Made by a program: the position numbers and the translations under genes | Part shown: positions 1 through 64,000 of the stretch, in pieces | Layout of the letters: each line of letters opens with the position of its first letter | How positions within the stretch are numbered: the stretch's first letter is position 1 | Notes under the pieces: model-generated | The model's input: only the letters and a program-made list of their open reading frames with translations | The model's database searches: none | Told to the model about the DNA's origin: nothing | Source: Pavona decussata | Taxonomy: Eukaryota | Assembly (NCBI GenBank): GCA_977016875.1 | Contig: CDRNST010000114.1 | Span: 372,001-436,000 of the forward strand | DNA length: 64,000 nucleotides | Direction: 5' to 3'

Positions 1-22
1 GGACCGAACAAGCTCTAGTTCA

Positions 23-197
23 ATAGGCCATTTTCGAGTTGCCCTGAACCTCATTGTAAAAGCAAGGCTAAGTGCAAAGTTTTTATAATGAAAATAAGTT
101 TTCATTCATATGCAAACAAAACTAATTTTCACATGAAAAGTTTTGCACTTAGCCTTGCTTTCATAATGAGGTTCACAGTAATTGGGGAATGGCCTAT
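23..197. mobile_element. Palindromic MITE
   Basis: Ends ATAGGCCATT / AATGGCCTAT and long internal inverted arms (AAAGCAAGGCTAAGTGCAAA vs TTTGCACTTAGCCTTGCTTT); no coding capacity. Confidence 0.75.
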
Positions 198-901
198 AAG
201 GTTTTTTTATTATATAGACTTTCCCCTTGTTGCTTTCTAGTCCGCGCGAAATTTGTTTATTTTCAAGCAGTGCAAGATAAAATTGCATGGAAGTGAAACG
301 ACCCCTAAAACTCCTACTTGACGGTTTGAACTGTTTCTACTTCATAAATTTAATTAAAAACATTTTTGCCTTGTTTTTGTCAAAATTGAAACACTTTACA
401 GACTCCTTTCAAACGTACGATCTATTGCAAACGGTCCATCTTAGCGGTCCGTATAGAAAAATTCGGACTGCTAAGGGAGCCAATGAGAATGCTTCTCGTA
501 GACCGGCTCAGCTATATAATAAAGTTTCTTATCCGAGATTTCGCTTACCTTCTGGATATATCGCCACGAAAAGCTCAAACAAATAATGACTTTTTATGCA
601 GAAAAGCGACGTTTAATCAGCGTTGAAACAATAAGTCACCCTCGACAGGCATTAGCGTAGCCTATGGATTATTTTAACAATCAAATAGACTTACGTTTTT
701 GTTTTCAAATGGAACTGGAAACTTTATGGATAACATATGGTATAATTAGATTGAAAGAGTTTTCCAAATGACTGAATTAGTATACTGATCAATGGCTCTA
801 AAAACTTTCCCTACGAAAGTTTGGTATGGCTAATTTTTCAGAACGATTGAATCTTACAAAGAGCGGATAAGTGCGAACAATAACCCATTAGTTCCAGTAT
901 G

Positions 902-1186
902 GTGCTTAGTGGCCTGGTCTTTGAGTGGAAGCGAGGCTGGAGTTGACTCTGTTTAATCTCGTACCCAGATCTCAGTCGGTTCGGGGATGTCCCTTCCGCC
1001 TGACCGTGGGAGATCTGGGTACGAGATTAGACTCTGTTTTGATACAAACCTCGCTGATTTTCATTCGAAAACCGTTTCGTTCTTATGCTGAGTAGTTTTC
1101 ATTTACATTTGAATAGCACTGAGGTTTGTATCAAAACAACGTCAACTCCAGCCTCGCTTCAACTCAAAGGCCAGGTCATTAAGCAC
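902..1186. mobile_element. Palindromic MITE (host of a nested insertion)
   Basis: Left arm GTGCTTAGTGGCCTGGTCTTTGAGTGGAAGCGAGGCTGGAGTTGAC is nearly complementary to right arm GTCAACTCCAGCCTCGCTTCAACTCAAAGGCCAGGTCATTAAGCAC. Confidence 0.8.
954..1029. mobile_element. 76-bp mini-MITE with 20-bp TIRs and 9-bp TSD
   Basis: Perfect TIR TAATCTCGTACCCAGATCTC / GAGATCTGGGTACGAGATTA; GACTCTGTT directly repeated at 945-953 and 1030-1038. Confidence 0.9.
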
Positions 1187-1264
1187 AACTGGGAAATTGA
1201 ACCATTGCAAGTTAGTGTTTTGGTGCGATAATATAATTAAACAACTTTAATTAATTAATTTTGC

Positions 1265-1270
1265 TTTATT
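1265..1270 (-). terminator. Putative polyadenylation signal of gene A
   Basis: AATAAA on the minus strand ~190 nt after the stop codon at 1463. Confidence 0.5.
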
Positions 1271-1462
1271 AAAAAGTTTTTATGTGAAATAATTACAAGC
1301 AATGATGCTGTCCACAGTGAGATAAGTGCATACTATTAGAAATCCTCCTGAAAATCCGGTGCTGATTTAAAAAGAAAACGTCTGCTAAAAGAATTAAACG
1401 AATCATGGTGGAAAAAATAAAGTCTAGTAAATGACAAAACTAAAAAGAAAATTATAACCAAG

Positions 1463-1872
1463 TTACAATCGATTCATTACCATATCAAAGAGTCTATCTC
1501 TCTTTTCGGCCAGATTTAGAATCCTGGCTTGACGAATCTGCAAACTTTGCATTAAATCCACGTCTTCTTGCGTTCCGCTTGGGTTGTGTAAAGGAGGACT
1601 TATAAAGTTTTCCGCACTTTGCTCGTTCTGAATTGTTTCTAGAGAAAGCCTGAAAAGTTCTTGATCGTTCTCGTTATCTTCCAAGGGAAAGTCATTGAAT
1701 CTATGGTTTTCGAGATCTCGCATTTCCCGCGTGAAGGTTTCGTGCACTGAGGAAACTTGTGAGGATACAGGTAGGTTTTCTTCCATTTCAACATCATCAC
1801 CAACGTTGTTTTCATTGAAGTTAGAACTGGCTGCGTTATAAATCTTATTCAACCTATCCTCTGCACTGCAAC
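1463..1872 (-). CDS. Gene A, last coding exon (uncharacterised ~1076-aa low-complexity protein)
   Basis: Acceptor AAACTTACAG| before 1872; phase-1 join G|GT continues into CSAEDRLNK...MVMNRL-stop. Confidence 0.85.
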
Positions 1873-1949
1873 CTGTAAGTTTTAAAAACACGAGTAAATT
1901 GATTAGCACTTAATAATCCACACTGACCTGTTAGGGGTTATTTCCATAT

Positions 1950-2004
1950 CCCTTCGTCACGAATGGTTCGCTCTGACGAAGGGCTAACGCTCGAAACGTC
2001 AGCT
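1950..2004 (+). ncRNA. Minimal type I hammerhead-ribozyme motif inside a Penelope-like-derived repeat (intron of gene A, antisense to it)
   Basis: GCT-CTGACGA(1973-1979)-A-GGGC taac GCTC-GAAA(1993-1996)-CG-TC(2000)-AGC: both catalytic core boxes, stem II, minimal stem III and a 3-bp stem I. Confidence 0.65.
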
Positions 2005-2114
2005 GTTGATATAACCAAGCATTCGTTTCCCCTCCCAAGTTAATAAATGGATTGGTTACAACATTCAAAAGCCGGAATGTTTCCGCTGAGGCGCTTACTG
2101 AATCTAATGCTTAC

Positions 2115-3266
2115 CTCTCTCGTCATCCTGGAGGATCTTGCTGTGTTCGACTCCACCAACTCCATCTTCCAACCCATCGACCAAAGACGGTTTGGGTGGT
2201 TCATTGTTCTCGATATTCCCTTCATTAATAACTTGAGTTGTGACTGTACTACTAGGTCGTGACACATAATTTATCTCATCATGCCCCAAGCTGTTCCCTT
2301 CTTTATCGCCTTTATTTTGTACTAAAGCCGGCTCTTGAGTTGCCTCTACACTGCCATAATCTGACACGCTAATGTTACTTTCATAACCATTCATTGAAAG
2401 GTCACATTTTTTTGTTGCATTTGTCTTCTCTAGTTCCACGGCATTGTCTTGTTTGTTCAATTCGTTTGTGCCAATCTTGTCCATTTCATACTTAGCGCGC
2501 AAATCGGATAATTCCTTTCCTGTCACATTTTCCTCGAGTGTCACGCAATTCTTAACCTCGTTTTTATGATTTGGTGCCACACTTCTTATAGGTTCGTCTT
2601 GCGTGACACCCTGAGTGTTATGGCTGACGTCTTGAAAACTAAAAGAATTGGAGCCACTCTTTTCCATTTCATCCTTTACTGGCAAGAAAGATATTTTCTC
2701 AGGCAATACGTTTAAGTCATTAACGGTGTGCTTTTCATTTAGCACCAAACTTTCTGCTGCTGTAACTTGCGTGACACTTCGAGCGACGTGCGTGATATCT
2801 AGTGCACCAGAAGAAATCGTTTTGATCTTGTGCATAACTTCCTTATCTGATAACGACAATCGTTTCATTTTCGTAGACGTGGGGCTTTGATTTCTTTGAA
2901 ACTCCTTTTCGCCAACGTTGGACGACGAGAACGATCTCTTTCTGCAAGTCCCAGGTGGAGAGTCCAGTCCAATTCCTGCTGGTAAACTTACAATGGGGTC
3001 TTTCAGAATACCTTCCGAATTTAGCAGAGACAAACTTGCACGTTCATGTCGCTTGTTGTTGTTGTTGTTGTTTGCCATGCTAGTGTCATCATCGTTATCA
3101 TTAGAAACTTCTATAGATTTTGTTTCTTTCATTTCAATGTGTCCTGTGTCTTTGTGAGGGGGTGGGGTGGCTTGACACGGAGTGATAAGTTCATCACAAT
3201 GTTCCCGACCTTGACTATTTGTTTCTTTGCCTTCCTTTGGAATCTCAGTTGAAGTTAGAACGTCAC
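2115..3266 (-). CDS. Gene A, coding exon 4
   Basis: Acceptor TTCCTTCTGCAG| before 3266, donor AGAG|GTAAGC after 2115; 1152 nt, phase 1-1, open throughout and in frame with ORF 2104..3132; includes a poly-Asn microsatellite. Confidence 0.9.
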
Positions 3267-3457
3267 CTGCAGAAGGAATAAATTTTAGGATGAACGAGTG
3301 AAAGATACAATATATTTTTGAATTTACATAAGGAATGAAAAAATACCTAGGTTTTCTTTTCCCGGGGTCACTCCAACCCAGCCATAAACTTACAAATTTA
3401 TACTGGACAGTTTGGGCTCCAATAATGCAAGAGGTAACACAATTTTCTTCAACTTAC

Positions 3458-4103
3458 GTTTTGCGCCCCCGCCCTCTTTGTTTCCAAGCCCAGTTTCATT
3501 TTGGGTCACATGACCAGCTTGTGACTCAGCATCAGTGATATCCAATGCTTGTGACTCGGAGGCTGCGCGATGAATCACTTCCCTTAATTCTTCACCGGAA
3601 GTTGCTTTTCCTCTCTCATCAGATCTGTCTGTAGTTATTTCCTGTTTCTTAGCTGTGTCCGTTTTCTCGTTTCGCATTCCTTTGGTGAGAGCCTTAACTC
3701 GCTTCTGCAAACCAAGAATGGCTTTCAGCATTTGTTTCTTTCTTTGCTCATCCTCCGCCCGATGCAGTCTACTTTTTATGTACCGTATCCTGGCAATTAA
3801 GTCCCTGACATCGTTTTGCTTACTTCCGGCTTCTACTTTTGCAGGAGCATTTCCTGTGCTTGTTGTGGACTGAAGAACAGTACTGGTAGATTGATATGCA
3901 ATTGTGGTGGGCAGACAGCTAGTGCTCTGGCTGGCACCCTGTTTCGGAGCAGAAATAAACAAGGGTGATTCCTCAGAGCTTTCCACGTTGTTGTTTTGGA
4001 TAGCCGTTTCAGCCGGATCATCTTCGATAACAATTGGAGCATCGTCTCTTGTCTTCTTGGAACTTGGCGGCTGGTAACACATTTTTCCTGTACCTTCACC
4101 TCC
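3458..4103 (-). CDS. Gene A, coding exon 3 (carries the shared helical module and a SIM-like PIVIEDD)
   Basis: Acceptor ATGTATCTAG| before 4103 (phase 0), donor AAAC|GTAAGT after 3458 (phase 1); 646 nt, in frame with ORF 3390..4082. Confidence 0.9.
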
Positions 4104-4527
4104 CTAGATACATGAATACACAATAAACCACATGTTTGCTGCAATTCACTCGGCGCTTTCTCTTCTAAGTTTCAGGGATTCACAGTTTCGTTTTCAGTCA
4201 GTTTTTCTCGTTACTTTAAAACTTGCAAAAAGAGAGGTGGAATCGATCTCCTCGGTTAAAGTCTTCAAACTCTTTTATGTTCAAACACATGTGAACTTAA
4301 GAAATTTGATTTAGGGCCTATTCTTTCTCTGAAAAATTACTTTTCTTCTCTATGCCGTAAGAGCAATTTAAAGTGTCAGTTAAGGCACGCTGTTTAAAAC
4401 GTGTTGCAGCTTTGACCAAAGAACAGAAATATCCCTATGAGAGTGCCCCTTTGGGTACCTCCTTTTACTACTGCATACTGAGCATACGTTCTGCGCATCT
4501 CGGGATGGTCCTAGAAGCTCTGATTTC

Positions 4528-4887
4528 TTAAGGATGGTGCCTACCTATTCAAAGTATTTTTTTTGTGCACGCGCGCGCACGGTTTAGACTCTGCAGGAAG
4601 GGAAGATCTTAGCAACGATCCAGTTGAAATCCAAAAAGAAAATTGGGGATAGCCATGCATTTTTCAGAGATAATTACTGAAGTAACAATTATTCTGAAAC
4701 GACTTAAACTACATTACAATGCATGGAATGTTTTTTCCAAATTGAAGCCTAATTATCTTAGAAAAATTCGTGGCTATCCCCAATCTTCTTCTTGGATTCC
4801 AATAGCCCTTGTTAAGAACTACTTTTCAGTCGCACATAATAATAAACTGTGCAAAAATACCTCTGTATTAGGAAGCATCATCCTTAA
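4528..4887. mobile_element. MITE with TTAA-bounded ends (Kolobok-like)
   Basis: TTAAGGATGGTGC at left end, GCATCATCCTTAA at right end. Confidence 0.6.
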
Positions 4888-5031
4888 ACACATCAATTGA
4901 CCGCCACCCTCAAGAAGGCGTAAAAATATTTCATCGCGTAGGTACATGAACAGGGTAGTTCAAAAACAAGAATTATTTTAATTTAAAGAAAATTATCGGG
5001 CAATTAACTCGTAGTAAACATAAAATCTCAC

Positions 5032-6032
5032 CGGGTTATCTTGTTGTTCCAGTTCAACACCAGTTGAGCTTGATAAAATATTTTTTCTTGGTGGTCCTGC
5101 TGTAATGTTATCAGATGTACCATGAGTGTTTTCACCCTCAGAGCATTGTCCACTGGGTTGGTTGTTAGGAACATTACTGGAGCTAGCGACTAAATTTTCC
5201 TTCTGTTGGTTGACAAAACAGGAGATGTCGCCTCCTTCCAACTGAGTCGTCTGCTTTGTTTCCTCAGGCATACAGAATGAAACATAAAAAGTATTGATTC
5301 TTGTTGGTACTTTTCCCACAATTTGACGAATTGTTGCCTGTTCTCTGTAAGTATTTTTAATACTTCCGTTGTTCAGAACTTGACCCGACGCCGAGTGTTT
5401 TTCATTCCCCTGGTCATGAAGCAAGCCAAGTGACCCATGAATTGGTTGTGCCCTCAGATTCGTATTCTGATCCAGAATTCTTAAAGAAGTCGCATTAATA
5501 TTTTCATCTAAATGTCCATTTTTACTATCGTAGTTAAGCAAAACACGACCACCGACTTCAGTTTCCTGTAGTTTGGGTCGTTTAAACATGCTAGGTTCGT
5601 GAATGGGGCATGCGCATGGCTGAACCAAGGATGGCATCTGTTGCAGCACAGTTGAATTTGCCACGCAGCCGTTAGCGCTTTTCGCCAATGTCTCCGTCTG
5701 GCCACTAGCACATATGGGCGCTTTAATCTTTGGTGTACCAGTTACAAGGTCTTTATCTTCTTTCGGAGGGTGATCCCATCTGAAAACGGAGTCAATATCT
5801 TGGAGTTCTTGGTTAGTAGCGGAATTCGTTCCGTTGCCAATTCCCTGCGATAGTCCATTGCTAGGTACATTATTTGCTAACACGGCGTTGCCCCTCTGAT
5901 CAAAAGTCACTGGCCAGCAAACAGAGACAAGTTTTGGATAATTTTTGTAATCGAACGCTACTCCTGAAGGAAACACCAACGTAGTGGGTTGAAGGCTAGG
6001 TTCCCCAAGGGCACTTGGGATGATAGGAAACA
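5032..6032 (-). CDS. Gene A, coding exon 2
   Basis: Acceptor TCTCTCTCCTCAG| before 6032 (phase 1), donor CCG|GTGAGA after 5032 (phase 0, matching the next exon); 1001 nt open frame. Confidence 0.9.
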
Positions 6033-6068
6033 CTGAGGAGAGAGATGTAAAATAATATCAATGACCTG

Positions 6069-6307
6069 GGCTGGGTTGTTCGAAAGCCGATTAACGCTAA
6101 TCAACGATTAAAAGTTAACCGAGGTTTTCGTCTCGCTCATTAAAAATGATTTTAAAGGCTCCTTTTAAGCTAATGGCATATAAAAATCTAAGGTAAAACT
6201 TAGGGACAAAAATCTTTTGGACGAATCCTTATGGATAAGTAAATATACTCGAATCAAAGTTCACGTTAACCCAGGATTAGCTTAATCGGTCTTTGAACAA
6301 CTGGGCT
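6069..6307. mobile_element. PIF/Harbinger-like MITE, copy 1
   Basis: TIRs GGCTGGGTTGTTCGAAAG / CTTTGAACAACTGGGCT with CTG on both flanks (3-bp CWG TSD); homologous to 7835-8026 and 51165-51310. Confidence 0.8.
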
Positions 6308-6311
6308 CTGG

Positions 6312-6312
<1 letters not shown>

Positions 6313-6375
<63 letters not shown>
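6313..6375. repeat. (GAT)21 microsatellite, probably the 3' tail of the adjacent LINE
   Basis: Direct count of a perfect trinucleotide run, located at the 3' end of the minus-strand LINE fragment. Confidence 0.95.
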
Positions 6376-6660
6376 AAACTGGTTTTCAGGGGGTCCTCTG
6401 AAATAAAAAAAGAGAAGCAAGTAACAAAATATCCCCTAAGATAAGATATAAAAATAGGTAACAATAAAAATTAGGATCTACTATAAATATATATATAAAC
6501 TAACCTAAAACAAGTCACATAAAAATTTATTGAGATTCCTTTTAAAAATCGCGTTAGGCATAGGTCTTTTTAATTCGTTAGGCAGGAAGGCCCAATCGTT
6601 CAAAGCTCTAAAGTATGTAGTATGTCTTCCCAATTCCGTTCGTGGCTTGGGAAGTCTTGG
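6313..6660 (-). mobile_element. 5'-truncated L2/CR1-clade LINE 3' end
   Basis: Minus strand 6660-6505 translates PRLPKPRTELGRHTTYFRALNDWAFLPNELKRPMPNAIFKRNL..stop, resembling an L2/CR1 ORF2 C-terminus; followed by an AT-rich UTR and (ATC)n tail. Confidence 0.7.
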
Positions 6661-7236
6661 TAGAAATTAGAAAACCATGTAGTCTTTTTGAGATAAGTCG
6701 GACTAACCAAAGTTCTCTAATGGTCGACTTAGACAATACAACTTTTTCGCATGCGACCTTTCTACGTCATACCTAAGGAAAGACTAACGGCAAAAGTTGG
6801 CGGTAGGTTTAATTTAGGTCAGTAGCACATGCATATCGTAAAAATTTAGTGCAACAAAGACGTACTCTCAGGTTCAGTCTTATACCACCTACCTCTGGTT
6901 GCACGTTGAGAGCCGCTTAATGGCAAGGTTAGCTGGTTTGCGCCAGTTGAGATATTAAAAACAGTGGGTATCTCCTTCAGTGTTTCATCCGCCAAAGAAG
7001 ATGCTGACGCCATCTATAGCCAAAATCCCTAGAAAAAGAAAATCCTCTCTTTATAGAAATCAGAAAAGCATGAACGTTTTTATGTGACACGAATAATCAG
7101 ACAAGAGACCGAACAACAATGATAGATACCCTAGGGAATCCTCACATCGCACTAGTTTAAATTTTTCGTCGCGACACAATAATATTTTTCCCATAATTGT
7201 AGTTTCTTCTCTAGAGTTTACTCCTTTCTGACTTAT

Positions 7237-7467
7237 GCCCCATTCACACCAAGGCTTAAACACGTTTAAAGCTGATTAGTTAAACACAGTTTAAAATTGT
7301 TTCCTTCATAAAAGCTGCTTTCGGATTTTTGTCGACTACACAAATGAAAGCATAAGTTAAAGTTTACTTGAATCCTATGTCAAAACCAATGGTTCAGCTT
7401 TCTGTTACCAATTTTCATTTTGTTAAACCTGGTTTAATTAAACATGTTTTGTTGGTGTGAATGGGGC
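7237..7467. mobile_element. MITE
   Basis: TIR GCCCCATTCACACCAA / TTGGTGTGAATGGGGC. Confidence 0.8.
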
Positions 7468-7508
7468 TGACTGTATATAGAAACATTGCACGAAAATTTG
7501 GTTTTGAT

Positions 7509-7648
7509 CACCTTTGTTTCTTATCAAAGGCATGACTGAAAGGTGCGTGATACAAACGCCCCTAGCGACTTTTGACACGGGTACGTCTTTGTTCCACAGT
7601 AGCACATTTGCATCACCTTTGACAGTCCTTCAACGTCCATCAAAGGTG
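7509..7648. promoter_or_regulatory. Cluster of TCF/LEF- or Sox-type HMG-box motifs
   Basis: CTTTG[AT][AT] matches at 7512, 7523(rc), 7587 and 7639(rc), plus CTTTGAC at 7617; CACCTTTG occurs three times within 140 bp. Confidence 0.35.
7512..7533 (-). CDS. Gene A, candidate first coding exon (MPLIRNK-)
   Basis: ATG at 7533, donor AAG|GTGATC after 7512 in phase 1 as the next exon requires; candidate acceptor TTATGCAG| near 7677. Confidence 0.5.
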
Positions 7649-7834
7649 TTATACCTTTCGTGCGCGCCAAAAGTGTCTGCATAATTCAAACAAACACTTT
7701 AAAAAAGCATTTATACTCCGCATAAAATGACTTGGGGTAGGGATATTACAAGAGCGGTTTTCAACATCAACCACAACCAAAGTAATTCCTCTCGCCAATC
7801 ACAACAGACGCAAACAACACAATGGACCAATCAG

Positions 7835-8026
7835 GGCCGGGTTGTTCGAAAGCCGATAAACGCAAATCTACGATTAAAAATTAATCGAGGGTTTTATCCT
7901 GCTCGTCTAAGACAAAACTGAGGGCCAAAACTCTTTTGAAAGAATCATTATTGATTAGTAATTAAACTCGAATTAAAGTTCACGTTAATCCAGGATTAGT
8001 TTAATCAGGCTTTGAACAACTGGGCC
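7835..8026. mobile_element. PIF/Harbinger-like MITE, copy 2, nested in an older repeat (~7751-8160)
   Basis: GGCCGGGTTGTTCGAAAG / CTTTGAACAACTGGGCC, flanks CAG/TAG; strong similarity to 6069-6307. Confidence 0.8.
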
Positions 8027-9718
8027 TAGAACACGAAGCAAATACATATAAGCGGCGAAAAGCGTGGGAAAACGCCAGCGAGCAAGTCATTGGTTCTCAG
8101 TGGCTGAAGAATTGCCAACCAATCATAGGGCGCAATAGAGCTAACCAAAGCGTCGTTGATTCCCAAAGCATTTTGTTTTTTTTTTTTTTTTAATAGTAAG
8201 TGGTGCGAAGAATGTGTGAAACAAATGTTTTTAACAACAAAACAACAAAACGGTAGAGATCAAGTTTGTGCACAAGTGTGTGGTGTGATCGAAAGTCTGA
8301 CTGTGTTAGCGCGCTTCCACATTGGCCGAGCGAGAAAGTCAACGTCTCCGCGTAGCCGTACGGTATTAGATGCGAGGAAACCAATGAATAAAGTACCAAA
8401 CTGTAAAGTATGAATTTTGATACTATTTGGGCATTGAATGACGACATTTTCCACTTAAATTACAAAATGGAGATTAGTTGTGACAAATTTCATTTCGGTT
8501 TAAGAATATCAAGTAAAGTTTCGAGCAGTCTCCATCTACTAAGCGAGCAACACAAGCTTCTTGTTCATGTATTAGCAAAATAAGCTGCGATTCATTTAAT
8601 ACATTAGCCTGCAATGGAGTTTTCATGAAATTCTAATGTTTGAACCCTTCCGAGAACAACACTCCACATCATCGAGACAATAACATAATTTGATGTAAAG
8701 AGCAATTTCGGAACGTTTTAACGAGACCACAGCCATTTTGACTTTCAGTATATTTCATTTAAAATGCAAAGCGACCGCTGTCTCGAGAACTTAACTTTGA
8801 GTGAATAAATTAATAACTGTCTGAGTTGCAATTGTAAGGCAGACGGCTTACCCAGACAACCTCTATTCATATAGTTTCATTTCTTTCTAAAAACAGCTTG
8901 AAAGGTTAAATTATCAGTGGAAAGCTTCTTCACGATCACAGAAAGGTAGATCAGAAAACGTTTTACACATCAGAAGCGTTGAATAATAGCCGCTGATATA
9001 TCATAAGTTTGTAGGAAGGAAAGATAATGGCTTGTGCATTTACGTCAGTCTAAGTACAAACTGTTTGCGTTTTATAATTAAAATTTTGTAATCCAAAGGA
9101 AACCCACGAAAATTTGAAAACGCGCTCTAAAAAGAGCGAAAATGAAACAGTATAGAAAATAATTATTGAATTAATCTGATGAGAAATAGAACCAAAATGA
9201 AAGGAAAAGTATAGTTTTTAATTTGCTTTGCTGAAAAATTGCATGAGAAAAATTCATGTGAAACTGTCAAGATGTTATGACATAAAATTATGAAATATAC
9301 ATTCTATCATGTGGAAACTGGCATGGCGGATGAAAATTAAACTAGCGAACGAACGGAGGCGACTAATCCTCGCGCAATATATGAATTTTTCAAAAGAACC
9401 ATTTTCCACCACTAAAAGTGTGGGCCACCTTCAAAAGGGTTGATAAAAAATTACCTTTCGACAAGACTAGCTAAAGAAAAAGTCCTCATGAATTTTCTTT
9501 TATAAGCGCGAAAATCCAAGGTTTTTTGTCTACACCGGTGATAACAAATATAACACTGAAATAAAAAAAACACCAATCATTTTGTAACTTTTTGGTATGT
9601 AACAGTTAATTCCACGAAGAGACATTTTACAGCCGTTCGACATTACCCCAAATACTGTTCAAGTTTTACCACCAATGATCTGTTGAAAAAAAATAGTTTT
9701 GTGATAAAATAAACTCAC

Positions 9719-9860
9719 CTTCACTGGAATTCTCCTTCTTCAATGTATTATATCCACTTCGCTTGATTTTAACGGAATAAACAAACAAGCTCTTTTCATT
9801 TCGCGATCCGTTACAAATTTACCGTTAACATCTGAAACGTATGACGCACGAGCACACAAC
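9719..9860 (-). other. Candidate non-coding first exon of gene A
   Basis: Consensus donor AAG|GTGAGT after 9719 next to a CpG-richer stretch (9840-9920); no ATG-initiated frame reaches the donor; 5' boundary is a guess. Confidence 0.35.
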
Positions 9861-9977
9861 ACAATAGAAACATGCGCGCGCATTTGACACGTGCGCTCGT
9901 TCCCAGAGCCCGTGCGTCTGAGAAGAAAAATGGTGCAGTAGAGTACTAGGCATATTCACGGTAGCATCAGTTTAGAC

Positions 9978-10275
9978 AGGGCCACCGAATGGTTTATTTC
10001 GGAATTAGTTGTAAAGAAAGTGTTCTAAAGTTTTCTTCGGAAAATTTTCAGCTTCAAATTTCGTAACACTAGCTGGAAAACTAATTCCTTTCGTTTTCGA
10101 AGGGGCAAATATGTCGGTAAAAAGGGGAAAAAAGCTCAGGTAGTATTTTCGTAAAACAAACAACAGCTGGTAAATTCGGGAAATGATATGTCGTTCCCTT
10201 AGATTTCTGCAATTTAAACTTTCAGCTAAAGCATTCGAACAAATCAAACAGTATTAATTTTCACAAGTATTTTGC
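9978..10275 (+). repeat. Interspersed repeat, CAGGGGCAC-ended family (related copies at 25511-25819, 40864-41240, 54172-54558)
   Basis: Shares TGTAAAGAAA..CTAAAGTTTTCT..CAAATTTCGTAACA..GTTTTCGAAGGGGCAAA.ATGTCG with the 25570-25760 copy. Confidence 0.65.
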
Positions 10276-11840
10276 TTTAATGTTCGCGTTGAGTATCCCT
10301 GTTTAAAATATAATAAATTAAAAGAATCTCAGTTTTTTTCGAAGCAAATAAAGGTCACGTTTATTTTACATGTCCTTATTACTATTTGTTAAAAATATAT
10401 AAGGTAAAACTTAGAAAGGAATTCAATCGCTATTATCGTTATTCCACTTTTATCGACTATTTTCAACAATTTCAACTTTATCGCATTATTAATTTAATTC
10501 GTCTGTAAATTTGCGTAAAGGTCGAAAGTTTATGTAATTCATAACATGTTTCCGCAATTCTATACTGCGGTCAATTTCGCAACGTGAATAGGCTTATTCG
10601 GGAGCCTCGGGGGTAAAGCAAGAAGCTACAGCATGTAAAATTATGCCTTCCCGAGACTCGACATAATTCAAAGTTAATTTTTTTGCTAATCAAATAAAAT
10701 AATAGTACTCATATTCAAAACAGTGACTTCATAGATTTCTTTGTTTTTTTATTTTTTATTTTTTTATTTCCACATGTATTATTTACATTTATGTGTACAG
10801 CGCCGAATACTGCGCAACAGTCATCCTGACTTAGTCCCATAGCAGGAAGTTCAGAGACATGGGTATCATGATATTAACATGATTTATTACGATCAAACTA
10901 AATTAAATTTAATAAATCAAAGGTACGTACAATCGGAAAAACAAACGAACATACACTATTTGTTCCTGTGTTGGAAAGATACAGTGACTTCACAGATAAA
11001 AGATGGCTAAGTTACTTGAATGGTAGTGAAACTAGGCCAGTTGCGTCTTAACTGAAAAGAAAAAAAAAACACTGACAATGGTCTTTTGGTCTTAACATTT
11101 GTTCATACATCACACACCGGATGCAGTTTTTAAAAAAACGTTGTCATCACCAGTTTCAATTTAGCGTCGATTTTATTAGGTTTACAATATCATAGACTTG
11201 ACTCAAGTCGTCTTCTTATGCGCCGAAAGATTGACCGACAAGGGACTCGACTCCCACGAAAAACGGACTTTGAGAAAGTCTAACAGTATTATTGCTGTAA
11301 TTATACTTTTATTTACAAGTGAACCAAGGGAAAAAGTTCTCCCGGATGACACCCGACCTCAGTAAATGGCCATTTTCACTGATCACTTTAATGTAAATTC
11401 CAAATTTAACGTCAGCTGAAACTTTGCGATTTCACTCACAGACTCAAAAGTTAGAAGAGTCTACTCGATTGCTTTCATGTGAATGGTTCCACTTGAGGAT
11501 ATCACCTGGTTCAGAATCTCAAGTGGGGTAACTTATCCAGTAAGAAGAGACTTGAAAGCAATCTTAATACCTTTAAATCGCAAATACGAAATTGTGATTC
11601 ATAAAGCCTCTTAAAAGATGGTTGCACTGGCTGCTATCTATGCAATTCCTAGACTTCTTGTTTACAATACTATTTTCGCCGAAAAAATATTTGTCCTCGA
11701 TCTTTTGTCACTATTTTGATGTACTTTGAATAGACTTGTTTATATGTATATTTTTTTTAATCTTTTATCATTTTTATACATTGTACAGTTTTAGATTCTC
11801 AGTTACGCTTAGTTAGGTGTCCCCTATTAGCTGAGGGCTT

Positions 11841-11990
11841 NNNNNNNNNNNNNNNNNNNNNNNNNNNNNNNNNNNNNNNNNNNNNNNNNNNNNNNNNNNN
11901 NNNNNNNNNNNNNNNNNNNNNNNNNNNNNNNNNNNNNNNNNNNNNNNNNNNNNNNNNNNNNNNNNNNNNNNNNNNNNNNNNNNNNNNNNN
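11841..11990. other. Assembly gap (150 N)
   Basis: Run of N characters. Confidence 1.
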
Positions 11991-12128
11991 ATAAACAGGA
12001 CCATCAGGAAGCAATGCTAATTATCTTTCAACTTTCATATGAATGGTCACATTGAAAAATTTAAATCCACAGAGTCAAAAATAGAACCAGTCCAGAAGAA
12101 ATTATTCTATAGATGATGCCAAAAGTCA

Positions 12129-13064
12129 TCAAAACAACTTCAGTAGCTTATTTCGGATATCCTTCTTCAAAAATAAACATATAACTGGGTTAACAGCGGG
12201 ATTTACAAAAGTCAGTAAAGACGTAGCGAGCAGAGCTTCTTGGGAAACTGAGCACATTTTGAAATGCTTGCAAGAAGTCAGCACTATGGAGAAAACCCAG
12301 CAAAACACAAAGAAAAATACCAAGGTGCCAATAACTCCCAAGGATTTCTCCGCTCTTAAGTTTGAGCGATGGCCGCTGTCGTTTGAAGCCTGTGTCATCA
12401 GGTTGAGATGAGTCCTTTGGAGTTGAATTTGTCTGGAGTGCCTTCGGCGTATGAAAAAAATACGACCATGAACAAGTACCATTATTGCGCAAGGAACGAG
12501 CTCAAAGACAACAAGTTGTACGGCGCGAAATACTTTGTTTATTTCCACTATGGCGGAGCTAGCTTCGGCAAACATCCAGCAGAAAGGGACTGCTGAAATG
12601 ATAGCTGGAACTACCCAGGCTAAAATAATCCATAGTTTAACTCTTGGGACGACCATGAGGTGATATTTCATTGGAAATTCTACTGCAGCCAAGCGATCAA
12701 GGCTCATCACACAAACGTTAGAGATGGAGGCGTATATGACGAGATCCGAGAGAATTAAGCGAACGTTGTCGTCACAGGATAGCCAAAGGTTGCAAATCAT
12801 GCAAGACGGGATAACATAAACTCCTGACAAGACGTTAGACACCGCAAGCGACAGGATAAACCAGTTGGCCGAGTGATGGAGGCTGGGTGATTTGATGATG
12901 ACAAACGCAAGGAGTCCGTTAGCTAAAAGGATCAGAAGTTCTATCACCCCAGAGGTAATCCAAAACCACAGAATCGTTACCTTTTCCGAGGACGTTTCTG
13001 GCTGAAGAGTTCCGTTTGTGGGATTTGAATCTTTGTCTAGTTCAAAAGAACGGAACTGATCCAT
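12129..13064 (-). CDS. Intronless class A (rhodopsin-like) GPCR, orphan amine/adenosine-receptor-like, 311 aa
   Basis: Seven hydrophobic segments; N-glycosylation sequon NGT; TM1 LANG, TM2 FILSLAVSN, TM3 SLDRLAAVEFPMKY, TM4 AWVVP, TM5 ELVP, TM6 FVFCW, TM7 NPAVNPVIC, helix-8 KKDIR. Confidence 0.93.
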   Translation of the reverse strand: MDQFRSFELDKDSNPTNGTLQPETSSEKVTILWFWITSGVIELLILLANGLLAFVIIKSPSLHHSANWFILSLAVSNVLSGVYVIPSCMICNLWLSCDDNVRLILSDLVIYASISNVCVMSLDRLAAVEFPMKYHLMVVPRVKLWIILAWVVPAIISAVPFCWMFAEASSAIVEINKVFRAVQLVVFELVPCAIMVLVHGRIFFIRRRHSRQIQLQRTHLNLMTQASNDSGHRSNLRAEKSLGVIGTLVFFFVFCWVFSIVLTSCKHFKMCSVSQEALLATSLLTFVNPAVNPVICLFLKKDIRNKLLKLF

Positions 13065-14159
13065 TGGAAAGCTGGTGTCAAAGAGTTCACTTCTTTGGTT
13101 GTTTTGTACAAGATCTGCAATGAGCGTATGTTTTGGTCCGTCCGATGAAAGTAAATAAGTCTATTACACGTATTAAATTGTCCCCGAATTCCGGCTGAAA
13201 TCTTGAACCGTTAAATTTGCGTAAAAGACCACATATTAAAAACACTTAGAAGTGTTCAAGATGCTTCTCTAGAGAAAAGGATCTAATTCTCCAAAGTATT
13301 TTGAGATTTATCCTTCAAGAGCCAAACCTTATAACTTCAAATGAAACTTAATGCGATGTATATTTTTTTCCAACGTGACAATTAAAAATCGTGGTTTTAC
13401 AAATAAACTGCCTCTAAGGTTCATATTGTATTTGCTTTGACATATCAGTCTTGGTGACACTTAGATGAGAGATGAACAAAATGCATAAAAAGGTTGGTCG
13501 GTGTGTTAATACGGTTGAGATGTCTTTATATTTGAAAATGTCAGTGATGAAACATTACATATACCCTCAGTTTATAAGGACAAACTGCTAAAATACACAA
13601 GAAAGGCTTGTTTTATCGAGAATGCTTTCAGACGGCATTATTAGTCCAAGAATCAACCATCACCAAGCACATATATAATTTTCATCGCTCTTTCAGACAG
13701 TCCAAAAGGCCTTGACGTGTTTACTTTTCAATCTTAAAATCACTAAAACAGGAAATTGGTCAGACGTACATACATATCACATAGTATACATAGTATGTTA
13801 TACCTTGTCTTTATACATTTATGCATGTTTTAATTAACGGTCACTCCGCCCGGTACAGTTTCCTGATAGCGAAGGTTATTAAAAAATCCCAATGGTATAT
13901 ACAGATGGGCAGCAAGACAAAGAAAACTAACTTTTCGGCTAAAAGCTTTTTGAACCAATAAATACAATATTTGCATAAGAGAAAAGCCTTGGTAAACACA
14001 CATTTCAGGTGGTTTTAACGTCGAATAAAGATATCGAGTAAAGCGGGGCAGAAAAGAAACAACTTTTAAAGGCGCGTACGCTGCTTCACAAAGCAATTTT
14101 TCTGCAACTTGATACTCACATTGTAGTGCAAACTGCAGAAAACTTGTTACACAGGGCAT

Positions 14160-15890
14160 TGGTTACCACCATATATGCCTTGATCTTCTTGGGATCCCAT
14201 AGCTCTCCACGATCTTCCATAGGGTTTCCCTGTGAACACTGTCGAGGTCAACGATACATATAAACAAGCCTGGAAAACCATTCAAGATCTTGTTCCACAA
14301 TGTTCCTAAGTACAAAGATCTGCTTTATCGTGCTCCTTTCCGAAAACCTGCATGTCCTTCCTTAACCTTACGTCAACACCATCTGACTTTCTCCTGATCA
14401 ACACCCTGCCCTTCACTTTTGCAACAACAGACAACAGGAAAATCCCCCTCCAGTTCCCGCACTTGGTGAAATCCTCTTTCTATGCCAGCCCGATAATCAG
14501 ACTTTTACTCCAGGCCGCAGGAACAGTCTCACTTTACCATCTTGTACAGAAAAGCTTATGAAGTATATTAACTGTTGTTGATACGTTAGCTTTGAGGAGC
14601 TCTGTTGTTACTTTGTGTACTCCAGGTGCATTACCTTTCACCATGCTTACGCCTAATGATAGCACTCCTAATCTCCTGATCTGACTCTTAGTGAGATGGG
14701 GCCTGAAGTTATTTCCTCTATCATCGTCGTTTAGCAGAGTATTCCAGCCACTTGCACTTGTGCACTAGTGTACTTTCCACCTTTGTCGCATTTCCTCTTT
14801 TTTTACCAAGACAATTCCGTCCATCTTTCTCACCATAACAATTCTCTTTGGTGACTCACAACATAACCTCCTTGTGGCAGCATAGACCCCCTTCATGTGT
14901 CCGAGCTTCGCAGCATTTTCCGTTTCTTGAGCTCTACCATAAGCCCATTTTCTTTTGTCCTTTCTCTGGCTTCTGTTGACTACTAGATCTTTTTTCCTGT
15001 AATCCTCTTGCATCCTTGTTCTAAGTTTCTCCGACCCTGCACCACTAATACTACTTACCGTTTGAGCTGTCTCCTGTCAGCTTCAATTGCTTTCAAGCTG
15101 TCAGAGCTGATCCATTTCTTACTTTTCTTTGTTCTGTAGTCTAGCACACCCTTGACTGTTTCACGGCATCTTTGATCCGCTTCCATTTTTTCTCTATCTC
15201 ATTTTCGTGTACTACGCTTCCTTCGTCTTTGCTAGGCAGCTGAACCTGCTCGAGTACCACGCGAATTTGATGTCATTTCAAAACCCAAAAATGTTTGTCC
15301 GTCAACAGAAACATAAAATAGTTGTCTAGTTTTGTTATAAATTATCACCCCAGTGCAATTAAACTGTCGTTTAGTGCCTCTGGCTAGAGACAGAGTAGGT
15401 TGGAATGGTTTGAAACTTAAAAAATGTTAGGCTAACGTTTCTCAGGTTCTCGCATTTTTGTTTTCAAAATGCGCGAGAACAGATCACGAGTTGTTCTTTT
15501 CAAGAATTGAGTTGATCTCTTTCCTTTTGTTGTTCTAAAATTGTTTTGTAGCTATGTGAAGGTCTTATTTCACCATGCATTTTTAACCAAACAGGTCAAA
15601 AACCCCATGAGACTTCCCCTTTAACTCTACCCGAAATGTTTCCCTTGATTCAGGCATATTCAGCTTGCTGGTGTCATACCTCCTAACTGCGTGCACCCTT
15701 TTTGTCTGTTCTGCTAAGCTTTAACAGTATCTTGGCAATCATTAAGTTGTGGTCGCTCACGACATCTGCTCCTCTATACGCCCTGACATACTGTCTGACA
15801 TCATGCACTGATTGTTCAAAAAATGCAGTTAATGGCCACATCTGTGTCCTAGTGCGGGAACACAGTTGACATGATTACAAGATTGCGTAG
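14160..15890 (-). mobile_element. Degenerate RTE-clade LINE (endonuclease C-terminus, linker and RT N-terminus), interrupted at ~15250-15600
   Basis: Minus-strand translations YRGADVVSDHNLMIAKILLKL (AP-endonuclease SDH motif, ~15720-15780), ORF 14765..15013 linker, TKCGNWRGIFLLSVVAKV and DSVHRETLWKIVESYGIP (RT); frameshifts and stops present. Confidence 0.88.
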
Positions 15891-16687
15891 TGGTTTCTTA
15901 AAGCCCCTGATATCGCGGGGAAAATAAACACTTGCAGTGGTAAAGCCCAGTTGTTTAAGTTATCGATTCTGAAGTAAGCATAAAAACAGTTTTTGAAGGC
16001 AATTTCATGTGGAGCCCTGACTTCATTTTTGAGGGTGAGGGGTGCTCTTGGCGAACCCTACGTCGATAACTTGAAAAGCTTTGAGGCCATGACGATAAAA
16101 TTTGTACAGTTTATCCTTTGAGGTCCGCGAAATGATACGATGACGTCATACAAAGTCAACCGCAGCCTCGCTAGGCGCATAGCTATAAAATGGGCCATTT
16201 TTCTTGCAATTTTTCTCACAATTTACCTTCCTTCACTCACAGAAACCGAAAATGTTTCTGGTGAACTGTCTATAAGGACAGACAGGAGAATCAACTGCCG
16301 ACAGGTGCCGACAAACATTTCTTCTTGTCCGCCATTTTGACTTCAATTTTCCTGCGCTCTTTAGTATAGTTGATTCGAGTGACAGGTTAAGCCTAACCTA
16401 TGAAATTTTGCTTGTAAACCCGGGCTATCTTTAATACTCTAGCTAGGGTAACCCTAGCACTAGGGTTACCCACCTTCCTTGTAAACAGGCCCTAAGTTTA
16501 GCTTGCTTTTGGGATGGGCACACGCAGATTTATACCTTCACGTTGAAAGAAAGGGGTGCAAATGGCAAGTAGCCCCTTTACCTATCGAATAAGTGATCAA
16601 AAACTTAGAATCAAAAATTACATATTATTAAACCAGTCCTTTTTATTCAGAATCATCAGTTACACTTTTAACTAACAAAGCTATATT

Positions 16688-17163
16688 CTGGGTTGCCATT
16701 CATCAGGATAAAAAAGAATTCCTGACTTTTCACTGACAAAATTCAAGACACATCCTTTGGCAGTAAAGCTGCCGATGAAGCCGCAGAAATCAATAGACCC
16801 CTCTCCAAAATGGCGGACGAAAATTCAAATAAGTTCAAATTTCATCTTACATTTCCTAAGCTGATATAACACCTAATATGCTGAAACTTTAGAAGGTTAC
16901 TAAAGTAAAGGTGCTCTTTCCAGTGCTGGTATCACTTTTTCATTGAGTTTAATTTTAACGCACTCAAATCTGTTCCCGCCATTTTGGAGAAGGGTCTATT
17001 CCTTCATAAATATTTTGTGAAACGACATTATATGTACCTTTATCAACAAGGAAACTCTGACCTAAATGCAGAATTATCTGAGTTGATACAAAATTCCCCA
17101 ACTTTTCACAGGCCTTGAAAAAGTACGTTTTTACCGCGACTTTTCCCTGACAGTGGCAACCTT
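16688..17163. mobile_element. hAT-like MITE hosting a nested MITE
   Basis: Ends CTGGGTTGCCA / TGGCAACCTTG with subterminal CCTGAC/TTTTC repeats; TSD not clearly preserved. Confidence 0.55.
16792..17000. mobile_element. Nested MITE
   Basis: TIR AATAGACCCCTCTCCAAAATGGCGG / CCGCCATTTTGGAGAAGGGTCTATT. Confidence 0.85.
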
Positions 17164-17487
17164 GTTATTCTTATTATCTAGTTATAAAAATTAAAAAAAG
17201 TATTTTCTTTTGTTTACTTTCAGCTATCAGTATTTTGACAATGACTGTCTGATTTTGTTTCACCACCTTCTCAGAAGGTCGTACGAGTCACGAAAGCATT
17301 TAGTGAATGAACGACTTGTAAATGTGAGAAACATATTCGGTGTTCATATTATCGTGGGGTAAATATGTTTACGTACAGTTAAAAATTAATATGAATTCTT
17401 TTTTGCTAGCATTTTCCAAAAAATGACAAAAAGGAACTAAGTTGATGAAGTTAATGGGCCACCGCAACCAGATACAAAAGCTTACAC

Positions 17488-17660
17488 TTTGAGCGACAGC
17501 ACTTCGTCAGGGCGATACGCGCTGCAGAAAGATTAACGCCAGAAACGCTAGATTCTCTATTTCATTACTGTGGCCAAATTAGCTTATCAGCTCAGTTGAT
17601 AAAACCAAGCATTCGTTTTCACTTCCCCACCAACGCAACACCACTGTTTGTCTGGAAACT
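17488..17660. repeat. Degenerate copy of the hammerhead-bearing repeat
   Basis: Shares GTTGATA.AACCAAGCATTCGTTT with 2005-2028; minus strand 17510-17488 reads CTGACGA-AGTGCTGTCGCTC-AAA (core G missing). Confidence 0.6.
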
Positions 17661-18359
17661 TTGCCAGTTCTAGTTAATATAAGGTAGAAGGTTTCAACTA
17701 ATTTCCAAACAGCGAGAAGGGGGTTGAAAGAACGAGGCGCAGCCGAATTTTTTAGCTTCTTAAACAATTTTTTAAACTTCTAAAACAATAACAATTCATG
17801 AAGAATTTCCAGCAAAAGTTCACCAGATTTTATGACAATAAAGATCACATTTCGAAACCTCTTTCACGGTAGTGATTTCCTTTGTTTTCTCTTCATGAAT
17901 CACGTAACTATAAACATTGCCTTAAAGTGCACCTAGCCCCTTAATTTTTTTTTCGCTTAAATAAATCTTTGCCATGCGCACCTGCTATCTACGTTTGTGT
18001 CATTTATAATCAATGACCATAAAACAGACAGCCCAGGTTCTCCATAACAAAATGGTAAATAAAGCTTGAACAAGCACAGAACAAGCCATTAATTGAAGTG
18101 GACTTGCAGAGTTTTTTTTCTTTGTTAAGCAACCGCGATCAATATGTCGAATACTGAAGAACACCACCATTTCACTGTTCAATCAGGTTCCTGTTTATGT
18201 ACAATCCTGAAATGGCGCAACACTGAAACCAAACCAGTTATCTACAAAGGCTTTGGTCAGAAAGGGAAAACATCCGATCTGACATATTCGTTTCTTATAT
18301 CAACAGAAGCACTAACGCTGAACGAAACGTATTCAGTTCTTGTGTGAACACAAGTCCGA

Positions 18360-21300
18360 TTAAGCGCATTCTTTTGTCATTATGGCTGCTCGCGATTTGA
18401 CGCCCTTTCTCACGATCTTCTTCTTTCGTCCTGGTTTGTTACACTTGACTTTCTCTGCATTCTCTTCTTTTGATTCTTCCTTTTCCTTATCTTCGTCAAT
18501 GACAATGTCAGCCTTTTCTCCAGTTTCCTTTTCTGTTTTCCTTAGTCGTCTAATGAATGTAGCTTCCAGACTGAAGAGAAGTTTCTTTTTCCAAGGGATT
18601 GCCTCTTTCTTTATCCTTTCGCGAGTATATAAAATTTTTTTGCTCAGTTCTGACACAGTAAGTTTTCTCCGCGGTGACTGCTGTTTCCTCTCAGCTTCGT
18701 CAACCTCGACACACTCCATTGGGCCCTTTACTTCGATAGTTAATTCTTTTGACGGCGAAGAAAGATACTTCAATAGCGTCCATTTTTTAACATTGCTATA
18801 TAAGTTGGCTGCGTTTAAACTTTCCTGCTGTGAACTATAATCCTTCTCTGCACGATACGTGACATCTTGAACATCTTTAACCGTATCCACTTGCGACCGA
18901 TTAACAAGGTTGTTTGTATGGCTTGCTTTAACGATCTTGCGTGGTTTGCCTGGCTGAAAATTACTATCTTCATTAACGTTCACAGTCAGCTTTTGCAGCA
19001 GGTCACTCCAGTACTTCTTATCAGTGGCCGAGAAGAGGTTACTTTCCTTCAGGGCCTCATCTTCTGTCACAATGGAATGTACAGCCACAATTCTGGGCAG
19101 AGCATTGTGATCGATGGCATAACCACCGCATCCAGAGTCTATATTGTCCCAATCACTTCCAGAGGGAAGGGGTGGTAGATTACGTGAGTCAGAACAAATT
19201 TGCTGAACTTGCAATGTGTCTATCGCTTGGTCGCAGTCTCCAGAGGTAACGCGTGGTTCTATGGTATGAATAGGCGACGTGTTATTTTCACAATTGGGTG
19301 TGGGCAATTTGCGATTAGAGGAGTGATCCTCCTGTCCTTGGTACCTCATTAGTTCGCCCATTGGTTCTTGGTTATGTGGACATTGGACTACGGTCGTTTC
19401 ACTAGTTGAAAATCGCCTCTTTTGCTGTCTGTGGTGTTCGTCGCATGGTAGGTCTATTGGGATTTGATGACCTTCAAACCTTTCGGTGTCAGTTAACTTG
19501 GAGTGATAGTGGGTAGATGGCCTTTTCAGCTCCTCTTGAAATTTAACCCTTACGACATCAATGGGATCAAGAGAGACGTCCTTTTCATCGTTGAAATCAA
19601 ACCTGGGGCGATCGTTGGACCTGTTTTGGTCCTCAGATAACTTAACTCTGCGTTTCTGGAGTTCATTTAGACTGATAACACCACTGCTGTTAACGGAATC
19701 CTCGCGCGCCGTCAGGGAACTCTTTCCATTTTGATCCTGACGCAGCATCTTGACTTTTGGATTGACGGGGTTGGCTACCGGCGACGATTTCCTACATTGC
19801 TCACGAGATACGTCATTATTAAAACTCGATGTAGCATTTTGACTTGGATCTGAATACCTAGGCGTATGAATTCTATCACATGACTGCTGTCTTAACAAGA
19901 GCTGATTTTGTCGGTTGGAAGGCATACCACTACCGTGTTTTCCACTTCCACTGCTCAGATTTGACCTTTGTAGGGAGGTTGGTCTTGCAAAGGTCATGGT
20001 GGTTCGTGTTTGATCCATTTCAATGGTTTGTTCACTTACATGCCGTTCACAAGGTAATTTGTTTAAGTTTGACTTCGTGCTATCATTTGGCATGGATTGG
20101 AAAGATGCCCTTACATCCACTTGTGTAGCGCTTTTACTACTGACGCCATGAGAGGAAACAGTGGACATTCCATCTCCATTTTTTTGGACGTTGTGGCTGG
20201 TTTGATCTCCATCACAAACTACAAAATCACTCTGCTGATACCGCCTCTTTGTGGGGCTGCAATTCGGAACAGCATCATACTCGAATTCATTTAGACTGAT
20301 AACACCACTGCTGTTAAAGGAATCTTTGCGCGCCGTCAGGGAACTCTTTCCATTTTGATCCTGACGTAGCGTCTTGATGTTTGGATTGTCGGGGTTGGCT
20401 ACCGGTGACGATTTCCTACATTGCTCACGAGATAAGTCATTATTAAAACTCGATGTAGTATTTTGACTTGGATCTGAATACCTAGGCGTATGAATTCTAT
20501 CACATGACTGCTGTCTTGACAAGAGCTGATTTTGTCGGTTGGAAGGCATACCACTACCGCGTTTACTTCCACTGCTCACATTTGACTTTTGTAAGGAGGT
20601 TGGTCTTGCAAAGGTCATGGTGGTTCGTGTTTGATCCATTTCAATGGTTTGTTCCCTTACATGACGTTCATAAGGTAATCTGTTTAAGTTTGACTTCGTG
20701 CTATCATTTGGCATGGATTGGTAAGATGCCCTTACATCCGCTTGTGTAGCGCTTTTACTACTGACGCCATAAGAGGAAACAGAGGACATTTCATTTCCAT
20801 TCGTTTGGACGTTGTTGCTGGTTTGATCTCCATCACAAACTACAAAATCACTCTGCTGATACCGCCTCTTTGTGGGGCTGCAATTCGGAACAGCATTATA
20901 CTCTGCGAATTTGTTCTTGAAGCCTTGTTCACGAGGCTTTTCACTTTGCATCAGTTGAGTTTTGTAGGAGGAACCTTCTGGCTTGTGAAACTTATCAGTT
21001 GAAGCATGTGACTTTAAAGTGAGATTTCGAGTATCGTCGCATGATTTTGACCTACCCCTGTGAGCGTTTGTTTTTGATGGAGGATAGTACAGTAACTGAG
21101 GGTGAATCACATCATTCGGCATAGATGAAGAATGCTTAAGCTGCCTGTGCGGCTGGCGTTCGAATAATTCAGTGTGCCATTCTCCTTGTTCCAAGGATGA
21201 CATTGCTGGGTACTTCGCATTGTCATCATTGATTGCTGTCTTGTTGTCCGAGGAAACGCCACCTTTTTCTCTGCAATCTTTTGGTGAGGTGTTAAGAGTT

Positions 21301-22459
21301 TGTTGCCGAGTCAGGGTCATAGTCTGGCGTTTCTTGCCTTGAGGCGAATTTGGACCGCCTTGAGATACATCACCATCACAACAATTATCATTCCGTACCA
21401 TTGCACTGTCGTGTTGTAGTTTTGCAGAGAATGACAATCGACGCTTTTGATGCGAGTCTTCGTTCATGGCCATGCGATATCTGGTTTCTTCCAAAGGCGT
21501 CCAGTGGTGAGTTGATCTGGTACTGCATTCCATCTCAACATCCGGCTTGTTGGGTTGTTGAAACCAAGTATAGTCATCTTCACAACCTTTATGCCCGCCG
21601 TCACTTGAGGTTGATTCGTCATTCTGATTATTATTCAGAGGTGAAGTGTCACGCTTAGCATACTCACTGGGAGTGTTCTTCTTCTGCCGACCCTTTACTT
21701 TCCTATAAGTACCAACCTCAGCACTTGGTTCACTTTGAAAGCCACTCATCGGAAATTCTTCACGTCTGATGGAAGATTCGGCTACGAAAACGTTCGTCAG
21801 CCCTTCGTCCGACTTAGAAATCTCTCTAGTCGTGTCGGAATATTTCTTAAGACTTTTATCCGTTGTGCAAAATTTCGTTTCAGCCGGGTCTTCCAAATGA
21901 GGTGTTTTGTGCTTTTTATCGTCGTTTCCACTGTTTACCTCGCATTTTCGAATAAGCGGAGGTGGTGAAGCCAATGGTTTGCGTCGTGCTGTTCGTTTTT
22001 TCTGTGAGACCTTTGACGCTGCCTTCTCTCGAGAATTCTTTGTCATCGTCTTTAATTTGCCTCCGTCGATTCGTGGCCTCTTTGGGTAAGGGTAATGATC
22101 AACAGAATGGCAGATTTGGGTACAGCTATCATAAAAGGTCATGGGGCAAGTCGAAAAATTGTAATGAAACCTCTGCTGAAAATGAACAGTGTCTTTTGCT
22201 TCCATCGGCATATACGTTGGGCGTAGGACAGGCCAGTTACGGTTTTGTAAAGTACCGTGGACATTTGGATGATGAGGGGTGCCAGGTATTCCCGTATTTG
22301 GATACACAGACGGTAAATACGACGTAGATGAATGCGCAGGAGGAATGCTGAACGCCGATTTGACATTTTCATGTGGCGATGAATTGTATGTGGCTTGCCC
22401 CACAGTAGGTGCGGCTGCATACGGTGAACAATACATTCCTGGAACAGGCTGCTTTCCAC
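18360..22459 (-). CDS. Gene B, 4.1-kb terminal coding exon (uncharacterised Ser/Gln/Asn/Lys-rich protein, ~1407 aa in total)
   Basis: 1358-aa ORF extended to acceptor AATTCACAG| before 22459 (phase 1, GGKQPVPG-MYCSP...); basic NLS-like patches PKRPR, KKRTARRK, RKKK. Confidence 0.93.
19662..20903 (-). repeat. In-frame tandem duplication within gene B (period 624 bp, two copies of ~207 aa)
   Basis: 19662-20282 aligns to 20286-20903 with about 30 substitutions and one 3-bp indel by manual count. Confidence 0.97.
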
Positions 22460-25400
22460 CTGTGAATTACAGTAATGTGATGTTAAATTTTGGAACGGAT
22501 AATTATCTGTTCGAGGAATTTATGCTTAACAAAGTAGCTAGAGCGTGTTTATTAAATAATGCTTCCACAAATGGGAAGCTACATTGCTGCAGAAGCCTGA
22601 AATGTCAATGGTTTCCAAATGCTCCTCTTTTTGTGCAAACTCGACAGGCGTTGGAAAATCGGAAAAGATAAAAAAGATGCAGATATTAAACACGAAAGAG
22701 CTCATTTTCGGAATTTAACGTTGAATTTGATTTTGAATATTTAAGGTTTGGATGAGCAAGCACAAACCTATCTTGAGTGTATCCGGTGCTTATCAAACTG
22801 ACTCCGCGGGGAACAACGTCAAAATGGCCTACATGAGCACACATCCTACTAAACTCCTAAAGCTCAGTTTCTACGATATTCTTGCGATCGATACAATCAC
22901 TATATCACGATATTGTTGCTGTTGTCGCTGAAATTGCTACGATTGCTACAATTTAACACTTCACAAGCGTCTAGTGTGCGCATTATGAACCGTGTGTGTC
23001 CCCTCAACCTGAAATCGTGTCCTGTTTTAGTGACGACTATCACAGAAAGTTGTGGTATAAATTCTGGTGCCGGGGCAAAGGGAATTATTCCACCCACAAT
23101 CTAAACAAATAAGAAGAAAAACCTATTAAGCCTCACATTTTTGTTTATCTTGATACACAAAGAAGGTTGACACATTATTTCTGTTCAAGAAAATCATTTG
23201 GCTGCACAACACCATGTAATTATGGTCAATTTGTTTTTTAAATAAGGCTCAGACCTTTCGAAAAAAACACCCGAAAAGGCTGAACAGCAGAGAGACAAAA
23301 CGTTTACATCTACGTTCCGTTTTGCATCACATTACTTCCTGAGTCACTACCACGCAACTTGATTTCCACGCGTTCAGGCCCAGAAAATAATATGAAAATA
23401 ATTTGGTTTATGATAAAATTGTGTAAAAAAAGAAACCAAAACAGACAGTAAGGTCCCTTGTGCTGGGATCTTGTGGTTTGAATCATTGCTATGTGTCCTA
23501 ATTTTAACAAATTAGGTCGTTATATTGTTAATGATTAAAAAAAATTAGTTGGATAGTATAATTAGCTTAAATCTTATTTTTGTTTTGTATTTTTTATTTT
23601 TTTTTATCAAAGCCCAATCACTTTGGACTCTCCATAGAGACTGAGTTTGTCCATGACTCACACTTATTACTACTGACGATTGTTAAACAAACCATTCTTT
23701 ACAGGTCTTGAATAAAAAACATAACGTGAACAGAATTTCCGATTTAGCTTTCCGTGATGTAAAAGCAATTTCCACTTGAAAAATCAATTATCATGCAAAC
23801 AAGACATTTAAATTCATCAAAATAATGGGATGACGTACGTTTCTTTTTACTCTAAGAATAGCCTGCTTTAAAATAATATTCCCCTTGACAAACCACTTTT
23901 CTCTTGAAGTAGCTTTTTGAAATAAGAGCATCTAAAGTTAATTTCTAGCAACATTAAGTTTGAACGTTTTAAGTTTATGTTTAACCCATTACTTCTCCTG
24001 CATTTGTTAGTTGATATTTTTGCGTCAGTAAATGAAATCCTAAGCTGTGAGGAGTAAAACAAAAGTTATTGAGCGGTAATTTTCTTTGGTATTGTTTAAA
24101 GTTATACACGGTGTTTTTACCTTTGTAGTCCGTGAACGAAATCAAAAATTGTAATCATTGAAGTAAAATGTTGACCAGTCCTTCTCTATAGCGTGGTTTG
24201 TTTTTCGAGGTTTTCAACAGTGAATATTTGACTATTGAAACACTGTTAGGAGTGAAATAAAGGGATCACTTTAACACGTGACGCCCTCAAATGAAGCACT
24301 GCTAAACACAACTTACAACTTACAACTTCAACATCACTTTGCTATTAGTCACAGTGATTTGGCGAACTCCCACGCAACATGACACAGTTAGAGGTTCTAC
24401 CGTTGTACAACCTCCCAACAATTATCTAATACAAAGCACAGTCGCCATGTGAAAAGTTTTTAGACTTGGCTAGCGTTGCAGTCTTAGCCTCAGGCGAAAT
24501 GAAACGAATTCGGTGTCTCCCAAATCTGAAAAAATATGTGGTAAAGACTTTACGCGAACGACTTCATTCCCAAGTTTGTGGTCTTCTTCGATGGATAGCT
24601 ATGAAAATTGATATGCAAAAGAATAAATTGGTGTTCAGCGTTTTTTTCTTTTTCTTTTAATTCGCACTGTGATTCTGTTCCAGAATCGCTTGAGTTTTTC
24701 CGAATTTCCTTGTCAGATAGAAAGTCGAAAATAGGGTGTGAATTTATAACTGCGTGGTTGACTGTGAGTGTAATTCTATGCTGTGAAAGCGAACGACTAT
24801 TTGCGACTGTTAAAAATATGATATACAAAACAACGCTAAAAAAACTATTTACCGGGTATCCAAGGGGATGTGAATCCTACTGAACTCTGGTTTAGCGATG
24901 CTCTTAGTCCATTACTGTTTCTTTCTTGCATCATGTTGTCGCTAGCTCAATAAACCTCCAACGGTCCGTAACAACCTCAAAAAATGTATTTATGTTCCAT
25001 TATCTCGAAGTTTTTGTTCGTGCCGCTGTAAATTTGAACTTGAACCAAATCACAGCTGAACAAATAATTATAGCTCCAATTACTGAGTCGCAGCTGTTAC
25101 CATTCTCATAGGCCTATGGTGATTTCCTATCCGTATACCTTGTAAACGTGCTAAGCAATCAAGAATTGGCGGCAAGGACGATACACCTAGGAAGATTCCT
25201 TTTGACAGGTCAATAATGATCGTATTATCCGGCAGGTAGATAAATACCCTACATACATGTAAAGTTTTCCTTTACATAAGTAAAGAGTTGATGGATTACC
25301 TTCTTTCTCATAAATCTAGAATGTTCAAGAATGTTCCCTAGTTCTCTATTTATTTCTTGTGAACAAATGTCAAAGAAGTGCGACTGAACCACCACATGAA

Positions 25401-25510
25401 ATGACACGGACTGGCAAATTTATGCGAGTCTCGAAATCTCGGTGTTTATAACTGGAGCCATGGAGACTGCTAATAATGTCATGCAATCCCAGGCGAGTTA
25501 AGACCAAACT

Positions 25511-25819
25511 TCAGGGATTCACAACGGTTCACTTCGGTGCCGCGATATCTGTCCAGAAGGCCTTGATCCTTGTAAAGAAAATCTAAAGTTTTCTACGGTA
25601 AAATATCAGCTCCAAATTTCGTAACAATAAAATTATTTCCCTTTGTTTTCGAAGGGGCAAAAATGTCGTCAAAAATGTGAAAAACGGTCAGCTAGAATGA
25701 ACAGCTCAGCAACTTAAATTTTAAGCTAAAGCAGCATCCAAACAATCAACTGTATTAACTTACAAAATATGCCTTTAAAAGGACACAAAACCATCTGAGA
25801 ACAAAGTCCAGGCGCCTGC
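25511..25819 (+). repeat. Interspersed repeat, CAGGGGCAC-ended family
   Basis: Similar to 9978-10275 internally and to the ends of 54172-54558. Confidence 0.6.
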
Positions 25820-27469
25820 GTTTTAAGTAATTCGCTTAAACGTTCTCGTTGGATGTCGCTGATACTTTTACGTCGCGTTTGAGTCGCGTCGAATGTAATT
25901 TGAGCCCTAAAAACATTGACAGACGGAAATCAAAGGAAATCATTTTAAATAACTACATAAACAACTCGTAACACACTTAACTTTGAAAGGCGCATAGCCT
26001 AAGGTAGAAGAAACTGCAGATTTGACTGTTATCACCAAGTTAAACTTGAATCGTATCGAGTGACCGAAATGCAACATTTATTTACGAGCCACACAATCGA
26101 ACCTCAGTGCATACTGTTCGACTTTCAAGTAGTCATCCCTCAAAGTAAAGTGTTTTTGCTTTAATTATTGAGCGGATTAGTGGCCAATTTTCCTAGTCTT
26201 GGGGGATATAATTTTTTTTAAATAAATAAATGATGGTTTATTAAATATCATGATCACATAGTCGCACCTAAAAGTGAATTACAATGTGTTTACAGAGAAT
26301 TCGAAAATTTACAATGTCTTTTGACTCTTTTATCAAGGCTAATTACATTGGACCTATCACTGAAATCGAAGCATAACTTGGGTCTACGTCTAAAACACCG
26401 CACCCGAAAAACATTTGGAGCCAGCGAACCAGAGAAGGTTTGCTTTTATCGGTAGAACCTTTTGTACTTCCTCGGCTAGAAAATTTCCGCCATTCAGCTT
26501 TGATTTCCGATTTGACCTAAAAAGCAAAGTCTCGGCCTCTTCCCAAAAACACCAAGATAAAAGCAGTCACCAAAATATCTCTATCATTACAGTGCTCCGT
26601 CTTTGTATTGACTTAACTTCAGAAGAACTGCTTTGAAAATTAATTCAACTTGTCAAATCATCGCTTCATGTTCCATGCGTTTCCATTTTTTTCTTTTTTA
26701 GGCGCGGGGTGAAATGAAGGTTAACAAAACGGTAATTGCGGCTTCCAAAGTAATTTTTTATGTAAATTATTTCAAAATTGTTCAACACTACATACAGCAA
26801 AAAGAGAAGTGAGCATTGCACCATTTTATTATCAATGATACATCTATATTAAAAAAAAAACCCCAATGTCTATAAACATACTAGGAAAAAAGGCCGCATT
26901 TAACATAACAGATGGAAATATCAATATTATTGCATAACAGGTGGATATCTATAATACTGCATTACGAACGTTAAACTGACCTTAAAATATTCTCCGTTAA
27001 CACCTGTTAATTGAATAGTGTTCGAGTCCCTATATTCGTAATACGTTGTTTTACTTTTTAAGTCCATGGTTACACATCACAAAAGTTTTTTCCCATTTCC
27101 AACGCTGAACCACCCACAGAAACATAAATTAGTCACGTTTTTGGCTCATTAGTAATGGATAGGTAGCCGTCAAAAACCGCAGCTGGCCAAAGCTCCATAA
27201 AATGTTCATTATAATAAAATTTTATCAGCTGCCAATCTACCCACGTTCGCTCACTTTTTAAAATTAATTTCTGAGGTTTAAGCCTCGAATTTTCCTTGGG
27301 TACAATAAACTGTGGTCTAAATATTGAGGCTGTACATGAAATCGTGAACGGTTGCCACTCAAATGTAGAGTCAGAACTTATCTGTCGTAATGATTATTAA
27401 TTTATGCTGTATGGAATGATTTTTATCTTTTGAAACGGTAAGGCGAGCATGCACTAAAAAAAAAAAAAA

Positions 27470-27600
27470 CACCTGAGCAGTATTTTCCCGCGGCGTTGTA
27501 TACTATGCTGTAAAAAGATGGTTCTAACTTTCTCAGTATGTAGGTGAAAATCTTATGTGCGCCTATTCAAATCATATCCACCGACCCATGACTTAAAGTA
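27470..27600. repeat. Degenerate monomer of a dispersed satellite-like repeat (related pieces at ~11420-11500, 12030-12115, 24040-24190, 33360-33500)
   Basis: Recurring motif CACAGACTCAAAAGTTAGAAC..CTTGTACAGCATAAT and its reverse complement. Confidence 0.5.
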
Positions 27601-29159
27601 AAGGCTGTTTGTTTTTCACGATGTTAATTACTCTATGTTTTGTATTTTTCCTTTTTTTTATGAGTTGCCAGAATTTTGCCACTCTTGGATTTTAAAGAAT
27701 TAAAGGTGGTTATTTTCTTTGCAACATTAGGAGGCATTAATCTTAGAGTCCGCCGATGAAACCCTTGAGGGAAAACTACTGAGAGAGCAACAGCGTAACT
27801 GATTTATTGTTATTTAATTTGTCTTTGTTGTGCTTTTGTTTTCTTTTTGTTTTGTCCTGTTTTATTTTGGGTGTTTCAGTTATAGGGTAACTTGCTAGGT
27901 TTTTATTTTATTTTTTTTTTATTTCACTTCACACGTTTCAAAACCAAAGTTAAATACGAACGAAAAAAAAAGATTACAGAGAAAGTGGTGAGGAAGTCTT
28001 AGGAGAAACCATAGGGCTTATAGAATATCTTTTGAAGAATATTGAACGCGTCTTAAACAGAACAAACCAAGACCCCCGTGCAATATCAAAATAAACGTCG
28101 CTCCCCACCAAGCGAGTCACAGCTAATCTACACACCGTCTAACCCCAGTTTCCGTAACAGGAAGCAACAAGGAGTAATCGAGCACAGACGAGCGCAGATT
28201 GGCAGAAATTGTTAACTCGTTCAATCTCAAAAAACCAGTTTTCATATGATCGTAAAAGAAAGTGACCTCTACTTCTTCGACAGCGGAATTCGCCAAATGT
28301 GAACTCTTATGGCATTAGTTGCGATCGTACGTTTTCCTATCATGATACGATCGTAACCGATCGCTTAAAATGCAAACAATTTCTGGTGAACGATCATAAG
28401 AAATACAGCATGTCTCTTTCCTGTGCGACTGCGACAGCGGCAGCTGATTTTGGGACCGTCCACAATCGTTCACGATCATAGTCAGGCTTAATGCTAAACT
28501 CTCCCCCCTCCCCGCTCCCCCGCTTGCAGACGAGTGGCTAGTCCACACCATTCGGCAGGATTCCCGAAACAACTTGTTTCGATGAAGACATATGTCTCAC
28601 ATCCAGCCCAGTGATCATCCGACAAACGACCGACACATTCACACCACCGCGCTAACGTCCAAATCAGAATATCACGCAATAAAAATGTAGGTCAATATAC
28701 TATGGGGTGCGAGGATTCCGTGGTCGTGGGGGTAAGAAGTCGGAATCAATTTCCAAAGTATGTTTACTGTCATTGATATTTGGGGACTGTTAAAATAAAG
28801 AAAAAAATGTTTGAATGCTAAAATTTGACGGTTTTCAGCATTAAACAGTATTTTCTCTCCGACATTTAAAGCAATTCAACACCGCGTCAATGAGGTTAGT
28901 AGTGCGAGGTTCCACGAATCTTAGCCTATTTATAAACAAAAAAGCGAGGAGTTGAAAATTAAAATTTGATTAACAAATCCATTGTCACTAATAAACAAAC
29001 GGTTATCAAGGCGCCAATATGCTTTCGCGTATAAGACAATAAATTGAGCAGCGAGTAACTTCGTTTCTCATTTTTTCAACGTGTTAACATAAGCACTATC
29101 ACAAAGCAGCAATATAATTTACAGGCCATTAACAAGAGCGGTTATCGACATCTTAGTAA

Positions 29160-29430
29160 TGGTTAACAATTATTTACCGAGGTGGAGGTGAATAGTGGTG
29201 TTCGCGGCTCGGTAAATATCCACCACTTTCACCGACACTGAGGTGAATAATTGTTTTAGTATATAACACACAAACTGAATAACTAGAGGACCAAAAATTA
29301 CTTAACCGAAGCGAAAGCGAAACGGGAAGCCATTTTGTTTCTCTTTGGGCTGCTCGGCTGGCTCGGAGGTGAATAGTACTTTGCTAAAAACAGAGCTCGA
29401 GTAAAGCACTATTCACTTGTGTGGCACACT
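29160..29430. repeat. Interspersed non-autonomous repeat
   Basis: Repeated GAGGTGAATA motifs and inverted AACAATTATT / AATAATTGTT; boundaries approximate. Confidence 0.5.
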
Positions 29431-29890
29431 TTTTTTCTTTTCTTTTTTTTTATAAGAACGTCTAATTTTGGGCCTCAACGTTGTTATAAAAAAATGTTCT
29501 TATAAAAAAAATGTATGTACTAAATATAGTTAAAAGTAGGAACACATCATGAGAGAAAGTGCCTTTTGTTTCTCTTTGTTGATGATCAATTCAACCATTG
29601 TGTGGAACACTCCATCTCACAATGAATCTGTTTTGGTGCGTTTGAACACCACTAAATATAATTGAAACTTTGCCGATATTTAATGAAATCTCGTAGTCAG
29701 ACCTATGTCATGGCTATGTCAGTAGTCATTCAGAGAATCGAGCGGACCTAACTAATCTTCGATTACTTCTAGTTTTAATTAACATTTAATGGTTTTTAAA
29801 TCTCTTTCTTTGTAATACAAGGTCACCCATATTCCCCTCTTAGATTTTAAATGACTGCATGAGGGTCGTACAAAATTCGACTCATCGTAC

Positions 29891-30014
29891 CTTCCGAGAA
29901 AGATTGTTGTCTCCAGATTGTTGGGCCTTGTCCACTGGTGTTTGTCTGTAAAACAGGCGGAGGTTGGCAATGATGGTTTTGGCATTGATTCCACATGAGC
30001 ATTGGGGCATTCAT
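29891..30014 (-). CDS. Gene B, upstream coding exon (exon spans 29891-30028; MNAPMLMWNQCQNHHCQPPP...SFSE)
   Basis: Acceptor ATATTTTTACAG| before 30028, donor AAG|GTACGA after 29891; 138 nt, phase 1-1, open, and phase-compatible with the 22459 acceptor; ATG in CAACATG context at 30014. Confidence 0.7.
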
Positions 30015-31032
30015 GTTGAAGAAATCACCTGTAAAAATATAACCAATCAATCACCGAAGTGGAAGTAAATATCTGACACTATTCACGGACAAACAAGTGG
30101 TTATTTCTTACAACTAGGCGGAAAAAAACGAAACTATCAAATGTTATCGCGGGAGTTTTAGTAGGAAATCAGAACCGCGCGCAAGACACGATCAATTAAT
30201 TGGGTTCATGCTAAATAAATAAAGAGATTTTTATTTTTAAATAAAATAAATAAAGAAATACTCTCTTTATTAACATTTGATAAATTACATATCAAATTTA
30301 CAAGTTTATGATAGAGGAAATGAACAATAAAACACAAGTAGTGTGGCAAAAATAAAGTTTACTTAATCACTAAATTATACCTAAAGACTAATCTATTAAA
30401 AAAAGCTTTTCTTTAAATCTATCAGTATTAACTTGAGGCCACTAAAACCGTTTAGAAACCTTCGTGCCTAAAATACACAGGATAGTGTGCGCTCTCTGGT
30501 TGTTTGAAATCCGTTTACCATAACTAGAAATTATTTTGATAGCTTATATTTCAAAAGAAATTAAAAACTTTTCGTTTTTGTTTTCATAAATTGTGGTACT
30601 ACTCTTGAAAGGTTGGGAGAGGTACAAACCTCGCATGATAACATTTTCATGATAATTTGTGCTTTCTACTGAAGTATAATTATTACTTATTGTTACACAG
30701 CTGTGATTTACCCATGTGTAATTCTGACGGTTATTGGCTAGCTATTGATTACGCGACCTTAACCAAATTCAAATGTATCCCTCGCGGGCTACAATTCTAA
30801 GTGAATTTTCATGCAGGAGATTTTTCGGGAGCGAATGTTATGATCAATTTTTTGATGAAGACCTTTTGATGGAAGGCTAGTTTCTTTTTACAGCATTCTA
30901 CATCACAATGTATTTGACAGACATTTGGTATAGAGCTTTAAAATAACAAAGATGTGGTTCCCTTTTCTTGTGCTTGTACTTGCGTCGTTGCGTCGCACGT
31001 TCAAACCGGGATAAGCACAATTATAAGAAACC

Positions 31033-31150
31033 GGAGTGGTCCAGCGGTTTAGGGCGCTGGACTTGAAATTTGGAGGTCCCGGATTCAAGCCCCGTCCTTG
31101 GACACGCTTGTTTATGGCCCGCTGGTTTGCCTCCTGCCAGTTGGGATTGT
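31033..31150 (+). mobile_element. tRNA-derived SINE (tRNA-Ser-like head), internally deleted
   Basis: A-box-like TGGTCCAGCGG, anticodon-arm-like CTGGAC-TTGAAA-TTTGG, B-box-like GGATTCAAGCCC, then a non-tRNA body ending GCCAGTTGGGATT; no acceptor stem. Confidence 0.7.
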
Positions 31151-31607
31151 GAACCTGTTATGTTTCAAGCGATCCGAATTAGCACAACTTTACGTTCGAC
31201 GCAAGCACGTGATCTGAATCAACTGCCGTACCAAGTAAATAGCGTTAACGTCGTGCTAAATGACTCAGCGAGCCGAATCTATTGCATACATTATGAAAAT
31301 GTATTCATTAGCACAATAACAGAGTAATTTTGGTCTTGCACGATGATATTAAGTATGACTTTTGAATCAACTGTCGAGCTTACTTCAGTTGAGTTCGATA
31401 CGGCGATAGTACGAAGTTCGAACCGGGCCTAAGCATTCTTTAGCTCTTATAAGTCGCTAGTAAGAACGTTAATCACTGATTGGTATGGTTCTCAATTTCA
31501 AATCAAACCAACGCGTGCGGAAGTTCATCATTTTCGAATAGTCGAAATGTGTCCGTCTTCCTTGATACATCATTAGACTACAATTATCTGCGGCTTTGGC
31601 GTCTTAC

Positions 31608-31656
31608 TATGCCAAGGCGAGGGAAATGCAATTTGAAGAAAAATTTTGTGCATCAT
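31608..31656 (-). CDS. Possible further upstream coding exon of gene B (MMHKIFLQIAFPSPWH-)
   Basis: ATG at 31656 and donor CATA|GTAAGA in phase 1, compatible with the 30028 acceptor; no other support. Confidence 0.25.
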
Positions 31657-34600
31657 GTTGAAAATAAAGAAAAAACCAGAAATATCTTGAACCCAGTCCT
31701 CTCAGCATCGGCTGTCCGTTTGGGGGCGCACCGCAAACTCATCAAGTTTCTTTGAGCAAAGCCTCCAGTTCTACTTCAGATTTAACTGCATGAAATTAAT
31801 ATAACATAAGAGTACGTATACAATTCAAGGACACCGGTGTATAAGGACTGTATAATGACCAGCATACGTTTGATTCCTTATCACTCATGTATACGGAATC
31901 CTGGTACAACTGTATAAGATCCGTATATTTTCTTGGCACACCCTGACGCTTACTGATCATTATACGGACCTTATACATCATGTCACATCCTTATATTTTC
32001 CTGTGCACTGACTGTGTGCGAGCTGAGTAAGGGACCGTATACCGATAATTTCATACAGTGTTTATGTTAAGTACTATAGATGTGGGCACTTTCATATCTC
32101 AGCCGATTGTGACAATCATACCTTTGGGGGCAACACAAAACTACGAACGGGTTACTGAGGAATGAGCTCACACGACAAGGCCATCACGTTAATTTTGTTT
32201 TAGTCCCATAGACTTCAAGAGCGTGCCAAAGTCTCCTATTTCTTTCCTGTCCGGGAAAAGAAACGCAGAAAAAGGAACTGCATGGACTGTGCAAATTGGA
32301 TACGGAAGTGAGTTTTAACACGATCGATACTTGAAATTTGCGCGCTAACTTACAAATACACAAGCTAGCAGCCACAATATTCGTATCGCTTACCTTTCAG
32401 TTTTTGGTTCACTTTCACCGTGTATTACTTACGTTTTTTAAAAGTTAGATGTTCTGATGTGTACTATCGTTGTATATTTTTCCTCGTTGTTTGCATTTTT
32501 ACTCGCCCTGCGGCTCGTCATAATACAGCTCAACTTGTACAAATATATAGCGGTCTACACGCCAACAAAATCTAATAACAGATTTATCAGATTTATTATC
32601 CAGATTAAGCTTTTCTGTTAAGTGGCAAAGAAAAGCACGACTAAAAACTAAAGGTGAGCGCGTGCTTTAGAAAACAAGTTTCTTGTTGTTCAAATAACCA
32701 CCCAAACCGGTTTTCTACTGCACAAATAACTGACTAACTGTAAGAATATCGCAGCGGCGTATTCGTACTCGTTTAGTGCGCGTTATTCGAACAGCACTAA
32801 GTGAATTTGGGTGTTAAAATGACGGACTCGGAAATGTATACGCAAAACCCAAAGTTAAGCACGGTTCGACTTTTCATTTGACACAAGTATTTCACACGGC
32901 TTCTGATTTTATTTACTCACGTGAAATTACACGACCGTAGAACAGCGCAGTTACCCGGTAAAAATAAATCATTAGCGAATATTAAAAGTGTAGTGCCCCT
33001 TGATACTGGGCGTAGCGGCCAGCTAAAAACCTGAACATGCTTATTTGGCTAGAGTAATACATGGTTATAGTATTATATTGTAAATGTTTTCTCTTTATAG
33101 CGTAAACAATTAACGCGAAAAAAGCGCTTCAAACGGTACCAGTTTAATGGCAAATTTATTTAGATTTGATTTGAAGCCGGAAACTTCTATGAGTGATATT
33201 GGCTGTACTGGTATGTTGAACTTTGGCACTGTTTTACTATCTGTTACAAGAGATACTCTAACCACTAAGTGTTTATAACGGAGTCGCATTTCCTTTTTGC
33301 ACGTTATCGAGAATCAAGCAGTTCTATGACAATACTGTACGTCCGTCCATAATCTTTCAAATCACAGATCATACTTTTTTCCACGGACTCAAAAGTTGGG
33401 AAAACCTTGTACAGCATAATAAAGAGAACTAAAAGAAAGTAAGTTTTAATTTGACTAATTTAAAACACATCAACTGAAGATTTCATCCACGGACTCTAAA
33501 TATTAAAACTAACCTCAGTGCTTTATTTAACTTTTCGTTAACTCGCTTCAAGCTTTTCATTTGGGAGATCAACTGACTGTCGCAGTTCTTTGACTTGATC
33601 TCGAAGATATTTACCAACGGAAGTTTTAAGTTAAACTTCCTGAAAAGCGCCAACCGGACTGCTACGCTTAATAGCATCATTTATCGGATTGTCTGAAGTC
33701 GTACGATCAAATTAAACACTAGCAACCAAGCTTTGAACAGAAAAGAAACTCGGAGAATGAAAGGAGAGGAGGGTTGACCACCTTAAAGTTCTTCAGTCTT
33801 CTTCAGTTCGCCCTTAATATTCCTACTAAGACAACCGTGCACAAGCTAAACTAAATTAATCGCCGGCTCTAGGCGGAAAATGTCACGATTATAATGGCCA
33901 GGATGCACAGGCGAAAATTCTTTAAGCCCTGACTCAGTTGCTAAACCTTTATGCTGCCTTGTATAGACTCAATATGATTTCCATAGCAATGTTATAATTG
34001 CTGCACACGTTTAGCATATATCTCGCTTACCATATGACGATTCCTTGTACACTTGTCCTGTTCAGAACTTGTGCAAGCATTCTTTACAATACATTCTTTA
34101 TAAATCGCCAGTGTTTGGCGGGTGAAAGGCATACAGATTTAACCTTACTGGCTTTCTTCTGATATACAATTAGCGTTCCTTTGGACGCTAATTTTATACG
34201 TCATAAAAAGTCAGAAAGAGATCGAGGAACAAAGCTGTTTGTCACTGAACGCCCTACGGCACTGACAGTTTATATTGCGGAACTAATCGTCAAACTTTGC
34301 AATATAATTAATTAGAAGAGAGTAGATACAGACGTGTCACTACTAAAGCAAACGGAGCATTGCCAAGCGTTGACTACGCTTTATACATAGAGTCCGCCCC
34401 TTGCATCATAAAATGTGATTTCTGTACTTTTGATCCCTAATCAAATGAATGGCGCGGTTCGTTATGCTGTCTGACGTAGTGATAGCTGTTTTTTTTTTTT
34501 TTTTTTTATGCTGCACTGAAGCAGGTTCTAAATCGTTTCGTTGGTGTAGGAGCTCTTTGGTTCAAATTAAAAGTGTTCAATAGAGGAATGAAAACAAGAC

Positions 34601-37302
34601 GAATTTAAAGCGCAACCACACTTTGGATTAATCTTGCTAGATTTCCAATCCCCCCTCCTTTCTCGTTGTAGTTGTTTCGCTTGCAATTGGACGATGGAGG
34701 TGGTCGGTTGGTAAATTCTCAAGGCGTGTTCCAGATTTTTTAAGTTCTTAGGGAAAGAAAACCAGCAAGGTGCCCGGCCAAAACAAACAAACAAACAAAA
34801 GCAATGCACGACTACAAAGAATAAAACGAGTGTGCCTTATTATTTCTCATTATATATTTCACACTGCAGGAACGAAAATTGTTGGTGACACTATCACTCG
34901 CCTCAATTCTAGTTTTCGCGCCCGGGGGCAGTTTACACTTGACTTGCTTCGTTCGCTCACTTTACATCGTTTCGGCGATCGATCCACGCTATAAAAGTGA
35001 ACTGAGGGACTAATCTGACCCATATTAGACAAGCTGAGGATCTTAAATTTTCATGCATTTAAGTCATAGTTGATGTGGGTTTTTTTTTTTTTTTTTTTGG
35101 AACACCAACGCAAGTCACATGTTAACTTCTAACTACTATGAGGGCCGACTTTTTGACGCCCGTGCGTTTTTTATATTTTCTACTACTTGCGCTATTAAAA
35201 CATATAACTTCGTGCACTGTTTCATGCACGTCCGAGTAACAAGGCGGGAAGACAAATTGAAGTTAATCGAATCCCTGATGATATATAATACAGTCTTGGA
35301 TCTGTTAAAAAGTAATAAACAAACGTCTTATCCTAATGCAATCTGCGATTGATAAGAATCTTTGCTCATTTGCCGCCAGGCTTCAGTTTGTGTTAATTCA
35401 GAGAAAGCTTTCATAGTAATTGCTTGTTCTAATAGACATTTACCGGCAGTTTTATGAACTCACTTACCAGGTACGCATTGCTCCTTTAAAACTTTCCTTC
35501 AAACAACATGCGTTTCCTTTCCGCATATAACAAGTTATTAGGTGTCTTAAAGTATTCAGCATAGCTGAATATTGCTAAATATAAGTTTTGTTCCAAAATT
35601 ATCATTACAATGCAACGTCTATACAAAAACAAATTATTAATAACAATTTAAGTCAACCACCTACTGTTTACGCCACTTGTTAATCAATCACAATGCCCCG
35701 GTGATTTCTCTTCTCCTTAAACCGAACATTCTTTGTGAAAAGCAGTTGTTGCTCTGAGGTTTAACAAGTTTACACTCTTCATCGTTCTTAAACAAACGTG
35801 GCATCAGTATTCGTTTTACTTGAATATTACCATTACAATATCAGTAACCGGGAGCCAACAAGCAGCCAACCAATTAGAATACCTGGGAATTACCGAAACG
35901 TTCAATAATCAAAATGCCCTTAATAATCTCTTTCATGAGATTAGGAATAACACATTTGTTAGCCGTGTAAACAGTTCTTCATGCCGACTGTATAGTAAAA
36001 ACAGTTGAAAAAATATATATCAAAGGGGAACGCTGTCTGAGGTGACATATGTTAAACCGTGCTGGTGATCATGACAACCACGATTATCTAACAAATTTAG
36101 CGCTTCATGTTCTAAAAAGTAATCAATCTTGAAGCTTCGGAAACAATAAAGAAAAGAAATTAATTCGTTTAAATTAGTTGTCTCCAATCTTCAGTGAAAG
36201 TTCGCGAATAATTTGTTGCTAAAATTAGTAACCTTGTGGCAAGAGCTATTAACCGTGTATGAGTGGCATTCGCATATATTACATCGCACAATGCCGGAAC
36301 AGCTAAGCTTTCTAAAGCTTACAGATGAGAGTAAGAGGAATGTGTTATGGTATTTTAAACAGAAGAAAGAAATAACGAAAACAAAACAGGTTACGAAGCG
36401 CGAAATAAGAGAATTGACAACCAAAGTTTGCTCTAAGAACACAGTATTCGAAGTTTCTGACATTTTCCAGACAAAGGTATACATTAAGGTCACCTTTAGT
36501 GCAAACCGCTTATTAAAATACTTAATAAAGAAATAAATAAATAAATCGAATTTAGCTGTTTTCGGAGGAAAACCAGCAAAAATGTTCCAAAGACCTTTGA
36601 TACATACCTAAATAAAAGGAAACGGACTTGAACTCATCGTTGTGCCCCTTTGTGCAAAGTCTTGTTTTTACTACTGACACTGAATGCCGCGCCAAATCGG
36701 TGAGTTCACTCGTAATTTTCAGATTTTGTATCAAAGCTTAATGTTGTTGAGCTTTCTAGCCTTGTACCTGTTAATTTGTGGGTCAAATTGAGTAATAAAT
36801 TAATTAGTTCGCCCGCTTTGATCGTTGTAAATCCCGGCCGATTGTGATGAGTTAACTGGACAGTGGAGTTCAGTAAAAAGTTTTTCTGAAGCTCACTGAA
36901 GCAACTTCACGTTTTAGTTTGAGTAATACAGCCTTGCTTGTTGTAAACACCAACACCTTGTCATAGTCGACTCGCCCGGCATTAAAAATTTCCTGGTCTA
37001 TTTTTCGACTTAGACTTGTATTGTGTTCAAAGTACACTGTTTCATGCAAGCATTCCAGATTTGAGGCTAGCTAGTTATTAATAACTTTGTACAATGTTCA
37101 TTATTTACGCCACCGCGCGATGGCAAGTTTGCTGGCTTGTGATTAGGTTACTTACGAATTGTTTGCGTCCTAAGTTAATTTAGGATGTTAGTTTTCCATG
37201 GTTACAAGCTCATCAAACTCCACTGAAAATAACTTTTACACTTATAACGATTTTCTGTCTGTGTAGAACAGTTTCATCTCTCTTTTGTTAGTATTTTTAT
37301 CC

Positions 37303-37691
37303 TTGAAGGGGCAGTGTCAGTTTTTTTTTAGTGTCACTTTGAATAGCCAAAAAACGTATTTGTTTCAATGGAATCGTTAAGACAATGGTTTAGTTTTGTT
37401 AACAATAACCCTACTAGTACACAGAAACTGGTATTAACTATGTTTGGCTACGGATGGCTAGGATGGAAATGGTTTGCAACTTGAAAAAATTGGCCAATTT
37501 TTTCAAGCTCTTCCTGTGTATTTTAGAGAAGTCGCTAAAAATTTATTATGGTTGTTCTTCGTAGAAGAAAAACCTTAATATTTTCTTCCCTGTGTTGTAA
37601 GAGCAATTTCATGTTACAAAACAGTTTCGTTGTCATATATGTACAGTTTTGATCAAAATACAGCAAAATCACCGTGACAGTGCCTCTTTAA
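37303..37691. mobile_element. Kolobok-like MITE, copy 1
   Basis: TTGAAGGGGCAGTGTCA / TGACAGTGCCTCTTTAA ends; colinear similarity to 38102-38488. Confidence 0.65.
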
Positions 37692-38101
37692 TTGTGTCAA
37701 TAACAAAACACTCTAATCTGACTGGTTCTTACAGCCCTGGTTTAGTGCTTAATTTGGCTGTTGCAGCTCCAAAACTGTCCAATTTGACCTATCCGATTAC
37801 AAGCAGCTTGTAATCAGTCCTATTACCATTACAAACAGTAAAGCCATACACTAAATCCTTTACCATACAAGCTTTGGCTGGATATTAGGCTGGTTTTTTT
37901 TTTGTTTTTTTTGTTTTTTCTTTTTGATGTACTGAGACGAACGCAAAAACAGGACTTGGTCAATATCAATATTGACCTCACACTTGGTCAATAGCACGGG
38001 TAATTCGCACACGCAGTTGTCGAGGGCAATCCGCGGTTACTATTTATAGAAACGAAGGGTGAATGGAAATGCACTAACAAACTATCTGAACCATTAAAAT
38101 T

Positions 38102-38488
38102 TTAAAAGGACAGTATCACGCTATTTTTAGTAACACATCGAAAATCGGAAAGACGCTATTCGGTCGATAGCAGCCAAGATATAATGACAAAAGTCCATTT
38201 AAAGACTATCAGAATGCAAAACTATCCACGGATATTTTCGCCGGCAGATGACCAAGATAGAGAGGGGTTCAAATTTGAAAACGTCTGGCGGAAGTTTTCA
38301 AATTTCGCAATAAAAATCGCTGGTTGTACTATATTTTGGTTCAACCTTTCGTCTTGGAATCACTATTAATATTTCTTTAAATTAGCGATCGAGAAATTAA
38401 TTAACACAGTGTTCAAAGTTTTCATTTAGTGAATTTTGGCCAAAAATCATGATATCTCCCATCGATCTCCCATGATACTGCCCATTAA
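38102..38488. mobile_element. Kolobok-like MITE, copy 2
   Basis: TTAAAAGGACAGTATCA / TGATACTGCCCATTAA ends, TTAA-bounded, nearly the same length as copy 1. Confidence 0.65.
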
Positions 38489-41255
38489 GGGACCAATATC
38501 GTTTTTTTTTTCTCGAGTTTTTTTTTAAAATAGCTTACTATGATCAAACACTAGCGCTGTGTAAGATAAAGTACAGTTGACTGAGGGTTAGATTTACTGA
38601 CTTACTGTATCGCCCATCATCGCGAAGGGTTCTCTCGAAGAAAGAGAACACTCCTTTGAGAGAGCCCTGGGAGCGAGGTTTGAATGGATTTAGTGCCTTA
38701 GTTTTGCATCCATTTCGCAACACAAAAAAGCTTTCTGTAACTATAAAAAGCTACGATATGTCATGGGCCTGCCTTCACGCGCCTGGAAATTCCTTTTTTT
38801 TTCTTAGCTAAATAAAAACTAGCTTTCACTTGACCTTCATGATCCAAAAACTGTACTCTCATATCAGTAAGTAAAATTAGCGAACTGAAACCATACCGAA
38901 ACATGCTCACGATATTATCACGTCTGGTTATTAGCGCTTCAAAAAAAATTATCACTGCACGATATAAGCACCCGCAATTATTAAGTCAGTAGAATAAACG
39001 GATGATCGCCAACCGAGATGGCCTTCTGACGATCGCTGTCCGCGTTACCCTCCGACAAAATTTAAGCGATCACACGGTGTATTCGACAACGCGCTGCGTG
39101 TCATGTTTCCAAACGATCGCCATAACGACAATTTCACTGAATACTTTTCTTTCTAGTAATTGTTAGCGATCATAATTATGGAAACAAGACTTAAGCTCAA
39201 TAAAGATCAAAGCTTCGCGTGAATGATTAAATGAAAAGTTGATGCAGAGAGAAAGCTAATTTTAAAAGGTCAAGCAGAAATGTTTTCAAGTTTTATAAAT
39301 TAAAACTAGCTTGGCGGTCGAACAATGGGAAAATTCTACTCCGGCAAGGCTCAAGTCAGACATGCAAATTTTCGCGGTACTTCATTTGTCAAATGGCAAT
39401 TTAAGTTTGTAATAGCTTGTATCACGCCTATCATCTAGTTTCGCCAACGGATTAAACATGCTGCATTGGTCAGTAGTGTAAACGTGATGATGGTATCAGC
39501 ATCTCTGAGACAATGTTACCGCAGCGATAATCAAGGATCCATAATTGTGAACAATCAACTGATCTTTTCCCACCCATTTACACTCGATTGGAAGTACTAA
39601 TTAGAAAGGCTGGTAAGTTTCCTTCTGCAAAATACTGAAAAACAAACCCGATCACCGCAAAATCTCTAACTAACCAGAAACTTCAAATGAAATGTTCAAA
39701 TGCTCGTACTTCACCCCCTCCCCCTCCCCCCCCCCCCCCCCCCGCTGATCCTTTCGTCTCTTTTCATCTTTCAATTATGCCAAGGGAAACATTGGGCTAT
39801 TTATAAATCCATCCGATTCTACCCTTAAAATACTCTCAAAATATTTTGTTTAGGGAAGTTAAATAAAGTTTAGTTGAGAGTAAATGCCATAATTAGGGGG
39901 TGTTGGCGAATATTAGCACTTTGTTGCAATTGTTATTGTTATTAATATTATCACTACAAAGACAACACGTAAGCCAGTAGACATTGTAGTCGGTGCTGGG
40001 TTGTCAATACACGCGACTTAGCTGTTATCATGTATTCGTTGCTTGTAAATATGTTTAGAAAAAGCTCACTGAGAAATAAAGAATATACTTACTGAACATG
40101 CGTAGGTGTAGTATTCATCTAGGATGCCATGACTGACAACAACGATCAGTAAAAAGAGTGAAGGTTGGCACTTTGATTTATGGTAATACGCGGTGAATGT
40201 TGTTATGTGTATTCTACGGTGCTTACGGTAGCATGTGATCTACTTATGGTGGGATAAGCGTCCTTTATAGATGATGCAATACTGGCCTGTGGTCACAAAT
40301 TCTTTGAAGAGGTCACTTCAAATGCCATGGAAGCACTCACGAAGATTAGCCATTAGGAATCGAGTTCAATTAATCAACATCACTTCTCAATCAATATCCT
40401 ACATTCTTTTGTTCTTGTACGCGGAACATCGAACTACGACTGGCCTATGAACTATATCGGGATAGAACGACCCGACAAAACTAGACCGCCGACTAAAACC
40501 GACAAATTTCTGATCACGATGAAAAAAATCAATTGTTAATATGAAGAACGAGAGAGAGACGCGTTCTGTTTTAGGGTATATGTACACGTACATTCGTCGT
40601 TTTTGCACGTGCGGTGCAGTTATTGTTTTTCTTTATTGTTAAACTTGTTCAAAACAATACGTGCTACGCATACGCATATCGCATATTGTACTCGTATAGT
40701 ACATGCTGAGTGTGATGTCGGCATATCAAATAGAAACAGCAATTTATATTTATATTAAGTTCATAATCGGAATCATAACAGGGAACACCCAGAGAAGGTA
40801 TCTTTTAACAAACATTCAATGTTATTCAAATGTGCAAACCAAACCACCGGAAGAAAATATAAACAGGGGCACACGACGGTCGACCAGCTCGGCGAATATC
40901 TGTTCGGAACGCTTAAATTAAAACTCGTCTCAAAAATTCGGAAACAGATGTGAGGAAAAACTGCCATTTTCTTTGATGTTTGTCCCTAAGACTTAAGTTA
41001 CACGGGAAACTTACGGGCTTTCGAAGAGACGGAACATGTCGTTAAGGGAGCGAAATATGGCAAGCTAGTATGAGGTTTCGTGAAGCCATTTGCTCGTAAA
41101 TACGTTGAATAGAAACCTGAAAATTCTGCTAAGAACCGAACAGATCAAACTGATTTAACGTACACAAATATCCCTTTTAAACTCCCGAAAATGATCTTGG
41201 AAATTAAAGTACTTTTCTTAAACATTCTCGCTGGGTGTTCCAGTCTAAATTTAAA

Positions 41256-41546
41256 GGCCCCGTCCATACTAATCCGGATAAATGTTTTCCGTCCACACTA
41301 AAACGCTCATCAGCCCGGCAACGCTAAAAACACGGTGGAGCATGCGTTCGTTACCGTTGCGACGTCTGCGTTTTCAAAAAGCCCCACTTTCGCCGTCCAC
41401 ACTTAAACACCTGGCATGCGTTTTCAAATTTATCCGCTTTGAGATCCGTTTTCGGTGGCCGAAAATGCCGTTTTAGTGTGGACACAAGGACAAACCGGAA
41501 TTAAAGACGCGTTTTCAAATGTGTCCGGATTAGTGTGCACGGTGCC
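41256..41546. mobile_element. MITE (Harbinger-like)
   Basis: GGCCCCGTCCATACTAATCCGGA / TCCGGATTAGTGTGCACGGTGCC ends, with internal CCGTCCACACT repeats. Confidence 0.75.
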
Positions 41547-42024
41547 GAAGACACCATTGTTTCAACAGCCAATAGGCTTCATTGACGTCAGGGAGGTCTT
41601 TGCTATTAAAAAGTCACGTCTAATAGATTATTTTATGGATAGGAAAGCGACGTAGCGTGCGCACTGACATCACATTGATTTCGAACGTCTGATCTTATGC
41701 TGAAGGCGTCAAAGGTAAGTCTTAAAAACGTATAAACGACCCTAATATCCTTTTAATCACCTTCGATTAGGCCTTGTGCTAGAAGACTAGACCCTTTTAT
41801 ATCAAGAAAATTAAACTCTTTAATGACCAATTTGGTAACGAAAAGTGTTGAATTACTGAAATGAATGCGAAAATTTTACACAGAAGAAAAAAAAACTTTG
41901 CTTTTGGATCTGAACTTCAAGTTAGCGCTTGATCACAGGTTGATAATTGCACGTTGACATCTCTGTTACCGGAGGCTGATATATCGGACGCTGTATATCT
42001 CATGGCCGTACTATACCAAAGTTC

Positions 42025-42352
42025 AGGGAGTCTAAGAAGCTACTACGACGATGGCAACGAGAAAGACACAAAACAATGAGAGTTAATGAGAGAAAACAAG
42101 GGCCCCCTACGTGCGTTAAATTTAGGTACATTTCTTCACCGTACGAGGCCAAACAAAAGCGTGAAATGACCAAATTCAAGGTTTTGTGGAGAACGTGAGC
42201 ATGTGTCAACTTGAACGCCGTTCCCACCTGTTTTGTTACTGGATAGTTCGGCCACGTTGAACGAATTGGAAAAATCGCGAAGTAGTACAAGTAACGCGAA
42301 CTTATATTTTCAACCGACGTTTTCGTTGGCGTCGTGTTTTCTTAAACTCCCT
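42025..42352. mobile_element. MITE
   Basis: AGGGAGTCTAAGAA / TTCTTAAACTCCCT ends. Confidence 0.7.
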
Positions 42353-45300
42353 TTTGACTGTGATACGGCAAGCTGGTTCAGTCAAGTTCGACTCTAGTGC
42401 GACATTCGAGCGACGACTGATTCAAACGGCGTACTTTCTGTCGAAACTAATTCGTCGAATCTTTTTTGTGCGCTCAGATTTCATGTTTGACTGGACCGGT
42501 CAAGCTCTACCGTTCCTTGAGATTTTGCGTATCTAAATTGATTCCGTCGCCGCACTAATATATTTAAAACGAATGCCATACCACTCGGTTCAGCGCATGA
42601 GATGTACGGTTTCTGAACCGGGACTTAAACGCCATGTTATATCCAAATGATGATTACGTACAATGTCTCTAAGTCTTCTTTAGGTATCTTATTGCATGGA
42701 TATTTCGCGACGTTATTTTTGCGATTTTCGAGTGGGCGTATTTCTCGACATTAGAAAAAGTTGCCAATTTGTTCAAAGCTTTTGTAAGAAGTGCGATCTG
42801 AGGACTGAATTTCGCGATCGATTCTGTTTAAAAATGGGGAATAGTTTCTTGGCTTAATACGCACTTCGTAAAACCGCCGTTGTTTTAAACGTGAATATTG
42901 GCTCAACTGATCCCGGACCATTCAAAGAACTGCTTTAAATCAGTAGAACAGCAGAATAGCAAATAAATGGAACGAACCCATAACTCTAGCACGATAAAAT
43001 GACTGTTTATTGAATAACAAAGTATGGTGATTTACTTATTCACATTAAAGAGAACTTTAGAAAGGAACTGTTGCAGGAAATAATTGAAAATAAAGATGAA
43101 GAAAGAGGGCTTGAAATATTCAAAATTCAAAAATAAATCTTTATTTTTGAAGCCTTCTTTGTTTGGATTTTAAGTGCCTGCAGGCAGTTTTTCAAAATGA
43201 AAGTGTCGCGAACAATTCATGTAATAAGGTAATCAAAATTTTCATTGCGGTTTTGTCCACACTTGTGTGTTTCGTTGTAATCATCTACGTAAAATGTTAC
43301 CCCTAACTATTTATTAGTAACATCATCATAGAATAATGACAGAAAAACACCGAAAAGTTAGTGGACTCGAATGATTTCCGCCTCGAAGACTTGGCCTTAA
43401 TTTGATGCCTTAACAAGAAATATTACTTTTTCCATTATTGCCAAGCAAAATTTAATCATCAAATTGTCAAAGTACTGAAAGTGTTAAAATGCTTTTTTCT
43501 ATTTAAAGACAGCGTTGATTATCAGTGCTTTAGACTGGAAAAGCAAATTTTTAACTCTCTGCCGAAATTGGATTATTAAACAGACTTTATATAGAATAAG
43601 ATCATACTTCAACAGGGAAGAGTGAATACCCACGTGGTTTTTATGGAAAATGGCGAACTGTGTCTCTACAATTTTTATAAGTGTTATTTATGGAACACGG
43701 CAAATTATAAGACACATTCTGATGACTGGTTGGCTTACTTTTGCTAATCGATATCTGCACAAGACCTTTAAGTACGCACTCCTAAATTTTGGATAGGAGT
43801 TATATTTACGAATGCTCATATTACTCGTCTAAAACGGACTAAATATGCAGCTATTTCTAGCACTTTGAAAAATCAAACCACACTTACACATCAATTGAAA
43901 CCCATAAGCAATAGTCAAATGTTCTTGAAAGGTTCCTGTACTAGTGCACTGAATCTTACGGCTTGGTCAGGATGGGGAAGGTTGGCAAGTTGAAAAACTT
44001 AGACCAATCTTTTTTTTTTTTAATTTGTCTCTGTCTTTGTGTTATTCAAATATCGCTGAAAGTAATTTAAAGGGCTTATTCCGTTCACTAGAAATGTTCC
44101 TCTTGATGTCATATCAGCATCTTGCCAAGGTAAAGGCTGTATATTCACAATTTTCGAATAATTTTGACAAACTTACCACCAAAAATATAATTACGAGAAA
44201 AACACAGTCACTATATAGTAAAGGGATATCTATATTGCGTCGAAGATTCAAGAGCCCAACCTCTAGTTAGCTATGAGTTTCTTCCTCCTTATCTTTCTCA
44301 GAATAACCCTCCGCAGTTTTGCAGGTTTCCCTAACGGTTTATTGTTAACAAACGCTGCTGTTGATACATTTTTACACCCCACTGAAGCGAAGTTTTCTAT
44401 AAATTTCCAAAGAAACAACGAGAAGCCGGAAGACCAGGACTCTATCGAATTAACGAATGTCGTTCATTTTGAAAGTGCGGAGCTTTAGTTCCTAGATCAA
44501 CACGCTTCATCAAATATTGATTAATTCTGGAAAGCCGGAACTGGATAAAACCAAAATAAATTTAAAAAAATGCATGTGGATGCACTATCGATGCACTATC
44601 GGTTAAATGAGGTAATTGTGAACTAAAATCGACTGAAACTAATATCACAGAAAAACAACGCAAAACCACTCGGATGGTTTAATTTGAGATAAAAAAAAGT
44701 CCACCAAAAATCTAACGATGGACAATGCAATAACAAGCAGACAAACTACAACGATTCCACGTTGCGTTAACGGTATAAACTGACAAAAGACCTAAGTTAG
44801 GTGACTCAATGAAGAAACTCCAGGAATGTTAATTTGGGACATAAGCGAGCTACGTTAACGTGAGTTTCGAGCAAGGGGCCACTGGCATCTTTAATTTAGT
44901 GTCGTCGCTTGAATTTCGTCGACGCCCGCAGAGGACTGGTTCTGAGTTCTCATCTCACAGGGGGAGGGGGGGGGGGGGGGGGGCGAGATGTCTATTTTTC
45001 TTAGTGTGTGGCCTTGTACAACATACTGTAACTGCGAAAAATTTCGGACTTACAGTATTTTCGGATTTTAAACTTCGAAGGCAGAATTTTTGGGCGATTG
45101 CTCGTTTTGACGTTTTTTTCTTGACATTCCGGACGAAACGTAAGTTAGCTACAGGTAATACAAAGGTAATAGTTACACACGACCCCTCAAGCATGTAATG
45201 TTTTTATTCTCATCGTGTTTAAATAAAGGATCTTACTCACTTACTTAGCACCGGGACGATACAATATGTAAATAGGAATATGTTGAACACGGGTCCGTTT

Positions 45301-47467
45301 AACTGTTTGAAAGCAATAACTAGACGACATAAAACCGAGTACAACCAGAACAAAACAATACGAAGAGTATGCCGCATGAGTAGTAAAAGCCCAATGAGGC
45401 TGTTCACTTAATCTTTCATGTTGCTCACCAATTCAGTTCAAACTTGTACTGAAATTATACCCTAAAGTCAACATCGCTGAATTAATGACTCTAATCTGCG
45501 GGCTTCAGGCATGATTATCAAGGCAATATGTACACTAATGCCTGTTAGCTTTCTGACTCCGTCTGTTTTATTTTTCAAATGGTCACAATGACCAACAACC
45601 CACTTTCTCAAAGAATGGCCATGCTTAACTATGCGGCTTAACAACAAAATTCAAACGAATACTTGCCTTTATGAGGAACGGTAAGGCTTTTAATTCCACT
45701 TCTCATTTCTCCTTTCGCTGATTAGAGCACACGAAACTCCTTTCTATGGACTGAACCTTTGTGACACAAGTGAAATAATTTCGCGAGCGCAGCCGAGGTT
45801 TGTGTTCTTCACACGATGGTTTTCTTCAGTTACCATGACCGTGGTCAGACACTGGAAAATTCCCAAGCTTCTCCGCTTGCTCGATATTTATTTACTATCA
45901 TTTACAATGCATTTTCAGAGTTTTGATTGGTTCAGCTGCCACGGGATAGCAGCAATTATAGCATACCCGAGAAATAGCGGTCATTGAATCGTCTTCTGGT
46001 CGTTTTTGTAAGTGTGCATGTTGTTTCTTTTTTGTTTTGTTTTTTTTGTTTGTTTTTTTTTTTTCCTAATAATACAATTATTCCACTCGCACTTGTTGGA
46101 TGTGGGATGGTTATATACAACGTACCGCCTCGTTGGCTGTCTATATATCATCTCATAAACAGTACACGCCACCCTGACCAATTAGACGGCCCTAATGACG
46201 GTTTGGATTCGACAGTTGACAGAACAAAGATATCATTTTGGCGGTGAATGATAAGCCTGTATTAGCCAAACTTTCACAAATGAGGTTAAAATATTTCTTC
46301 ATCGGCTGACTGTTAAAATATAAGCAACCATTGTACAGCTGGCATTGAATTCTGAGGTCCTAAAGTTTAACTTTCTCCTTTTATTGTAAACAGTGAAACC
46401 GCGAGAAAAACTCAAAATGGAATAAAACTTTTTTGTGAACTTATATAATTAGCCTGACCGGACTGACGTTTTTGATTGACATAATGAAAAATATTAAAAT
46501 TGAAATTAAATAATATGTATACGTACGACACATTAAATCCCTCTATTGATCTTCAACTGCGTGAGTTCGTGCTGTAAAAGATCTCAACGTTTGCTATTGT
46601 TTTGTTACCTGGAAACTTCCAGATTCTAGATTCAATCTAGATCTTTTCAATAACACCACTTCCTGTGGAAAATAATTTAAAATACTGATCGCTATAAGTC
46701 TACTTTGGACAGCCTTTGATGTTCCGCTTGGATAACATTTGGCATTCCAGCGTGAAATGTACCTGTTTCTATGGTGTCATCGTTTGTCCATAGAATATTA
46801 GACAAACCATTGTTCGGCGATATGTCATTCGGTCAGCCAGTGTGGATATTTTTCGAGGTACGGGGTCGCAATTAGATATACAAACAACTCCAATGAAACA
46901 AAAGACGAGAAGGATGTTTAATTGAAACTGAATGGAAATGGGGTTAAAAGGAAAAACAAAGAAAAAATGTTTACCATTGAATAGGTTTGACATAGTCAAA
47001 CAGTAATTTAGACTAGCAGTGGTGTGTGATACCTTCGACCACAAACTGTAGCTGAAAACTGAGAAACATGACGAGAACCTAACTCAGGACTATCTAGAAA
47101 GGCAATAAATTATTCCAGGTAGACACACATTAAGTTATTATGTAGGCCGAAAGAGGTTGATATCTTGTTCGGATGTGCCTTTTTCTTTCATCATTAATAA
47201 AAGCAAAGTACACCCACACTTTTTTTTTTTATTCGTAAAGGAATGATTCACGACAAAACGAACGCATTATCAAAAGAGTACCTGTGTTTACAAACTGGTG
47301 TTTCCAATAGCACGAACAGACAGCAAGTGTTATTACTACCCCCAAGCCCCTTTCCGGGTGAAATGCTCGTCAGCTGTGGGATTAAGTTAACCTTTCCTAT
47401 AGCATTTTCTCAGGAACTGCTCGAGGCTTCGTTAGTACCCATTTAAAAGACAAAATGCAACAAATGA

Positions 47468-47521
47468 GGACGGGCGGACGGGCGGACGGGCGGACGGGCG
47501 GACGGGCGGACGGGCGGACGG
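47468..47521. repeat. (GGACGGGC)n minisatellite, ~6.75 units
   Basis: Perfect 8-bp tandem run. Confidence 0.95.
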
Positions 47522-48788
47522 AAGGATGGCGGTAACGTTAAGTCGTTGGCCATGTCCCCAACACATACTAATTTAGTAGAGGACATTGAAGAACTCACAT
47601 AACTGCTCAAAAAAAGTAGCGAATGTAGTCCGGCCCAGTGTTTATGCTCTGGCCTTTGATGGTTCATTGGGTGGGCACCTCTGATGGGAACCCAAGACCC
47701 GTTCATGCCCTTCCAATTAGGCTTGTGCCTAATAAAACGGGTAAATTACGTTGAGCACTGAAAGCGCCATGCTTTAGGTTAGTGGAAAATTCGACACGCA
47801 AATCAGTGCGGGAACACCACCGTGCTTTAACACACGCTGGCGTATGTATAAATGTAGTCAATTTTCAAGACCTGTAGCATCTGGTTTAGTTTCATCTAAA
47901 CTTAAACCAATTCAATTCTTTGGATGAAATCTCCATACTATGACCTAAATAAATAAAAAAGCTTTGGACTCACCATTCGAGACAATTCGAAGGAATTAGC
48001 AACTTTTCCCGTGGATGTAATGGGCACGATCATTGATACGGCAAACTCGCACAAACAGCTGCAGGAAGACAAAAGGCAAATGAATTGGATTTAAAAAGCA
48101 ATACAAGATAAACAGTTGAGCTAAGACAAAAGGCGTGCTATTTGCTAATTAGAGGGAAATGTCAAGAGTTTCAACTGTATCAGATAAGGGTATTGCATGC
48201 AAATGAATAAAAGCACTTGTGCGCATATTTTGAACGAACCTTTTCGTTACCTTGTGCCAGTAGTCAACCTACATAAGTCAATAAAACTTGAGCGATCAGC
48301 CTGTAATTTAAGCCGCGACGACACCCTGTCAATGGATGCATGGTAATTATTCCAGGGTATTTAATCCAGATAAATTCTCGAATCTGATTGGTTGTAAGTA
48401 CCACGGATTCAGTTTGAGCAGTAATAGGTAAGTTGCACTTAATTTTTTTAGAGCTTCTTAAAAAAAAAAAAAGGACTTTTACTTTTGCTCTTGAGTAAGA
48501 GAATGAGCTTTTTTGCCAGTGATAAAAAATCACTATGGTCTTTTTATTCACCAAAACGTTTTAGGCAATTAGCCATTGCTGCTTTTTTCTTCCAAGCTTC
48601 CTGTAATTTCATTAACTCTAATTTTTCTTTTTCATTAACTGTATGGCAACAGGCCTTCGTGTTATTCAATTCAGTCGGTTTGAAATCATACTCAAAATTA
48701 ACAAAAACAGAATTTCCTTAATTTGTTCAACAGTCCGAATTGGGCTCCACAAGTCTTGTCATTAATTAATTTATAAGTACAACAGAGT

Positions 48789-48972
48789 CCCTTATCCCTG
48801 GAGTTGTTACCTTACCGCTTGTGTGTCTCGATGAGCCTTGGAGCTGTATCGGTGCACGTGGGAGTCTTGGCTCCCGTAGGTTTAACCTCGCCGGACAGGT
48901 CTCTCTGAGATGAGAGCCGCAGGGACACCACGGGGCTGAACAGCCTACTGACACCAGACGGAAGAAAGAAGA
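48789..48972 (+). mobile_element. GC-rich fragment resembling the 5' UTR of RTE/BovB-type LINEs (or an RTE-derived SINE)
   Basis: CCTTACCG..GCTTGTGTGTCTCGATGAGCCTTGGAGCT..GGGAGTC ttg GCTCCC..GCCGGACAGGTC follows the motif order I recall for RTE-type 5' UTRs; not verified by search. Confidence 0.45.
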
Positions 48973-50679
48973 TAACGATACAACGTTCTTTCTCTTGGGG
49001 TTCCACAAGGGTAACTAATGCATACGATCATTTTGGGTCTGGCATTCTCGCTTTACCAACAAAAGGGGGTCAATAACGAGTTCCCTGGCAACACCAATAT
49101 ACTTATTTCTACTTGCGATTCTTATTAGTGAACACGATAAAAAAAGGTCAAAAAGCGAAGTTCATTTAGTAGGAGGTTCAAAGTTTACCCATAAAGGACC
49201 AGTTCGAAATTGCGAAAGTGCTTTCCCTCAGATTTAACACTAGAAATACAAGCATGTGATCGTGTTAGGCCTTGCATTCTCGTTTAATCAGTTTGAAGGG
49301 GCAGGTAACAAGTCCCCTGGCAATAACTACAAACTTCTTTCTAATTGCAATTCCAATTAGTTAAGGGTAAGCGTTACGTCGAAAAAGAAATAAGAGGAGG
49401 TTAATACAGAAAGTTTCAATTTTACTCAAAAAGTAACTAACTGGATGTCAAAATGATCAGAGACGCTCCAATCTTTTATCGGAGCCGTGCTATTATTTCT
49501 CTGTTCCGTTGACGGTCTTCGAGTGCTGCTTAAATTTGAATAGAAGCTATCCAGCAATACTTAATGAAGGTGGCTTTGTAAGCTGATTGTTGTCTTATTT
49601 TGAACTTAATACTCCAGAACAGACGAAGGATATGACTTTTTTAATTGGAGGAAAAGAGCATTCAACCCAAAAAGCCAAACTACCGGTTTAACAGCTGAAC
49701 AGAAACAAACAGAATATAAAAACAACAAACAATGGCTCTATTAAAACAAAAGGACAAGGCAGGGGAAGCAGGTGTGCAGAAACAAAAGACTCTGAATGAT
49801 CTGTTAATTATGTGCAGACGAAAAGTTCTAAAACCGACAAGCGACAATAAACCAAACTGACTAAGCAGGTTCTTCATCATAAGTTATATACAGGAGCTTC
49901 ATCTCATCGTTTGCCAATCATCCTGCAGAATTCAGAAACGATTTCAAAGAAATTAAAACAACCGAACTGGGTGCTAGACCTAAAATATGCAAGGATATTC
50001 CGCTCCATGGCTCTTCGATCTTCTTTCAATTAATCCATTAGTAAAATTAGCGTCGAGGAAACGCCGTTTCTGCCACCCGGCAAACGTACGGCAATAACAA
50101 ATGCCACACGACGTTCAGAACCTTTACGAATCAAGAAAGGACCCTTTCCGTTCCGGACAGGCTGCGATTGTAATTGCCTCCTTGCAGTTACGAGCGACAT
50201 GCAACAGGATTTCACCTAAAATCAACCAAATGAACCACTAAGGTAACTACAGTTTAGCTCCCGATTTAAACACATCTTCTAACGAGTAAACTCTACTTTT
50301 ATTCCATTATTGATTTCTGTTGGGGCCATTTACTTTCATTCAAATTTGTACCCTAAAATTTCCAACTTAGTTATTTCGTTGATCACAGTGGCGTTTATAC
50401 AGATTTCAAAGGAATTTGTTTTCTTTTACGCCTACAATAGCGACTATCATATTGATAGCCTGTGTAGTGAGGGAAGTTGTGGGGGAGGGAGAGGGGTGGG
50501 AAGCCTTGATTAAGTGGATGCGTGTTACGACAATGCCATCTTAGACCATGTCAGTAAAAACTTGTAAAAAAAGGTTTGTGTCCACATTTTCTCTCCGAGA
50601 AGCCGAGTGCAACGCACGAAGTGATCAATCAGCACGTACTTAATGTCACAACAGAAGCTGATTTTGTGATTGCCAGTAT

Positions 50680-51100
50680 TCAGTGTTTAAAGGAGTAAAA
50701 CTGTGGGCTCGTCAAAACAGGGCACAATTCGTAAAAATATACAGCGATACCACACACCAAAACACTCAATACTTTTATTATCCAACTCCACTTAGTACTG
50801 TTCGAATAACTCGCGAAACAAGTACGAATAAATCTCGTGATATTCGTACAGTCAGCTTTCTGGGCCCGGCCGGTTGTTCGACAATCGTTAATCCACAATT
50901 AAAGTTACCGAAGTTTCATCTCGCCCGTCCAACGTTAACGCCTATGGCACGTCCTTTTTCCCAAGACCCATAAGGAGATGGAACCTAATGCCTAGCGATA
51001 TGGTGATGAATACCACATGCACTTTACAGGCGTTCAAGACGGCCTCCCTTCCTGCAGTTACATCGTTGCAGGCTCCTGGCCACCTACGCAGACTATAAGA
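50680..51100 (+). mobile_element. Degenerate CR1-like LINE ORF2 3' fragment
   Basis: QNRAQFVK remnant, then NAYGTSFFPRPIRRWNLMPSDMV...AFK...LRRL-stop (51098), matching the SFFPRTIxxWNxLP-type CR1 C-terminus. Confidence 0.7.
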
Positions 51101-51164
51101 CGTTCCTGCGTATACCTGAATTAGCTCAAGCTATCTGGGTTTAGTACTTTAAGACTTTCTCGTT

Positions 51165-51310
51165 AAAATGGTTTTTAAGGCTAACAAAGAAAAGCCTAAG
51201 GAGGAACAAAAATATTTTTGAATAAACTTTATTGATTAGTAATTAAACTCGAATCAAAGTTCACGTTCGTCCAGGATTCATTTAATCGAGCTTTCAAAAA
51301 CAGGAACCTG
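51165..51310. mobile_element. PIF/Harbinger-like MITE, partial copy 3
   Basis: TTATTGATTAGTAATTAAACTCGAATCAAAGTTCACGTT..CCAGGATT nearly identical to 7948-7998. Confidence 0.75.
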
Positions 51311-52942
51311 TACAGTAAAAACCGGTTTGGCGGTATTTGTACAATAAAAAACCGGTTTGCAAACGTCAGTTCTCCCTCATAGTTTTCTTTGAAACGAGTC
51401 AGATACGCTACGATATTCGTAGTTAGTAAATTGTACAGTGGAAATAGGTTTAGCGGTTAATTATGCAGTAAAAGACCGTTTTGCTAAAGCGCGTGCGCAT
51501 TCATCCTGTTTCAGTTCTCCCTCGTAGTTTCCATCGCCACTCATGAGAAAAACTCAATTTGGATGATAACTGAAACTCTCGTTGGACATTTTGGTGCGTG
51601 GCATCGCTGTTTATTTTTACCTAACACGTCTTCGTTTAGGGCATTATTTCAACAGTTTGATTGTCATTTTGCTTAGTGTTATCAGTTGAGCGTGACCTTG
51701 ACTGTAAAAGTGGTTTGTATTTAAATAATCATGTTTTTTAGATGCCTATAAGCTCGCGAAATAAAACTGAACATCAACTCCCAATTCGTAAAATACCAAG
51801 TTGTATCACACAACTTACGTGAACGCATGCCATTTCTCGACTATTTTATCATTGTCGTGCACTTGTCTTTACATGCAGAACATTTTCCGGAAAAAATTCG
51901 TAATTGATGTCGCCAGAGTTAAATGTTATCGCTCTTTTATGCACAGGATCAACCGCTTAACTTGATTGTAGGCTAGCACCAGAATATTGGTATTACGTCC
52001 AAACACGTTATGATATATGATTGCACTGAGCTACAGAACCAGTTTTTAAGACAGGCAGAGTTAGAAAAACTGTTACAGAGTAAGGAAATAATTTTACCTC
52101 GTCTTTTGAGAATCACGACAATAAAATTTTAAAAAAAGGCACAGTTGTAAATTTTAGACATATTAACACGTGGTCTTTCATTAGGTAGATAACTGAGATA
52201 TGGCGGACATAAAATGCGTTTAGAGAGTTACATCCTTTTAGATATGATGACATTAAACTTATTATGGCTGTAAACAAAGACGAGCGAACTAACGCAAATA
52301 TGGACGCAATAACAATCGTCGACGCAAAAAAAAATGGAAAAATTTCCACTTTCCTGCGATTCTGTTTGTTTGCGAGCATAGCTTGTGCTCGTTCTTACGC
52401 TTGCGGTGCGCGTGTGAACTAGCCCTTACGGTAGCTCGTAACCAAATAATATCGGAGTCAGATCATTTTTCATCCAAAACATTGTCATTTCTTGTTAGAA
52501 AGCTGTAGCATTTTTCTGCACGCAGGACATTTTGAAGAAAAAATTCTTAACTCAACTAACGTGATTTCAATTATAGAATTTTTACAATCATGATTTGGTT
52601 TCTCTTATGAGAAAAAACATGTAAATGATTGGCTAACGTTACCAAACATTTATATTACTGAAAAAGTCGTCAAGTTACGTGGTTTCGATCATGGAACAAT
52701 TTGTGAGGATGTGGTTTTTCTATAGAATGACTACGGGTTTTCTATTTTGAGAAAAACTGTCAATTGCCTAGCGACAGAATTGTGTGCTTTCTTAAACCGC
52801 AGCATTATGACTCATTTGAATGAGAAGCACAATGATAAAAAAAGCCGATCATATTCCCTAACGTGAATTTTTTTCCCTTTCAAGAAGCATTCAAAAACGA
52901 AGAAGTTGATATTAGTACAGATATGATGGAGCTAAGACCCCT

Positions 52943-53268
52943 CCCGGGGGGGAAGGGGTGTGGATTACTCCTCGGAATTTTTGGCAGGAGTGTGCGGCTC
53001 AGTTCTCCAAACCCTAACCCTATGTCAAACTAAAATATGTGATTTTCAGGTACCCTTTTTGAGACCAGGACCCTAACATTGGTAACTATTTTCAGTTCAG
53101 ACCGGCTCTCTAGAATCCATACCCTTTTTCAGACTTTCAAACCAAAATGGTTAAAATCTTTACTATATTTCTGACCAAAATGGCTCAAAAACTATACCCT
53201 TTAGCGCTGCACATACCGATAAGGCTTATATAGGGGAGTATCACCCCCCCCCCCCCCTCAAATCCGGG
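52943..53268. mobile_element. MITE with G-run/C-run ends
   Basis: CCCGGGGGGG...TACTCC at left and GGGGAGTA..CCCCCCCC..CCGGG at right; internal ACCCT-TTT-AGACC repeats. Confidence 0.65.
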
Positions 53269-54171
53269 ACTAAAAACCATCTGATAAGGTACTGTCTCGC
53301 ATATCCTGAAAATTGAATTATGATTATTACTAATTGCGTACAAGACATTGCTATCATATCAGAGAGCCCAAAAAAAATTTCTCTTCATGTACAATTCCAT
53401 ATCCAAACGTTTGTCAGGTCAAGTGAATTTCAATTATTCAGTCCACTTTACTAATGAGGATTCAGTCATGCAACCTCTTTATTGTCTCCATCGATGGTTC
53501 CATGAGTTGCTAAGAACGTACTTCATATGCGAACAGCAACCGATATCCAAGCGTCACGTTTTAACTCACATAGTGCATCATTTGTCAGGTTAGTTGTGAT
53601 CCTGTGCACGTTCTACTGTCACTAGGAGGATACTCGTCTTTCGGAGAGTAGAAACATGAACGTGAGAATTCAGCAATTGAAATCAGTCAGGAATTCTAAA
53701 AGCCCTAGCTACTGACTGTTTATGGTGATATTGTCGAGAGCATGATATGAAGACTTTTGAGCGAGTTCAGGTTATAGGCAATTTAGATGTTGGAGGAAAT
53801 AACCCCGCATAAGCAGCCAGCAACTTCGTTTTGATGCCCACATTCACTGACTAACAAATTTAGCCAAAGGATTATCGGTCGTGTCAAGGCCAATTTACAC
53901 GTCTCGACTTATCGGCCAGGGTTCAATCGGATGAACCAATTTACACGGCTACAATTTGTCGGCCGATCTTTTTTTCTACTGCTGTAGCGCGGGATGAAAA
54001 TCCGCCAGAATTAAAAAATTTGTAACACTGTCACAGATTTTTGAAACTCGGACCGATATTTGTCCGTCTTTGTCATATTGGGCCAAATCGATCCGATTAG
54101 TTAGTACGTTTACATTAGTCTTTACATTGACTACGAACTGATTAAAAAGAAACACTCGTCCAAACATATGT

Positions 54172-54558
54172 CAGGGGCACCCAACGGATCGTTTCGGTAA
54201 ATTATCTGCTCGGAAGTCCCTTAATCCCCTACAATTTTCTGAGGGTAATTTTCACCACGAACTTTCGTGATATGGAAATTTTAAGGCCTAGTGTTTTTGA
54301 ATTGATAAAAATGTCGTTTCGGGTACCGAAAAAAGGTCAGCTAAGATTTTCGGAAAGGAAATAAGACCTAAGTTTTTCGGGAAAGGGACAAAAATGCCCT
54401 AGTAATTTCGAAAAGATTGAAGTTCCCCTACAATGACTGAACAGATAAAAATATTACAGCGTGACCTGAAATGAACCTACCGAGCTCTAGAGGCTCTCCA
54501 GATAGCTTAAAGCAGTGTTTCAAAGGATCTGAGAGAAAACTGTCGTTGGGTGCCCCTG
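54172..54558. mobile_element. MITE with 14-bp TIRs and target duplication
   Basis: CAGGGGCACCCAAC / GTTGGGTGCCCCTG; ATATGT on both flanks (54166-54171, 54559-54564). Confidence 0.85.
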
Positions 54559-55428
54559 ATATGTTTGATGAAGTTTGTCACAAATTTCTCAAAATTCTTG
54601 AATGTTTCGATTTGAAGACAGTCATTGTTGAACTGGACTTTCGTACCTACCAAAGTCCAATTTCACATTACAAGATTTAAATTGAAAACTATAAGGTAAT
54701 GGCAATGGACGTCATTTTAAGACGCTGACAGTATCGGCGATAACATCGTCTCCCGCGACGGTAACCACGCGTTTTAATGGTATCTACATCTCATTTACCT
54801 TGACTTTTAAACTTTCATCGCGATGTTTACGTTACGGTACAGGTAAGCAACGGAAACCCGCGTTTGTCTGATTTGCACGTCATCTTTTGGGAGCACGGCC
54901 GTGCGTTTGTCGAGAAATGTACCATGATGACGCCAATAGGAATTAGATAGGGAAGCACGCGCGCTATGTTATAATCCTAATTGTTTGAGGTTTTCTCTGT
55001 TAAAATTCATTTGATTTTAGGAAGAAAAATATCACTTTATTCGCCGGCGCTATGTTTTTCTCAGTTATTGAGCGCGCGCTGACACGCATCATCAGTTTTC
55101 ACCACAGAACGCGCACTAAAAACCTGTGTTCCACCTTAAAAGCGAATGCAAAAAGGACGCGTAACGCGGTTTAATTAGATCCCAAAACCTTGCTATTTAT
55201 TTGCTAGTTGGTAATGAGTTCTGTCTTCTGACCCACCGACGTTACGATAAAAAGAAAGAGACATGGAGTACCTGAGCATTAGTAATTCCACTGTTATAAT
55301 TATATGACCGAAACCCGTGACATTCCTACGTTTAACTTCGCCCTATTTGCTACGCGCTATTTGTGTGGCTCTTTGAAAGATTAACCGTAGATACAGTATG
55401 ACTTATTATTGTGTTATAATTATAATAT

Positions 55429-55472
55429 TATTGTATTGTATTGTATTGTATTGTATTGTATTGTATTGTATT
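55429..55472. repeat. (TATTG)n microsatellite
   Basis: Eight perfect pentamers plus degenerate flanks. Confidence 0.95.
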
Positions 55473-55829
55473 ATTATTGTATTGACTACTCATGTGCGTC
55501 CTCTAAAACGGCGGGGGAATGAGTACGAGCGATTGGACTTGAAGTTATTGTGATGCTCGATAGTTTCCCTGGTACACTGCACTCACAGGGATTCTGTAAC
55601 TCTCGTGATCTGAGTGTTGGGACGGACTCGAAGACATCGCTTATGCCTCGTTATAGGGTATGCTTTGCTGTGAGCTTAAATAGGCTGTATAGTAGTGAAA
55701 CGTGTTATAGAAACACCCTTGCATTGTTTTTACGACGAGGAACTTCTGCCTACCATTGTCATTTTAAACAGGAATTATGTAAACTATGTTTCGGACTGTG
55801 ACGATAGCAAAACTTCATTCTGTTGAAGG

Positions 55830-55872
55830 ATGCACTTGCGAACCACCCATTGTATTTTCAAACACAAATTAG
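55830..55872 (+). CDS. Possible upstream coding exon of gene C (MHLRTTHCIFKHKL-)
   Basis: ATG at 55830 and donor TAG|GTAAAC in phase 1, compatible with the 58413 acceptor; no other support. Confidence 0.25.
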
Positions 55873-56812
55873 GTAAACTAAACTTTTTTCAAGAAAGTCC
55901 CAATTTTATGTCGTTTTGTGTAGCTAATTGTAAGCAAATATTTCAAAGCAATTTTCCTTCGTGACCAATACAGCTGTTCCTTTTATCTTTATTCTCTAGA
56001 CACGCAACATCAACTCCTTCAAGAAACGTTAGCCAGTGTCCACTTACTACAAGTATTATAAGTAACCTTACAGGGATCTTAGGTTTGATGTAATGGAAGA
56101 AAACTTACAGGTGAATTTCCAGTTGCAAAGTCGCAAAACGTGATAGGCATAACTATCTGTTCAAATTATAGTTTGGGAGGATCTACCTTGTCACACTAAA
56201 TTGAACTTGCATGTCAAAACCAGGAGACAGGTTCTGGTTATGAGGAAAAGGTTATCACTTAAACGTTTTCATGAGTCATTTTCAAAATTACTAATACCAT
56301 GACTACAACGCCTCAAAATCACTAACACTGTTGTCTATACTGACTTGAACCCCAAAACTGCACGAAATCTTTTTTCAAATGGGTCCGTACTCATTTTGCC
56401 CAGTTAACAAGTTTGGTACGCAATTAAGAAGTTTGGCGCTTAAATGCTAAAGGATGAGAAAATTTGCGCACATTTTGCAACAATACTAAAAGCTACTTTT
56501 CAGTCTTTTCGGAGCCAGCACAACTGAAATTCGCTGAGGGTAAAAGAAGAAATGAGTTGACACCTTTGTGGAATGGCATAATTATGGGAAAAATCAGTGA
56601 TTGAATGCGATAAAGTTGCTGAAGAGCGCGTCCTGTTTCGAGCTAATTTAACAAGAGCACTGAGCAGCTTTTACATGATGAGGGCTCTACTGACTACGAG
56701 AACAACAGGAAATCTACAGATTAAGGATTTGAAAATACAAGGGAAAAAAACATGTTTGATCGCTGGTTAGGAAGAAGTAACGGCGGCGAAAAAAAATTAG
56801 TAAATACTGTAT

Positions 56813-57290
56813 ATACACCCGTAAGCGGACACCGTTGGCACCAGAAAAACTGTCCGCTTAAGAGAGGTGTCTGCTTATGAGATGTTGAAAATGTAGTGTT
56901 TGTATGTAGCTGAGAACATGACCAAGTGTCCGCTTAAGAGAGGTGTCCGCTTATGAGAGGTTGAAAATGTAGTGTTTGTATGTAGCTGAGAACATGACCA
57001 AGTGTCCGCTTAAGAGAGGTGTCCGCTTATGAGAGGTTAAAAATGTAGTGTTTGTATGTAGCTGAGAACATGACCAAGTGTCCGCTTAAGAGAGGTGTCC
57101 GCTTATAGGAGGTTAAAAATGTAGTGTTTGTATGTAGCTGAGAACATGACCAAGTGTCCGCTTAAGAGAGGTGTCTGCTTATGAGAGGTTGAAAATGTAG
57201 TGTTTGTATGTAGCTGAGAACATGACCAAGTGTCCGCTTTCGAGAGACGCCCGCCTACGGGAGGTGTCCGTCAGCGGAGGTTTGACTGTA
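56813..57290. mobile_element. pogo/Tigger-like MITE containing a 76-bp tandem array
   Basis: Right end GGAGGTTTGACTGTA (TA-terminated); left part TAAGCGGACACC is inverted relative to the GGTGTCCGCTTA sub-repeats; left terminus degenerate. Confidence 0.7.
56851..57239. repeat. Tandem array, 5 near-identical 76-bp units plus a partial unit
   Basis: Units start at 56851, 56927, 57003, 57079, 57155 and 57231. Confidence 0.97.
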
Positions 57291-57935
57291 GCTTTCACAT
57301 TCGTGCTGAATGTTGTCGAATTTTCACCTTGCGAGTTCCATGTAATGTGCAAAAAGAACGTGGCTGCGTGTGAACTTATCAAGGCATAAAACGCAATAGC
57401 AGAATAGAAAAATAACATTTTCTGCAAAACCCTAACGGTTATTTATCTGGATGTGAGAAACTTTGAAATTAAACTCGACTGTTTCATTGACCCTGTGAAC
57501 ATTCAACCGTATTCTAAGCGACTCATAGGCAAAAAGTTCTACGTTTTGTCACATTGTATTTCCAGTTGTCGAGCTTCTGAGCTAATCGGGACTGGCTTTT
57601 TACCCAAACATGGGATTATCAGTGCACTATATATCAATACGTTCGCATCTCAAGTTTGAACACATCCGACGAAAAATCACTTGCTAGAGATAGCTCCAGT
57701 AGTTTAACTTATCAATTCTGAAGTAAACATGTCAAATTTTACGCACATTCGGATTCTCTTGTAAAAAAAAAAGCAAAGGCAAGCACTCACATCTCACTCA
57801 ACGATGTAGCCGGAGTTTCCCAGCGATGATTGCTGTTGCGAATTTGATTTTTGCCTCAACAAGACGTCCAGCTACTGCTCCGTGTAAAACTTTAATGTGT
57901 TATCTTTGATCTTTGTATTTATTCGTTTATATTAT

Positions 57936-58373
57936 ACACGCTCATCCACCTCCAGAACGTTTTACGTTAAAAGCTCTAGATTAGAAATACAGTAGCTTTC
58001 TTTTTCTCGACTTGGTGTTAAGCTGTGGAATGAGATACCATTTCATATAACAGACCTGCCGAAGGAAACACTCAAAATGGTACTTCGCCAATTGCTTTTT
58101 GATGTCCTGGAAAAAGAAGATGACTTTCATTGAAATCCCTATATGATAATTAAAAATGTAGGACTAACTAAATAATTGTTCCATTTACTATTATTACTTT
58201 TATTCTGTGAACTAGTTTAAAAATACTTTAAATCTGTTACTACGCAGAGTTTTTGCATGTCTGTATTTGTAAGTTCCTGTTACTTTTCTCACGTGTTCGT
58301 GTATTCGTCTTGTCCCGCTTCGATTAGTTTTGTAACTACTTGCGGGACAAGCCATTTATTTGTTGTTGTTGTT
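57936..58373 (+). mobile_element. 5'-truncated L2-clade (Crack/Daphne-like) LINE 3' end
   Basis: Translates TRSSTSRTFYVKSSRLEIQ*LSFSRLGVKLWNEIP...LFDVLEKEDD; 3' stem-loop CTTGTCCCGC (58309-58318) / GCGGGACAAG (58342-58351); (TTG)n tail. Confidence 0.75.
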
Positions 58374-58432
58374 TTATTCTTTTCTTTATTCCTTTGTTTT
58401 TCTTAATTGCAGGACAAAAACCACGAGTAGCG

Positions 58433-58532
58433 ATGCGCCTTTCTTCTAAATACTCCACAGTAGGCCTAGCATGCGAGTCGTCGCCATTGAACGACATTTC
58501 TTCACCTACGACAGATACCCGGCAGAATCGTG
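58433..58532 (+). CDS. Gene C, short coding exon (exon spans 58413-58532; MRLSSKYSTVGLACESSP...)
   Basis: Long polypyrimidine tract and TTGCAG| before 58413, donor GTG|GTATGT after 58532; 120 nt, phase 1-1; peptide similar to the start of the next exon and of gene B's large exon. Confidence 0.75.
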
Positions 58533-58875
58533 GTATGTTACTGGTCTCACACTTCATGCACCCTTTATGTGTCTACCAATAGTTTTTCTCCGTTAAAACC
58601 TTTATGCCATAAGTGAAAGAATGAGTTTCATCTTCCAACTTTGCCTCTAAATATATCCCTCTATATATCACAGAAACCACCACCATCTCAAAAGACCTTT
58701 CCCATAAATTTTTATCAAACTCTCCACTATGCGGGCGTTGGCACGGTCTGAGGAAGAGTACCTTGCAGGTACTAGTCCCACGGACTGTTCACAGGAAGGA
58801 GCAAAAATAATCTTGAGGGGAAAGTCCCGGAGACTTGTCCCTTTAATTCAAACCAGTTTGATTTTGAGAATGATG

Positions 58876-59011
58876 TATTATTCAGTGGTGACACAGGCAT
58901 ACTCGGAATGCTTCTATCAGGAGTCGAACCTGAGACCTTCCGATTACTAGTTCGGATGCTCTACCGCTGAGCTACAGGAGACTCGTGGGAACTAGGGCCA
59001 TTAAACTAGGT
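58876..59011 (-). mobile_element. tRNA-derived SINE fragment (tRNA-Thr-like), nested in a GGGACAAGTC-type repeat (~58731-59395)
   Basis: Minus strand TAGCTCAGCGGTAGAGC (A box/D arm), TCCGA-actagtaa-TCGGA (8-nt loop), CAGGTTCGACTCCTG (B box/T arm); poor acceptor stem. Confidence 0.75.
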
Positions 59012-59705
59012 TTTGATTTTTTGGAATCAAGACCTCCCTGGCTATTTTTTTTTTTCCTTTTTTTTTTAACGAAAATCGACAGTTCACACGAATCGGCTAG
59101 TCTCTACAACGAGTGCCGTGGCCCTGTCCCCTCGAGTATGCCGACTTTAAACCCCAACTTTTCAGTTGAATAAAAATCGGCACACACGATGGTGTCCAAT
59201 CGTGTTAACTACCCATTTTCTTCAAAAAAACCTTTTCGCAGTGCCACTTGTCCCCGCTCGAATTGGGTTTAAATTGAAGGGGCAAGTCCCCCGGAATTAC
59301 CATGCTTGTCCCTTGGTGTACATGGGACAAGATTCTGCATGTTTATACTGCAGGGAACTTGTCCCAGGGACAAGTCACCTCTACGTGCCTACCTTAACAC
59401 GAAGAAAGTCTTGTAAAGAATCCTTCAGCATTAGTCACGCAAAATCATAAGAAATAGTATAATACTATTACAGTCAGTTTTAGACCACAAAACCCATGCT
59501 CTGTATTAGAAACTGAAATAAATTGGGTCCGTTTCGTGAAAACGTCCCTCAGTAAAATCTCCAAAGGTGGCCCAATGTGCCCTCAGAAGCTAATCTGTTG
59601 AATAAACCCGGAAAGTGTGTCCCTGCAAGGTTTACGGTAAATGTACTTTATGACGTATCCATTCTCAGTAACGCATCGCCGGTTTATACTTTTGCTATTA
59701 CTTAG

Positions 59706-61450
59706 ATCTGAAGCCTTCAGCCCTCAGTGGGACGGTGTGCCTCCCTTCACAACCTTCTACAGTGGGTCTGGCCTGTAAATCATCGCCATTTAGCGACCCA
59801 TGTGCACCACAACTGATCAAACGAACATCACAAGACCTGCGCTTGCTTCCAGTTTACAACCGCTACTACGCACACACATGCATTCCGCCGGGAAATACTT
59901 TGCCGTGTCCAGGCCAACAAGTCTTGCCACCGACTGAAGTCGTGAATGAGTACTGGACTAGGCAATCCAATTACGGTCATCTATGTGTGTGTTCGTATGA
60001 TGGAGGTTGTCAAGGAAACGTTCTAAGCTATTACACACTCATTTGCCACTGTGACCACCTTCACTCAAAGCGGTCACGGTTAGCGGGTCATCCAGTGTAT
60101 CACAAGGCACTCTATAGCCAAGAAAGCCAGCCCACAAGAAAACAACCCAGCCAACAAAACTCGAGTTCAATCCACTTTCCTCCGCCCCTTGAAGTGAGGC
60201 GTTCAGCGCACCATGGTACACTTGATGAAAGAGTTATTCAGCATTCCAGAAGAGCACCTTGTCAAGCAATTCCAAGGCTGCCTCGCCTCACAACGACGGA
60301 AGTAAGACAGCCTTTGTCTGAAAAAGCAAGCATTGATGACGCACTTGAAATTCGCGTCCAGGCACAACGTTACCAAGCCCTGAGGAATAACAATGAAGAT
60401 TACAAGAAACAGTGGAGACAAAGGGGAAGGAATCAGCCAAGATCTCCCGAACCAACCCATCCGCTGGTTCAAAAAGGTTTTGGAACGGCCGTGCGAAAAG
60501 AACAGATAACGGATCATGTTTTATACCGTAAGGACGTGTCCGCTCAACAGAAAGCCACGTCTAACAGAATTGAAAAGATAACCGATGAATACATTGATGA
60601 CAGGGTGACCCACTCAGGACAATCTATTTATTCATCATCACCTTCTAGTCAGGAAACAAGCAATGAGGGAACCTCCCGCCTTATTACACTCAACGAAGTT
60701 AACAAGAGTCCCCTACTATCACGTTCTTCTCAAAATAACATTACTGCAAATACAGTGTATCAAGAACATTACATTGAAGATGGCGACCACGGCGCATACT
60801 CTTTCGATCACAGCTGTCTTCCAAGAATCGTGGCCGTGCAAACATTACTGCAAGATAATGAGGAAAATACCCGTACAAACGATATGCACGCAGACAGAGA
60901 GCTGAACTCAGCTGAAAAGATACGGGGTGATAATTTGTTGAATGGTTTCTCATCAGGCGAAGAAGATGAACAATTGTTAGAACAAAACTTCGAAAATTCG
61001 CCAGAAAGGTTCCAAGTTCAGTCCATACAAACTTGCACCCATCCAGCTCTTCATCAACCAGTCGCACAAGTGACTAAAACAGAATCAGCTTTGGTGAAAG
61101 GCTCGTGCGAGAAACAAGATCATACTCAAAATAAAAATACTCCGAAATGGGGATGTGCACAAGCCCCAGCCCTTGCAAAACAGATATGGTCATTTAACGA
61201 TCTTCTGCCAACAAACGAACTAAGTACTAGCGCTGAGGAAACGCACCAAAGTCGAAACGACGAGGCCCTTTTGAAGTTACGCGACAAAATTCAGGTTGTC
61301 GATGAGAGAATTCAAAGAGAAGTGATCCCCCATAAAAAGGCGACTCTCCTCTGGGTCAAGAAGGAACTCATCACACAACTAAGGGAACTGAATGCCATAG
61401 AGAGTGAAGTTGACTTTATCAAGAGGAAGATTAAAATAGAGGAACCGTGA
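59706..61450 (+). CDS. Gene C, large terminal coding exon (uncharacterised ~614-aa protein, probable paralogue of gene B)
   Basis: Acceptor TATTACTTAG| before 59706 (phase 1), in frame with the 571-aa ORF; shares LPRIVAV and the C-terminal ERIxxExIPxKK module with gene B. Confidence 0.92.
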
Positions 61451-63189
61451 ACTCCTCGCGGGGAGCGTTCTACCCCATAGACAATGACTGTCTAAACTGT
61501 ATTTTGTTAGCCGTGCAGGTTCTACTAGGAATGAGTAGTAATTGCGACCCTTGTAGTGAGACCGAGTGATAGGATGTGAATTGTTGATTACGTAAGTCTG
61601 TTGCTTTGACTTGAAAAGGGATATTTTTGACATTTGCAGTGGTTAGAGATGAACCGTAGAAGTAAACAGAGTGCCGGGCGAGTCAATGAAGGCTGACCAT
61701 GTGATGTTTTACCGAACAACGCGACGGAAGGTCTTTGCACGGGATACAGAACATTTTCCGTTTTATCTAATAACTGTGTACCAGGAGCCTTGCGTTCGAT
61801 ATCATGTTGTTGTTTTTTCGCGTAAGTAAAAACGCGCGCTCTTACTGGTCGAAAGCTGCGTTTCTGTCACTATATGGAAACACGGACATTACAGGGACAC
61901 AAATAGATTAGATTGAGATAAACTGTAGAGGAATCACGAGTGCATGTGGTACTGCTGCGAGTCCTCGTAAGCGTTTTTTAGCCAACTTGGGAACGCCTTT
62001 ACTGAAGACCACTTTCTCAAACCAGCTGTAAAATACTTTCATTACTTTTAAATTAACATCGACCTAGGAGCCACTCAGCTAGTTAAGTTCATCAAATCTT
62101 CCCGCGCCAGTAGGCGCATAAGGCCGAATATTATATATTATACTATACATTATACTAATTCCAATCATAGGAAATATTTATGTACGTAAAAAAAAAAAGT
62201 TCGGACGAAAAAAATGTCTGACAATTTTCCGTCCAAACAAAAACATAGTCGGCACATTTTACCGTCCGAGCCGGCATCCTCCATTATGCAGGGTCTGAAA
62301 TTTACGGTCGTCCAGTCGTCAGAAACGATCAGAATTTTACTCTGACGGCCAGATTGTTGCCCATTGACCCACCATATTTTAAAAGGCCAACTTCTTCGAG
62401 ATATGATGTTAAAAGACCCAAAAAGTTAAGTAATCTCAGCTCGAAACGTCTGCATGAGAAATGGCGCAATTTAAAAAACAACCGTTCATTTGTTTCATAA
62501 TAATCGCTTTCCCAACGTTTTTTCAGCCATCTTATGTTCATGTTATTGCTGAGCAATAACATCTAAACTCTAGTTTTCAACTCCCTGTAATTGTCAAATG
62601 GAAGATTCAGCGAGGCACAAAACAGCTTTACTTTATTTCCCTATTTCACTAATACATGGTGTAAAAGAAAAGACGCATCAAAACAGTCACAGAAATCGAA
62701 AAAAGAAAACTCGAACAGAGCCACATGCTTGAGAAACACGGCTTCGAAAATTCCAAACCGGCTGACCGTGCATGGTCAAAGTGTCATATAATCTTACTAC
62801 CTCCAAGCCGGCCATAAGCATTTGCCAATAATATACGAAGTGATGGCATATTACATTTGTTGTTTTCGGGTGACAGAATAGATTTCATCTTGGACGTCTA
62901 GATATGAAAAGAGTCGAAAAGAGACAATGTTGTTGCCCAATGGGCAACGCCCTTGAAAAGTTAATTTCAGACCCTGTAAATAGAGTATGTACAATTTTAT
63001 CGGATAAATGTGTAAATAAAACTGGTATTTTTAAGAATTTTAGTGGTGGGGCTCACGAAAATGCTCAACAGTTTGACACCGTTCGCCTGCATAACAAATT
63101 GAGACATCTAATTATCGTATTAGTGCTGCGAGTTTTGAAATTTGTTGGATTAATAACGAAAAGAGGAGTAGCATTTACTTTTGATACAC

Positions 63190-63719
63190 TACGGTCGAAG
63201 CTCTCCTTGCGACCACTCTCGTAAGCGACCAGCTCTAGTTACGACCACCATTGTGAAACCCTGTTTAAATTGTCTCTTAAACTCCAAAAGCTTTCGTAAG
63301 CCGGCGACCGCTTTCATAAGCGACTGCGACCGCGAGCACTTTTGGGAATTACCAATTGGTCTTTTGTTTTTAAGCTCTCGTAAGCGACCACTCAAAGATT
63401 CTGAAATGTATTACGGCAACTTTTTAAATAAAAGTATACACTTTGTGATCACATTTACTGTAGTATAGCACTGCCTAATAATGTTCGTAGATAAACATCT
63501 CGAATCTAAAATTCAAGATGATTTACGGTGGCTAGATCAAGAGTGTTACCCTGAGACCAAAGTAGAAAGTTTTATGCTAAAATGCTCTGGTAAGTGACCA
63601 GTTTCTTTTGTTTCAGCTTTTGCTCAGCTCACGAGAGTGCATTCTCGTAAGCAGCCAGCTCTAGTTACGACCACTTTTTCCAATTCCCGAGGTGGTCTCT
63701 TACGAGAGCTTCGACTGTA
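63190..63719. mobile_element. Tc1/mariner-pogo-like MITE
   Basis: TACGGTCGAAGCTCTC / GAGAGCTTCGACTGTA ends with TA at both termini; internal CTCTCGTAAGCGACCA repeats. Confidence 0.85.
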
Positions 63720-64000
63720 TTTACTATTTACGTTGTATCCTCTCAGAGTGTTTAAAAAACCGAAAAAAAAAAACCCCTCCGAAATGTGTCAAGAAATCAT
63801 CCGAAAGTTCTTTGTCCAAAGTTTATGGCTTGGAAATTAATGAACGTTTTCGTAGTTAAACTAAAAGTACATGTGGTTGTAAGCTTTTTAGTATAAGTTT
63901 GGGTTTAACGATTCCTGGAATTTAGTCTGCTAAATATATATGAAATCAAGCCAGTCTTATCAGGGGGGAATATTTACGGGCTGTAAACACTGACGGGGTT

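Follow-up and report, generated by a model that had tools for sequence, protein, structure and literature searches.

Genes A, B and C of the window, the whole stretch of 64,000 nucleotides of stony coral DNA analysed here, appear to be protein-coding members of one unnamed, Hexacorallia-only family, clustered as a result of old tandem and inverted duplications (probability about 0.7). The family is far larger than these three genes, comprising at least five coral subfamilies together with sea anemone genes. B and C are its clear representatives in the window and A is probably a divergent member that has retained a linear motif and a helix hairpin.

Organisation of the cluster and its genes

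Gene A (1463-7013, about 1109 codons) and gene B (18360-22459) lie on the minus strand and gene C (58433-61450) on the plus strand. Between B and A is an intronless rhodopsin-type GPCR gene (12129..13064, minus strand, stop codon 12129-12131), assigned by Pfam to 7tm_1 with an E of 4.5e-21 and 75.9 bits (cut-off 30.5); it is unrelated to the A/B/C family and serves as a synteny marker. An assembly gap at 11841-11990 is intergenic: on one side lies the GPCR stop codon, on the other the most upstream conserved block of A (<=9923). None of the reading frames of A, B or C extends into it, and on both sides of it the sequence is collinear with the locus of a related species, without a change of orientation.

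The order B, GPCR, A is kept in other coral assemblies, a microsynteny check that the first-pass annotation of this DNA had proposed. The cluster reaches beyond the window, with a fourth, D-type paralogue found about 30 kb past A in a close relative; on a single contig of the 91% relative the D-type gene occupies 1.009-1.013 Mb and B about 1.060 Mb. The full order in this lineage is the D-type paralogue (outside the window), A, GPCR, B, a spacer of about 36 kb, and C. Two Stylophora family members likewise have consecutive accessions on the same scaffold. Retroelement genes adjoin these loci in relatives.

Gene A was read as a series of exons on the minus strand. A conserved non-coding block at 9692..9923, with blastn matches in L005, L006 and L007 and a GTGAGT donor, is a putative 5' exon or promoter. 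The ATG exon (6893..7013; 40 codons plus 1 nt), read from the sequence and lying in a DNA block conserved with L006, ends in a phase-1 donor (AGA G/gtaggt), and after this phase-1 intron the first large exon (5032..6032) starts at cag/TG at 6032. It carries a copy of motif 5, SGVAFDYKNYPKLVSV (5920-5967), conserved in six of six A orthologues, and KRPKLQ (within 5569-5616). Coding exon 4 (3458..4103, splice sites read) encodes PIVIEDD, an acidic-flanked hydrophobic stretch (4017-4037), and the helix hairpin (3636-3842), modelled by AlphaFold as a helix at 88-113, a break and a helix at 119-156 with pLDDT of 85-98. Splice sites and orthologue alignment place coding exon 5, in phase 1 at both its 5' and 3' ends, at 2115..3266. 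The last coding exon (1463..1872; cag/GT phase-1 acceptor, 136 codons and a TAA stop at 1463-1465) encodes ...SLQIRQARILNL..KRDRLF, a helix-like block at the C-terminus with conserved counterparts in L005, L006 and L007.

The single large exon of gene B begins at a phase-1 acceptor (cacag/GT at 22459) and comprises 1366 codons and the stop. Along the minus strand it encodes the N-terminal motifs PTVGQATYNSSP, the Cys/His+KRPR element and SPPPLIRK (21945..22409), an in-frame tandem duplication (19656..20864; its two units, each of about 621-624 nt and containing VISLNE, share 95% identity), motif 5, YAIDHNALPRIVAVHSI (19071..19121), and the helix-break-helix module ..SELSKKILYTRERIKKEAIPWKKKLLFSLEATFIRRLRK.. 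(18522..18656), identified from its invariant columns and from AlphaFold, which places helices at 177-193 and 197-221 with pLDDT of 80-94. A splice and ORF scan gave a tentative ATG exon (24853..24934, minus strand; 27 codons plus 1 nt, phase-1 donor) encoding SSVGFTSP; L011, the 91% relative, has an identical copy, and none was found in L001 or L002.

In gene C the ATG exon (58433-58532; 33 codons plus 1 nt), also present in L008, contains a first copy of motif 1, YSTVGLACESSPLND, and ends in a phase-1 donor (G/gtatgt). The large exon (59706..61450) begins at a phase-1 acceptor (ttag/AT at 59706) and ends with the stop codon. Its plus-strand features are a second motif-1 copy (59711-59788), Cys/His+KRSR (60032-60088), FPPPLEVRR, a weak form of the proline motif (60176-60202), LITLNE (60680-60697), motif 5 (60797-60847) and the helix module (about 61259-61390).

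These readings bear out much of what had first been described. All 12 quoted peptides lie in the genes, on the strands and in the order given; a phase-1 acceptor can be read before the first large exon of each gene; and C is 614 codons long, the figure first given, once the ATG exon is included. The three gene regions had also been said to lack DNA similarity, and blastn at word size 7 found nothing among them at E<=0.01.

Homology of B and C and extent of the family

The B and C proteins match each other in BLASTP (E 3e-7), and comparison of their orthologue profiles with hhalign gives an E of 2.5e-17 over the C-terminal 249 columns and 1.1e-9 over the N-terminal 111 columns. As judged from these alignments, B and C are homologous paralogues of the same family. 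B-type and C-type proteins form separate, well-supported clades in the tree, with several corals sampled in each, and sea anemones also carry the family; hence the duplication is old, as had been supposed.

To define the family we searched an HMM of the shared C-terminal module against 1.84 billion proteins, which returned 81 cluster representatives at E<=1e-3, of which 49 also pass E<=1e-10. Every named representative is an ‘uncharacterized’ hexacoral protein; they come from Nematostella, Actinia, Actinostola, Stylophora, Pocillopora, Porites and Oculina, and NCBI gene models exist in seven species. The subfamily clades have bootstrap support of 94-100%. Two modules are family-wide. The first, motif 5, is a linear motif of about 17 residues, G-[YF]-A-[FYI]-D-H-x-x-[LMF]-P-[KR]-[ILV]-V-[AG]-V-H-S (typically G-Y-A-F-D-H-x-x-L-P-K-I-V-A-V-H-S), which is invariant across subfamilies and present in full in B and C. 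The second, downstream of it, is a basic helix-break-helix of about 45 residues, ..L..KI..TRERI..E.I.WKKK.L..LE..L.K.LRK.E.ETG., whose invariant columns are present in both B and C. A subset of subfamilies also has an N-terminal STVGLAC.SSPF, a Cys/His element followed by KRPR, PPPPL[LIV]K and acidic-flanked hydrophobic stretches. The pattern PPPPL[LIV][KR] occurs in most subfamilies without being universal, and [ST]L[NSD]E[LV].K is confined to B/C.

Members range from 440 to 1550 residues and are mostly predicted to be disordered; AlphaFold models the helices, and nothing else, with confidence, pLDDT being below 60 outside them. The predicted architecture is that of conserved short modules on a long disordered linker. 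Overall omega is 0.39-0.80, with certain linker segments near or above 1. For B, whose orthologues are P0007-P0014, it is 0.39-0.52 overall and 0.16-0.32 in the C-terminal module, and a more diverged B comparison gives 0.51 for the linker versus 0.16 for this module; in A the helix has an omega of 0.21 and its flanks about 1-2. The linkers are thus under weaker constraint than the modules, and the initial picture of motifs on a string with freely diverging linkers holds.

Probable membership of gene A

Shared motifs had been listed for pairs or for all three of the genes, with the B-C relationship ranked as strong and that of A as weaker, and the BLASTP and hhalign outcomes give the same ranking. 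The B-C part of each pairing stands, with matches well outside what chance would give. The peptide at the start of the first large exon (motif 1) is conserved in B and C orthologues with a profile match, and the pairing of the Cys/His element and NLS-like tail also holds for these two genes, as do SPPPLIRK/FPPPLEVRR and VISLNE/LITLNE, which are real and conserved in orthologues. The A counterparts fared less well. Its motif-1 peptide, IPSALGEPSLQPTTL, is without profile support, the Cys/His element is absent, and of the second pairing there is left in A only KRPKLQ (2.3 bits; 47 of 10000 shuffles reach this score). No conserved copy of PPPPL[LIV][KR] was found in A or its orthologues. The helical module proposed for all three genes is evident in B and C, and in A gives only a weak match. 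Motif 5 is indeed shared by B and C, but it had been restricted to them wrongly, since A carries a copy.

It is this overlooked copy, rather than the first two pairings, that is the main basis for placing A in the family on sequence. The copy, GVAFDYKNYPKLVSV, is degenerate, and scores 12.6 bits with the family motif HMM, whereas the best of 20000 shuffles came to 8.5; hhalign of the A block with the family motif alignment gives an E of 2.9e-6 and a probability of 88%. When A is compared with the full-length D subfamily, the motif and the helix come out on top, in the correct order, with E of 6e-4 and 8.6e-3 respectively, each score being reached by 0 of 100 column shuffles. The helical module of A is also the top match to B, C and the D subfamily, with weak E values of 0.33, 0.52 and, at best, 0.0086. 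On the family helix HMM it scores 0.2-3.9 bits, with shuffle P of 0.036 for the window copy and 0.001 for a second orthologue. In the gapless register first proposed, the break in the predicted helix-break-helix of A falls at the same position as in B; the hhalign register is a different one. The phase-1 intron before the first large exon is a further point of agreement between A and the other two genes.

The strongest competing explanation is that B and C are paralogues and A an unrelated neighbour with a convergent or chance look-alike of motif 5 and a helix. Against the orthologue profiles of B or C by themselves, those of the A exons give no significant match (best E 0.085), so that of the expectation that the three sets of profiles detect one another only the B-C part was realised. 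The helix HMM score of A is close to noise, and basic amphipathic helices and KRPK-type signals are common. A also has at least five coding exons, compared with one large exon, and its C-terminal half is a long additional stretch of about 580 residues beyond the helix; in profile-to-profile comparison it matches the family through the two short modules only and not over extended regions. Convergent evolution of a docking motif could produce a match of 16 residues such as that in A. An unrelated A, however, leaves unexplained the margin of the motif score over its shuffles, the hhalign result, and the finding that the two top D-subfamily matches are both defining modules in order. The matched segments are furthermore the most conserved blocks of A, its helix has an omega of 0.21, and A lies inside a cluster of family members. 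We consider an unrelated A to be unlikely, and membership of A as a divergent paralogue probable.

Relation to known proteins and possible function

As first reported, no named family could be recognised. None of the pieces of A, B and C taken from the window had a Pfam-A match reaching its cut-off, with E allowed up to 1, nor did any of 10 diverse family members, with E up to 0.1; the family profile HMM had no match in the PDB at E<=10, and the identifiers of named family members were found in no paper. The family might instead be a highly diverged branch of a described metazoan family, such as a SUMO- or chromatin-linked scaffold, that was missed since only short motifs survive. The reach of HMMER is limited on modules of 17 to 45 residues, and known nuclear scaffolds have similar architectures, in which a basic cluster, a proline motif, acidic-flanked hydrophobic stretches and a terminal helix may be combined. 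Against this stand the empty Pfam, PDB and literature searches and the recovery of only 81 representatives from so large a database, with every named one hexacoral, and we regard such an origin as improbable. That the open frames are non-functional, whether decaying, drifting neutrally or derived from mobile elements, is very improbable indeed: omega is high for coding genes, with some linkers near or above 1, and retroelement genes lie beside the loci in relatives, but frames of 592 to 1368 codons remain open across species at only 40-50% amino-acid identity, module omega of 0.16-0.32 reflects purifying selection, splice sites are conserved, gene models for members exist in seven species, and Pfam finds no transposon domains.

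The closest known counterparts of the three genes are other, uncharacterized hexacoral proteins of the family, namely Nematostella vectensis LOC5506439 (A7SMN0), Actinia tenebrosa LOC116303112, Stylophora pistillata LOC111330583 and LOC111330617, Pocillopora verrucosa LOC131792615, and hypothetical proteins of Porites lutea, Porites evermanni and Oculina patagonica. Like the window genes they have G-Y-A-F-D-H..LPKIVAVHS first and the TRERI..E.I.WKKK helix hairpin after it, and many also have PPPPL[LIV]K; they differ in belonging to other subfamilies (D, E and F types, and an anemone clade), and are without name, domain annotation or literature.

A more distant analogy is offered by ATF7IP/MCAF1, a SUMO-binding nuclear scaffold with an ATF7IP_BD and a C-terminal fibronectin-type domain. 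It resembles the family in its long disordered chains, basic clusters, acidic-flanked hydrophobic stretches and helical partner-binding segment, and in paralogues of greatly differing length. There is, however, no sequence relationship, neither of its two domains appeared in the Pfam scans of the window genes or the 10 members, and a SUMO-interaction pattern is found in motif 5 of some subfamilies only. This pattern is fitted by motif 5 of B and C; that of A and of the D subfamily is off the pattern, and SUMO as the specific partner of the family is therefore unsupported. SCRiPs of corals are described as a family of cysteine-rich proteins (PMC2652719). They too are a lineage-restricted family, with several paralogues and no known homologues outside the group. 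The A/B/C family differs in its mostly disordered chains (as predicted) of 440 to 1550 residues without a Pfam domain, its basic nuclear-type signals and its presence in sea anemones as well.

The KRPR-type basic clusters, the one indication of cellular location, suggest that these proteins may be nuclear. We tentatively propose that they are nuclear adaptors or scaffolds. On this view the linear motif would be the site of docking to a conserved folded partner, and the helix hairpin would serve for dimerisation or for binding either another partner or nucleic acid; duplication, with the linkers free to evolve, would then have diversified the set of things brought together. A more specific version, and a slightly more doubtful one, is that motif and hairpin are the two docking elements of an unrecognised hexacoral-specific adaptor system, in which about six ancient paralogue lineages, by way of their fast-evolving linkers, would each join the same conserved nuclear machine to a different cargo. 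This adaptor reading is directly testable in Nematostella through LOC5506439 and, if true, would mean that the family adds to anthozoan cell biology a regulatory layer specific to the lineage.

Gene structures in the window

The window has a G+C content of 39% and a single N run (11841-11990). Its closest protein matches are in ENA and Logan assemblies, and the more distant named ones all belong to stony corals and sea anemones, so we take it to be scleractinian; no contig resembled human DNA. All twelve peptides quoted in the first-pass annotation were found in place, and the absence of DNA similarity among the A, B and C regions that it had reported was borne out. Stop-to-stop open frames lie at 4996-6057, 3393-4103, 2107-3453 and 1466-1909 for gene A (minus strand), at 18363-22466 for gene B (minus strand, 1368 codons) and at 59672-61447 for gene C (plus strand, 592 codons). 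Splice sites and orthologue conservation define the gene A exons as 7013-6893, 6032-5032, 4103-3458, 3266-2115 and 1872-1466 (minus strand), giving 1109 codons. Searches of A and C were run exon by exon, and their total lengths come from coordinate arithmetic on unjoined exons.

A phase-1 intron was said to precede the first large exon of each gene, and reading the sequence confirmed this in all three. In gene A the ATG exon (7013-6893) ends in ..AGA G before the donor gtaggt; ..ctcag precedes the large exon, which begins at 6032. The large-exon acceptors of genes B and C, both phase 1, are ..cacag followed by GT at 22459 and ..ttag followed by AT at 59706. The ATG exon of gene C (58433-58532) codes for the first copy of a STVGLAC.SSP motif and has a phase-1 donor at its end; a scan for splice sites and ORFs located it, the orthologous locus L008 being too similar throughout for conservation to show it. 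With this exon counted, gene C has the 614 codons previously assigned to it. The intron that follows holds a tRNA-like sequence (58909-58981, minus strand; Rfam tRNA 46.3 bits, anticodon left undetermined by ARAGORN). L008 has similar copies at two further sites (91% and 77% identity), so this sequence is probably a SINE-like, tRNA-derived repeat and no working tRNA gene.

For gene B, we tentatively propose 24934-24853 as the ATG exon. Upstream of B there is also a non-coding block (25014-25289, minus strand) with 70% identity over 284 nt to a coral that shares only about 40% B protein identity; this block, which the candidate ATG exon follows, may be the promoter or a 5' exon of B. The large exon contains an in-frame tandem duplication (19656-20243 and 20280-20864, minus strand; units of about 621-624 nt, 95% identical) that doubles a linker segment of about 208 residues, the VISLNE motif included. 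The 624-nt repeat exceeds the period limit of Tandem Repeats Finder and was detected by a separate repeat search. For a close relative with 91% B protein identity (hereafter the 91% relative), the alignment covers only 1159 of the 1368 codons; hence this relative appears to be single-copy and the duplication looks recent.

Genes B and C and their wider family

The large exons of B and C match in BLASTP across the C-terminal 237 residues (E 3e-7). Orthologues were detected for each gene, and the C-orthologue profile aligns with the B-orthologue profile over 249 C-terminal columns (probability 98.9%, E 2.5e-17) and 111 N-terminal columns (probability 96.4%, E 1.1e-9). The proposed B-C relatedness is thus upheld, since the profiles match mutually and all six motifs put forward for the pair are kept inside each orthologue group. 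Furthermore, two distant B orthologues (P0013 and P0014) begin ..FSSTVGLACGSSPFND, near-identical to motif 1 of C, the peptide that opens its first large exon. As judged from sequence, B and C are homologous. A Cys/His element ahead of KRPR, at 22062-22133 in B and 60032-60088 in C, has the same C...C-H..H spacing in orthologues of both types and might form a small zinc-binding knuckle.

A profile of the shared C-terminal module (244-position alignment) was searched against 1.84 billion cluster representatives and found 81 at E<=1e-3, 49 of them at E<=1e-10. Names were looked up for 30 of the 81, and all names found were those of "uncharacterized" or "hypothetical" hexacoral proteins, exclusively from stony corals (Stylophora pistillata, Porites lutea, Porites evermanni, Pocillopora verrucosa and Oculina patagonica) and sea anemones (Nematostella vectensis LOC5506439, A7SMN0; Actinia tenebrosa; Actinostola sp.). 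Conservation from sea anemones to stony corals implies an ancient origin.

Two modules are common to all members, namely the motif G-[YF]-A-x-D-H-x-x-[LMF]-P-[KR]-[ILV]-V-[AG]-V-H-S (motif 5; 61 distinct copies) and a basic helix module, ..TRERI..E.I.WKKK.L..LE..L.K.LRK.E.ETG. The distance between the two varies from about 150 to about 1000 residues, so they are distinct modules on a string rather than a single domain. A third motif, PPPPL[LIV]K, is widespread in the family. A tree built from 71 module columns supports the B-type (bootstrap/SH-aLRT 95/94), C-type (97/97), D-type (100/100), E-type (94/88) and F-type (99/97) groups and a Nematostella plus Actinostola pair (99/98), with the deeper branches unresolved. 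The family has at least five coral subfamilies. Two D-type proteins, P0080 (residues ~326-364) and P0081 (~288-326), carry an extra conserved block, ..DMFLVI..VF.V.R..H.GES.LIHTDS.GK.., that is without counterpart in A, B and C and could be a small folded domain.

The earlier statement that no named family is recognisable held in every resource searched. Pfam gave no match for the A, B and C ORF pieces or for 10 diverse family members, a PDB profile search with the family gave none, family gene identifiers appeared in no paper found, and a literature search for restricted disordered families in Hexacorallia returned nothing. The family is undescribed, while its kind, lineage-restricted and tandemly duplicated disordered proteins with short motifs, is familiar.

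Gene A and the genomic cluster

BLASTP of the A exons against B and C gave no significant match, nor did hhalign against B-only or C-only orthologue profiles (best E 0.085); mutual detection by orthologue profiles thus holds for B with C and fails for A with either one. The top A alignments nevertheless placed SGVAFDYKNYPKLVSV (5920-5967) onto motif 5 and the exon-4 helix onto the family helix. The family motif HMM scores 7.6-14.2 bits on six A orthologues. The copy in the window scores 12.6 bits, a value reached by 0 of 20000 composition-matched shuffles (maximum 8.5), and hhalign matches the A orthologue alignment to that of the motif with a probability of 88% (E 2.9e-6). Closest to the A motif is that of the D subfamily, ..GFAFDH.FFPKLVGV... 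When A was compared with the full-length D subfamily, the best matches fell on the motif (E 6e-4) and on the helix (E 8.6e-3), correctly ordered, and 0 of 100 column shuffles reached either score. With the helix HMM alone the A helix is weak (shuffle P 0.036 in the window and 0.001 in the orthologous locus L006). A is without PPPPL, and its long additional C-terminal half bears conserved blocks of its own.

Two of the three pairings originally drawn for A did not survive, although all of those for B and C did and the motif-5 copy provides a better link for A. The pairing of IPSALGEPSLQPTTL with motif 1 received no support from the profiles and is rejected, and of the proposed Cys/His motif with its NLS-like tail only KRPKLQ stood (47 of 10000 shuffles reach it). 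We put the probability that A belongs to the family at roughly 70%. The family interpretation itself is supported and now extends to a wider family; as a statement of family and cluster it is made with high confidence for B and C and moderate confidence for A.

Between A and B lies an intronless rhodopsin-type GPCR gene (12129-13064, minus strand; open frame 12132-13160, stop codon 12129-12131; Pfam 7tm_1 E 4.5e-21). At least four other coral assemblies have this gene in the same place, downstream of B and upstream of A, with 75-89% protein identity, and the order B, GPCR, A persists in assemblies with a B protein identity of only 40-44%. On one contig of the 91% relative, a D-type gene (1,009,258-1,013,238, plus strand) accompanies B (~1,059,547-1,062,615, minus strand), positions that put a D-type paralogue about 30 kb past A, just to the left of the window; the same contig has an F-type gene ~0.9 Mb off. 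Both Stylophora members looked up carry consecutive accessions on one scaffold, and contig 1556916 holds three other family members together. The duplications are old, because the clustered genes fall in different old subfamilies.

B and C are divergently oriented with about 36 kb between them. Apart from A, B, C and the GPCR gene, the ten longest ORFs of the window, seven of them in this spacer, gave no Pfam match. No A, B or C reading frame extends into the gap at 11841-11990. The gap follows the stop codon of the GPCR gene after 139 nt and precedes, by about 1.9 kb, the first gene A block that other corals conserve (at or below 9923); both flanks align to the orthologous locus L007 with order and orientation kept. 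Mobile-element genes lie beside the orthologous loci in relatives, at L001 991-5681, L007 17078-21122 and L009 19457-23617. They comprise genes for reverse transcriptase and integrase, one resembling a phage integrase, and an ORF of 797 residues with an NTPase-like motif (GKT); none of these was seen in the window. Two L001 ORFs upstream of B, considered as C homologues, were rejected as mobile-element-like genes.

Constraint, predicted structure and possible function

Values of omega (dN/dS, Nei-Gojobori method) for B were 0.52 against the 91% relative (C-terminal module 0.32, linker 0.58) and 0.39 against the L001 orthologue, which is 51% identical over aligned codons (module 0.16, linker 0.51). 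C against L008 gave 0.64, and the A exons against L007 gave 0.48-0.80, with 0.21 for the helix and about 1-2 for its flank. A, B and C are coding genes whose overall constraint is weak and focused on the modules, a pattern that fits the suggestion of freely diverging linkers.

The predicted structure of B has helices at 177-193 and 197-221 (pLDDT 80-94) with a break at E-A-I, and that of A has helices at 88-113 and 119-156 (pLDDT 85-98) with a break at H-R-A-E-D. In the gapless register of the first-pass annotation these breaks coincide, and a K-K pair opens the second helix in both; the register preferred by hhalign differs by a 2-residue gap, which makes the exact alignment provisional. Confidence in both models is confined to the helices (pTM 0.28 and 0.30). 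Our data show the family proteins as largely disordered chains that carry a small number of conserved modules and have no Pfam domain.

The KRPR and KRPKL basic clusters suggest nuclear proteins. The 17-residue motif gives no confident structure alone (pLDDT about 55), although anemones and corals share it in invariant form. It would most likely dock on a conserved folded partner, and the helix hairpin may dimerise or bind another partner or nucleic acid. We hold this adaptor model as a tentative and rather doubtful one. Acidic-flanked hydrophobic stretches resembling SUMO-interaction motifs occur in A (PIVIEDD), the D type and anemone proteins and are not family-wide; strict acidic-flanked patterns are confined to A and the D type. 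Motif 5 itself was rejected as a SUMO-interaction motif, the pattern fitting B and C only and being broken in A and the D subfamily. Nor does it fit calcineurin PxIxIT, PP1 RVxF or HP1 PxVxL, from which it departs at key positions.

Corals and sea anemones have many "dark" genes, and three unannotatable open frames here become a defined family. Its two modules are invariant, its coral subfamilies number at least five, and its genomic cluster is conserved. For mostly disordered proteins such as these, orthologue profiles can recover homology where pairwise searches fail. The motif and helix signature can annotate dozens of "uncharacterized" reef-coral genes, and Nematostella, a tractable model carrying the member LOC5506439, offers a testable entry point.
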